Positions 1 through 64,000 of a stretch of 64,000 nucleotides of DNA are shown piece by piece. A model generated the notes under the pieces. The model had not been told where the DNA came from and did not search any database. It saw nothing but the letters and a program-made list of their open reading frames with translations. The translations under genes were made by a program, and so were the position numbers. This stretch comes from Catajapyx aquilonaris (Eukaryota): positions 1 through 64,000 of the forward strand of contig JYFJ02000999.1 in NCBI GenBank assembly GCA_000934665.2, read 5' to 3'. How positions within the stretch are numbered: position 1 is the first letter of the stretch; the number at the start of each line of letters is the position of its first letter.

Positions 1-176
1 ACGAGAGTTTTATTCCGCAAAGCAATGCAGTTTTGGGAGTGGCTTCTATCTTAACTGCCCGGATCACAATAGGTTTACGGAGTTAGAAAGTTTCCACCGC
101 ATCCTGAGTCCGTTATAAACAGGCTTAGGGCTCATTCAACTGCACAAGATTCAGATAAAAAGTACACATTTTGTAC

Positions 177-2276
177 CTGTTGATCTCTCCGGCTGTGCAT
201 CCATAGATTGGGCACTGTCCACTTCCGCAAACATGTTCCTCGCACGCTGCAATGCCGCCTCAGAGACCTCCATTTTTTCCCCTGAAGCAGTCGAAAATCC
301 AGCAAAACCTACGAAAAGAAAATCGTTCAATAAGCATCAAATTATCCATAATAATCACGGGCTAATATTTTACCACTAATTTGTGCCACTGGTGCTTCTA
401 CAGGTTGCGAAGTGTCCGCTTCTGCAAACATGTTCCTGGCGCGCTGCATAGCTTCGTCAGATATTTTGATTTGATTCCCAGATGCTGTCGAAAATCCAGT
501 GAAGCCTGAGAAAATGCCCCGCTGAATGATAATCATATCATTTGTTAATCACAGCTAATATTTTACCACTGGTTTTCGCCACTGGTGCTTCTACAGGTTG
601 AGCACTGTCCACTTCAGTAAACATGTCCCTCGCACGCTGCATAGCCTCTTCAGATATTTGCACTTTTTTCCCTGATGCCGTTGAAAATCCACTGAAACCT
701 AACGAAATTGCCCATTAAACACGCACGTCACACTCGCATAACCACAGCTAATATTTTACCACTCGTTTTTGCCTCTTGCGCTTCGGCAGGTTGCGAACTG
801 TCCACTTCTGCAAACATGCTCCTCGCACGCTGCAGCGCTTTCTCAGACACTTGGATGCTTTTCCCTGATGCTGTCGAAAATCCAGTAAAACCTGACAAAA
901 TAGCACATTTAATATGTACACATAATATTTATAAACCCATCTGAAATGTTACCACTTGATTTTGGCGACTGTGCTTCCATAGATTCGGCATCGTCCGCTT
1001 CAGCAAACATCTTCCTTGCACGCTGCAATGCTTCCTCGGATACACGCATCGGTTTCCCTGAAGCCGTTGAAAATCTAGCAGGACCTGCAAGTAATCAAAT
1101 TATTTTCTTAACAGCTAGAGGTAATGGCAAAACAATAAGCAACTTATGCCAAAAAAAAACACAAAGTACTACAAACATTTACGATGGAATACAATGTACA
1201 TTATTTATACAGTACCATCAAACACAGGCTTGCGTGTGTCTGCATCCTGCAAATTATCATCTTCAGTCATCACTTTTGGCACACGCTGTAACGATGCATC
1301 AGACGACTCAACACTGCATCTCGAGCGAGCTGAGTTCCTATCATTCCCTACGTAACAAAAAAAAAAAAATACCCTTTACCAAAAACTTTATAATCAGTTT
1401 GTGCAAGTCATGCAATCAAAAATTCCAAAAATGCCTTAAACTGTAATAAAAACTTCATAAATAATTTTGACACCGACTTGCAAGTGCATAAAATAAGGCG
1501 AAAGAAAATGTCACATAGTAATGACGACATGGCCACAAAATTTACTGGCACACAGTTGCCTTATTTTCCGTAACCTCTTTAAATTTGCAATTAATTAAAA
1601 ACATCCTTGCATCGGCTAGAATCGTACCAACATCCGAAGACAGCTACGCAAAATCTTACCACTAAAATTTTGTGCCAGATAATCTCCAAGTTGCGCATTG
1701 TGGTCTTCAGCAAGTGTCTCCTTCCTAGTACGTAACGGTCCTTTGGAAATTTCCATTCGGTCAGAGGCGGTCGAAATTCCAGCAGGGCTGTCTGTGAAAA
1801 GACGAAGGTGTAATTTCAACTGCGAATGGACGGCTTCTAGATCTCCTATAGTCCATGTCGCTCTTACGTATTATCGTCTGTGGCGGTTCGCAGATGGTCG
1901 CTGGTGTCGGCACCGAATGCTTTTGTCGTTTGGCGGGAGGTGGAGTCTCCGGCAATTCAGCACCCGTCACGAGTGGCCTGATGGAGTATGTCGAACCTAC
2001 ATGAGCACTCTTCGCCGCCGGTGGTGTCCCCAACTCCTTATATTCCAGCCTGCCAGGCGCCGCTTGCGTCCGACGATACCTGAACTGGCTTCTTCGCTGC
2101 ACCAAATCAGGTTTCGGCGTCGACGTCACTTGCGGTGAAGACAAGTCAACCATTGATGATTCGGCTTCGCTCAGAAATTTCTCCAAACTCTGCGGCGACA
2201 CATCGCAGAAGTAATCCTCCTCCGAATCAGGCGACCTTACCACTCTAGGTGGAGTCACAAGTACTTTTCGTTGCAT
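177..2276 (-). CDS. BRCA2: BRCA2-like protein, 5' part, multi-exon with BRC repeats; 3' end unresolved
   Basis: Five 132-bp phase-1 exons (1084-953, 891-760, 698-567, 505-374, 308-177) each translate to a BRC repeat, e.g. GFSTASGKKVQISEEAMQRARDMF (FxTASG motif). Two degenerate repeat exons lie near 1790-1660 and 1340-1213. An S/P-rich N-terminal exon probably starts at ATG 2276 (MQRKVLVTPP). Confidence 0.8.
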
Positions 2277-2748
2277 TCTACTTGGAATACACTTTTTTAT
2301 TATTATTATTGCCAATAACCTGAAGAAAAAGTGTGCGAATTAATATTCTCTGCCCCCCTTGAGGCTATCAAGATTTCCCCCAGCCCTTTCCTGCCACTTC
2401 CATCGGCTGCTACTCACCCTTCAGAAGAATTTCCAAGCTTCAAACTCCGAAATAGACGTCTAGAAACCGTTAAATTTCATTTTTTATCCGGAGACATTTT
2501 CTCGACATGTTGACAAAGGGGAAGCCATCTTGAAATTAACAGAGGGAACGGACCGAGTGGAACAGGCCGTTCCCATCGACGAACCAAAGTAGCGGTGACT
2601 GACCTCGATAGCAGCTACTTGGAAATATCAGTTGCGAGTCGCGATTATGCTATTCAGCTAATTAGCTAGTAATTACTTCTCTGTGCACTGGTGTACACAG
2701 AAATGAATAAAATGATCATGTAAAATCCGTTTATTCAACCAGCACAGA

Positions 2749-3707
2749 TCAGCCAGGAGTGTGGGCGGACTCCGACAAAAGCGGAATGGTCATCGCAGCA
2801 TCCTTCCCCGTAATAAGCGATGCAGACTCCCAGTTCCGCATCTTCACGTTGCACCAAGCATTCTCAAGCTTCTTAAGGCTCTGGAGGGCCGACGCTGCCT
2901 TTCGTCCCAGCTCCGGGGTACTGCTAGGTGCTCCATCCAAAATAAGGAAGCCCCTTTTTGGAATTTGAGAAGAATTTGTAATTAAATCGCACCTTGTGTT
3001 TGATGGGAGCCCCCGTACTTGTATATCTCCCGCAATACTGTGCAGGCAGTCTTGCAGCGATGAGGGTGTCCAGCACCCAGCGAGGATATACCCACGCGCA
3101 TCAGCTCGCCCGATACATCCGCAAGTCCTAGAACAGCTTCAATAATCGGTATCGCCACATCTCCGAGTGTATCTTGCAGCTCACGTAAGGTTGGAATTGG
3201 GCTTCCTTCTTCTTGGACCTCCCAGCGTAGGTAGTGCAACAGCGAGCAGGCCTCCACGTACTCTTGAAACCCAGGGCTGATGGTACGGAGGAACTGGTAC
3301 AGATCATGCCCTCGCAGCTCGTTAGCCACAGCGGCCCAAACAGTCTGGCTGAGAACCCGGAGTCGCTTGTCGGCCTCTTCTGTCACATGCTCCGGTGAGC
3401 TGGAACGGACTCGATTTGCTAACTGCGTACACCGATTGGTTTGCAGGATTTACCTTCCAGCACGGTGCAGCAGAAAAATGATTCGCTTGCTCTCAGTGGT
3501 GATGTCCCTGCTCATCTTCACCAGTCGCTCGTACCGATCATGCTTGGCGTCCAGTTCTTTCGCTAGCGAGTGAAACATGGCCAGGATGGGCCTGCCGCTC
3601 AAGTCCACCTCGTCTACTGCGGACACCGCTGCGTTCCTCCGCCTCCCTACAGAGTCGCCATGCTTTTTACCCTTTCCCCTGCCGGCCTGGTCACTCCAGT
3701 AGCCCAT
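2749..3707 (-). CDS. TSNAX: Translin-associated factor X (TRAX), 3 exons: 3707-3454, 3399-3019, 2953-2749
   Basis: Motifs [52 protein letters not shown] and [12 protein letters not shown] are typical of TRAX. GT-AG introns join the three ORFs in frame. Confidence 0.92.
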
Positions 3708-4149
3708 GGTGCTTATTCCAACGGCCTCCTTAAAAAATGGTGGTTACTTGCACGTACAACGTGTAAATTCAGCTCATCGTACTGAAGGTACCGGTCCACA
3801 CCTTACAGTGGCTGTACACACTGGCTATAATTACAACGGGACATGCACAATTAAGTACTGAACACTGAGTACTACTCACCACGTGGTAATTTAACCAACA
3901 ATGCCTCCAACCAAAATGTGATCAAAGACAAACTGTTGCATATTCAAATACTTCACAAGGTTTCTCAATCCTGCCACCAGAGAGAAGGTGGCAGCAGCAG
4001 ACAATTGCGTCCTCCTGGTGGCCATTAAAATTAATATAATTACCGCTGAGGCTTCGTTTTTTTGTTTTTTTTTTAAATAATAACTTAGATCCAATACCAA
4101 AAAATATGATAAGTAATAAAATCATGTAACATATATTCTACATAACACT

Positions 4150-4540
4150 AGAAAAACACTCGCCTCGCTCACATTTTTCTATGCCTGCGGTTTTAGAGAA
4201 ACACTCGCCTCGCTCACATTTTTTTATGCCTGCGGCTTAGAGAAACACTCGCTTCGCTCACATTTTTCTAGGCCTGCGGTTTAGAGAGAAACTCTCGCTT
4301 CGCTCAACGTTTTTCTAGGCCTGCGGTTAAGAGAAAACACTCGCTTCGCTCACATATTTTTCTGTGCCTGCGGTTTAGAGAAACACTCGCTTCGCTCACA
4401 TTTTTCTAGGCCTGCGGTTTAGAGAGAAACTCTTGCTTCGCTCACATTTTTCTAGGCCTGCGGTTTAGAGAGAAACTCTTGCTTCGCTCAACGTTTTTCT
4501 AGGCCTGCGGTTTAGAGAAACACTCGCTTCGCTCAACCTT
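4150..4540. repeat. Minisatellite, about 9 copies of a ~45-bp unit (AGAGAAACACTCGCTTCGCTCACATTTTTCTAGGCCTGCGGTTT)
   Basis: Head-to-tail copies are directly visible, with no unique spacers. Confidence 0.9.
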
Positions 4541-5161
4541 TTCTGAAAGTTTTTGAAATGTCAGCAGTCCCTTTGATGAGACATGATTATTAATTATGAC
4601 CGCCTTCGCAGACTTTAAAAAATAAGGTGCAAATGACGCACGGTGAACCAGATTGTATTAACCAGCTATTGCCAAACCGACAGTATGCCAGAGAGCGCAG
4701 AACTTTTTCTTCCACGTTTTCAGCAGGTGTTTTTATTACTGACTCACTATAGGGTCTGTTATTTCAGAAGAGATTCATATGCAAGTCAATTATTGTACGG
4801 CATCCACGTACATTGCAAAGTGCCACATATTCTCAACCGCATCTCGAGCAAGCATTCACCGTCAAGACTTCAGGCTGATCAGAAGCGAAAAAGACATCGA
4901 GCTCTCCCTGACAATAATATACTAAGAGTAGAATCAGAGGTACGTATTAATAATATTGTGTATCTACACACAGGAACAATGTGCAATTATGTTCACATAA
5001 TGTCATTTTTCCAATCCAGAACATTATGAGAGCTGTTACGTTTCACTTAGATGTGAAAAGGCATTTTTAAAAAAAAAAATGTCCAATGCAATTAAATCCT
5101 TATGTCTTGCTCTTTCCTTCTAATGCAGCAGGTTGTACAAGGAAAAGTACAAATCGATTAC

Positions 5162-6279
5162 ATGATGAACAGCAAGTTGCTTGCAATTGTGGCGACTATC
5201 GTCCTGGCCGCATCTACATTTGGAGACACCATAGTTCCCGATTGCACTGCCGGTACCTACCCGACCGATCCTTTTACTACGATTATGGTAAGCCACTTCT
5301 TAAAATTATTGGATGTGATTTCCTATACCACATACTATAATAATTATAGTCTTCAAAAAAAAAAAAACTGATTTCTTTGAGGATTGATATATCCGTTTGT
5401 CAAAAGCAATGTTAAAAGAAAGCTTGTGAAGTAAATTTACAATCAATAACTTGCATTTTGCATTTTATACCTACTTCTTTCCTAGATGTACAATATGCTA
5501 TAGTTACGGCCTAATAAGTGTAAGAGTAATATTTAATCCACAGGGTGAAAATATTTGGTTTGCTATGGAATCCAACTGCAACCGTTACATTATTATTGAC
5601 GGTGCGTGCCTACAGTGTATCACCCTAAGGGTGAAAATGACTGGAGATGACGACATCCACGTGACAGGAACATTCACTCACTCATTTTCTGCGTCGATGT
5701 AAGTTTAGCGTATGTGTTGGACATACCAGCAGGACCCTGGAAATAAGGCCGCACAACATCAATAATTAATGGACAGAATGAAAATGACTCATGCTCTAAT
5801 CTTGTACCCTTCAGCTTCAATTATCAAAGCTATTTGAACCTGCCAATGACACGCCAGAAACCTATCGTAAACAATGAAGTCAAATTTTGTGGAACAGGGA
5901 CAATTCAAGCACTTTACGTAGAAGAACAGGGTGTCAAGTACCCTGTAGATGTGTGTTTCAAGGTGACCCAAATTTCTTCCTGCAATTATGCGATCATAAA
6001 GTTACTGAAGGTTACCTACGGGATCATCCCATACTTGCCCCTAGGTGAGTATAACTGAATATTTACAAGCCAAAGGTTGGTGCATGCATGACTCATGTTC
6101 TTAACTGTACTGTTGTTAACTTTTCAGAGAACTCGTACATGACTTTTATTGCATGCCCGACAAACACAGAAGCTCGGAATGCAACAATAGAACTGATGGA
6201 AACAGAAAATGGCGATCCATATATGTACAACGTATGCAATGAATACTGCCCATGGTGCCCAGTACTTGATGATGAATAA
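5162..6279 (+). CDS. Secreted Cys-rich protein, ~220 aa, possibly lipocalin-like; exons 5162-5287, 5544-5698, 5815-6044, 6128-6279
   Basis: Signal peptide MMNSKLLAIVATIVLAASTFG. Canonical splice sites give one continuous frame. A GENIWF motif and beta-strand patterning are suggestive; the fold call is inference. Confidence 0.75.
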
Positions 6280-7080
6280 AACACAAGCACATGTGTTACA
6301 GTAAAAAGGACAAATGGGCATCTATACCTATTAGTAAAGTGCCTGGTAATTAAAATATTCCTTTTCTTCTGTACATAATGAGATAATATTAAACAATAAT
6401 TATCTGTAGACCATCACAGTGTTACTCTGACTATTCTGCATTTCAGGACATAAGTACATTAGCACTTCATCCTTACTGTACACTTAAATACTGCACTGTA
6501 AATCATGTGAAATGCCTTCGGTGTGTACTGCCGTTTCTAGGTGAAGGTCTGTAATTACATGTCAGCTGGGCGATATTTTAAATTTTCATGTACACTAGTG
6601 TACATGAAAATTTAAAATATTGAATAGGAACCTCACTATTCCAAGCTTGGAATAGTGAGGTTCCTATTCAAGGTTGCAGCTGGAGCCGTCAACACAGTGA
6701 TTGTCACTGTCACAAACCAGGTCACTGTCTATGCATTAATTGTCCTGCCCACACCTGAAGTCCTCGCATCCGAAACCTGAAGGAAAAAGAGGGGCATGCA
6801 TATCATGCATGTCGAGCGTGAAATGAAATTCTCCCTGTTTTGCATTCTAATTAACATAAAAATGACTCGGTGAATGAATGAAAGGCTGCACGTTCTGTCA
6901 TTGCAAGACCGCTCCGGATATCTCACAACATAAATGTAGCAGTACAAAAATAACAAGGTTTCACTTACTTTAATGTGCTGGTTAAGGAAGAAAGGCATGA
7001 ATAATATCCATTTGTCCTTAGAATTCATTGTTCACTACATATGAATAAATACATAACGAAAAGTTCAAATTAATCAACTT

Positions 7081-8659
7081 TTACTTCAACGTAATGGAAT
7101 CAGGGAGGTCTTCCTTCGTATAGGCATGGATGAGGCTGATTATGTTCGCCTCACAAGCAAGCTGATACTTTTGCGGGACCTCGTTCCTCAGAAGGAACCC
7201 AATGTACGACAGAAAACAGGAAGTTCTGTCAGGCTGATCCGTCTCGTGAGCCAGTTGCCTGAAACACACAAAATGGCATTAGAACTACTCTCGAGTGATT
7301 ATTGTAAGAAAAAAAGTTTACCGCAAAGGCGACAATTACGGTGCGTTTATGTCCTTATAATTTTTTTACAGGACTTCACCAACATGCGCATGAACTGAAA
7401 TTGCGTGAGTAATTATTTCAATCACCTGTCAATGCTGTCAAGCGTCTTCCGAATGTCAGCTGTCTCTTCGTCACACTCTTGCAATGCAGCCTCAGTTGTC
7501 CTCGCTCTCTTCCTGTTTTGATGAGGTACGTTGCATGAAGAGGCAGGATTCATATTAGAGGTTCGGGTTGGAGGAGGGGCTGGTGCGGACAACGAAGACG
7601 AGCCACCTGCCAGAGGGGTTGGGTTCTCGCAAGGTGTTTGAAGACCTTCACTCTCCACATTGAAGTCCATATAAAGAGTGCCACCTTCCGTAACTTCGCT
7701 TTCAGTTTTGACTTCAATAATGCCTGCCGCGTTGTCTACAGGGTGCTCTCCAAGGTCAATTTCAGGGCAGATGCTATCTTCGCTGGCTCCGTCAGACGTG
7801 CCCGGCACATCCAGGATATGAGACTGATCAGGCTCTTTGCTCACGGTGAAACTTCTCCTGAAAAATGTAGGTATTCGCAGGTTGAATGCGTGGCATGCGC
7901 TAATTGTCATTATGACGTCAAGTGAAATTATTACCAAAAGTACGTACTCGGTTTCAGTTACTAATTTTGTCAATTTTGACAATTGCAATGACATGGGACA
8001 CTTGGTAGAAGTACAAAGACGTAAAAAAATAATAATTACTCACTTCCTAAAACCAACTGCGTCTTTCAAAAACATCAAGTCCTTGAAGTATGGCCATGTG
8101 GTGCATTTGACACTGAGAATCCCATGGGTTGCTCTAATGTCGCCAAGTATGATGCGGAACTTGTCAACCAACACTTTCCAAATCCTTTTGCATTCAGTAA
8201 CTGCGGAAAAAAACTTTGTAATTGCGGACTTGACATACACAGTCAATTAATTAGCGCATAAGTAACAGAGTGCAATTACCCTCCATTTCCATACTCTGCG
8301 CCACTTGGAACCACGCCCAATGCGCATTGCTCCGGGTCCTGTTTGACATGAGAGGCTTCTTCCATAGCTCAGGCCACTTCCGCACTTCCACGATGAGTTT
8401 TCTCCTCCTCACCGCGTCCTCTCGTCTCAGCGCAGCACGGTGTTCTTGCAGCTGTTTCCTTGTGGACGCGGTCTTGTACGCCTGCACACACTGGGGAAAA
8501 AGCAACTGTTGACAATTCCCTGGCACACGCAAAGGTGTTAATTTACACAAATTGTGCGCATACCTTATTACCGCAATTTTGGGAAACGGCTAAGGGGTCG
8601 GCTGCGTAACGACCGGCGACAGGCACAGCGACCAAGCCCTCGTTATTCACAACCTCCAT
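7081..8659 (-). CDS. MADF-BESS transcription factor; exons 8659-8564, 8490-8280, 8200-8044, 7857-7426, 7258-7081
   Basis: MADF motif LIVEVRKWPELW...AWFQVA...ECKRIWKVLVDKFR...WPYFKDLMFL. C-terminal BESS-like motif DRTSCFLSYIGFLLRNEVPQKYQLACEANIISLI. Intron phases are compatible throughout. Confidence 0.85.
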
Positions 8660-9041
8660 TGCGGCTTCTCCAGCCACCTTCCTTCAATGCAAACGTATCC
8701 TCCGCAGTACCACAGCTGTCAATCCGCCTTCTTCGTTTCACCTAGGACATACAAAACAATCAAATTAGACCGCTGCGGTGCATCAGGTTGGAATATTAAT
8801 AATTCCTTTCGCTTTTTCCTTTTTGCAAATTTTTGGTCAGGTAGCAACAACAACATAATATCAACCAGAGATTCTCTCCATTACACAAATGGTTTGTTGA
8901 TTTGTACAGCACCATGCCAACGTGTAGATAGTCCATGGCAACAAAGCGCAACGAAGCCATCATGGCAACAGCGGATTCGATTCGAATGTGAATGAAATAA
9001 TAAAGACAAAGAAAGAAGAAGAAGAAAAAAAAAATGCTTAC

Positions 9042-9200
9042 GTTTTGGACAGAGAAGCGGCCATCTTGGAAGCCAAAGGGTGCGTTCCCATCGGCGGATC
9101 GAAAAAAAAAACAGATCTGTTCCCTCATCTTATTCATTGGACTGTTTAAAAATCGCAGATTCGATAGGAACGGCTACTGCGAGTCGCGGCTACTGATCCC
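9042..9200 (-). promoter_or_regulatory. Promoter/first exon of the MADF gene, same module as the zinc-finger promoters
   Basis: GCCATCTTGG (YY1/Pho-type core), GGGTGCGTTCCCATC and GGAACGGCTAC..GTCGCGGCTACT. The latter two match 12385-12485 and 16560-16660. Splice donor AC|GTAAGC at 9041. Confidence 0.6.
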
Positions 9201-9636
9201 CGTTACATACGCTAGTCGCTCTTTTTACATATGCAAACTGATATTTAATCATTTTTAATGTAAGGCTAATTTTAAGTGAAGGTTTTATTTTTATTTCATC
9301 CTCATTTTGCTTTACAATAATTACAGTATTCATACAGCCTGAAATTAAACAAACAATTATCATGGTACATAAAGTAATAATGACAATTTTAAGCCGGATG
9401 CAAACTAAACGTAGCCCGCACAACTTTTGCACGCTTTCCATCAATCGCAACACTTCTTAACACAAATGAACAAAACTATTGCGAGTGTCGGAGTGTGCGG
9501 TACTTTGTCTGCATCAATACATGAAGCCGGTTCGACTTATTTCGTTAGCACATTCGGCAGAGGTTTCACCTGAACGAACCTCCCGTCACTTTTGAATGAA
9601 CCAATCCTCTCTACAATCTGTAACAGAATATTCCGG

Positions 9637-11844
9637 CTATCGGGCATGTACCTTCATGTGGGTTCTTAAAGCTGCTAACTGACGAAACGGTCTTTTACAA
9701 ACACTACAACTGTATGGCATCTCCCCAGTGTGTATTCTGAGATGTGCACTTAAAGCATTTGGGTGGCTAAATTTCCTCTTGCAAATCTCACAAGCAAATG
9801 GTTGCTCGCCCGTATGCGTCCTCATGTGCAATCTCAAAGCGCGTAAATTACAAAACCTTTTTTTGCATTCATCGCATTCAAATGGCTTTTCCCCGGTGTG
9901 GGTCATAATGTGCCTCCTCAAACCAGATGGTTGAGACAGCTTTTTCCCACATATATGACAACTGTAGGTCCTTTCTCGTGTGTGCGTGTTCACATGATTT
10001 ATCAAAGCAGATATCTGACGAAAGTTTTTATTGCAAATCTGGCAAGTATATGGCCGTTCACCCGTGTGGGTTCTCATGTGGACATTCAAATAAGCCAACC
10101 GGCCAAAAGCTTTCTGGCAAACGAGGCAACTAAATGGCTTCTTCCCTGAGTGTGCATGAAGGTGCGCTTTCAGGCCATGTTCAAGGCTAAACTTTTTCTG
10201 GCAAATGTGACAACCATATGGCTTTTCCCCAGTGTGCGTCCTCATATGCAGAACTAACCCACGTCGCTTCGCAAATTTGCTGCTACAAAACTCGCAACTG
10301 AATCGCTTCTCTCCTGTGTGAGTTGTCGTGGTGCACATCTTTGGGTTCTGCAACTTCTTTGCATTTTCTTCATCAACTTTCTGTTGGTGCTGCTGAAATG
10401 TGCAAGAATATATTGTCACCCAAGGTTCCTTAAATTTTTAGTTAGTTTTCTAGAAAAAGTATGTTGCGTTTCTTCAACTGCGAGACATTTTGACATTTTT
10501 CTTGACTTTCATATATAACTTTATTTTTTTTGGATAATGCGCAACAAGAGTAATCTGCAGCCGGACATTGGAAGTACAGTGTAAATGCATTCACAAGTAT
10601 TGATTTTGTGTATCTAGATGCAATGGCATACCTTATGCGTTGCTTCATGTGAAATGTCCAAAGGATCCCGTTCAAAATGAGTCGCACTTGCCACAGCAAC
10701 CAGTTCCTCTTCCTCCGCTGGCTCCACTTTGACATCCTCGACATCTTCTTCTTTGACCTTGGCAAGACACTGATATGCAGAGGGCTCCTCCTTCAGTCGC
10801 AACTTCCACTCCTCCTCTGTGGTGATGCTCCCTTCATCATCCTCTTCCTTTTTGATCTCCATTGACATCCTAGGTTTAATCTGTGATAGATCATAAGGTA
10901 ATTATTGTCGAATTACAGCGCTAATGACTCAAATCGGGTACGACAATTGGTCTGCTAATTGAAATCCTAATAAATTACTGTCAGCGAAGGACATACAAAA
11001 CGACCGACAGCTATCATTGACATAATTATCGTCGCTGTGGAGTCAGAACCACGTAACGCGAAAAGGCACATTTTTTAGGCGAGCAAAAAAACTGTATTGC
11101 GGTTAGATGGAATATTTTTACAAGTGCACACCTATTATTATTGATGCATTGATAACTGGTACACATTTGTATAAATTGCACAAGTGGTATCTTTTATTCA
11201 ATCTTTTTGATCTCCTGAAAAATTCCCATATTACGAGATACGTGGTTTTGACACCACAGCTTTAGTTATAATTAACACTAGAACCGTGGCGTCCTTGAAA
11301 GTTATGTTAACTGTGACGTGGGGATCTTTTAGGACCCCCTCCATAGTTTAATTTTTTATTAATTTTGACATAATACTTTTCAGTGTATTGACTATATGCA
11401 ACCATTCATTGAACAATGCCTAATATGATCGCTAATTCAAAATAAACATGCACTTCCTGTTATATACTGTAAAAAAATGGCAAACAGTTCCTTGTAATTA
11501 TCGTTTTAATTCCTTTGGGGGTCCTAATGATCCCAGGTCACGGTTCCAGAGTTGAAATCATGAAAAGTTCCTACTGCCTCCTGTGGCGGCATTCCAGTTA
11601 CGAGATGTTTGACCAGGACTCCCATTAATTAGCCATAGTAATGTCGCACTGTGTGTACCTTCTTACTTGTCCCATCTGATGCTGCAATGGCTAATGCATC
11701 TTGCTCATTATCAGGGGCATCCGGCCAAGGGTTCATCTTCTCTTTTTCCCTCTTTCCCTCTCCGCCACATCCCAAAGAGTCAACCCGGCTTAACCGGGGC
11801 TGTCCTCTCCCTCCTTGAAACCATTTCTTGATCTTCAACGACAT
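9637..11844 (-). CDS. C2H2 zinc-finger protein Z1, 8 fingers; exons (11844-11659), 10880/10868-10632, 10392-9637
   Basis: Tandem CxxC..HxxxH fingers with TGEKP linkers. The acidic exon ends AAG|GTATG (phase 0). The upstream divergent exon is tentative. Confidence 0.85.
11276..11551. mobile_element. Short non-autonomous DNA element with TTAA-type flanks (piggyBac-like MITE); paralogous copy at 15283-15732
   Basis: Ends TTAA-CACTAGAACCGTG ... CACGGTTCCAGAG/GGG-TTAA form imperfect inverted repeats, with internal inverted GGGGTC/GACCCC motifs. Confidence 0.55.
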
Positions 11845-13066
11845 GGATCTGCAAATTTAGTTCCTGATGAGTGTCGTACAGGTGCCATGCCGCATGCGGA
11901 AGGGAATTTATTTACCTGACCAGTACCTGACCCTGCGGGGAATCCATGATTCTGCAGCATATGACTGCGGCCTGGGATATCTGCGGTGGTCAGCAACAGT
12001 TCACGACACGACGAGGGCTGCCTTATTCACGCTACGGCTAGGCCTTCTTGTCAACCACAGCCTGATGTGCATGACCCCCTGTAAAGAACATTAAACCAGT
12101 CATACGGGCCTCTTCTAAAAAGTACAGCAAAGGAAAGGGGGGGAAAAAAATACTCGACAAACCTTCGCCATTCAACTGATAAGAATAAGTGAGATAAACA
12201 AGGGGTGCGTTCCTACTCACAGCCCTACACACTTAATGGTTCGTTCCTTTTTGTCCAACTGTGAACTGGAAAGAACTAAAAGCGTGATGATTTTACTAAA
12301 AATCATTTAAAAAAAATTAAATACGTAAAAAATAGAGGAAGAGTTTAAAAGCGAAGAGAAGATGACATAATTGTGATTACAAATGCTGGGTGCGTTCCCA
12401 TCCGCGGATCAAAAACCGATCTGTTCCCTTGTCACCGCTTAAACGCTATTCAATAGGAACTGCTAACACAAGTCGCGGCTACTTATCATTTGCTGGTAGC
12501 TCTTTTATCTGAAAATTTGTCATTAAAGTGGGAGTGAACTATTGTTATTAATTTATTCGTCTTGATTTACAATTATTGCAATCGTAACAACCTGGGAGTG
12601 AACAACAGTACATAACAAAGATAGGCTCTGGTACATAAGATATAAGGCTAATTTAATGCAGAATTCAAACAAAATGTAATTATTATCCTGACTTTTTTCT
12701 TTTCTTTTGCAGATTATGTGACATTTTCAACAATGTCAACACTACCTAACTCTCATGAACAAAACTAATTACCAGTCTGCAAGCAAGTGTGGTTCATCTA
12801 TACGTGACATGGGTTGGATTTTACATACTTGGTCCTGGACTTATTTGTCAGCATGCTGCACACCAGCTTTCACTTGAAATAACAATGCATGTCCTCCCAT
12901 CATCACTTTCGACTGAACTACTCCTGTACAATCCGCAACAGAATATTCCAGCTATCGTGCATGTACCTTCATGTGCGAATATATAAAGTAGCAAAATAAC
13001 GAAATTGTCTTTTACAAACAATACAAGTGTGTGGCATCTCCCCAGTGTGAATTTTGAGATGCGTAC

Positions 13067-16023
13067 TCAAAAATGCTGACTAAATTTCCTCTTGCAAACC
13101 GTACAAGCAGATGGTTGCTCATCTGCATGTGTCCTCACATGCAATGTCAAAGCATGTAAATCACAAAACCTTTTTTTGCACTCACGGCATTCAAACGGCT
13201 CTTCCCCAGTGTGCGTCCTCATATGCAGAACTAACCCACGTCGGTTAGCAAATTTGCTGCCACAAGACTCACAACTGAATAGCTTCTCTCCTGTGTGAGT
13301 CTGCAAGTGTACACTCAGACACGATTGGCTGTTGAATATCTTACCACAAATATGGCAAAGAGAACTTTGTGGTTTCAATTCAACAAGCATCCGCAGATGC
13401 TGTGACATATCGGCCGTCTGACTACCCTTTTTATTGTGCACATGACATTTAGATGTCTCCTCCGATGAATGTATTTTTGCATGTTTCATCAAATCCGGCA
13501 TATTACGAAATGTAACCCCACAAATGTGACATTTATGTGCTGTAGCTAATGAATGCAACTGCTCTGCTGCCAAACTCTCTGCAGCTAAATGCTCATGCAC
13601 ATGCTGTGTAAATTCAGATGTCTCTGTAAAAGATTTCTTGCAAAATCGACATACAATTCGTTGATTTGCTGCACGTCTCTTCAACCTTCCTGTCGAAGAA
13701 GATGCCACACGAAAATCTCCCTTTCCAGTGTTACACCCACTTGGCCGTCCTGCTGTGCTTGTCGTGGTGCACATCTTCTGGTACTGCAACTTCCTCGCAT
13801 TTTCTTCATCAACTTCCTGTTGGTGCCTCTGAAATGTGCAAGAATATTGTCACCCATGCCTTCTTGTGCATTTTGTCATAGTTACAGGTGAGGCAGAATT
13901 GTTGCAGTTTTTTCCCCTCTTCAAACATTTAGTTCTTGTGTGCGCGGGAGTGATAGGTGAACGTCTAATTTTGATAGGAAAGGTCCATTGCTTACAAAAA
14001 TTCAAGATTTTAAAGATTCTTAAATTTTTAGTTAGTTCTCTAGAAAAAGTATGTTGCGTTTCTTCAACTGCGAGACGTTTTGACATTTTTCTGGACTTTC
14101 ATTTCTAACTTTATTTTTTTTGGATAATCCGCAACAAGAGTAATCTGCAGCCGGACATTGGAAGTACAGTGTAAATGCATTCACAAGTATTGATTTTGTA
14201 TATCTAGATGACTATCAGGAGTATTGGTTATGTAGAAATAATTACCTTATTACTTTCACCTAAGCAGAGGAAACATTCATGTAACACAACAAAAACATGT
14301 AAAATCATGAAATACCGTACAATATTATAGTTTTCTTAAAAAATAGTGAAGTATTTATCCTTCACATACACACCCTGCTGTTTTAAATTTAACTACGGAA
14401 ATACAAAACAAATGCTTAATAGGCCTGAATTACAGTATTTGACAAGAAAACATACATTTATCGCTGGAGCAGGACGGTTGGATAAACCGAGAAGCCGGAT
14501 AATCTGAGGTGGGACAATCGTCCCTAAAGGAGCAATGATTCTTCCAATGGGGCAAGTAAAATAAAATAAAATAAATAAATAAAATAATTTAATTGAAGCA
14601 GGATGGCAATGACATACCTTATGCAACGCTTCATGTGAAATGTCCAAAGGATCCTGTTCAAAATGAGTCACACTTGCCACAGCAACCAGTTCCTCTTCCT
14701 CCGCTGGCTCCACTTTGACATCCTTGACATCTACATCTTTGACCTTGGCAAGACACTGATATGTAGGGGGCTCCTCCTTCAGTCGCAACTTCCACTCCTC
14801 CTCTGTGGTGATGCTACTTTCATCATCCTCTTCCTTTTTGATCTCCACTGACATTAGAGGTTTAATCTGTGATAGATCATAAGGTAATTATTGTCGAATT
14901 ACAGCGCTAATGACTCATATCGGGTACGACAATTGGTCTGCTAATAGAAATCCTAATAAATCACTGTCAGCGAAGGACACATAAAATGACTGTCAGCTAT
15001 CATTGTCATAATTATGGTCGCTGTGGAGTCAAAACCACGTAACTCGAACAGGCACATTTTTTAGGCGAGCAAAAAAAAACTGTATTGCGGTTAGATTTAA
15101 TATTTTTACAAGTGCACATCTATTATTGATGCATTGATAACAGGTACACATTTGTAAAAAGAAAAAAGAGATTACATCTCAATGTGCACAAGTGGTACCT
15201 TTTATTCAGTCTTTTTGATCTCCTGAAAAATTCCCATATTTCGAGATACGTGGTTTTGACCTCACAGCTTAGTTGTAGTTAATGCTGGAACCGTGACGTG
15301 CTTGAAAGTTACGTTAACCGTGAAATGGGGTCTTTTAGGACCCCAAGCCATATTTTAATTTTTATTAATTTATACATAAAGGCCCATTCACATAGGCCGT
15401 CGACGGTTTTGGTTTTGGCTTTGGACCAATCAGAGCGGGCCCTCACGGTAACCATGACGCGTTGTTTACGAGAGGGCCCGTTCTGATTGGTCCGCGGCGC
15501 TGACGAGACCAAAAACCAAAACCGTCGACGGCCTGTGTGAATGGGCCTTAATACTTTTTCAGTGTATTGACTATATGCAATCATTCTTTGAACAATGCCT
15601 AATATGATCGCTAATTCAAAATAAACATGCACTTCCTGTCATATACTTTTTTTAAAAGGCAAAAGTTCATTGTAATTATCATTTTAATTCCTTTTGGGGG
15701 GTACTAAATGATCCCACATCACGGTTCCAGGGTTAAAAACACGAAATGTTCCTACCGCCTCCTGTGGCGGCATGCCAGTTACAAGATGTTTGACCAGGAA
15801 TCCCATTAATTAGCAATAGTAATGTCGCACTTGTGTGTACCTTACTAGTCCCATCTGATGCTGCAATGGCTAATGGATCCTGCTCATTATCAGGGGCATC
15901 CGGCCAAGGGATCATCTTCTCTTTTTCCCTCTTTGCCTCTCCGCCACATCCCAAAGAGTCAACCCGGCTTAACCGGGGCTGTCCTCTCCCTCCTTGAAAC
16001 CATTTCTTGATCTTCAACGACAT
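13067..16023 (-). CDS. C2H2 zinc-finger protein Z2, ~5 complete fingers, C-terminally truncated by a frameshift; exons (16023-15841), 14866/14854-14618, 13828-13067
   Basis: Finger exon resembles Z3. A small deletion near 13070 gives SQHF*, and a decayed last finger follows at ~12950-13066. Confidence 0.75.
15380..15548. mobile_element. Palindromic PIF/Harbinger-type MITE with TAA target duplication
   Basis: Terminal inverted repeat AGGCCCATTCACAYAGGCCGTCGACGGTTTTGGTTTT. TAA at 15377-15379 and 15549-15551. The paralogous site at ~11371 is empty, with a single TAA. Confidence 0.9.
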
Positions 16024-17106
16024 GGATCTGCAATTATAGTTCCTGATGAGTGTTGTACAGGCGCCATGCCGCATGCGGAAGGGAATTTATTTACCTGACC
16101 AGTACCTGACCCTGCGGGGAATCCATGATTCTGCAGCATATGACTGCGGCCTGGGATATCTGCGGTGGTCAGCAACAGTTCACACACGACGAGGGCTGCC
16201 TTATTCACTCTATGGCTAAGCCTTCTTGTCAACCACAGCCTGATGTGCATGACCCCCTGTAAAGAACCATTAAACCAGTCATACGGGCCTCTCTAAAAAA
16301 AGTACAACAAATAAAGAGGAAAAAAATACTCAACAAAACCTTCTCCATTCAACTGATAAGAATAAGTGAGATAAACAAGGGGTGCGTTCCTACTCACAGC
16401 CCTACACACTTAATGGTTCGTTCCTTTTTGTCCAACTGTGAACTGGAAAGAACTAAAAGTGTGATGATTATGCTAAAAATCATTTAAAAAAAATTAAATA
16501 CGTACAAAATAGAGGAAGAGTTTAAAAGCGAAGAGAAGATGACATAATTGTGATTACAAATGCTGGGTGCGTTCCCATCCGCGGATCAAAACCGATCTGT
16601 TCACTTGTCACCGCTTAAACGCTATTTCGATAGGAACGGCTACACCAGTCGCGGCTACTTATCATTTGCTAGTAGCTCTTTTATCTGAAAATTTGTCATT
16701 AAGTGGGAGGGAACTATTGTTATTAATTTAATCGTCTTGCTTTACAATTATTGCAATCCTAACAACCTGAGAGTGAACAAAATAATTCATGGTACATAAG
16801 AAGGCTAATTTTATGCAAAATCCAAACAAAATGTAACAAAAACACAGGCCACTTTTTTTTTTTTTTGCCGATTATACGACATTTTCAACAATCTTAGCAC
16901 TTACTAACTATCATGAACAAAACTAATTACTAGTCGGCAAGCAAGTGTGGTTCATACATATGTGACATGGATTGGATTTTCAGCGTGCTCCTTGACTTAT
17001 ATGTCAGCATGTGTGCACACAATACACAAGCGTTCACTTGGAATAGCAATGCATGTCCTCCCGTAACTTATGACTGTACCAATCCATGTGTAACAGAATA
17101 TTCCGG

Positions 17107-19699
17107 CTAACGTTCATGTATCTTCACGTGTGTTTTTAAAGTAGCGAAATGACGAAATCGTCTTTTACAAACGCTACAACTGTATGGCATCTCCTCTGTG
17201 TGAATTTTGAGATGCGTACTCAAACCATTTTGGTGACTAAATTTCCTCTTGCAAACCTTACAAGCAAATGGTTGCTCATCTGCATGTGTCCTCACATGCA
17301 ATATCAAAGCATGTAAATCACAAAACCTTTTTTTGCACTCACGACATTCAAACGAATTTTCCCCAGTGTGCGTCCTAATCATGTGCATAGCTAAACCACG
17401 TCGGTTAGCAAATTTGCTGCTACACAACTCGCAACTGAATCGCTTCTCTACTGCGTGAGTCTGCAAGTGTACACTCAGACACGATTGGGTGTTGAATATC
17501 TTACCGCAAACATGGCAAAGATAACTTTGTGGTTTCAACTCAACAAGCATCTGCAGAGGCTTTGACAGATCAGATGTCTGACTAACCTTTTCATCGGGCA
17601 CATGACATTTAGATGTCTTCTCTGATGAATGTATTTTTGCATGTTTCATCAAATCCGGCATCTTACGAAATGTAACCCCACAAATGTGACATTTATGTGC
17701 TATTTCTAATGAATGCATATTCAGGTGGTTTGTCAAGTCAGGCAACTGACTAAATATTATGCCACAAACATGGCAGAGAAACTGGTCTGCAGCTAAACGC
17801 TCTGTGGCTAAACTTTCTGTGGCTAAACGCTTTGTGGCTAACCGTTCTGCGGCTAACCGTTCTGCGGCTAACCGTTCTGCGGCTAACCGTTCTGCGGCTA
17901 ACCGTTCTGCAGCAAACCGTTCTGCGGCTAAACGCTCTGCGGCTAACCGTTCTGCGGCTAAATGCTCTGCAGCTAACCGTTCTGCAGCTAAACGCTCTGC
18001 GGCTAACCGTTCTGCGGCTAACCGTTCTGCTACTAAATGCTCACGTACATGTGGTGTAAATTCTGATGTATCTGTAAAGGATTTCTTGCAATATCGACAA
18101 ATAAGTAGCTGACTTGCTGCACATCTCTTCAACCTTTCTGTCAAATAAGATGACATACAAACTTCTCCCTTTCCAGTGTTACACCCACTTGGCTGTCCTG
18201 CTGTGCTTGTCGTGGCGCACATCTTTGGGTTCTTCCACTTCTTCACATTTTCTTCATCAACTTTCCGTTGTTGCTCCTGAATGTGCAAAAATATATTATT
18301 AGCTATACACATGCCTTTTTTAAAAAAGTAAGCATTTTTATATAAAAAAAGGAACAGACTAAACAAAAGTCCCTTACCTTAATTTTGATTATGTCCTCCC
18401 ACTGGCGCTTCAGCCGAACCATTGTTATAGCCTCCCATTGGCGCTTCAGCCGAACCACGAAAGAGTCTGTGGCTGAACCGTCACCTTGAACACTTTGGGG
18501 TCCCTGAACCATTTCCTGATGGGATTCCACATGAACTATTCTCTCTTCCAGCTGTCGTTGCAAATTCTGTGTACAGGAAACATTACACTGACATTACTTC
18601 TAAACAGTTCATATGTTATTTTCATGTCCCCCAGTACTGCACTGATCCCATTTTAAAGACAAAAAAAATCAAAAATCAAATCTGGTCTACCCTTAAATTA
18701 CTATCTGCCCTATTTACTGCAATGGGTTGTGTTCACTCGTATTTACTATCCTTAATAAACCAAGAGGCCAGGGCAGTCTACACAATTTTTTTTGTGATGA
18801 CTTGGTTCAGAGAACTCACTTCGTATTCATTAGACAGCCTGCTTCCATCTTACAGGCTACCCCTAACACAAAAGTGGATAATAGAAAGAATACACCATTA
18901 CACTGGACTCCAGATTATCCGGAAGCGAGTAATTCGTACATCACCAAAAATTAGCAATAATATCCGACAGAATGTCAATGTGTCCTGCAAATGAAGAAAT
19001 ATGCTAGGTGAAGTGGGACTGTCTTCCAAGGTATGGATGCATCACAAAAGTCACAATATCGATTGTACATCAGGACCGACTATGATTACTGTACTGTAAA
19101 ACCTCGATTTAAAGCTCTTCAAGGGATCGCCCAAAAGTAGCATTGTAAGTAGGTTAGCGCGTTATATGCGGGGAAATATACCTTATGGGAATGCTCAAGG
19201 GGACGGAAGAAAGGTTTTACTGTCTTTAGGCGAATCTAGGTCGCCCCGGAATGTAAATCCCACTGCTAGTTTTAACAAAGTCAAAAGTTTGGTATGGAAG
19301 AATGAATCTGTAAGGCTAACCCTATTTTTCCCCATACTTTGTTGAAAGTGTGTGCCTCTTAGACTTTATAGGAAAGGCATCTCTTTTTTCCTTATGCCTA
19401 CCATTTAAAGGCACCTCTTAAAGCAATATTATGCATGCAGCATGCCAGTGACGTACTTTATCAGCGACTTCATTGGAAATGTCTAACGGATCCTGTTCAA
19501 AATGAGTGGCACTTTCCACAGCGACCAGATCCTCTTCCTCCACTGGCTCCACTTTGACATCCTCTTCTTCTTTGACGGTCGTAAAGCCCTCGTAGAAGGA
19601 CGCAGAGGGCTCCTCCTTCACTCTCAGCTTCCACTCCTCCTCTGTGGTGATGCTCCCTTCATAATCTTCCTCCTCTTCCTGTTTGATAGCCAACGACAT
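17107..19699 (-). CDS. C2H2 zinc-finger protein Z3, ~8 fingers plus (AAERL)n tract; exons 19699-19457, 18566-18378, 18276-17107
   Basis: Acidic exon, 189-bp phase-0 cassette exon and an open finger exon. Confidence 0.85.
17790..18035 (-). repeat. Coding 15-bp tandem repeat, ~16 units of AAERL
   Basis: (GCGGCTAACCGTTCT)n is visible on the + strand and lies in frame within Z3. Confidence 0.95.
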
Positions 19700-19794
19700 G
19701 CTTCTGGAAAGTGAAAAATCCCAGTCAGATTGCATAGTACGGAATCTAAAGAGCCAGTGCCTCCTCCTCCTTCCAACCCACCTGTCCCCAGTGC

Positions 19795-20020
19795 TCATCC
19801 TTCAGCCGCTGTCCCTTCTCCTTCCTCAGAACGAGGCAAAAGGGAAGGAAAAACAAGCAGAAAGTGACTCCAGAAGAGACGCCATCTTGGATTAGGAAAA
19901 AAAGAAAAAAGAAAAAAAAAAAGAAAGAAAGGGTGCATTCCCACCGCCGCACAACTGACGGGGATGGGATTAAACGCTATTGAGAAAAAGAACAGCGATG
20001 ACAAGTAGCCGCTACCGATC
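19795..20020 (-). promoter_or_regulatory. Representative copy of the conserved promoter and non-coding exon 1 of the array
   Basis: On + strand: GACGCCATCTTGGATT, A-tract, GGGTGCATTCCCACCGC, GGGATTAAACGCTATTG, GAACAGCGA, GCTACCGATC. Further copies near 22990, 25495, 28825, 32490, 35238, 41373, 47160, 52130, 55365, 59296 and 62626, each upstream of an acidic exon. Confidence 0.7.
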
Positions 20021-20474
20021 ATACAAAACTTGTAGTTTTTGTTATTAATTACTTAAATGCTTGCGGGAACGATCTTCTGCCTCCAGAGTTCACAATGGAT
20101 GTGATGTGAAAATGTGGGGAGTGAATCTTTATTTTCCATTCGTCTTGCTTTACAATAATAACATTCGTACCACTTGGATGAAGTAGTGAACAAAATGCTG
20201 ACTGTGCATAAGTAATAAGGCTAATTTTAAACAATATGTAATGAAAAGGCAAAAGTTTAGCTTCAATGACATGACTCTCATGAACAAAACTGTGTTGCCA
20301 GTGTGTCGTACATCAGCATTGGATTTTCAGCACATACTTGTACCTAGACTTATTTTGTTATTACATCTGCACGCAATTCAGTGAGTTTCACCTCCTGAAC
20401 TAACCGTGCGCATGTCCTCCAATAAATGTCGACTGAACTAACCACCTATAATCTGTCACTGAAAATTCCAGCTC

Positions 20475-22829
20475 TCACGCATGTACCTTCATGTGTGTTC
20501 TTAAAGTAGCTAAATGACGAAATGGTCTTTTACAAACGCTACAATTGTATGGCATCTCCCCCGTGTGTATTCTGAGATGCGTACTTAAAGCATTTTGGCG
20601 ACTGAATTTCCTCTTGCAAATTTGACAAGCAAATGGTTGCTCACCCGTATGCGTCCTCATGTGCAATCTCAAAGCGCGTAAATTACAAAACCTTTTTTTG
20701 CACTCATCGCATTCAAATGGCTTTTCCCCGGTGTGGGTCATAATGTGCCTCCTCAAAGATGATGCGTCACCTAGCCTTTTCTCGCAAATATTACAACTAT
20801 AAATCCTTTCCCCTGTGTGCCTGTTCACATGATTTATCAAACCAGATATCTGACGAAAGTTTTTATTGCAAATCTGGCAAGTATATGGCCGTTCACCCGT
20901 GTGGGTTCTCATATGGACATTCAAATAAGCCAACCGGCCAAAAGCTTTCCGGCAAACGAGGCAACTAAATGGCTTCTTCCCTGAGTGTGCATGAAGGTGC
21001 GCTTTCAGGCCACATGCAAGGCTAAACTTTTTCTGGCAAATGTGACAATCAAATGGCTTTTCCCCAGTGTGCGTCCTCATATGCAGAACTAACCCACGTC
21101 TGTTAGCAAATTTGCTGCTACACAACTCGCAACTGAATTGCTTCTCTCCTGTGTGAGTCTGCAAGTGTACCTTCAGATAAGATCGATCACCGAATTTATT
21201 ACCACAAATATGGCAAAGACAACCTTGTGATTTCCATTCAGTGTGGATCAGCAGACGCTGTGGCAAATCAGATGCCTGACGACGAACCTTCCTCCTTGGC
21301 ACATGACATTCGGATGTCTTCTCTAACAAATGTGTTTTTGCATGTTTTGTCAAATCTGGCATCTTGCGAAATGTTATCCTGCAAATGTGACATTCATATG
21401 CTATTTCTAATGAATGCATATTCAGGTGGTTTGTCAAGTCAGGGAACTGACTAAACATTATGCCACAAACATGGCAGAGAAACTGGTCTGCTGCTAAATG
21501 CTCTGCAGCTAAATTCTCCCGTACATGTGGTGTAAATTCTGATGTATCAGATTTCTTGCAAAATCGACTTACTACACATCTCTTCAAACGTTCTGTTGAA
21601 GAAGATGACATACAAAAATCTCCCTTTCCAGTGTTACACCCACTTGGCTGTCCTGCTGTGCTTGTCCTGGTGCACATCTTTGGGTTCTTCCACTTCTTTG
21701 CATTTCCTTCATCAACTTTCTGTTGTTGCTCCTGAATGTGCAAAAATATATTTTAGCCATACACATACACAGCCATACACATGCCTTTTAAAAAAATAAG
21801 CAGGTTTATATAGAAAAGTGACAGACTGAACAAAAGTCCCTTACCTTAATTTTGATTGTTATAGCCTCCCACTGGCGCTTCAGCCGAACCACGAAAGAGT
21901 CTGTGGCTGAACCGTCACCTTTAACGCTTTGGGGTCCCTGAACCTGATGGGATTCCACATGAACTATTCTCTCTTCCAGCTGTCGTTGCAAATTCTGTGT
22001 ACAGGAAACATTCCACTGACATTACTTCAAAACAGTTCCTCTTATTTTCATGTACTCCAGATTATCCTGAAGCGAGTAATTCGCGCATCAGAATGTCAAC
22101 AGAATGTCAATGTGTCTTGCAAACAAAGAAAAATGTAACAGCCGTTTTGCATAAGTCAATCTAAAAATCCAAGGTAAGTTTTGTTATTTTGATTAAACCT
22201 CATTTAAAACATAATACACTATGTGCAGTTGAAATCTGTGAACAGAGCTCATTTTGTCTGGAATGATTTTCATATTATCCGTGTTATGGTGGATTATCTG
22301 GATTGCAGTGTACTCGTATATATTTTCTTACAATTTATTGCATGTACACCAGCCCGAGTGGAGACACAGAAATTCTACTAAATTCTACTAAATTGTGACC
22401 ACAAAATAGCTCGAAACGCACATTCTCCCTATACCCGCCATTGTACTGAGCTGATTTAGGCCCGGATAGATCAGCAGGTCACACGCACAACCCCGGCTAT
22501 GGAAAATTGCCAAAAATTTGGTTGCATTTAACTAAACTCTGCATCCAGATCTTTTACAGTAGTGGCTCTAGCTGGATCTGCCAGTGACGTACTTTATGAG
22601 CGACTTCATGGGAACTGCCTAAAGGATCATGTTCAAAATGAGTGGCATTTGCCACAGCAACCAGTTCCTCTTCCTCCGCTGGCTCCGCTTTGACATCATC
22701 TTCTTTGACGGTGGTAAGGCCCTCGTAGAAGGATGCAGAGGGATCCTCCTTCACTGCCAGCTGCCAATCCTCCTCTGTGGTGATGCTCCCTTCATAATCT
22801 TCCTCTTCCTTTTTGATAGTCAACGACAT
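20475..22829 (-). CDS. C2H2 zinc-finger protein Z4, ~11 fingers; exons 22829-22593, 21994-21845, 21731-20475
   Basis: Same architecture as Z3, all introns phase 0, open finger exon. Confidence 0.88.
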
Positions 22830-23559
22830 GCTCCTGGAAAGTGAATAATCCCAGTCAGGTCAGCTAGTAAGGAATCTAAAACGCCAGTGCCAAGCGCCCC
22901 ACTATTCGGCCTCCTTCCTGTACCATTTCCCTTCCTCAGAACGAGGCAAAAGAGAAGGAAAAATCAGACGAGATCCTCATCATCGTCAACAGACGCCATC
23001 TTGGATTAGGAAAAATAAAATAAAAAAATAAAAAGGGTGCATTCCCACCGCTGAACAATGGATGGGATTAAACGCTACTGAAAAGGAACAGCGACAACAA
23101 GTCACTGCTACCGATCATACAAAACTGTAGCATTTTGTTATTAAATTACTTAATTAGTCTACTTGTGGGACGGTCTTCTGTCGCCAGGGGTTCAAAATGG
23201 ATGTGATGGTAAAATGTGAGGAGCTAAAGCTTTATTTTAAATTAGTCTTTGCTTTAGAATAATAACATTCGTACAACTTGGATGAAGTGAACAAAAGTTA
23301 ACATGCATAAGTTATAAGGCTAATTTTTTAAACAATATGTAATGAAAAGGCAAGATTTTAGCTTCAATGACATGACTCTCATGAACAAGACCACATCAGC
23401 TGCATCCATATATGACACAGATGGGATTTTCAGTACGTACTTGTACCTGGACTTATTTTGTTATTACATCTGCACACAATTCAGTGAGTTTCACCTGGAC
23501 TAACCCATAAATTTCGACTGAACTAATCATCTATAATCTGTCACTGAAAATTCCAGCTC

Positions 23560-25297
23560 TCACGCATGTACCTTCATGTGTGTTCTTAAAGTAGCTAAAT
23601 GACGAAATGGTCTTTCACAAACGCTACAACTGTATGGCATCTCCCCAGTGTGTATTCTGAGATGCGTACTTAAAGCATTTTGGCGACTAAATTTCCTCTT
23701 GCAAATTTGACAAGCAAATGGTTGCTCACCCGTATGCGTCCTCATGTGCAATCTCAAAGCGCGTAAGTTACAAAACCTTTTTTTGCACTCATCGCATTCA
23801 AATGGCTTTTCCCCGGTGTGGGTCATAATGTGCCTCCTCAAAGATGATGCGTCACCTAGCCTTTTCTCGCAAATATTACAACTATAAATCCTTTCCCCTG
23901 TGTGCCTGTTCACATGACTTATCAAAGCAGATATCTGACGAAAGTTTTTATTGCAAATCTGGCAAGTATATGGCCGTTCACCCGTGTGGGTTCTCATGTG
24001 GACACTCAAACCAGCTAACCGGCCAAAAGCTTTCCGGCAAACGAGGCAACTAAATGGCTTCTTCCCTGAGTGTGCATGAAGGTGATCTTTCAGGCCATGT
24101 GCAAGGCTAAACTTTTTCTGGCAAATGTGACAACTAAATGGCTTTTCCCCAGTGTGCGTCCTCATATGCAGAACTAAACCACGTCTGTTAGCAAATTTGC
24201 TGCTACACAACTCGCAACTGAATCGCTTCTCTCCCGTGTGAGTCCGCAAGTGTGAGTTCAGATGCTTGTAGTAGAATATCTTACCACATATATGGCAAAG
24301 ACAACTTTGTGATTTCGAATCAGCAAGCTTCTGCAGATTCTTCGACAGTTCAGACGTCTGACTAACTTTTTCCCCTGGGACATGACATTCGGATGTCTTC
24401 TCTAGCTCTGGGGCAAAATGTTCCTCTGCTAAATGCTCATACATATGAGTTGTAAATTCAAATGTCTCTGTAAAAGATTTTTTGCACAATCGACATACAA
24501 GTGTTAGTTGATTTGTTGCAGATCTCTTCAACCTTCGTCCTGTCGAAGAAGATGCCACACAAATATCTCCCTTTCCACTCAGACATCTGCTTGGCTGCCC
24601 TCCTGTGCTTGTTGCAGTTGGGTTCTTCCATGTCTTCGCATTTTTTTCAACAACTTTCTGTTGGTGCCTCTGAAATGTGCAGAAATTTATTTTCACCCAA
24701 GGCTGCTTGTACATTTTATCATAGTTACAGGTCAGGTTGTATCCTGGCAGTTTTTTTCATTTTTTTTTTCAAACATACATAGTTCCTGTGTGTAACAGCA
24801 GTGAAAGGTGATTGTTTAATTTTGCTAGGAATTCCCATGATCACAAAAATATTGCTTTTCAATAACCAAGACGTATTAAATCACTTGTAAGAATTCAAAA
24901 TAACTGCATAAGTAGGGCTACTTTCCCTTGCTGGAGTTTGTATGGCCCATCATATTGGATATTGACATTTTTTTTCCTACGTTCATTTCTAACTTTTTTT
25001 TGGCTATGTAGGGATAATCCGCACCTGACAATGACGGTTACATACCATATGAGACACTTCATGTGAAATGTCCAAAGGATCCTGCGCAAAATGCGGGGCA
25101 CTTGCCACAGCAATCAGTTCCTCGTCCTCCGCTGGCTCCACTTTGACTTCATCGTCCACTTCTTCTTTGATACTGGTAAGGCCCTCATAGAAGCTTGCAG
25201 ATGGCTCCTCCTTCACTGCCAACTTCCACAGCTCCTCTGTGGTGATGCTCCCTTCATCTTCATCTGCCTCCTCTTCTTTTTTGATAGCCAACGACAT
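23560..25297 (-). CDS. C2H2 zinc-finger protein Z5, ~10 fingers; exons 25297-25046, 24669-23560
   Basis: Acidic exon plus open finger exon. C-terminal fingers are nearly identical to Z4. Confidence 0.88.
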
Positions 25298-26216
25298 GCT
25301 CCTGGAAAGTAAAGAATCCAAGTCAGGTTGCGTAGTACGGAATCTAAAGAGCCAGTGCCATGCCCCCCACCCTTCGGCCTCCTCCTCCTTCCAACCCACC
25401 TGTCCCCGCTGCTCATCCTTTGGCCGCTGTCCCTTTTCCTTCCTCAGAACGAGGCAAAAGGGAAGGAAAACCGAGCAGAAAGAGACTCCAGAGGAGACGC
25501 CATCTTGGATTAGGAAAAAAAAGAAAAGAAAAAAAAAATAAAAAAGGGTGCATTCCCACCGCCGATCAACGGGGATGGAATTAAACGCTATTGAGAAAAG
25601 AACAGCGATAACGCGTAACCGCTACCGATCATACAAACCGCACTTTAGCTATTCGCTTTAGATATTAATTACTTAATTAGGCTCAATTAGGTAGGGAGTA
25701 AGCTACCTCATGCACAGAAGCATAAAAGATGCAAGTGCAGTTCTTTCATTGTGGGGTGGGTCTTCAGTCACCAGGTTTCAAAATGAATGAGATATGTTGA
25801 AATGCCTGGGCATTTTCATTTTTAATTCTTCTTGCTTTACAATAATTACATTCATACAACCTGAAAGTTAGCAAAATATAATAATGGTACATGAGTTATA
25901 AGGCTGCCATTTTGGAAATACTATTTTGTTTGGATTTTAAGGTTGATGAAATGTGTAATATTAGCTTCAAAATTTTTTTTTGCAGATATATTTCATCATC
26001 CTTAACATTTCCTAACTTTCATGAACAAACAATTACCAGCCGGCATCAGTTTCATCCATACGTGACACAGGTTTGAATTTTAACATACTTGCACCTGAAG
26101 TGTGCCCTTATTGCTAGGAACAATTCACTGGGTTTCACTTGAACGAACTGTGCATGTCGTCTCATAACGTTTAACTTAACCAATAATGTACAATCTGTCA
26201 CTGGAAATTCCAGCTC

Positions 26217-28669
26217 TCATGCATGTACCTTCATGTGTGTTTTTAAAGTACATGCTTGACGAAATGGTCTCTTGCAAACATCACAACTGTATGGCATCTC
26301 CCCCGTGTGTATTCTGACATGGTTTTTCAAAACATTTAGGTGACCAAATTTCCTGTTGCAAACCTGACAAGTATATGGTTGCTCGCCTGTATGCGTCCTC
26401 ATGTGCAATCTCAAACTGGATAACAGACTAAACCTTTTTTTGCACTCATCGCATTCAAATGGCTTTTCCCCAGAGTGGGTCATAATGTGCCTCCTCAAAG
26501 ATGACGGACCACTCAGCTTTCTTTTGCAAATATGGCAACTATAGATCCTTTCCCTTGTGTGCCTGTTCATGTGATTCTTCAAAGCGCATTGCTGACGGAA
26601 CTTTTTATTGCAAATCTGGCAAGTATAGGGCCTTTCACCTGTGTGGATTCTCATGTGGGCATTCAAACCATCTGACTGGGCAAAAGCTCGCTGGCAAACT
26701 ACGCAACCAAATGGCTTCTTCCTAGTCCTTGCATGTACTTGCAGGTGTATTTTCAGAGAATATCGTTGGCTAAACTTTCTCTGGCAAATGTGACAACCAA
26801 ATGGCTTTTCCCCAGTGTGCGTCCTCATATGCATAACTAAAGCACATCGTCTAGCAAATTTGCTGCTACAAAACTCGCAACTGAATCGCTTCTCTCCCGT
26901 GTGAGTCCGCAAGTGTGCCCTCAGATAAGATCGGTCGCTGAATTTCTTACCACAAATATGGCAAAGACAACCTTGTGATTTCCATACAGTGTGGATCAGC
27001 AGACGCTGTGGCAAATCAGATGCCTGACGACGAACCTTTCTCCTTGGCACATGACATTCAGATGTCTTCTCTAACAAATGTGTTTTTGCATGTTTTGTCA
27101 AATCTGGCATCTTGCGAAATGTTATCCTGCAAATGTGACATTCATATTCTATTCCTACTGAATGCATATTCAGGTGGTTTGTCAAGTCAGGGAACTGACT
27201 AAACATTATGCCACAAACATGGCAGAGAAACTGGTCTGCTGCTTAATGCTCTGCAGCTAAATTCTCCCGTACATGTGGTGTAAATTCTGTTGTATCTGTA
27301 GAAGATTTCTTGCAAAATCCACTTGCTGCACATCTCTTCAACCTTTCTGTAGAAGATGACATAAAAAAATCTCCCTTTCCGGTGTTACACCCACTTGGCT
27401 GTCCTGCTGTGCTTGTCGTGGTGCACATCTTTGTGTTCTTCCACTTCTTCCCTTTTTCTTCATCAACTTTCTGTTGTTGCTCCTGAATGTGCAAAAATAT
27501 ATTTTAGCCATACACATACACAGCCATACACATGCCTTTTTTTTAAAAAAAAAGTAAGCATTTTTATATAGAAAAGTGACAGACTGAACAAAAGTCCCTT
27601 ACCTTAATTTTGATTGTTATAGCCTCCCACTGGCGCTTCAGCCGAACCACGAAAGAGTCTGTGTCTGAACCGTCATCTTTAACACTTTGGGGTCCCTGAA
27701 CCATTTCCTGATGGGATTCCACATGAACTATTCTCTCTTCCAGCTGTCGTTGCAAATTCTGTGTACAGGAAGCATTACACTGACATTACTTCAAAACAGT
27801 TAATGTTATTTTCATGTCCCCCAGAAATCTAGTCTACCCTTAAATAGGCTACTCCTAACACAAAGTGGATAATAAATGATTGAAAAATATGATGTGGTGA
27901 AACAATACATCCTTACACTGGACTCCTGATTAACCGCAAGCAGGTAATTCGTCCATCACCAAAATTCACAAATAACATCCGACAGAATGTCAATGTGTCC
28001 CGCAAACGAAGAAAAATGCTAGCTGAAGTGGGACTGTCTTCCAAGGTATGGATGCATCACAAAAACTCACAGTATCTAATGTACTCGTATATCAGCACAG
28101 TAAAACCTCGATATAACGGTGTTCAAGGGACAGCCCAAAAGTAGCATTGTAAGCAGGATAAGCGGGTAAGCGGGATGTGGGAAAATTTACCTTATGGAAA
28201 TTCTCAAGGGGCCGCAAGAAAGGTTTTACCGTCTTTAGGCGTATTTAGGTCGACCCGGAATGTACGTCACACTGCTAGATTTAACCAGTCAAAAGTTTGG
28301 TATGGAAGAATGAATCTGTAAGATTAACCCAATTTTTCCCCATACTTGTTGAAAGTGTGTGCCTCTCAGATTATAGTAAAGGTATTTTTTATTTATTTAT
28401 GGCAGCATGACAGTCATGTATACCTTATGGGAGACTTCATGGGAAATGTCTAACGGATCCTGTTCAAAATGAGTCGCATTTGCCACAGCAACCAGTTCCT
28501 CTTCCTCCGCTGGCTCCGCTTTGACATCCTCTTCTTCATTGAGGCTGGTAAGGCCCTCGTAGAAGGATGCAGAGGGCTCCTCCTTCAGCCGCAACTTCCA
28601 CTCCTCTTCATCTGTGGTGATGCTCCCTTCATCTTCATCTGCCTCTTCCTTTTTGATTGCCAACGACAT
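26217..28669 (-). pseudogene. C2H2 zinc-finger unit Z6 with one in-frame stop; exons 28669-28424, 27758-27603, 27482-26217
   Basis: TAA at 27245-27243 where Z4 has TTA (Leu). The frame is otherwise open through ~11 fingers. Confidence 0.7.
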
Positions 28670-29340
28670 GCTCCTGGAAAGTGAGAAATTCCAGTCAGAT
28701 TGCATAGTACGGAAACTAAAGCGCCAGTGCCATGCGCCCCACCCTTCGGCCTCCTTCCTGTGCCTTCTCCTTCCTCAGAACGAGGCGAAAGAGAAGGAAA
28801 AACGAGCAGAAAGTGACTCCAGAAGAGACGCCATCTTGGATTGAAAAAAAAGAAAAAAAAAATGGTGCATTCCCACCGCTGAACTGACGGGGATGGGATT
28901 AAACGCTATTGGGAAAAGAACAGCCCAGAAAAAATAACTGCTACCAATCATACAAACAGCAGTTTAGCTATTCGCTTAAGATGTTAATTACTTAATTAGG
29001 CTTAATTAGGTAGGGAGTAAGCTATCTCATGCACAGAAGCATAAAGGATGCAAGTGAAGATCCTTCCTTGCATGGGGTGGGTCTTCAGTCACGAGGTTTC
29101 AAAATGCCTTGAGATGTGCCAAAATGTGTTACAATTTATTTTTAATTGGATGCTTTACAATAATTACCATTCATACAACCTGAAAGTTAGCAAAATATTA
29201 TAATGGTACATGAGTTATAAGGCTGCTTTCAAGCAGCATCCAAACAAAATACGAATAACAACAAGCTGCCAATTTTCTGGCAGATGTCACACATTTCATC
29301 AATGTCAACACTTCCTAACTCTCATGAACCGCAAACTATT

Positions 29341-29518
29341 ACCTAGGGTATAATGTAGATCGGGTCAGCACCGTATGCCAACATCGGCCCAACACCTGAT
29401 GCCAACGTCGGCCCGATGTGACAAAAAGTTAACCGTTTTACATTGGCCCGACATCGCTCCCCAACATTGGCCCGGTGTCATTCGCCGACATCGGCCCGAC
29501 GACGTGTGCTACCTGGGC
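29341..29518. mobile_element. Short insertion with CATCGGCCC subrepeats and a GTGCTACCTGGG end (non-autonomous DNA element remnant)
   Basis: Absent from the corresponding 3' flank of sibling units. Repeated (A)TCGGCCC(G/A)A motifs. Confidence 0.5.
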
Positions 29519-29717
29519 AGTGTGTGGTACATTGTCAGAATCCATACGTATGAAACAGGTTTGATTTTTAGCACATGTGTTCCTGGACTTATTTGTTAGC
29601 ATCTCTGCACACACAATTCACCTGCTTTCACTTGAATTTTTATTTATCAGTGCCATGTCCTCTCATAACTTTCGATTGAACCAATCATCTACAATCTGCG
29701 GCTGAATATTCCAGCTC

Positions 29718-32293
29718 TCACGCATGTATCTTCATGTGTGTTCTTAAACTTGATACATGACGAAATGGTCTTTTACAAACACTGCAACTGTATGGCATCT
29801 CCCCAGTGTGTCTCATGACATGCATCCTCAAAGAATATGCATCGCACAGCTTTCTCTTGCAAATATTGCAACTATAGATCTTTTCCCTTGTGTGCCTGTT
29901 CATGTGAATTTTCAAAGCAGTTTGTCGACTTAAATTTTTATTGCAAATCTGGCAAGTATATGGCGTTTCATCTGTGTGCTGGGTTCTCATGTGGACATTC
30001 AAATGATCTAACCTGCTGAAAGCTTTCGGACAAATTCGGCAACTAAATGGCTCCTGCCCAGGGTGTGCATGTAGGTGCGTTTTCAGAGCCTTTGCGTAGC
30101 TAAACTTTTTCTGGCAAATGTGACAACCAAATGGCTTTTCCCCAGTGTGCATCCTCTTATGCACAGCTAAACCATATTGCGTAGAAAATTTCCTGTTGCA
30201 AAACTCGCAACTGAGTCGCTTCTCTGTGTGAGTCTGCAGGTGTGCATTCAGAGAACATTGCTTGCTGAATTGCCTACCACAAATACAACAAATGCAACGT
30301 TTCAATTCAAATTCAGCAAGATGCTTTGACAAATCAGATGTCTGACTAACCTTTTCCCCTGGCATATGACATTTCCATGTCTTCTCTAACAAATGTTTTC
30401 GTGCATGTTTTTTAAAGTCAGGCAACTGACTAAAAGCTATCCCACAAACACGGCAGAGCATTAGCTCTGCAGCTAAACGTCCTGCTGCTAAATGCTCATG
30501 TACATGTGGTGTAAATTCAGATGATTCTGTAAACGATTTCTTGCAAAATCGACATATAAGTAGTTGACTTGCTGCACAACTCTTCAACCTTCCTGTCGAA
30601 GTGGATGCCACACGAAAATCTGCTTTTCCAGTGTTATATCCACTTGGCTGCTCCGCTGTGATTGTCGCAGCGCACATCTTTGGGTTCTTCCACCTCTTCA
30701 CATTTTCTTCCTCAACTTTCTGTTGTTGCTCCTGAAATGTGCAAAAAATATTGTCACCCAATGCTACTTGTGCATTTTGTTATTATTACAGTTCTTTCCT
30801 TCCTGGTTCACACACATTTAGTTCCTGTGCGTGCTGGAGTGACAGGTGAATGTCTAATTTTTGCTAAGGAAGATCCAGTACTTACAAAAAGTTTAATTTT
30901 TTTAAAGATTTTTAAATATTTTTAGTTCGTTTTCTAGATAAAGATGGTTATACTCCTTTGATTTAGAGACATTTTGACAGTTTGATGTAAGTTACTTCAA
31001 GTTCACATATCGCGCATGAGATAGCCACACAGACTAGATAAAAAAAAACAGCATTCCCTGTGATTTGTGAAGAGAGCGCAAACTTAAATTCGCTCTCACG
31101 AAAATTAAACTTTTGTCTGTTATCACCTTTTCCATCACACCAACCCTCATTTGTCCCTGATTCTTAGACTCACCCTATTTCCCCCCCGTATTTAAAAAAA
31201 ATGGTAAAATGTGTGTCTTAGAATCAAATAAATAAAGTATATTCCCACTCCATGAAGAATGGTACGACTCTGTGGACGACATGTTCATCGTCACTATCCA
31301 GCCTTATTGCCAACCTGATTTCGTTGCGACCCTATGGACAACCTGTATGACCCCATCTGGACTTTTTCCGAAAATTTGTTATTACCAAAATGTTCAAACT
31401 GGTACTTGGTTTGAGATGAATTTTCCCCCTTAAGCGGGGGCAGTAGAAAAAGTACGGTAAATCAGATGGCTCTGCAGCTACAGTTGTCGAAGTGAACCTA
31501 CGGAATGGTTGTACAGTGCTGGACAAATTAGCCGTCACGGAATGTTTTTTTTCGGCGATCTGGCAACCCCGTCGGGCGGGCCAATTCAAACATCGGCACA
31601 TGGAGAGTGCTTCCATTGTTGCCACTGTTTACAAATCGAGTGAGTGACGCGGACGACCCAGCGACGGGTCGCTCTTCTGCCTGCTTACACAGTATCTGCA
31701 GGGATATACGCAGGAAAAAACGGGGAAAATAATGATGTTAGAAGCAATAAGTCATTTTGGGGTCACTCACTCGATTTGTAAACAGTGGCAACAATGGAAG
31801 CGCTCTCCATGGCCTGATGTTTGAATTGGCCCGCCGGACGGGGTTTCCAGGTAATGCCGCCGTCGGAAAAAAACATTCAGCGCCGGCTAATATGTCCAGC
31901 ACGGTACACTACATACACTGTACAGCAATAGGAGGCAATTGTTGCCCCCGCTCCAACAATCCCCGTCCTGTTGCCAGGCTTGAAAGAAAATTTGATATCA
32001 TGCTAGAATGTAATTGACGCACCATGACAGCGGCATACCTTACGTGATGCTTCATGTGAAATGTCTAAAGGATCCTGCGCAAAATGGGGAAGTGTTTGCA
32101 GAGTGACCAGTTCCTCTTCCTCCGCTGGCTCCGCTTTGACTTCCCCGGCATCCTCTTCTTCTTTGAGGCTGGTAAGGCCCTCATAGAACTGTGTAGACGA
32201 GGGCCCCTCCTTCACTGCCAGCTGCCACTCCTCCTCTGTGGTGATGCTCCCTTCATAATCTTCCTCCTCTTCCTTTTTGATTGCCAACGACAT
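29718..32293 (-). CDS. C2H2 zinc-finger protein Z7, ~9 fingers; exons 32293-32039, 30731-29718
   Basis: Acidic exon plus open finger exon. Confidence 0.85.
31514..31904. mobile_element. Tc1/mariner-type MITE with TA flanks, in the Z7 intron
   Basis: TA-CAGTGCTGGACAAATTAGCCG ... CGGCTAATATGTCCAGCACGG-TA, with long internal inverted arms. Confidence 0.75.
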
Positions 32294-33265
32294 GCTCCTG
32301 GAAAGTAAAGAATCCAAGTCAGATTGCATAGTACGGAATCTAAAGAGCAGGTGCCATGCCCCACACCCTTTGGCCTCCTCCTCCTTCCAACCCACCTGTC
32401 CCCGTTGCTCATCCTTCGGCCGCTGTCCCCTTTCCTTCCTCAGAACGAGGCAAAAGAGAAGGAAAAACAAGAAGAAAGTGACTCCAGAAGAGACGCCATC
32501 TTGGATTGGAAGAAAAAAAGAAAAAAAAAAGAAAGAAGGGTGCATTCCCACCGTCGCACAATAGACGGGGAAGGGATTAAACGCTATTGAGAAAAGAACG
32601 GCGGGAACGAGGAACCGCTACCGATCATACAAACAGCAGTTTAGCTATTCGCTTTCGATATTAATTATAATTTAATTAGGCCCTATGATTTAGGTAGGGA
32701 GTAGCTATCTCATGCACAGAAGCAAAAAAGGATGCAAGTGCAGTTCTTTCCTTGTGGGGTGGGTCTTCAGTCACCAGGTTTCAAAATGCATTGCGATGTG
32801 CCGAAATGTGTTACAATTTATTTTTAATTGAATGCTTTACAATAATTACATTAATACAACCTGAAAGTTAGCAAAACATTATAATGGTACATGAGTTATA
32901 AGGCTGCTTTTAAGCAAACTCCTCAAGCAAAATGTTAAGGTTGATGAAATGTATCTGCAAAAAAAAACTGCAAAAAAATTTAAACATGGAAGCTACTAAT
33001 AATATTAGCTTCAAATTATTTTTTTTGCAGATATATTTCATCAACCTTAACATTTCCTAACTTTCATGAACAAACAATTACCAGCCGGCAAGCAAGTCAG
33101 TTTCATCCATACATGACCCAGGTTTTATTTTTAGCTTACTTGCACCTGGACTTATTTCTAAGTGTGCCCTAGAAACAATTCACTGGGTTTCACTTGAACG
33201 AACTGTGCATGTCATCTCATACTTTTTAACCTAACCAATCATGTACAATCTGCCACTGGAAATTT

Positions 33266-35004
33266 TCATGCATGTATCTTCATGTGTGTTTTTAAAGTAC
33301 ATGCTTGACGAAACGGTCTCTTGCAAACATCACAACTGTATGGCATCTCCCCCGTGTGTATTCTGACATGGTTTTTCAAAACATTTAGGCGACCAAATTT
33401 CCTATTGCAAACCTGACAAGTATATGGTTGCTCACCCGTATGCGTCCTCATGTGATATCTCAAACCGGATAACAGACTAAACCTTTTTTTGCACTCATCG
33501 CATTCAAATGGCTTTTCCCCAGTATGTCTCATGATGTGCCTCCTCAAAGCAGATGCATCACTCAGCTTTCTTTTGCAAATATGGCAACTATAGATCCTTT
33601 CCCCTGTGTGCCTGTTCACGTGATTCATCAAACCGCATTGCTGACGGAACTTTTTATTGCAAATCTGGCAAGTATATGGCTTTTCACCTGTATGGATTCT
33701 CATGTGGACATTCAAACTATTTGACAGGCCAAAAGCTCTCTGGCAAACTACGCAACTAAATGGCTTCTTCCTAGTGTGTGCATGTACTTGCATGTGCATT
33801 TTCAGAGAATATTGTTGGATAAACTTTTTCTGGCAAATGTGACAACCAAATGGCTTTTCCCCAGTATGCTGCCTCCTCGTATGCAAAACTAAAGCACATC
33901 GTCTGGCAAATTTGCCGCTACACAACTCGCAACTGAATCGCTTCTCTCCCACATGAGTCCGCAAGTGTGCCCTCAAATAGGATTGCTCACTGAATTCCTT
34001 ACCACAAATATGGCAAAGACAACCTTGTGATTTCTGTTCAGTGTGGATCAGCAGATGCTTTGACAAATCAGATGCCTGACGAACCTTTCCCCTTGGCACA
34101 TGACATTCGGATGTCTTCTCTAACAGATGATTGTTTGCATGCTTTGTCAAGTCAGGCAACCGACTAAACTCTATCCCACAAACATGGCAGAGAAACTGCT
34201 TTGCTGCTAAATGTTCTGCCGGAAAATGTTTACATAAATGTGGTGCAAGTTCAGATGATACTGTAAACTCTTTCTTGCAAAATCGGCATACATGCAGTTG
34301 ATTTCCTGCACCTGTCTTTGCGTCTTTAGTGGAAGTAGATGCTGCAGGAAGATCTCCCTTTCCACTTGGCTGTTCTGCTGTGCTTGTCACAGTGCATATT
34401 TTTGGATTCTTCCACTTCTTGCCTGCATAAATTTTTGGGTGCTGTTCCTGAAATTTGCAAAAAAATTAGATTCTGTCACCTGCATTTTGTCATTATTACA
34501 CGTCATGCACCATTGTTGCTGTTATTATCATATTTTAGTTCCTGAATATGTAGGAATGAAAGATGTACGCCTAATTTTACTGGGAATGTCCACTCCTTGC
34601 AAAAATTCTGCTTATTTAGCTGATTTTCCAAGGAACGGATGTATCACAAGAATCACAGTTGCGGTCATAGATCTACGTATGACTTTCGGGATGATTGGTT
34701 TAGTGAAAATGATTACCTTCTTTACTTGAATATCAGCCACGCCCGAATCTAAGTCGCTATGGAAGCTTTCATGGGTATTGTCTAACGGATCCTGTTCAAA
34801 ATGAGTGGCACTTTCCACAGTGAGCAGATCCTCTTCCTCCACTGCCTCCACTTTGAATTCCTTGGCATCTTCTTCTTTGACAGTTGTAAAACACTCATAG
34901 AACAGTGCAGATGGCTCCTCCTTCAGCCGCAACGTCCAATCCTCCTCCGTGGTGATGCTCCTTTCATCATATTCCTCCTCTTCCTTTTTGATTGCCAACG
35001 ACAT
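33266..35004 (-). CDS. C2H2 zinc-finger protein Z8, ~11 fingers; exons 35004-34717, 34447-33266
   Basis: The acidic exon extends to a new donor AAG|GTAATC. The finger exon is open. Confidence 0.82.
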
Positions 35005-35461
35005 GCTCCTGAAACCAAGATGAAGTTGAGTGACCAAGTAAAGCTGAGGTATTGTCCTCACTCTTTTGATGAATACCGCACGTAATTCAAGCTCCCCCTC
35101 GATGCATCTAAGGAGTGCAATGGAAGTGACCACCCTTTGGCCTCCTCCCAACCCACCTCCCACTGCTCATCCGTCCGATTCTGCCTCAGATCGAGGCAAA
35201 AGTGAAGCAAAAACAAGCAGAAAGCGACTGAAGAAGTGACGCCATCTTGGATTATCTGAAGAGGGTGCATTCCCACCACCGCATCAAGGACAAATGGGAG
35301 CAGCGATGCGATTAGGCGATTATTTAAAAAAAGAACAGCGATAAAAAGTAACTGCTACCCATCATGACAATCTGCAGTTACAATTTTTCGATTTCATTAA
35401 TTACTTAATTAGGCTCCTATTAACACAATTTGGCACTTACGAATAATGAATGAAATCAGGT

Positions 35462-36154
35462 GGTCACGGGGGCCAATATGCCGGGGGCGAAACTTCCGAG
35501 ACCCCCGTTTCGCCCCCGGGCCAACGAACGCCAACGAACGTTATTGTGGCTTTTCCCACCACGACGAATATGTCACGGGGGCCAATATGCCGGGGGCGAA
35601 ACGTCCGAAACCCCCCCCGTTTCGCCCCGGACTTTTAGCCCCCGGCGTATTCGCCCCCGTGACATATTCGTCGTGGTGGGCAAAGCCACAATAACGTTCG
35701 TTCGCCTGCGGCGCCACAAGACGGACAGTAAAATGTTGCGGATACAGAAACCCACAATAAGCGCCCAGCTCCGCTTTCGCTCCGCAAAAAAACTAAAAAT
35801 ATCACGCACGGGCGACGTACCGTGCCTGGCAGGGCCACATGAATGGACAGTGCTGTTGCGGCAACAAAAAGCCATACAGCATCGCCAACACAAATCGCAG
35901 CTGTGACCCAAGCAGAATACCGCAAAATTTCATGTTATAAATCAGGCACGAAAACAACGAGCCAATCAGCGCCTGCCCCCGCCGTTGCCAGGCTACAAAC
36001 AAAGGCCAGGTCTCTAGAAATGCCCAGCCGAATGCTTCAAAGTGGAATGTGTCACGGGTACGAATACGCCGGAGGCGAAATTGTCTCGGGGGGCCAATAT
36101 GCCGGGGGCTAAAAGTCCGGCGGCGAAACGGTGGGGGCGAAAAGTCCGGATCCC
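35462..36154. mobile_element. GC-rich non-autonomous DNA element with repeated GGGGCCAATATGCCGGGGGCGAA motifs (Mutator-like foldback, one end missing)
   Basis: Direct and inverted copies of the motif, an internal palindrome at ~35530-35705 and a terminal CCGGATCCC. The superfamily call is tentative. Confidence 0.55.
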
Positions 36155-36237
36155 ATAATTATCACATGCACTCTGTTTCTCTGAACCATGACATACCGGG
36201 GTTTGGAGGCTCCTTGCCTGGCTTCAGTTGTGGATGA

Positions 36238-39200
36238 TCAGCGTTGAGATGAACCCGATGAACCACTGGATGTCGGCTTGCAAACCTGGTAGCCAAGTCG
36301 GATGTGCCTTTTAAAATTACATAAGCGAATGAACTTTTTCCCACATTGATGGCAACCATGTGGCGTCTCTCCTGTGTGAACAAGCACATGTGCCTTCATA
36401 TCAGGGAATCTAGTGAAACCCCTTTTGCAAACCTTACAACTGTATGGTTTGTGGTCCCTCACATGGCTTCTTAACTCAGCTGAGTTACTAAACATTTTCC
36501 CACAAAGCTGGCAAGGTAACCGCTGTACTGCTGCTAAATGTTCACGTACATGTGGCGTAAATTCGGATGATTCTGTAAACGATTTCTTGCAAAATCGACA
36601 AACAAGCAGTTGACTTCTTGCTACACATATCTTTGCCCTTTTTGTAGCAGTAGATGCCGCATGAGAACCTCCCTTTCCAATCTTACATCCACTTGGCTCC
36701 CCTGCCAAGCGTGTCGCAGACCACATTTCTGGGCCCTTCTTCTGCTCGTTTTCTTCATCATCTCTCTGTTCCTGCAATATGTAAAAATTTATTCTATCAA
36801 CCAAGTGTGGCTGTGCATTTTGTCATCATTACACATCACACAGCATTGTTGTTGCTTTTTTTCAAATATTTTGTTCCTATGTGAGCAGGAATAATGGATG
36901 TCTAACATTTTTCATACAATGTAGACAAACTAGGAAGATTCATTTACTTTTAAAATTCCTACTGATTCCCCTGCTTTTTAATCATCAAAAAGCTGCAAAC
37001 AGCATTAAGTTATTTGCAAGTGTTCAAAATATCTGCTCACTTTCCCCTCCTCCAGTTAAAGAACGGTCATACCTGGCTTCTATTTCTTATGGTCTTGCAT
37101 ATCAGATGTGAGTCAAAATTGCATTGAACACACTGGCCTTTTTGCAAACTTTTTGCTTACATGGATTTTGAAGATCTTTGACATTTCTAATTGAAGGGTT
37201 CGGTGCAATACCGCCCTAACCCTCCCAAAGTCTGGATCCGCCCCTGTATGTTCATGCTATAAAACAATAATAACACTGTGTTATTGATGTTTTGACGAAG
37301 TTTTATTGCTTGTAGGACAAGATTTATCTCTTATAATCATCAGATTATTTCAAGTATTGTTTCTCAACTGACTTTGCATTAAAAAATACAGTATGTTGTG
37401 TTATTATCAAACATCAAGAATTTCATCTTCGTCCCCATCATTGTCGGCTTGGAGGCTATTAAAAAAAGAATGGTGGACTGGTGGAATCCACGGGAACAGG
37501 AACTGTATGTCTTCATATTTTTTGTGGTTTATGGGAATGCCACCTTCGTACTTCTCATTGGCTTCAAAAGGATGTGGAACGTTAGATCTCCTTATTCGCT
37601 TCCCGATGTTCACGGGTGTGTAGACTTCACTGTCAAAGCCATGATTGTAGGCCACCTCCAGCACGTAAGGCTTTTTTGATGACAGATGGAAAACGGAGGC
37701 CTCTGAAAACTTCAGTGATGAGCCATCGTTGGCTTTGGTTTTCTTTCCGATTCCAGCCCCAATCTCAGCAATGTTCTTGAAGTCTGCGGTGTCCATCCTC
37801 GTTACCACGAACTTCTTCTTTCTGTTACACTGGATCATGCACTCAGCCCATTCTTCTGGAGTGTATATGACCGGCATGTGTTTGCGAGAGAACAGCTCAA
37901 TGAGGCCAAAATCCCTGTCACAGGGAAGTTGCGCATGTCCCATAACAGGAAAGTGGTGGAAAACATCATTTGCAATGCCGTTGGTTATTAGCTCATTGTA
38001 GAGACCAATCAGGGTCCAGTTCTTGTTCTGTCCCTTATCACTAATGATGTGAATCTGATCAAAAGTTTTCCCAAGACTTTGGAGGTATTTCAAAATGCAA
38101 CTGCCTATTTCATCTGCTCCTCTCTTTGCTATGTTTTCAGACCATAAGAACATGTATCCTAAGTCCTTGCCATAGTCATGAATACCGACATTGTAGGTCC
38201 ACAACTTACGGCGATAGAATGCATGGCTCACTGTCAACTTCGGGGTAGGCAGTGCCTGTTGAAGGTCTATGGCAATTACGTGGTACTTCTCGGGATTTTC
38301 CTTGGCAAGGTTTGAGAGCACACTTATCTTATTCTGAGCTGCTGTGGCTTTTTGTATGTGCATTTCCTTTTCCGTTTCAAGAGCCTTCATCTCATCTGTA
38401 TCAGCAACAGCAGCTTGAATTTGAAGTTGGTCGCACTTCGCGCAGGTGTCAGATTTGGGTAATTTGAACCCTATGTTGAAATCTCCGCAGAAGATTCTTC
38501 TAAATTTGTCAGAACTGACCTGTGGTTTACCGTTGTCCATGCACCATTGACTGTAATGACCATTGTAGAGAGAGTTGATAGTCATGTTGCAGTCCAGATA
38601 CACTTTGTTTGGATTTTGCTCGCGACTATAATGACTCTGATACTTCGGCAGCATGTTTATGAATTCCTTGCAAGAATCTATGCTTTCATCTGTATGCTTA
38701 TTTGGACGGGCGTTGTGCTTCCCTACAAAAGAAAAATAAGAAGGTGAAACATGGGGCACTGTTACCAGAAGTATGAAGAGTATGTCATGACCATCATAAA
38801 TCAAACAAATTTCATTTAGGCTTACCCCTTCCATCAGGTATGGCTGTTGTGTGACCATCCTTGAGTTGTGTCTGAAGAGTTTTTATCCTACTGGAACTAC
38901 TGTTCAAGCCATGAAGGGAGGCAAACATGCTTTTACATATTTCTTTCTCACACCCATTTACTTTCACAGTGTAACGGAAAGTTACAAGCCTTCTTGACAA
39001 CCTTTCTTTGGTGTATCTACAATATCATTGACAAGAAATTAATGTAACCTGGTCTAATGATACGAGAAAGGATTTTGTGACAATTTTTGTGCTAAGCGAC
39101 TGTGTATGACTTACGTTTTTTTCTTCGCCTCCAATTTCATAGTCTGCAAAAGATACGTATTTTGGGCTGCATGATCCCCCAAGTCCCAAAAAGAGGTAAA

Positions 39201-41159
39201 TATCAGCTCTGCATCCTCTTTCACTGAATCCCAGCAATTTTTGGGACATTTGCAGGGTGGTCCCATCTTTTTAGGTGGCACCGACCCGCCAGTAGATGAA
39301 GTCCCAGCATATTCCAGTCCTAAATTACGCCTCCATTTGTTTTTATTGCGGATCCAAAGCCCCTCATTTCTGCTTCTTTTGCTTCCTGTGGACGTCACAG
39401 GTGATTCCTCATTGCCACGGCTGACTGATAAGGCCTAGAACATCATTTTCACAATGCCGTGACTATAATCTAGCACAACTTGTTCATATAAACTGGGTTA
39501 TTCCATGCCAAGACAGACAAGTTGGTGGCTCGACCATCTCAGATTTTGATATAAAAAATCATGTGCGTACACAACCCATGAATTGTTGCCAAAACAAAAT
39601 TAGAGCCTTTCATGTGAAAATCCCACGGAGATATGGCAACGTCTTTCGGCAACAATGGAGCCGGAAGAACCGTTTATTTCAGGTGGAGTTATTGTTTCAC
39701 CCCCATGTTCATATATATCAAAGGAACCGACGTGAGATGATGAACATTTTGGTGACAATAGTTTTGACCTAACACGTAAAATAAAAATGCTAAAACAAAT
39801 CGCATTATTGTGCAAAATGGTCAGGTTTCATATGGTCTACTGTCATTATTAAACACATGCTAAACATGTGGAATTAATAAGGTGGGTACATTATCATCTG
39901 ATCATTACTACTGCAGAAGGAAAACTTCACAGATCAAGCCGTCTTGGAGATAATAAATCCTGAAATGTCCGTTTTCCCCTAATTTGGTCATTTTTTGGGT
40001 CATTTTGGTCTATGTGTGGCTGGGTCGATTTTTACAGTAAAAATCGATATGACAGAAAATTAATGCTGACTTTTCTGAGTGTCAGAATTAAAATACTGTA
40101 CGTGGGTGTAGAGTATAGCTTAAAGGTGACACGGAGAAATAATAGGAATGCGTACTAGTGACTATCGTGAGTTTCGATATCATAATCTCAATTCAAACAA
40201 CCAGGTAGAACAATAATGTTATATGCATAACTAGCGGCAGAGCCCATTCTTCGCACTGCCTGTTTTCATGGTAATCATACCAACAAAATCCCGTTGCATG
40301 GAGGAACGGGTGGGGGTGTATGCATGTGATTAGGGAGTGGGCATCATCATCCTTATAGTAGGAGAGATCAGACAAAGTCAAACTTTATATGCCATGAATA
40401 TTAGAGTTTTTCTCCTGAAAATAAAATAAAATAAAAGCTCGGCTCTATAAGTCTGTCTGTCTGTGGACAGGTATCCGGGCCTAAACCACAAGAAATAGTG
40501 GCAAACGGTTTTCGGATTCAGATTCAACCCAATTAGGTAGCATGGTCAACTTATTCAGCTGACAGGCCACTTTTGTTACAAAGTTCTTTCACATATTGAA
40601 GAAATATTTTCTTTTTCCTGATTTTCCTATGCCATCAGTGTAAAAGTTTGGTTTACACAGTATTTTGACCCTGCTAACATGAGTATCAGCAGCCTAGGCT
40701 ATAATTGCACAACACTACAGGCAAAGGAGAATTAGAAAAGACAAATATTTTCATAACCTAAAATGCACCCTATTTTTTCTCCGTACTGTTTAAAGACAAA
40801 ATGTGTCATACATTCTACTTAAAAAGGTACTTCTTGCTTATGCCTAGCCTTGAAAGCAATTTTTGAATAACGTCGGAATTTAACAAACACAGCACGACAG
40901 TCATGTATACCTTACGGGAGACTTCATGAGAAATGTCTAACGGATCCTGAGCAAAATGATGGTCATTTGCCACCGTGACCAGGTCCTCTTCGTCCACTGG
41001 CTCCACTTTGACTTCTTTGGAATCGACTTCATCGGTGGCGAACCGCTCATAGAACCGTGTAGACGTGGGCTCCTCCTTCAGCTGCAACTTCCACTCCTCC
41101 TCCGTGGTGATGCTCCCTTCATCTTCATCTGCCTCTTCTTTTTTGATAGCCAACGACAT
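36238..41159 (-). CDS. C2H2 zinc-finger unit Z9, 3 fingers plus a degenerate tail (possibly decaying); exons 41159-40911, 36771-36238
   Basis: Acidic exon and a short finger exon separated by an intron carrying a Sola-like transposon. Confidence 0.65.
37250..40027 (-). mobile_element. Sola1-like DNA transposon with a spliced transposase (exons ~39400-39115, ~39020-38825, ~38723-37407), probably defective
   Basis: Motifs PKSDTCAKC, DLQQALPTP..AFYRRKLWTYNVGIHD, KRGADEIGSC, SDKGQNKN (shortened from SDxCxGQNKN) and GHAQLPCDRDFGLIE. Tentative end ...GGGTCG followed by ATTT; the other terminus was not found. Confidence 0.75.
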
Positions 41160-41743
41160 GCTCCTGGAACATAATTCCCATTAAGGTCACATAGTGCAAA
41201 TGGATGCTGCATTGTCACCTGGGGAGATCTGATCTGAATTATTCTCTCTCTCTCATACTAGTACCACCTTCCAACCCACCTGTCCCCACTGCTCATCCTT
41301 CCTGTGCCTTTTCTTTCCTCAAAACAAGGCGAAAGAGAAAGGAAACAAGACGAGATGCTCATCATCATCAAGAGACGCCATCTTGGATTAGGAAAAAAAA
41401 GAAAAAAAGAAAAAGGGTGCATTCCCACCGCTGAACTATGGACAGGGAAGGGATTAAACGCTATTGGAAAGGAACAGCGACAACAAGTAACCGCTACCCA
41501 TCGTACCATCTGCGCTATTCGCTATTATAACTACGCTACTTTTAACTTATGTAAAAAATTAATAACTTAACGCCATGTTCACATAATAATATTTTTATTT
41601 GGGCATTTGAAAATATCCTCACTCCAAAAACATTTGACATTTTAGTTATTATTACTGTAAAGAATTTAACATTTTATATCATGCGATGCATCCATTACCA
41701 GTACCGTAGCTTAATTGTTATGTAAATCACTGATTCCTTTATA

Positions 41744-42163
41744 CAGGGTGGTCCAACTTTTTTGTCCGAACAGCTATTGACAAATTCGGCCTAAGCTGCT
41801 CATGTTGTAGTGCGTTACCTGGCAACCCCGGCCGGCGGCCCATGGAGAGCGCTTCCATTGTTGCCACTGTTTACAAATCGCGTGAGTGACGCGGACGACC
41901 CAGCGACGGGTCTCTTCTGCCTGCTTACACAGTATCTGCAGGGATATGCAGGAGAAAACGGGGAAAATAATGATGTTAGAAGCAATCAGTCATTTTGGGG
42001 TCACTCGCGCGATTTGTAAACAGTGGCAACAATGGAAGCGCTCTCCATGGGCTGATGTTTGAATTGGCCCGCCGGACAGGGTTGCCAGGTAACGCACTAC
42101 AACATAAGCAGCTTAGGCCGAATTTGTCAATAGCTGTTCGGACAAAAAAGTTGGACCACCCTG
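41744..42163. mobile_element. Tc1/mariner-type foldback MITE with TA target duplication
   Basis: TA-CAGGGTGGTCCAACTTTTTTGTCCGAACAGCTATTGACAAATTCGGCC ... near-perfect inverse ending GGACCACCCTG-TA. Confidence 0.9.
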
Positions 42164-42497
42164 TATATCCATGACTATAATAAAATGTGTAGCTGTTAAA
42201 ATTATAACCTTAATTATTAACACTTAGATACTATAACGGCCTATTTCTGATTAAACAGTATAAACACTATGCTAATAAGTTTGTGCAAAAATATAATAGT
42301 TAGGCGTGAACTTATTGTTAGTGTCATGTGGTGTAATTCACATGTGGAATATTAGCCATGTACTGAGACAGAGAGACATCTAACTGTGTAACAATTAAGG
42401 TACAATTTTCATTATTTGGGGCTTACATGGCTTTTGAAAATGGTATGGGAATGAGATAATCCAGAATATACCATGTAAAGCTACACATCATGGAAGC

Positions 42498-45400
42498 TTA
42501 ATGTTTTAGTGTACACTTGAGCATGTGTTTTTTCATACTCGTTGGATAAGAATATCTTGCCTTGCAATACTGGCACTCATATGTCTTTTTCCCTGCGTGA
42601 CCCTTCACATGTGCTGTTAAAGCAGATGAGCTCATAAACTTTTTCCGACACATATCACAACTATAAGGCTTCTCTCCCGTGTGAATTCTGTTGTGGATGG
42701 CCAGTTGATACTTGTCACTGAATGTCGCCTTGCAACCCTGGCAGCCAAACGGTTTTTCTCTCAGCATATGAGTTTGGATGTGCCTTTGTAAATCATACTT
42801 GCGTATGTACCCCTTCCCACAATGATGGCAACCATGTGACTTCTCTCCTGTGTGAATCAGCATATGTAGTTTCAAAGCAGAGGGCTTAATGTACCCCTTT
42901 TTGCAAATTTCACAACTAAATGGTCTCTCTCCTGTGTGGATGCTCCTATGTACCTTCAAATAATTTGGATCAGCAAATGTTGCTTTGCAAATCTCACATG
43001 CAAATGGTCTCTCTCCTGTGTGGGTTCTCATATGCAGATTCACACTATGTGACTGAGCAAATGTTGCCTTGCAAATCTCACAGGCAAATGGCTTTTCTCC
43101 TGTGTGCTTGCGCATGTGCACTTTCAGAAGATATGGATGTTTAAACCTTGCCTTGCAGACATGGCACTTACATGGCTTTATGTGAGTCGTCAAGTGGCTT
43201 TTTAACTCGGCTGAGTCACTAAATATTTTCTCACAAATCTGGCAAGGAAACTGCTCTGTTGCTGCTAAATGTTCACGTACATGTGGTGTAAATTCAGATG
43301 AATCTGCAAATGATTTCTTGCAAAATCGGCATACAAGTAGGTTCCTTGCTGCATACGCCTTCACCCTTTTTGCACGTCTGGATGCCGCAAGAGAGGTCCC
43401 AGTGTCATGTCCGCTGTGGCTCACAGTGCCTATTTCTGGGTGCTTCCGTTTCTCCTCATTTTCTTCATCAACACTCTCTTGTTGTTCCTGCAAAGTACAA
43501 AAATATCTATTTTATTATTACTCAAGGCTGCGGTTGTGCATTTTGTTACAGGTCATGCAGTATGTTCCACTGTATTCAGAAATGAAAGATGGATAACTAA
43601 TTTTCCTCATGCAAAATGAACAAAGGAAATTGCTTACAAAAATTCTGCCTACTTAGCTGCCTTTTCAATAACCAAGAAACATTAAGTGCACATTCGTGCC
43701 ACATTAGACAAGGTCATTTTGCATTAAAATTTTTTACATGCAAGTGGGTAAATTGTCCAGTAGTCGAAACTTAAAATCATGACTGTTCCAATAGTCGACA
43801 CCACCCAGTATTTACTGCTGTTGTCAATATCATCAGGATAAGTGTAAGTCACGTCAGGTCAACATAACTTAACAGAGTAAATAGACTTTATTCCGAATAA
43901 TCATACATTACAAAATTATCCGACAGAATAAGTGAGGAATATTAAGTAAATGCACTTGAAACACTTGTACACTGAAATTGTTTTTTCCCATTGCCTTGCA
44001 TCTTCCTAGAGAGCCTTCTTGTCTCTTTTTGTTCTTCAATTAGTTTCGTCTCCTATTTTTTTCTGTAGTACTCAATCATCTGGGATGATGTTACCACTCC
44101 TCTGCCTTTTTGTTTTTGGAGAAGCTGCTGGCTGAGGCCAGATGACAGCTCGTTTGAACGGTGAAGGGAATGTGGACGGCTGTGGCTGGTCCATCATCGG
44201 TACATCTGCATCAACCTCTGCAGCAGTTTCTTCAAACGCCGCTGCTGCAGGTGGTGACAGGGCAGGCTCTTCCGCAGTACATTGTATCGGTACTGCTTCT
44301 GTCGATTCCTTTAAAAGAAGTATAAGATTAATTATTATTGAAGACAGACAACTTCAAATGCCAATTTTTCTTTTCACATTGAAAAGTATCCTTGACCTTT
44401 TCGGAGGGCTCTTCTATTTTTCCCTTCCATCGCTTCCAGAGGTCGTACAGCGCCTTGTCCTCAACTGCCCCTGTCCAGTCGCCTTCATTAGCTAGGAAGG
44501 AACCAATTTTCTCCTGGCCTATCTCTCGCTCGAAGATGGTGAAAAATCTGACGTCCTCTTCCCTTATTACTTTTTTGGAGGACTCTTCCATTGGCACTGC
44601 TTGAATTTCTCGTTGAATTGTGAGAGCTTTTGGGTTCCATGGTACTAGCCCACACTTTCTGAAACCATTCCTTATTGTTGTTCCTGATATGGCTGGCAGC
44701 ACCTGTTTCAGCACTGGGGCGAAGTCTTGCTTCCTTAGTTGGTCCCCGTTGTGTTCCACCCTCCAGTCGTGCACCTTCTGCTTCCAAACTGTCTTCAAGG
44801 AATGGAAAACAGCCATGTCCATTGGCTGGAGGATGTGAGTTGCATTTGGGCACAGTCCCACCAACACAATCCCGTTCTCACTGCAGAATTCGCTTAGTGG
44901 CAGCGACAAGTGTGATGTATGACCATCCATGAAGAAGATAATTGGGAATTGGATGCCTGCCTTTTTCACCCATGGAAAAAATATGTTAACCATGTACTCG
45001 TAAAACAGTTCATGAGTCATCCATCCATTTTGGGACTTTCCTACGGCCCACTCCGCAGGGATATCCTCAGCTATGTATTTAGGTACCCTGATGTACCGGT
45101 ACACCACCATGGGAGGGGCGAGTTGTCCATTAGCATTGGCTGTGAGAAGTGTAGTTATGTTACACTTTTCGTCATTTCCAGCAGCTGTATACACAGTCTT
45201 GCAGCCTTTTGGAGCCAACACTTTGCCGGGCTTGGGGTCCAAGAAGAATGCCGTCTCATCCGCAGTGAACAACCTTGCTGGATCTTTGAAGACGTCTTCC
45301 AGGTTCTTCTCTTTCAGGTATATTGACACTTTCTGGAACCAGCGGTTTAAATCCTCTTGAGTCACTTCTCGTCGCATGGCCGTCAACTTTTGGCTCGTTC

Positions 45401-46927
45401 TAAATGAGAGGTCTGGGTGTCTTTTCTGGAAGAGGGCCAGCCACTTCCTTCCAGGGTTGGAATTGCCTCTGAAGTTGACACACAATTCCTTTGCTAACCT
45501 CCCCACACTTCGCAGGAATGTACCCTTGGTCACAGGGAAACATGTGGCATCTAGAGATTTCACCCATTTAACTAATACTGTTTCCTGTTTAGCAGTGAAG
45601 GTGCCTGCAGGGCCCATTTTTCTCTCCAGTGGCGATCGGCCCTGATGTTTGGCAGTTAGTGTGCATCTTGGAACATTGTGCTTCTTTGCAGCGGCACTAT
45701 ATGACATTCCTCTGTTGACATCCTTCACAGCCTCAAGCATGTTCTCTTGCAAATAATTAAACCGTTTCTTCTTTGAATCCACGACCTTAAGAAAAAGACA
45801 CATGCATACAATGCCTCACTTATGTTAATTAAAGTGAACCGTGGTAATAAGTTAATGGACCTATCATGTAACTAAATAAAAGCTTATGTTATTGTAACAC
45901 ACCAAAATTGACAAAAATGGGTCCCTATAGATATTCCATTATAGGCAGTCATTCTGTGATTAGGCTAATGGCTATCATAATAATTAAAGAAAGGGTGACT
46001 CAAAATAAAAGAAGCAAAATTAGGGGTTGTGTTGGTGACCCAAAATTATATTATCTGAGAGGAACTCGTAGTCGAGACCCTAGTGTTCCAAAGGTCGACA
46101 TGGTGAGTCGACTATTGTGGTTCCTGATGTCGTAATTTCCCAATGGTAAAGTTCGAAATGTTATGAAAGAACGTTACACGTGCGTGTAGGTCTCAAAATT
46201 ATTCAGTGTTTCTGAAGTCGACACCCACATCGACTATTGGAACAAAAGTCGACACCCCAACTAAAACTTGCTTTTTATGTAATTTACCCAAAAACACATC
46301 GAGTCCGGAAAATTTAAAGCATTTATTTCTTTTTCTGCTCATAAAAACCCCCCAAAAAACACTTCCACCTCGCTGTATGTAAGGTTTTATTTTCTACTTA
46401 CTTCTTACTGAATCCGCTAAGCCTCTTCGACGCAAAAAATCCCAGCTGATTTTTTCATGTACTTCTCATTCACGAAGTAGGCCACGAATAGTAAATATGT
46501 GGCGATCAGGCAGCCCTGAAGGGCAGTGAAATGTTGCCAGATGTTCCACTTCATCCCCACACTGCCGTGCTCCCTAGTTTATTTTAGCTTAACAGTCTCG
46601 GGTGTCGACTACAGGGACAGTGTCAACTACTGGTACACTTACCTTACTTCTTGCTTATGCCTACCCTTGAGAGTGACGTACCTTACATGATCCTTCATGT
46701 GAAATGTCTAAGGGATCCTGAGCAAAATGAGGGTCATTTGCCACAGTAACCAGATCCTCTTCGTCCATTGGCTCCACTTCGACTTCTTTGGAATCTACTT
46801 CATCGGTGGCGAAACGCTCATGGAAGTGCGTAGATGGCTCCTCCTTCACCGCCAACTTCCACTCCTCCTCTGTGGTGATGCTCCCTTCATCTTCATCTGC
46901 CTCTTCCTTTTTGATAGCCAACGACAT
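42498..46927 (-). CDS. C2H2 zinc-finger protein Z10, ~10 fingers; exons 46927-46682, 43487-42498
   Basis: Acidic exon plus open finger exon. The intron contains the pogo-like element. Confidence 0.82.
43746..46644 (-). mobile_element. pogo/Fot1-like (Tc1/mariner) transposon, transposase ORF 45803-44328
   Basis: psq-type HTH (AAKKHNVPRCTL), CENP-B-type HTH and triad ADETAF / MDGHTSH / QPMD with 35 residues between the last two Asp. Imperfect TIRs GGTAAATTGTCCAGTAGTCGA and GGTAAGTGTACCAGTAGTTGA. Confidence 0.9.
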
Positions 46928-47339
46928 GCTCCTGAAAAATAAGTCCCATTCAGGTCACATATAGTATACGGGGTGCACAAATGGATGCTGCATTGTCACA
47001 GTCCTGCAGAGATCTGATCTGAATAATTCTCTCCCTCTCATACTAGTACCACCTTCCAACCCACCTGCTCATACTTCCCCCTGTTGTTGTGCCTGATTCT
47101 TCCTCAAATCGACGGAAAAGCGAAGGAAACTCAAAGAGGAGCTGAAGTTGCCTTCTAAAGAGACGCCATCTTGGACCATGTCCGTTGGGGGTGCATTCCC
47201 ACCGCCGAACAATGGACAGGAATGGTCTTAAACGCTATTGAAAAGAACACCGAGAACAAATAACTGCTCGGCATCACACCATCAGCAGTTGCTATTTTCG
47301 CCATGATAATAATATTTATACAGAGAAACTCGCTCATTT

Positions 47340-47670
47340 GTTGTTGGCAGCCCATTGTTTGGAACGTCGTTGCTGTGTGTTGGTGACCCCACGGGTGACC
47401 CTTTGTTTGGAAGGGTACAGTGTTGGCAACCCTTTGTTTGGAACAAATGTTTTGCAGTGTTGGCTATGAGTGTTGGCAACCCTTTGTTTGGAACAGTGCA
47501 GTGTTGGCAACCCTTTGTTTGGAACGTCGTTGCTGTGTGTTGGTGACCCTTTGTTTGGAACGTTGCTGTGTGTTGGGGACCCTTTGTTTGGAACGTCGTT
47601 GCTGTGTGTTGGCAACCCTTTGTTTGGAACGTCGTTGCTGTAGTGTGTTGGCAACCCTTTGTTTGGAAAA
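47340..47670. repeat. Minisatellite of ~30-36-bp units (GTTGGCAACCCTTTGTTTGGAACGTCGTTGCTGTGT)
   Basis: About 9 tandem copies of the CCCTTTGTTTGGAA core. Confidence 0.9.
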
Positions 47671-47679
47671 TTCCAGTCG

Positions 47680-50093
47680 GAGATGGATCACTTTGCAGTA
47701 ATCACCTTTCATGGTGCATCTTTTCTTGTGTTGTGGCCAAGGTGATAAATGTGAAAAATATAATGTAAGTTACCATAATATTCCAAATCACTTTTAATTA
47801 CTCCTCCAGACAAATCGGGTACCATACATGACACAATTTCATTTCAGTGCTAAGCAGTATTCCTTTGATTTCCTTCTTATACAAAGCGAACAGATGGGTC
47901 ATCCAAACACCCACATCCGTCACTAGCATTGCCCTCCATTTCAACCTCTTCCTCGCCAACATTGGCAACGAAGACATTTCTGAAAAACTTCAATTCCTGA
48001 TTCTCCTCCCATTTGTCACCATAATGTAGTCGTAATAACTTCTTTACATCCTTGATCTTTTCATCACTAACCCTGCATTTTTGAGCCTTCTCTTTGACTT
48101 TGACAGTTGTCCAACTTTTCCCACGTTTCGTTAATGCAACAGGAGCCTTTCCGGTATTTACACGATAATTTCCCTCCCCCCTGAACTTGATTATCGCACG
48201 TTTGTCTCCCTTATTGATGTAGACCCTTTTGCAGGTGCTAATTTTTAGCTTGTTGGAGAGAAAGTAGCTATCAGCAATATGTTTCCAATTGCAGGCCTTC
48301 CAGTCGTGACTCATTCTCAGCACAGTGGTCAGCTCATCGAAAATGGTGTGATACATTTCAGGAGTACATATTGTTTCGTTCACACGAATTTTCTTCTCCA
48401 AGACACCAAACACCTTATCGCAGGGGAGAAATGAATGTCCTGCCACAGGAAACAGGAATTGCACTGACTTTACATGTTCTGGCGCCTCATTTGACAACCA
48501 GGTGGCTGCCATGCTCAGGAGTGTTGAATTTTTATTTTGCCCCGAGCAGCCACCACATATTAGGACAACTTCCTCCTTTCCCTCCAAATCACTTCCTTTC
48601 AGGCGATGGTGTATAGCACTCGCAACTTCACTGCTTCCTTTCTGTGATTGCGTTTCAAACCACGTGTATGAAAATACATTGCTTTTACAAAGCTTCATGT
48701 CCAGGCGCGCCTCAACAACACCTAGATTGTAAATGTACAGTTGACGACTGTAATACGCAGCCTGATCTTGCACCCTAGGGAGGACCTGGTTTTGCATACA
48801 ATCGAACAAAAGGCACAGTGTGTTTGCACGTTGGGAATGTTCTTGGATTTGTTTGTACACGTAGTTTATGTACGCGGTGTTCCACCCTTGCCTGATTTCG
48901 TTCCTGGTCTGTTTTACCATGCTTCATGATTTCTCCTAGCCTGATGCATGCGGAACACATGTCTGTAGCAGGCTTCCCTATCCCAATGTTGAAAACACTG
49001 CAGAAGACATTTTTGAAGTAACCGTATGACACCCTTAACTCCTGTTGTGTATCACTGTTATACATGCGCCACATGTTTTTAACAGACTTGAAGTCACTAG
49101 GCAGATAGAATCGTTGACACTTTGCCCGGCCATAATGACTCTCCCGAACCTGTAGCTTCTTAACCCAAGCCACCACTTCTTGTTTCCTCAGCACATACTT
49201 TGCCGTGCGCGGGTCTCCTCCTCTTCGGTCCTTCGGTGGCAGTCCAGATCGGTAAAACTTGGCTGCAATACGTGACACCCTGCTTCCCGATATGGACAAT
49301 ACGCTGATGAACATTCCTTTGCACACACGCAAGCAGGTGTCATCCTAGAAATGAACATACAGAAAATAATAACTGTAATAATATTAGCATCATCATTACA
49401 CCTCACGTATAAGTAGAGAAGTACACAACATACCTTGCGTTTTAAGAAGTACTTGACATCTGTTGCTTTCCTTTTCATGGTCTTCGTTGTATCTGTTGCA
49501 ATATATGAGCATATGAACGAGCTTTGGGCTCCCCAGCTACCACATGACCAATACAAATTGTGGAAATATTCCACGTCAAGGTCATCTACCTGGTCACATT
49601 TAAATGCTTTATTGTCCTTCCGATGTCTGCAATGTAGATTTTTCCCTGGACCAGGATCCGTATATCTGTTGTGGAATCCAGAAACCAGAAATCAGCAAAA
49701 TAATTTGTCCCCTAAAACCACGGAGATTTCTTGATATATAACTCGACTTATCAGCACAATCATACATACCTTGCAGTCTTACTCTGATGTTTTAATGACT
49801 GGTCCTGCGACCTGGCTCTCTTCCGTGATCTGCCAAATTCAATGTCAGAGACATTAATTATGCTGGACTGGCCATATTGACATATTATGTCACTTTGATA
49901 AATCCCTTATAGTAGAGATAGATCACTTTGCAGTAGTTCGCCAACTTCCCACCCTCATAACAATGGGTGGCAGTCATGTTAGCCTATACTGATAAGATAC
50001 TAACGAGTAGCTTGGAATTGCCCTCATGAGATAGCACACGTATCTCAAAAATGTTATTTTTTGAAGATAGATCACTTTGCACCTCACCTCCTC
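47680..50093 (-). mobile_element. Second Sola1-like transposon, defective (frameshift near 48920, catalytic D to G)
   Basis: Motifs PATDMCSAC, FDCMQNQVLP..AYYSRQLYIYNLG, ICGGCSGQNKN and GHSFLPCDKVFGVLE. Subterminal motif GATCACTTTGCA at ~47686, 49921 and 50070. End ...CTCCTC followed by ATAT. Confidence 0.8.
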
Positions 50094-50098
50094 ATATG

Positions 50099-50266
50099 TA
50101 CAAGCAGTTGACTTGCTATCTTCGACCTTTTTGTAGAAGTAGATGCTGATTGAGAACCTCCCATTCCGGTGTTACATCCACTTGGGTCCCCTGCCATGTG
50201 TTTCACTAAAAGCTTCCTCTTCGTCGCATTTTCTTCATCAACAGTCTCAACAGTGTGTTGTTGCTC
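50099..50266 (-). pseudogene. Truncated 5' stub of the Z11 finger exon; the fingers are missing at the Sola junction
   Basis: EQQHTVETVDEENATKRK...GDPSGCNTG...SQLLV matches the linker that opens every finger exon, then runs directly into the transposon end. Confidence 0.8.
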
Positions 50267-50703
50267 CTGAAATGTGCAAAAATATTCTATCATCAAAGGC
50301 TGTCTGTGCATGTTATCATTATTACAGGTCAGTCCATTTTTTTTTTCTCATGCATATTGTTGCCCTGTATACAGAAATGTAAGGTGGATATCTATTTTTC
50401 CTAATACCAGGTGGTCAAACTAGCAATGTTCATTGCTTGCAAAAATTCTGACTATTTAGCTGCATTTCAATAACCAAAAAATAAATATAATAAAGCATTT
50501 GAAAGAGTTCAAAATAGATAGATGCGAGAGCCCTGCATTCATGATGTTATCTGTCAGGCCGATCATGTAATTGATAAGAAGGGAGCACATACTACACAAG
50601 AGGCGCAAACTTCTACGTCTGAAGAATATCAAAGTCAGTCTTGCCAAAGCCCTTCAAAGCATTTCTCACGTTTTTCAAGGTTTTCCGCGCGATTCAGATG
50701 AAA

Positions 50704-51887
50704 CTACTTCGATCGATCCTCCCCTTCCGCCACATGTCCTACGTTCAAGCTCCGAGTTGCCTGCAATATGAAAATCATGTGTATCATATGTCCATTTATA
50801 AGCCACTGCATTTCTCATTGCCAGTAGCACTAGAAGTAGTACTCTTACTGTGTGGGTAGGCAACTTCCGCTTTACCCCAATGAGTGGTGGAGGAATAGGT
50901 CCAGAAAACAAGGTAGGCAGTGCATGGTGATGGAGTCGGTTCCTCAGGTCGTTCAGGAACATAATGTTTTCGAAATGTGCACTGCACAAGTAGAGATTTC
51001 TGGTTATATAAGTACAGTTTTTCTGGCCCAAGTCTGGTCTGTGACATGCTTGCGCCCACTTTGCACACCTGGAATATTAAGTACACAGCATGGCATTATA
51101 AGTATTAGTACAGACTTCCTGCACCTGCTCATCAACATGAACTCACACTGACCTGACAGGGTCCTTTGGAAATGAGAAAAAACTGACGCCACGGGTTCCA
51201 GAATGGTTGGCGCAACTAATAGCCGAACACCACCTGTGTCCATGACTCTTCTTCCGTGATGTTTTAGCAACCTTTGATTCTACAGGCTGGTCCTCGACTG
51301 CCGGTTGTGTTTTGCAGTAGTCATGGTCAGTCCTAACACGTGGGTTGGCCATTGCTGCACCAAAGAGGTCGTGAGAGTGTGTCTCTGGACCCTCAGGAAG
51401 ATTGTACGTCTGCCACCACACAATACAGAAAGTCAGATACAGAGGAAACTGTAATGATGGCAATATTGGCAAATTCCTTTTTGCCAACTTTCATCATAAA
51501 TTAGTGGTATCGATGAGAGTGATTCGAAATGGCACAATTCCTAATAATACGCCAGCATCAGTGAATTTCTTTCGAGTAGACAATTATTAGTATATGCTCC
51601 CTTCATCAGGACGTAATAGACGCAGCATGACGGTGACATACCTCATGAGACACTTCAAGGGAAATGTCTAAAGGATCCTGCGCAAAATCCGGTAGACTTT
51701 CTATGGTCATCAGCTCCTCTTCCTCCACAGGCTCTACTTTCACTGCTTTCACATCCACTTCATCAATGTCGAAATGCTCATAGAACTGATGCGTAGATGG
51801 CTCCTCCTTCACCACCACCTTCCAGTCCTCCTCTGCGGTGATGCTCCCTTCATCTTCCTCCTGCTCCTTTTTGATTGCCAACGACAT
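50704..51887 (-). CDS. Chimeric gene Z11: acidic exon plus THAP domain; exons 51887-51642, 51409-51153, 51068-50849, 50760-50704
   Basis: Complete THAP signature CSAISC..FSFPKDPVRCAKW..LCSAHF..ALPTLF and a DHDY motif. All junctions are GT-AG with matching phases (0, 2, 0), ending at TAG 50706-50704. Confidence 0.65.
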
Positions 51888-53024
51888 GCTCCTGCAAAAA
51901 AAATTCCTTATAAGTTGACATAACTACTCTCCTGTTTATATCAATGACTACTCATTGCGTATTATAGTGAACCACTCTAATAATTAATCGTCATTAACAA
52001 TAATCCAGCGTCTCTCAATTAGTGCCCACCTCCCACTGCTCATCCTTCCACTGGTGCGACGGATCCCTCAGCCTCAGGCAGACAGAAAAAGTGAAGGAAA
52101 CTCAAGAAGAGTTGATGTCTTGTTCTAAAGAGACGCCATCTTGGATTACGTCCGTTGGGGTGCATTCCCACCGCCGTACAAGGAACAGCCAGCGACGTGA
52201 TTAAACGCGATGGAAAAGGAACAGCGAGAAAAAGTAACCGCTACCCAATCACACCATCTGCTGTTATGCTATTCGCTTTAGTTATTTATTAATTAGGTCC
52301 CTATTAATCACAATTTGCCGCTTAATGGTACTAATGACCGGCAGGATGACATGTTGGTGACACAATTCCAGGATGCAAGTGTCCTAATCAACAAAGATGT
52401 AAAAAATTGTTACTTGTATACACCGAGCGAGCCACTACAAATCCAATTGATACAATTACAGCAAACCAATATGTATTGCTTTTAATCAATAATAATTTAG
52501 ATGTGACATGCCTTTTGAACATGTTGAACACATAAAGGCCTTCAAAATGGTGCATAAATCAATAGACTTTTCATCTGTTGTCGATAATATCACACAATTA
52601 TCCCATTGCGATGTTTTATCCCGCTACACTATAGATGTACAGTAATTACCATCAAAATATTGTTCTTCACAGTTGGATTCATGACTGGGGGATTCTTCCA
52701 TTTTTTATCATCACTTCGTTTTACAGAATATCCTTCAAGCCTTTGTAAGATAACTATGTGCAATGTTGTAAAACTCATCATATACAATGCTCCAAACGTC
52801 TCATTATATTACACCAGAAAGTTGGCTCAACTAGCAGTAAAAAAATGAGGAAAGTACAATATAAAAATTTACAATGGGATACGCTGTCGCCATACATAAT
52901 AAGTATGGCATAAGTAAATTCTGCCAAAATGGTATCTTTCCAGGTGTTTCACCTTTCCTATGCAACCTCTCCGCTTTCCTTCTTTACGCCACGTACACAT
53001 CGATATTCCCACCCAGATGGAACA

Positions 53025-54642
53025 TTAACCTTTCTCCTGCAAACCTGCCTTTTCTTCTGTGTGAGTCTTAACGTGTCTTTTAAAATCAGTTGAGCGACTA
53101 TACTTTTTACCACAGGTCTCACAGCAATAGGGCTTCTCTCCTGTGTGAGTCCTGGTGTGTGCGGTCAGATACTTCGCGTCACTGAATGTTGCCTCGCAAA
53201 ACTGGCAGGCAAATGGTTTTTCTCCTGTGTGAATTCGGATATGTCGCTTCAAAGAAGACGGCCTAGTGAACTCCTTTTTGCAAATGTGACAACTAAATGG
53301 TGTTTCCCCGGTGTGCAACGTCATATGTCGTTTCACATCGGATGACTTGATAAACTCCTTGTTGCAAACCGGACAACTGAACGCTTTCTCACCAGTGTGA
53401 ATTCTTGTATGTTTTTTCAAATTAGATGCATCAGTAAATGTTGCCTTGCACATCTGGCAGCTAAACGGCTTTTCACCAGTGTGAGAACGCATGTGTCTGT
53501 TAAAGTCATATTTGTGAATGAACCTTTTACCACAACGATCACAAGAAAATGGTTTTTCTCCCGTGTGGGTCTTTACATGTCTGTTTAACTCAGCTATGCG
53601 CCTAAACTTTTTTCCACACGTATCGCAAGGAAGATGACATGTAGCACGAAAATCGTCCCTTCCCACGTTACATCCGCTTGACTCTCCTTCCATATGTGTT
53701 GCATTGGACATTTTTGTGTGCTTCCTCTTCTTCACATATTCCTCACCACCGCTCGGTTGTTGTTCCTGCAATATGCAAAAATATATTTGATCACCCAAGG
53801 CTGGTTGTACGTTTTGTCATTATTACACATCTTTCACAACACAAAAATTGTATGATTCTTGGAAATACACAGTCAAAATACAGGATCACTGTCTTAGAAT
53901 TGAGATCCAATAACTTCCTACACTTCCTTATCGCCAGACGTGAAGCTGTCATAATGCCCAACAACGCAATACCCTTTCTGGTGAAAGCTGCTCCCAACCA
54001 ACAATTCAAATGGCGACCTCTGCGCCATAACGTGAAACTTCCGCAAATAAGCCATGTTCGGAATATCAAATCAGATGTACGGAAGAGATAAATGCATTGG
54101 TGGTATTAATTTTGATGTAATTTTTAAAATGGTGTAGCCCCCCAAAAAAAGCTGAACTTTGAGCTGGATGCTTTTTGAAGGTCAAACAGTGTATGTACAA
54201 AAATTACATTAAATTTTAATAGTCATCAGTCTGGCAGATCAATGATGCGCAGTACAGTATATTGTTGACTGTCAGGAGTACTGATTTACTGTAAATGATT
54301 ACTACCTTGTGCTTATGCCTAGCCATGAAAGCAAATTTTTCATAATGTCTCATGCATAATAGCAACAGCATGAGAGTGGCGCACCTTATCAGACTCATCA
54401 TGGGAAATGTCTAAAGGATCTTGTTCAAAATTAGGAACATTTTCCACATAGACCAAATCCTCTTCCTCCACTGGCTCCACTTTGACTTCCTTGATGCCTT
54501 CTTCTTCCTCTTCTTTGATAAGACCCTCATAGAAGCACGTAGAGGGCTCCTCCTTCACACTCAGCTTCCACTCCTCTGTGGTGATGCTCCTTTCATCATC
54601 TTCCTCTTCTTCTTCCACTTCTTTTTTGATTGCCAATGCCAT
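53025..54642 (-). CDS. C2H2 zinc-finger protein Z12, 7 fingers; exons 54642-54385, 53765-53025
   Basis: Acidic exon plus open finger exon with canonical TGEKPF linkers. Confidence 0.88.
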
Positions 54643-55494
54643 GGTCCTGAAACATTCGTAATTCCCAATAAGGTGTTACGTAGTACAAATATCTAAAAGG
54701 TCCCCAGCAATTATTAATGAATATTCACTACATCTTAGTGAACACTTATTGATGCTAACCCAACGCATTTCTAATTAATGGTCATTAAGAAGCTGACTTT
54801 TTCTAATGGCAATATTTAGAGCGTGACACAGTTTAATTTTAAAGGTACCATGTGAAATGTGTAGCATCCATAATTGGGGGATCTGATGCTTCTGAGTCTC
54901 TTGGTGTTACATGCCCACCTTAGTGCAGCTGCTCAGGAGCATGTATAGACTTAAATCACAATTAATTCATATTAAATATATCATAGTTTCAATTAATGTC
55001 GATAAAAAATGTTGCATACTTTTTTGGGGGAGACGCAATATCCCACGTCCAAAACAAAAAATTGGGATCAAGCCCAACAGATTCCAATGTGAAAAGGTCG
55101 TACAGAAATGTGCAATTTTTTTCAATAATGACATGTGAAAAAAGCTGCACATCAAAGACAATAATTTGCTGAGAAGTGCAGTTGAGGAACGTGTGTCATA
55201 CAATTATCACTTGATAGCCACACATTAGTGAGATGCCAATGGCTGCGTTACATTCAGAACCCTTCAGCCTACCTCCCACTGCTCATCCTTCGGCCCTCGT
55301 GCCTTCTCCTTTCCTCAGAACGAGGCAAAAGGGAAGAAAAAACAAGCAGAAAGTGACTCCAGAAGAGACGCCATCTTGGATTAGGAAAAAAAAAAGAAAA
55401 AAGAAAAAAAGGGTGCATTCCCATCGCCGCACAATAGACAGGGAGGGGATTAAACGCTATTGAGAAAGGAACAGCGATGACAAGTAACAGCGCG

Positions 55495-55797
55495 ACAAAA
55501 CGAATATTATTGTATGGGGCGAATTGTTATTGTGATTGTTACTTTCATCGGAAACAATTATTGGTTTCGTTTCTGAGCGAATTGTTCACATGTAAATGCG
55601 GCCTAAAAACATATTGAAGTGTCCTAGTGCAACATTATAAGCTGCGTTTACATGTGAGCGAATTATCAACGAAATTGCTGCAATATGTCATCGCCAACAA
55701 TCGGGGTAACAATATTTTTATCGCCCCAAACAATATTGGTATCGTTGCTTGCCAAAGACTTGCTGATAATTTGCTCTCAATGTAAATGTGGGTCTAG
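55495..55797. mobile_element. Degenerate Harbinger-like MITE copies
   Basis: GCTGCGTTTACATGTGAGCGAATTATCA versus the inverse TGATAATTTGCTCTCAATGTAAATGTGGGTC, plus a partial end CATGTAAATGCGGCCTAA at ~55590. Confidence 0.4.
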
Positions 55798-56427
55798 ACC
55801 GAATATTTCACCTGAGGTCGTCGAGGACACGCTTGTGGACCACATCCCGGAGCACGGCTGATCTTCTCAATAATTGATGTGCCGCGACATGGAAACAATT
55901 CTTGCGTCTCACTGTTGCAGCTTATTGTCTCGGCTTCGTCGTCCATTGGCTCAGCTTGTCCTTTGGCCGCCGACTCATCTTTCACAGCCGAAATCTCACC
56001 AAAATTATGCTGAAATTGCAATTAATTAACTAATAACCTGCCAATCAATTACGTAATTAAGCTGTAAATTAATTAATTAATCTGTTACTTGGAAAAAAAA
56101 CAAGCCATGTCGTGTGACCTTCACATTATAATGTGTGTCTGTCTAATCCTAATTTTTTGGCTGCCTAATTATTTCCTTCTGATTCTACATGTTGGGCTCA
56201 CAAACCTTGATCCTTCAGTCACGGAGACTTTGCCAATTTTGGCAGAAATTTCGCAAACAACTTGGTCGAAAAGTGTCATGTGGATTTGTACACAGGCATA
56301 GAGAAATATCTAAATAAGTAACAATTAAGGAACAATTTTATTACCATTACATGGGTTCAAAAAATAACCTTTGAAGCTGGCCTGATGATTAGAACTATTA
56401 GACCATGCAGAGCGAGATCATCGAAGC

Positions 56428-57093
56428 TTAATGTTTTTCTCCTGCATGGTTGAGCATCATGTGTTTTTGCACACTAGATGAAACTTTAAACTTCTTATCG
56501 CAAACCTGGCAATTATATGGCTTTTCTCCTATGTGAGTACTCACATGTCTAGTTAAATCAGATGAGCGAGTAAACTTTTTCCCGCAAATCTCACAACAAA
56601 AAGGCTTCTCACCCGTGTGAATTCTGATGTGTGCGTTCAGAGCAGACGAATCACTGAATGTTGCCTCGCAAAACTGGCAGGCGAAGGGTTTATCCCCAGT
56701 GTGAGTTCGCATGTGACGTTTTAAGTCAAAACTGTGAGCGAAACTTTTCCCGCAATCATGACAAGAAAATGGTTTTTCTCCTGTGTGGGTCTTCACATGT
56801 CTCTTCAAATGACTTGAACGACTAAACTTTTTCCCACAAAGATTGCAAAGAAGTTGCTGCTCTTCTGTTAAATGTTCACATACGTGAGGTGTAGAATCAG
56901 ATGACTCTGACAAAGATTTCTTGCAAACTCGACATACTTGTTGACTTCCTGCATATGTCTTCACCCATATTGCCGAAGGAGATGCAGCACAAAAACCTTC
57001 CTTATTCCCAGTGTCACATCCACTTGGCTCCCCTGCCACTCTTGGGTGCTTCCTCTTCATCGCATTTCCTTCATCAACACCATGTTGTTGTTC
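56428..57093 (-). CDS. Orphan C2H2 finger exon Z13b (5-6 fingers), probable alternative terminal exon of Z13
   Basis: Intact phase-0 acceptor TGCATTGCAG|GAA and open frame. There is no promoter or acidic exon in the ~230 bp between it and the Z13a stop. Confidence 0.65.
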   Translation of the reverse strand, partial: EQQHGVDEGNAMKRKHPRVAGEPSGCDTGNKEGFCAASPSAIWVKTYAGSQQVCRVCKKSLSESSDSTPHVCEHLTEEQQLLCNLCGKKFSRSSHLKRHVKTHTGEKPFSCHDCGKSFAHSFDLKRHMRTHTGDKPFACQFCEATFSDSSALNAHIRIHTGEKPFCCEICGKKFTRSSDLTRHVSTHIGEKPYNCQVCDKKFKVSSSVQKHMMLNHAGEKH

Positions 57094-57324
57094 CTGCAAT
57101 GCAGCAAAAATATATTATGTCGCCCACGGCTGGTTGCGCATTTTGTAATATTACACATCAGACAGAACTCGATCATACAATTGGAGAAAAAAATTTATTC
57201 TGCATAACCTCATTCTCATACAGAGCAACACAAATATCTAGATATGAAAGCAGCAACGAAATTATTACCATTACAAGTCATGAAGATTCAGAATTACACT
57301 CCCCCATAAAAGTACCATGTAGAG

Positions 57325-59052
57325 CTAGCTTACAGGAGCTGAAATCACGGGAGCCTCTTCATGCTTGAGCATGTGTTTCTTCAAACTGGATGGAACCATA
57401 AACTTTTCCTTGCAAATCTGGCACTCATATGGTTTTTCTCGGGTGTGAGCAAACATATGTTCTTTAAAATCAGTTGAATGACTACACTCTTTCCCGCAAA
57501 TATCACAACAATAAGGGTTCTCGTCCGTGTGAATTACGGCATGTGCGGACAGAGCAGACGAATCGATGAATGTTGCATTGCAAATCTGACAACTGAATGG
57601 TTCAGGATGGATTCTCATATGATTTTTCAAAGCGCCTGAATAACCATATGATGCCCCACAAACCTGACAGCTAAACGGTCTCTCTCCCGTGTGCGAACGC
57701 ATGTGTTTTTTCAAACCAGAAGGTGCTGGAAACTTTCTCTCGCAAACATGACAGTGATAAGGCTTTTTTCGTGTGTGAACACTCATATGTCTTTTAAAAT
57801 CAGTTGAGTGGCTAAACTCTTTCCCACAAATATCACAAGGATAATAAAGTTTCACTCCCGAGTGATTTCTGATGTGTGCGGTCAGATAAGAAGCTTCATC
57901 AAATGTTGCCTTACAAACTTCACAGGTGAATGATTTATCCACTGGGTGATTGAGCATGTGTAGTCTCAAATCAGATGAATTACTACACTTCTTCTTGCAA
58001 ATCTGGCAACTATACTTTCCTCCTGTGGCAGCCCTTGAAATTCTTTTTAACTCGGTTGAATGACTAATCTTCTTCCTACGAACCTCGCGAGGAACCTGTT
58101 TCGTTGCTAATTGTTCACATTCATGCGATTTAAAATCAGATGACTCTGTAAATGATTTTTTGCAAAATCGACAAGTTGCACATTTTGTAGACGTAGATGC
58201 CGCATGAGAACCTCCCATTTTAGAGTTACATCCACTTGGTTCCGCTACTATGTCAATGTGTATCACAGGGCACATTTCTGGGTTCTTCTTCTTCTTCAAA
58301 TTTTCTTCATTGGTCTGTTGGTGTTCCTGCAATACATGCAAAAATATACTCTATCACCCAAGGCTGTTGGTGCATTTTGTCATAATTACAGGCAAAGCAG
58401 TTTTTTTTTTTTTTCCCACGACTGTTTCTTCCTGTGTGTGCAGTCTGAATAAAAGATGATCAGAAAGATGGTCGCCTAATTTTTCTCTAACTCCTAGGAA
58501 AGGTGGTCAAACTAGGAAGGTCTCTTGTTTACAAAAATTCAGCTTAAATGACAATTAATCCATATAACTGTGCTCTAGAACTGAGATAAGGTATCCTGAT
58601 ATCAGGTGCATTAACTTCTTTTGACATAATTATGTCGAGGGGAATGCCCTGGATTTTATAACTGACAAGTGAGTATTGAGACCATTTTCAGTAATGGATG
58701 CATGGATAATATGCGACATGGTTAATCGGGAGTGCAATGTACTTCTCACTTTACGCCTAACCTAGAAAGCAAATTTTTGCATTATGTCAGAATTTAATAG
58801 ATGCAGCATGACAGTCATGTATACCTCATGGGAAATGTCTAACGGATCCTGTTCAAAATGAGTCGCATTTGCCACAGCAACCAGTTCCTCTTCCTCCACT
58901 GGCTCCACTTTGACATCATCTTCTTCTGCGCTGGTAAGGCCCTCGTAGAACGGTGCTGAGGGCTCCTCCTTCACCGCCAACTTCCAGTCCTCCTCCGTGG
59001 TGATGCTCCTTTCATCATCATCTTCCTCTTCCTTTTTGATAGCCAACGACAT
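57325..59052 (-). CDS. C2H2 zinc-finger protein Z13a, ~8-9 fingers; exons 59052-58825, 58326-57325
   Basis: Acidic exon plus open finger exon. Confidence 0.85.
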
Positions 59053-60130
59053 GCTCCTGGAAAATAAAACCCAGACTGGTCACATATAGTACAGCATCTA
59101 AAGGCGCCCAACAATACATTAACATTATGGAGTATTAGTGACCACTATTGCTTTACTCTGAACCCCTTTTGGACCCAGGAACCCTTCAGCCGGTCCCACT
59201 GCTAGTCCTTTGGCCGCTGTCCCTTCTCCTTCCTCAGAACGAGGCAAAAGAGAAGGAAAAACAAGCAGAAAGCAAGGCAGAAAGTGACTCCAGAAGAGAC
59301 GCCATCTTGGATTTGGAAAAAAAAAAGAAAAAAGGAAAAAGGGTGCATTCCCACCGCCGAAAAGGAAAAGAGTGCATTCCCACCGCCGCACAATAGACGG
59401 GGATGGGATTAAACGCTATTGAGAAAAGAACAGCGATAAGGAGTAACTGCTACCGATCACACAATATGGAGTCATACATTACGCTTTTGTTATTAATTGC
59501 CTAATTAGGACCCCTAATGACTCAATTTTGTTGTATGTCCTGTTGGCACTTTTTCTGTAATTTTAACCTCCCTATATAAGCCTAGGGAGGGATTATCACT
59601 GATGACAGCTTAACATTTGGCTGGTGACATGAAAGGTGATGTGAGGTACTTTTTTTGTTTGTCCCCCATAATTTTCTTTTGCATCTTAAAGAAATATTAT
59701 TATTAGCTTCCTCTGCAAGAGAGGCCTGAGATAGAGGGACTATGGCAAAATAATCACAGGCATTACATTTGGGGAAAAGAGTGGATTTTATTGACTCACC
59801 ACATTTTCCTTAGGAAGTTTCTCCTACACCAAATGTTCCCACGCTGTACTTATAAAATGTGTAGTTTTAGGCCTTTTCTCTTAGTCATGGCCTGCTGGTC
59901 TATGCCTACTGTCAGTACTCTCAGTACTCTGAAAATGCGCTATGTAGCTCGTACATACCCAATCAGAAGAACAAAATGTCGTTTATTCTGCATATACAGA
60001 GAGTGACACGGATATCCAGATAAGAAACAGCGAATAAATTATTACAATTACATGGGTTTACAGTGGAGGGGGTCTTGCGAGGAAAAGTGTGTCACTTTTC
60101 CTTTCAAGCCTAACAATCATGTGGGTTTTC

Positions 60131-62392
60131 TCAGATGCGAGCGCAATCATGTCTTTTTAAAGCCATCGAGCGACTGAACGTTTCCCCACAAATATCGCAA
60201 CAGTAAGGTGTGTCTACCATGTGAATTCTGACATGTGCGGAGAGAGCAGATGAACCACTGAATGCTGCCTTGCAAAACTGGCAGGCGAACGGTCTTTCTC
60301 CTATGTGCTTAATGAGCATGTGTTTTTCCACCGACAATGGATGCGAAAACTTTGCCGTACAAACCTGGCAGCCATATGGCTTTTCTCGGATGTGAACAAA
60401 CATATGCTGTTTACAATCAGTTGGGCAACTGAACTCTTTTGCACAAATACCACAACAATAAGGCTTCTCTTCACTGTGAATTCTGACATGTGCGAACAGA
60501 GCAGAAAAATCACTGAATCTTGCATTGCAAACATGACATCCAAATGGTCTCCCTTTAAGGTGGATTCTCACATGGTTTTTCAAAGCCTTTAAATAACCAA
60601 ATGATGCCTGACAAACCTTACAGCTAAATGGTGTCTCTCCGTGCGACCGCATGTGTCTTTTCAAAGCTGAAGGCCATGCATACTTTCTCTTGCACACCTG
60701 ACAGTCATATGACTTTTTTCTGGTGCTTATCATGTGGCACATTTCCGGGTGCTTCCCCTTCACATTTTCTTCAGTGGTCTGTTGTTGTTCCTGAAATATG
60801 CAAAAATATACTATATCACCCCAAGGCTGTTGGTGCATTTTGACATCATTACAGGTCAATCAGGATGTTTTTTATTTTAAAAAGACAGTTCTTCCTGTGT
60901 GTGCGGTCATCGCTGGTAACCCAATCTTGGGAATATGCCGTGAGTGTAATGAACGAATGAATATGAATGATAGCTGACCTCTACATTGAGCTAATTTTTA
61001 AAATGGTATGGCACAAATGGAAGAACATTAATCAGTATGCTTTTTGAAGGTCATGTGATGTTAAAAACATAAAATTAATGTTGTAATATTTATCAGAGGA
61101 GAGGAATTATGCTGCATTCAAACCCTTGGAAAAAGTAACCCCCATTATGCTACTGTAAGGTGCTTCCCCTGGATTTCTACAGGGAACCCAAACAAACAAA
61201 TTTCCCAAAGGTTATTATGCCATCATTTTTTGGCGCATTGACAATTTAATCCATATAACTGTTACTTGCTCCAGAAATGAGATGAGAAATCCTGATAGCC
61301 AGTGCATGACTTTATTATGACACATGCTGAGGTGGCCTAGTGCAATGCCAAGGATTTTTTTACTGAGTGTTCAGATCATTTTCATTACTGGCTCTTGCTC
61401 AAATGAGGCTGCCTGCCAAGGTACGATTGCATAACATGAACCACGGTATTGATTGTATACAAGTATGTAGATGCCTATCAGGCATATTGACTAACGAGAC
61501 TGATTAAACTGTACTCCCAATTATCCGTGCTAATTAATGCACAAGTGTGCCTGGAAAACAGGGATCCAAAACCAGTCCTACAGACACCATAAAAATGTGT
61601 TATTCTCAGATTTTTAAATGAACTACTGCATATGCAATATGCTGATTTAAATATGGTTTCATCGAAATAATATAACTCACCACAGATTTTAAATTTGTCT
61701 TCTGAAAAATATGTTAGGCTATCTTTCTTTGTTTGCCTGACATTCTTTCATAATTTCATTTCTAATCTGTTTTTTTGGCGATGCATGGATAATATCCAAC
61801 ACGGATAATCGATACTACAGTGTACTTCTTGCCTAGCCTTGAAAACAATTTTTGCATCATGTCATAAATTAATAGGCAAAGCATGACAGTGAAATACCTG
61901 ACGAAAAACTCCATGGGAAATGCCAAAGGGATCCTGCGCAAAATGAAGAAGCGCTTCCACACTGATCAGATCATCTTCCTCTGCTGACTCTTCATGCCCG
62001 CGTAAGTCTCCGACAGTCTTCTAAGGAATAGATGCATCACAAAAATGACTATCAGTAGTACTGATTCACTTGGAAATGATTACTACTTCTTGTTTAGCCT
62101 AACCTTGAGAGTAATTTTTGCATCAGCACATCGCATGTCAGTGACGTACCTCATGAGCTGCTTCCTGGTGAATGTCTAACGGATCCTGTTCAAAATGAGT
62201 GACATTTGCCACAGTCACCAGATGCTCTTCTTCCACTGGTTCTACTTTCACATCCACTTCATCAATGGTAAGGCCCTCGTAGAACTGCGCACACGGCTCC
62301 TCCTTCAGCCGCAACTTCCACTCCTCTTCATCCGTGGTAATGCTCCCTTCATCATCATCTTCCTCCACTTCTTTTTTGATTTCCAACGACAT
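60131..62392 (-). CDS. C2H2 zinc-finger protein Z14, ~7 fingers; exons 62392-62150, 60790-60131
   Basis: Acidic exon plus finger exon. The stop is CGA to TGA relative to the Z15 tail ARIREKPHDC. Confidence 0.82.
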
Positions 62393-63093
62393 GTGCCTGG
62401 AAAATAATGGAATCGAACGCTGTCTATTATTCTATTCTAATCTATGATCCTTCAATCAACTGGTTTTCAGAAGTTACTAAAGGCAGGTACGTACACTCCA
62501 GGTGGTTTTCTTGCGTCCATACAAATTTGTCCTCCTTCCAACCCACAGCTTCCCACTGCTGTCCCTTCTCCTTCCTCAGAACGAGGCAAAAGAGAAGGAA
62601 AAACAAGCCGAAAGTGACTCCAGAAGAGACGCCATCTTGGATTGGAATAAAAAAAGAAAAAAAGGGTGCATTCCCACCGCCGAAAAGGAAAAGGGTGCAT
62701 TCCCACCGCTGAACAACGTACAGGGATGGGATTAAACGCTATTAAGAAAAGAACAGCGACAAGTAACCGCTATCATACCTAAAGCGTTGCAGTGCTCTCA
62801 GTGATCTGAAAGTGGGCTAGGTAATTCGAACATACAATTAGAGAGAGAAAAAAATGACGTTTATTCTGCATATTAGTGACACTGACATCTATAGATAAGA
62901 AGCAATACTGTAACAAAATTATTAGACTACCATTACATGGGTTTACACTGACGTATGATGGGGAATTCTGAATCAGATGACACCACAGAGTGCTAGACTA
63001 TGGAGCTCAAATGACAGGAGATGAAATCATGGGAGGCTAATGGTTGCGGATGTCACGACGCAAACTTGATGGGACGACACACTTTTTGCAAGC

Positions 63094-64000
63094 CTAACAA
63101 TCATGTGGCTTTTCTCGTATGCGAGCGCAATCATGTCTTTTTAAAGCCATCGAGCGACTAAACTTTTTCCCACAAATATCGCAACTGTAAGGTTTCTCTA
63201 CCATGTGAATTCTGACATGGGCGGAGAGAGAAGAGGAACCCATGAATGCTGCGTTGCAAACGGGACAACTGAATGGTTTCCATCCGGGATGGATTTTCAT
63301 ATGCTTTTTCCATTGATGTGAATAACAAAATGATGTCTTACAAATGTGACAGGTGAATGGTCTCTCTCCTCTGTGCGAACGCATGTGTTTTTCCAAACTC
63401 CTTGGAAGTACAAACTTCGCTGTGCAAATCTGGCACACATGTGGCTTATCTCGGGTGTGAGCAATCATATGGTGTTTTAAATAAGGTGCGCGAATGAACT
63501 CTTTTCCACAAATATCAGAACCATCAGGTTTCTCTTTCGCGTAAATTCTGACATGTGCAGACAGAGCAGACATATCACTGAATAATCCTTTGCAACCCGG
63601 ACACTTAACTGGTTTCCTTTTACGGTGGGTTCTCATATGTTTTCTCAAACGTCTTAAATGACCAAATGATGCCTTACAAACCTGACAGCTAAATGTCTCT
63701 CCTGTGTGCGTGTACATGTGTGTTTTCAAACCAGAAGGCTTTGCAAACGTTCTCTGGCAAACGTGGCAAACATTCACATGTCTGTTTACCTCCCCATGAA
63801 CATGGTAAGGAACCTGTTTTGCTGCTAAATGTTCACATACATGTTGTGTAAAATCAGATGATTCTGTAGAAGGTTTCTTGCAAAATCGACATACAGAAAG
63901 TTGATTGGCTGCACATGTCTTCGCACTTTTTGCAGAAGTAGATTCTGCATAAGAACCTCCCGTCCCAGTGTTACATCCACTTGGCTCCCCTAATATGCCA
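63094..64000 (-). CDS. C2H2 zinc-finger exon Z15, 5' end outside the window
   Basis: Frame is open from 63999 (GILGEPSGCNTG...) through ~8 fingers to the stop at 63094. Confidence 0.85.
   Translation of the reverse strand, partial: GILGEPSGCNTGTGGSYAESTSAKSAKTCAANQLSVCRFCKKPSTESSDFTQHVCEHLAAKQVPYHVHGEVNRHVNVCHVCQRTFAKPSGLKTHMYTHTGETFSCQVCKASFGHLRRLRKHMRTHRKRKPVKCPGCKGLFSDMSALSAHVRIYAKEKPDGSDICGKEFIRAPYLKHHMIAHTRDKPHVCQICTAKFVLPRSLEKHMRSHRGERPFTCHICKTSFCYSHQWKKHMKIHPGWKPFSCPVCNAAFMGSSSLSAHVRIHMVEKPYSCDICGKKFSRSMALKRHDCARIREKPHDC

Follow-up and report, generated by a model that had tools for sequence, protein, structure and literature searches.

A tandem zinc-finger gene cluster with a putative lineage-specific effector cassette that may also head THAP and MADF coding sequences

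In the KRAB zinc-finger genes of tetrapods, a small effector module lies on its own exon or exons upstream of one large, fast-changing C2H2 exon; the genes form tandem clusters, and the module is also fused to other DNA-binding domains. The ZAD zinc-finger genes of insects carry a lineage-specific N-terminal module on clustered invertebrate C2H2 genes; this module, ZAD, is a four-cysteine zinc-binding fold. Other regulators, MADF(-BESS) proteins, possess a MADF DNA-binding domain. In PMC10547256, FiNZ is described as a 28-residue module restricted to cyprinids, and both KRAB and FiNZ as Glu-rich and associated with repression. KRABINER-type KRAB-transposase fusions, as presented in bioRxiv 10.1101/2020.05.07.082677, involve a transposon in the intron of an effector-plus-finger gene. 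For the locus described here, a 64-kb window (the whole stretch of DNA that was analyzed), we assign a probability of roughly 0.6 to the following reading: it is a tandemly duplicated transcription-factor family with a lineage-specific effector cassette akin to KRAB or FiNZ, which probably acts as a repressor and also heads a THAP and a MADF coding sequence.

An initial annotation claimed 14 canonical copies of an acidic exon of about 80 aa. All 14 were located in the window, all on the minus strand and 76-92 aa in length, and an nhmmer profile recovers every full copy with E values of 3e-86 to 3e-73. Two decayed extra copies and one partial duplicate are listed with them.

10632-10868, minus strand: acidic exon, g10868; lacks an intact promoter module, has an acceptor-like, in-frame CAG 12 nt ahead of its ATG
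14618-14854, minus strand: acidic exon, g14854; lacks an intact promoter module, has an acceptor-like, in-frame CAG 12 nt ahead of its ATG
19457-19699, minus strand: acidic exon, g19699
22593-22829, minus strand: acidic exon, g22829
25046-25297, minus strand: acidic exon, g25297
28424-28669, minus strand: acidic exon, g28669
32039-32293, minus strand: acidic exon, g32293
34726-35004, minus strand: acidic exon, g35004; canonical donor gone
40911-41159, minus strand: acidic exon, g41159
46682-46927, minus strand: acidic exon, g46927
51642-51887, minus strand: acidic exon, THAP-bearing gene g51887
54385-54646, minus strand: acidic exon plus 4-nt leader, g54642; both borders supported by a spliced RNA contig
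58825-59052, minus strand: acidic exon, g59052; donor four codons earlier, phase 0
62150-62392, minus strand: acidic exon, g62392
11684-11855, minus strand: decayed extra acidic exon upstream of g10868; start and 3' end recognizable, interior differs
15836-16033, minus strand: decayed extra acidic exon upstream of g14854; ends AAG/GTAC, phase 0
61887-61993, minus strand: partial duplicate of the acidic exon 3' half within the g62392 intron; possible phase-0 acceptor and donor

The homologous codon boundary is a GT donor in 13 of the 14 exons, which places these donors in phase 0. In g35004 the canonical donor is gone (AGC GAC); the next GT in frame follows 30 nt downstream and is in phase 0 too. 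Thus, the claim that a phase-0 donor ends every copy holds, with a shifted site in one gene.

A canonical gene has three exons: a non-coding exon 1, the acidic exon 2 of roughly 80 codons, and an exon 3 composed of a linker and variable C2H2 sequence; both coding junctions are in phase 0. This structure is confirmed by RNA for one gene, g54642: an RNA contig (run X5, record 12) joins 55272-55375, 54384-54645 and 53565-53764, and neither of the two GT..AG joints occurs in DNA run X1. One conserved phase-0 acceptor, TTTGCACATTTCAG/GAGCAACAA (the slash marks the splice border, here and elsewhere), begins all 15 complete finger or remnant exons, and zf-C2H2 was detected in 15 ORFs. As initially described, the acidic exon leads to a C2H2 exon in 13 copies.

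9637-10392, minus strand: C2H2 exon, g10868
13067-13828, minus strand: C2H2 exon, g14854
17107-18276, minus strand: C2H2 exon, g19699
20475-21731, minus strand: C2H2 exon, g22829
23560-24669, minus strand: C2H2 exon, g25297
26217-27482, minus strand: C2H2 exon, g28669; one in-frame stop at 27243-27245
29718-30731, minus strand: C2H2 exon, g32293
33266-34447, minus strand: C2H2 exon, g35004
36238-36771, minus strand: C2H2 exon, g41159; 3 fingers
42498-43487, minus strand: C2H2 exon, g46927
53025-53765, minus strand: C2H2 exon, g54642; 5' border supported by the RNA contig
57325-58326, minus strand: C2H2 exon, g59052
56428-57093, minus strand: orphan C2H2 exon with the same acceptor, without its own acidic exon or promoter
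60131-60790, minus strand: C2H2 exon, g62392
50084-50266, minus strand: finger-less C2H2 exon remnant, g51887; linker only, 60 codons, same acceptor

The members that look decayed are g28669 (in-frame stop), g51887 (0 fingers) and g41159 (3 fingers). In 112 fingers, variability peaks at helix positions -1 and +6, with an entropy of 3.5 bits versus a mean of 1.9 at non-contact positions.

Twelve of the 14 acidic exons lie behind a strongly conserved promoter and non-coding first exon. Exon 1 is roughly 100 nt long and begins at a conserved GGGAATGCACCC...TCCAAGATGGCG promoter. The core TCCAAGATGGC is exact at 13 sites, and when up to one mismatch is allowed, there are 16 matches versus 1.3 expected. 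A related promoter had been claimed upstream of every acidic exon; this stands for the 12 intact modules, but 1.5 kb upstream of g10868 and g14854 there is only a diverged promoter piece without the TCCAAGATGGC core (E 3e-9 and 5e-8, respectively).

19758-20045, minus strand: promoter and non-coding exon 1 module, g19699
22893-23141, minus strand: promoter module, g22829
25351-25659, minus strand: promoter module, g25297
28736-28977, minus strand: promoter module, g28669
32347-32655, minus strand: promoter module, g32293
35135-35394, minus strand: promoter module, g35004
41236-41525, minus strand: promoter module, g41159
47021-47304, minus strand: promoter module, g46927
51995-52279, minus strand: promoter module, THAP-bearing gene g51887
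55224-55529, minus strand: promoter module, g54642; the RNA contig begins inside TCCAAGATGGC and covers exon 1 from ~55375 to 55273
59152-59487, minus strand: promoter module, g59052; internal duplication
62499-62792, minus strand: promoter module, g62392; internal duplication
12365-12489, minus strand: diverged partial promoter module far upstream of g10868; no TCCAAGATGGC
16542-16665, minus strand: diverged partial promoter module far upstream of g14854

The shared 5' end might be a functionless by-product of recent tandem duplication in an ordinary, partly decaying zinc-finger cluster. Some tandem units are indeed very recent (dS is 0.03 between g10868 and g14854) and several members are damaged. 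However, the median dS between acidic exons is 0.43 with a dN/dS of 0.39, the adjoining intron is mostly beyond blastn recognition while exon and promoter persist, and one member (g54642) is transcribed and spliced. We therefore regard a by-product as highly improbable. Because the median dN/dS is 0.39 and dN is smaller than dS in 90 of 91 pairs, the acidic exon is, as judged from codon comparisons, under moderate purifying selection.

The acidic exon looks like a disordered string of conserved short motifs and not like a folded domain: its predicted structure has a mean pLDDT of 64, a pTM of 0.17 and one 4-residue helix. At E<=10, Pfam gave no KRAB, ZAD (zf-AD), BTB or SCAN match in any of the 14 exons. 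A profile search of PDB sequences returned Geminin alone (E 0.56), and neither Pfam nor PDB gave a match to any family; the exon is thus not recognizably any of these four modules, in agreement with the initial annotation. A profile search gave 0 matches among 1.84 billion proteins, and no relative was found outside the 64-kb window. Cysteine is absent from 9 of the 14 exons, and a four-cysteine pattern occurs in none.

Each copy contains 2-4 ψKxE (SUMO-consensus) lysines, in IKKE, V/LKEE and VKVEP. These total 45 in the 14 exons versus 4.8 +/- 2.1 in 2000 shuffles (maximum 13), an enrichment that does not amount to 14 independent observations because the copies are paralogues. An acidic run is followed by LVAV, and 13 of 14 copies have a [VIL][VIL]x[VIL]-type patch. 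PLDIS, found in 11 of 14 within QDPLDISHE, departs at its fourth position from the CtBP-binding pattern. Invariant alignment columns include I5, K6, E8, K28, E29, E51, L58, D70, P71 and L72. Judging from these motifs, the exon may act as a tethered effector, most likely a repressor. As a first option, the ψKxE sites would be SUMO-modified and then read by SUMO-binding chromatin silencers; alternatively, the LVAV...DPLDIS part would recruit a co-repressor. We infer both roles from motif patterns only.

The proteins could also be activators and not repressors, if the exon is an acidic transcriptional activation domain. Copies of 76-88 residues carry 22-32 Asp+Glu plus conserved W, F, Y and L, and acidic stretches with aromatic residues are typical of activation domains too. 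Moreover, activation domains are usually disordered, as this exon is predicted to be. However, its ψKxE lysines are the most conserved positions, and the ψKxE pattern (synergy-control motifs) is a signature of SUMO-dependent negative regulation. The Glu-rich analogues KRAB and FiNZ, as described in PMC10547256, are tied to repression as well. An activating role thus seems unlikely to us, and a repressor is the preferred reading.

One acidic exon had been proposed to splice to THAP exons. In this gene, g51887, the Pfam THAP match is split over two exons (positions 1-27 and 29-87), and C-x4-C...C-x2-H is present.

51153-51409, minus strand: predicted THAP exon A; ends with THAP profile positions 1-27, acceptor predicted
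50876-51068, minus strand: predicted THAP exon B; THAP profile positions 29-87
51588-51604, no strand: 17-nt inverted-repeat arm upstream of the THAP exons
50578-50594, no strand: 17-nt inverted-repeat arm on the downstream side; overlaps a 35-nt genomic high-copy stretch, 50580-50614

Joining the acidic exon to the THAP exons gives an uninterrupted frame of 292 codons that runs in frame into the old linker exon. Thus, the in-frame join stands, but the splicing itself is predicted only. The THAP exons lie within a 1,027-bp insert between the 17-nt inverted repeats (2 matches versus 0.10 expected); no target-site duplication was seen beside these repeats, and just the last ~250 nt of the g51887 intron resemble the introns of the paralogues. 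Because inverted repeats bound the insert, insertion of a transposon into the intron offers a more specific route than exon shuffling in general, and the arrangement suggests that the THAP exons were captured from a transposon. In that event, a 1-kb insert would have landed in the phase-0 intron, and the fingers would have been lost.

The THAP exons may instead belong to a transposon fragment, or to a nested gene that has a start of its own, and simply sit inside the intron of a dying family member without being spliced to the acidic exon; the cassette would then serve only C2H2 and perhaps MADF sequences. The repeat-bounded segment is missing from paralogous introns, its right arm overlaps the high-copy stretch and the host gene is without any fingers. 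In addition, the THAP frame contains an ATG of its own, 41 codons ahead of the first zinc-binding cysteine, and could therefore be expressed alone. However, the 115-codon open frame preceding the THAP domain contains two candidate phase-0 acceptors, the joined model stays open into the linker exon, and the g51887 promoter and acidic exon are intact with every invariant residue kept. We take this possibility seriously and hold it to be the less probable one; a cassette spliced to THAP exons remains our preferred reading.

At the edge of the cluster, the promoter profile finds the region upstream of a MADF gene (nhmmer E 9.2e-7), and the acidic-exon profile aligns through its 3' half with the first coding exon of that gene (E 2.3e-5). 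The bit scores are modest (18.0 and 21.9), and 0 of 1000 dinucleotide shuffles reach either score.

9017-9222, minus strand: promoter module homologue upstream of the MADF gene; exact TCCAAGATGGC at 9060-9070
8564-8659, minus strand: first coding exon, 32 codons; homologous to the acidic exon 3' half, same phase-0 donor
8280-8490, minus strand: MADF exon a; profile positions 1-37
8044-8200, minus strand: MADF exon b; profile positions 41-84
7426-7857, minus strand: middle exon; no family match
7081-7258, minus strand: last coding exon, with the stop codon; no BESS match

The first coding exon and the acidic exon have the donor AAG/GTATGC in common, in phase 0, and the former keeps LVAV and DPL, the best conserved of the 3' motifs. 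Five exons are predicted to join by GT-AG into an open 357-codon frame ending at 7081. The MADF domain consists of two half-domain Pfam matches (14.9 and 21.6 bits), each below the gathering score of 22, and BESS gave no Pfam match even at E<=10. A decayed cassette homologue had been said to head a MADF-BESS gene; the promoter and exon homology proved significant against shuffled controls, but BESS was not detected and the splicing is predicted. Since the promoter is closest to the diverged neighbouring version, a local duplication at the edge of the cluster is the most likely origin of the cassette part of this gene, and the duplicated promoter and acidic exon 3' half would now provide the first coding exon.

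If this similarity were a dead relic of a duplicated cassette, untranslated or untranscribed, the MADF protein would start elsewhere. The modest scores, an acidic exon recognizable in its 3' half only, a frame closed upstream of the new ATG and a 5' UTR structure that could not be delimited are consistent with a relic. However, the retained donor, the ATG that opens the frame, the five joinable exons, the exact TCCAAGATGGC core and the kept motifs argue against it, and we consider a relic improbable. On the preferred reading, the cassette may twice have come to head a different DNA-binding domain, THAP and MADF. The phase-0 intron had been called permissive, and the acidic exon donor is indeed compatible with C2H2, THAP and MADF exons.

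The cluster thus resembles KRAB zinc-finger genes in its exon arrangement, its fast-changing C2H2 arrays, its tandem organization and the probable joining of its module to other DNA-binding domains. In contrast, the acidic exon has no Pfam KRAB match (0/14), is predicted to be disordered where KRAB is a small folded box, and lies in a genome that looks invertebrate. FiNZ is set apart by description only, at 28 residues in PMC10547256 versus ~80 here; unlike the cyprinid hosts named there, the present genome has invertebrate-like TRAX and CpG content. As in ZAD genes, a lineage-specific N-terminal module is found on clustered invertebrate C2H2 genes, but 9 of 14 acidic exons are cysteine-free and none has a four-cysteine pattern or a zf-AD match. 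As in KRABINER (10.1101/2020.05.07.082677), a transposon would have landed in an intron of an effector-plus-finger gene, and its DNA-binding part could splice to the upstream effector exon; here, THAP exons in an inverted-repeat-bounded insert lie in the phase-0 intron. However, the g51887 fusion transcript is a prediction, no target-site duplication was seen and the effector is not KRAB. Finally, the MADF gene shares the MADF domain with MADF(-BESS) regulators, here split over two exons, but BESS was not detected, and its promoter and first coding exon appear to be derived from a zinc-finger cassette.

From 9.6 kb to the end of the window, C2H2 zinc-finger genes form a tandem array on the minus strand. 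A motif scan of the window found the 14 copies of the acidic exon that the initial annotation had stated, without exception on the minus strand, and a DNA profile recovered all of them (E = 3e-86 to 3e-73). The protein identity between the first copy and the other 13 is 64-79%, and 20 alignment columns are invariant. In 12 of 14 copies, an acceptor (TTTCCAG/GAGC or a close variant; the slash marks the exon border) is located 4 nt 5′ of the ATG. Therefore, the acidic exon is exon 2. The phase-0 donor, which had been described for every copy, was observed as a GT at the homologous codon boundary (…AAG/GTA…) in 13 of 14 copies. However, this GT is lost in g35004 (g with a coordinate denotes a gene of the cluster), where the first in-frame GT after the lost donor lies 30 nt downstream. 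The median of the pairwise dN/dS values between acidic exons was 0.39, and dN was smaller than dS in 90 of 91 pairs, which are non-independent. The count of 14 holds for full exons, but the DNA profile detected additional partial copies:

61887-61993, minus strand, partial duplicate of the acidic exon, 3′ part retained
11684-11855, minus strand, decayed acidic-exon copy, 3′ part retained in part
15836-16033, minus strand, decayed acidic-exon copy, 3′ part retained in part

The 3′ part with LVAV…DPL persists in the duplicate at 61887-61993, partly in the two decayed copies, and in the first exon of the MADF gene. This 3′ part possibly constitutes the functional core of the acidic exon.

Using one unit as a query, blastn detected 12 full promoter modules of approximately 250-330 nt, in agreement with the promoter profile. 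A full module contains GGGAATGCACCC, a T-rich stretch, CCAAGATGGCG and a conserved non-coding exon ending in …AG/GTGGG. When one mismatch at most was allowed, TCCAAGATGGC gave 16 matches, on the minus strand only, as compared with 1.3 expected; exact TCCAAGATGGC occurs at 13 sites, of which 12 are in the cassette promoters and the remaining one lies 5′ of the MADF gene. Thus, the promoter that had been proposed to precede each acidic exon is intact at 12 of 14, but g10868 and g14854 have no adjoining module. Approximately 1.5 kb upstream of these two genes, there is a diverged promoter piece (E = 2.7e-9 and 5.3e-8, respectively) from which the TCCAAGATGGC core is absent, and a decayed extra acidic exon lies between this piece and the canonical exon. 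The ZNF143- or THAP11-type and the YY1-type were considered as candidate identities for the two promoter motifs. In the promoter modules (e.g. 55273-55375, minus strand), a short conserved upstream frame 19-23 codons long starts at the ATG within TCCAAGATGGC in 8 of 12 cases. At least 5 of 12 copies have another ATG close to the 3′ border of exon 1, which the splice brings into frame with the main ATG. Therefore, the cassette proteins may start 6-7 codons before the main ATG.

As had been claimed, a C2H2 exon lies downstream of 13 acidic exons. Pfam detected zf-C2H2 in 15 ORFs. A common acceptor, TTTGCACATTTCAG/GAGCAACAA, was found at a codon boundary in 15 exons, of which 14 contain fingers and one is a finger-less remnant, and a sixteenth finger exon extends past the window edge. 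One finger exon (56428-57093) is present without a cassette of its own. Among 112 fingers, helix positions -1 and +6 showed the highest entropy (3.5 bits), and the mean entropy was 3.27 bits at the four contact positions versus 1.95 bits elsewhere. The three-exon structure predicted for g54642 was confirmed to the base by a 573-nt contig from X5, a sequencing run of unrecorded kind. This contig maps to 55272-55375, 54384-54645 and 53565-53764, and both joints are CT..AC on the plus strand (GT..AG on the minus strand) and absent from the DNA sequencing run X1. The 5′ end of the contig falls within the TCCAAGATGGC motif. X5 behaved as RNA at g54642.

Several features of the finger genes were observed in addition. 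The C2H2 unit that directly follows the linker of the finger exons (e.g. 30500-30560, minus strand) is conserved among paralogues and the later fingers are not; this unit may have a role other than DNA recognition. In g19699, a coding 15-nt tandem repeat (…LAAER…, approximately 20 times; 17750-18040, minus strand) has expanded between the conserved first finger and the variable fingers. One in-frame stop (27243-27245, minus strand) interrupts the finger exon of g28669, and this gene may be a recent pseudogene or the stop may be a polymorphism. A conserved open frame is present in the second intron of three genes (18306-18593, 21809-22021 and 27567-27785, minus strand); this frame may belong to a repeat or to an alternative exon. 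A protein search with the linker of a finger exon gave no match.

The remaining acidic exon belongs to g51887, for which in-frame splicing to THAP exons had been proposed. Its acidic exon (51642-51887) is followed by two exons encoding two parts of a THAP domain (Pfam THAP positions 1-27 at 15.9 bits and 29-87 at 34.1 bits), which are separated by a phase-2 GT-AG intron. A C2CH zinc signature with FP, W and AVPTIF-like residues is typical of THAP; the joined frame contains C-x4-C…C-x2-H, and ALPTLF is intact. When exon B of the THAP domain was compared with longer proteins in the protein search, no match was obtained. A 115-codon open frame precedes the THAP domain, and there are two candidate phase-0 acceptors in it. 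The predicted model joins the acidic exon, THAP exons A (51153-51409) and B (50876-51068) and the former linker exon (50084-50266) into a frame that stays open over 292 codons; therefore, in-frame joining of the acidic exon to the THAP exons is possible, and we predict this splicing from the sequence. In X5, the THAP exons are almost without coverage (bins 0 to 0.9), which we read neither way. The old finger exon of this gene has a stop after 60 linker codons and zero fingers.

How the THAP exons came to this position was considered from the surrounding intron. The similarity of the g51887 intron to paralogue introns is confined to the last approximately 250 nt, and the segment holding the THAP exons is missing from the paralogous introns. 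The THAP exons are flanked by 17-nt inverted repeats at 51588-51604 and 50578-50594 (16 of 17 complementary), which bracket 1,027 bp; a search of the window for the repeat pattern gave 2 matches versus 0.10 expected. In the DNA run, a 35-nt stretch overlapping the downstream arm reaches approximately 140-fold single-copy depth. A target-site duplication was not observed beside the inverted repeats. Our reading is that a transposon-borne THAP segment was probably inserted into the phase-0 intron of g51887.

Other transposon-related frames are present inside the cluster. A pogo-like transposase frame, intact over 495 codons (HTH_psq, Tc5 DNA-binding and DDE_1; 44331-45815, minus strand), lies within the phase-0 intron of g46927 in the orientation of the gene, and is a second candidate for the capture of a DNA-binding domain. 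A tandem repeat of approximately 36 nt with several frames open (47282-47701) is located between a transposon and the g46927 promoter. Two long frames with weak matches to DUF7869 (37410-38882 and 47880-49344, minus strand) are probably transposon genes. One of them is in the g41159 intron and the other follows immediately after the finger-less remnant of g51887, where it may mark the event of finger loss.

The MADF gene is located between the array and other genes at the start of the window, which has a G+C content of 42% and a CpG observed/expected ratio of 0.66:

154-1094, minus strand, exons with BRCA2 repeats (Pfam)
2985-3743, minus strand, gene of the TRAX/translin family, two large exons
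7081-9222, minus strand, MADF gene, between the TRAX gene and the array

A TRAX exon scored 67.8 bits against Drosophila TRAX and 52.2 bits against human TRAX. These scores and the CpG ratio together suggest an invertebrate rather than a vertebrate source. At least four tandem exon-like ORFs at 154-1094 have one BRCA2 (BRC) repeat each (Pfam E = 6e-10 to 2.5e-14), a fifth BRC look-alike was spotted by eye at 538-714, and the ORFs appear to be parts of one BRCA2-like gene. In the upstream region of this gene, a weak resemblance to the cassette promoter was detected at 2514-2588 (E = 0.028). No Rfam family or tRNA was found in the whole window.

The MADF gene had been described as headed by a decayed homologue of the acidic exon with a related promoter. 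The acidic-exon profile matches 8558-8681 (E = 2.3e-5) with profile positions 142-264, namely its 3′ half, and the promoter profile matches 9017-9222 (E = 9.2e-7). To give controls, 8400-9300 was shuffled 1000 times with dinucleotides preserved. None of the 1000 shuffles reached the real score for the exon or the promoter, the best being 5.7 and 6.6 bits versus 18.0 and 21.9 bits, respectively. Thus, the similarity withstood the comparison with shuffled controls that the initial annotation had called for. The aligned first exon retains LVAV, DPL and the AAG/GTATGC donor, and its ATG sits at the Val codon of VKVEP in the family. The upstream part of the MADF promoter is nearest to the diverged version in the neighbours g10868 and g14854, which suggests that this cassette homologue arose by local duplication. 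Five GT-AG exons give a 357-codon frame ending at 7081, where the initial annotation had placed the start of the cassette cluster, and splicing of the MADF exons to the cassette-derived first exon is predicted. Two neighbouring exons match one half each of Pfam MADF_DNA_bdg (positions 1-37, 14.9 bits; positions 41-84, 21.6 bits), and when scanned singly both halves stay below the cut-off of 22 bits. In contrast to the earlier naming of this gene as MADF-BESS, there was no Pfam match to BESS in the last exon (E ≤ 10) or in the ORF (E ≤ 1).

What, then, is the acidic exon? It had been said to be none of KRAB, ZAD, BTB or SCAN, and hmmscan (E ≤ 10) gave no match to any Pfam family in 14 of 14 copies. 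The KRAB A-box (PF01352) was found in none of the 14 exons at this threshold. There was no match to zf-AD, the four-cysteine pattern is in none of the acidic exons and 9 of 14 are cysteine-free. SCAN and BTB domains were detected neither in the 14 acidic exons nor in the 146 ORFs scanned. The acidic-exon profile gave no match at E ≤ 0.001 among 1.84 billion representative proteins, a library whose cyprinid content is unconfirmed, and no match among longer proteins; among PDB sequences it gave only Geminin, at E = 0.56. In the ESM Atlas, hits were sub-threshold only (the best, 0.88, an unnamed chordate cluster; a KRAB cluster, 0.81), and we did not rely on them. In the parts of the literature retrieved by our search, no zinc-finger-associated domain common to THAP and MADF was found.

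AlphaFold2 with the 14-row alignment returned a low-confidence model (mean pLDDT 64, pTM 0.17) with one four-residue helix, and we read the acidic exon as a probably disordered segment. Its most conserved positions are short motifs. The sequence ψKxE is the SUMO-acceptor consensus and, with a following Pro, has the "synergy control" form; a hydrophobic patch adjoining an acidic run is a typical SUMO-binding motif. In the 14 exons there are 45 ψKxE motifs (IKKE, V/LKEE and VKVEP) versus 4.8 ± 2.1 in 2000 composition-preserving shuffles, and three of these sites are on invariant or nearly invariant alignment columns. In 13 of 14 copies, LVAV or a patch similar to it comes after an acidic run. 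The motif QDPLDISHE contains PLDIS in 11 of 14 copies. PxDLS is the CtBP-binding motif, in which the fourth position is Leu or Met, and PLDIS has Ile at this residue. In flies, recruitment of SetDB1-type silencing is reported to depend on SUMO (bioRxiv 10.1101/533091).

The initial observation on the cassette cluster is essentially right, and its best-supported reading is an effector cassette that is specific to a lineage and has a phase-0 intron of permissive nature. We hypothesize that the cassette represses transcription and has a link to transposons. In the boldest mechanism that we consider, the acidic exon would be a disordered string of SUMO-acceptor lysines with a patch for SUMO binding or for a co-repressor. 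When bound to DNA by tethering, the exon would be modified by SUMO and would directly recruit SUMO-reading heterochromatin enzymes. A DNA-binding exon landing in the phase-0 intron, such as THAP from a transposon or MADF from a neighbour gene, would then give a sequence-specific repressor. The whole reading, that the acidic exon is a new portable silencing module without a KAP1-like adaptor, giving an invertebrate equivalent of KRAB, is rather improbable in our estimation (roughly one in five). If it were true, an invertebrate lineage would have its own equivalent of the KRAB system. If repression acts via the conserved ψKxE lysines, a route of DNA-tethered silencing simpler than KRAB-KAP1 would exist, and the transposase-capture model of transcription-factor birth would be extended beyond vertebrates. 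To our knowledge, among the effector modules on fast-evolving finger arrays only KRAB is well understood, ZAD and FiNZ are understood in part, and the coupling of expanded finger families to chromatin in other animal lineages is mostly unknown. This locus is a compact and testable case. It combines an unrecognised 80-residue module, a defined promoter and a confirmed exon structure with two natural experiments, in which a THAP domain and a MADF domain appear to be preceded by the acidic module.

Among the known systems, the gene architecture of KRAB-ZNF and FiNZ-ZNF is the same as that of the cluster genes. The acidic exon lacks the sequence features that define KRAB, ZAD, SCAN and BTB. In contrast, it resembles FiNZ-ZNF in having a Glu-rich N-terminal motif encoded by one exon immediately 5′ of the finger exon. 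According to PMC10547256, FiNZ is a 28-residue Glu-rich sequence without similarity to known domains, is found only in cyprinids and occupies one exon 5′ of the finger exon, and young transposons are de-repressed when FiNZ genes are knocked down; a link to TRIM33 is proposed in PMC11603059. However, the acidic exon probably comes from a different kind of animal, neither the TRAX scores nor the CpG ratio of 0.66 being vertebrate-like, and was compared with FiNZ by description only. For g51887, the capture route matches that of KRABINER-type KRAB-transposase fusions, as outlined in bioRxiv 10.1101/2020.05.07.082677, with the difference that the splicing of g51887 is predicted.
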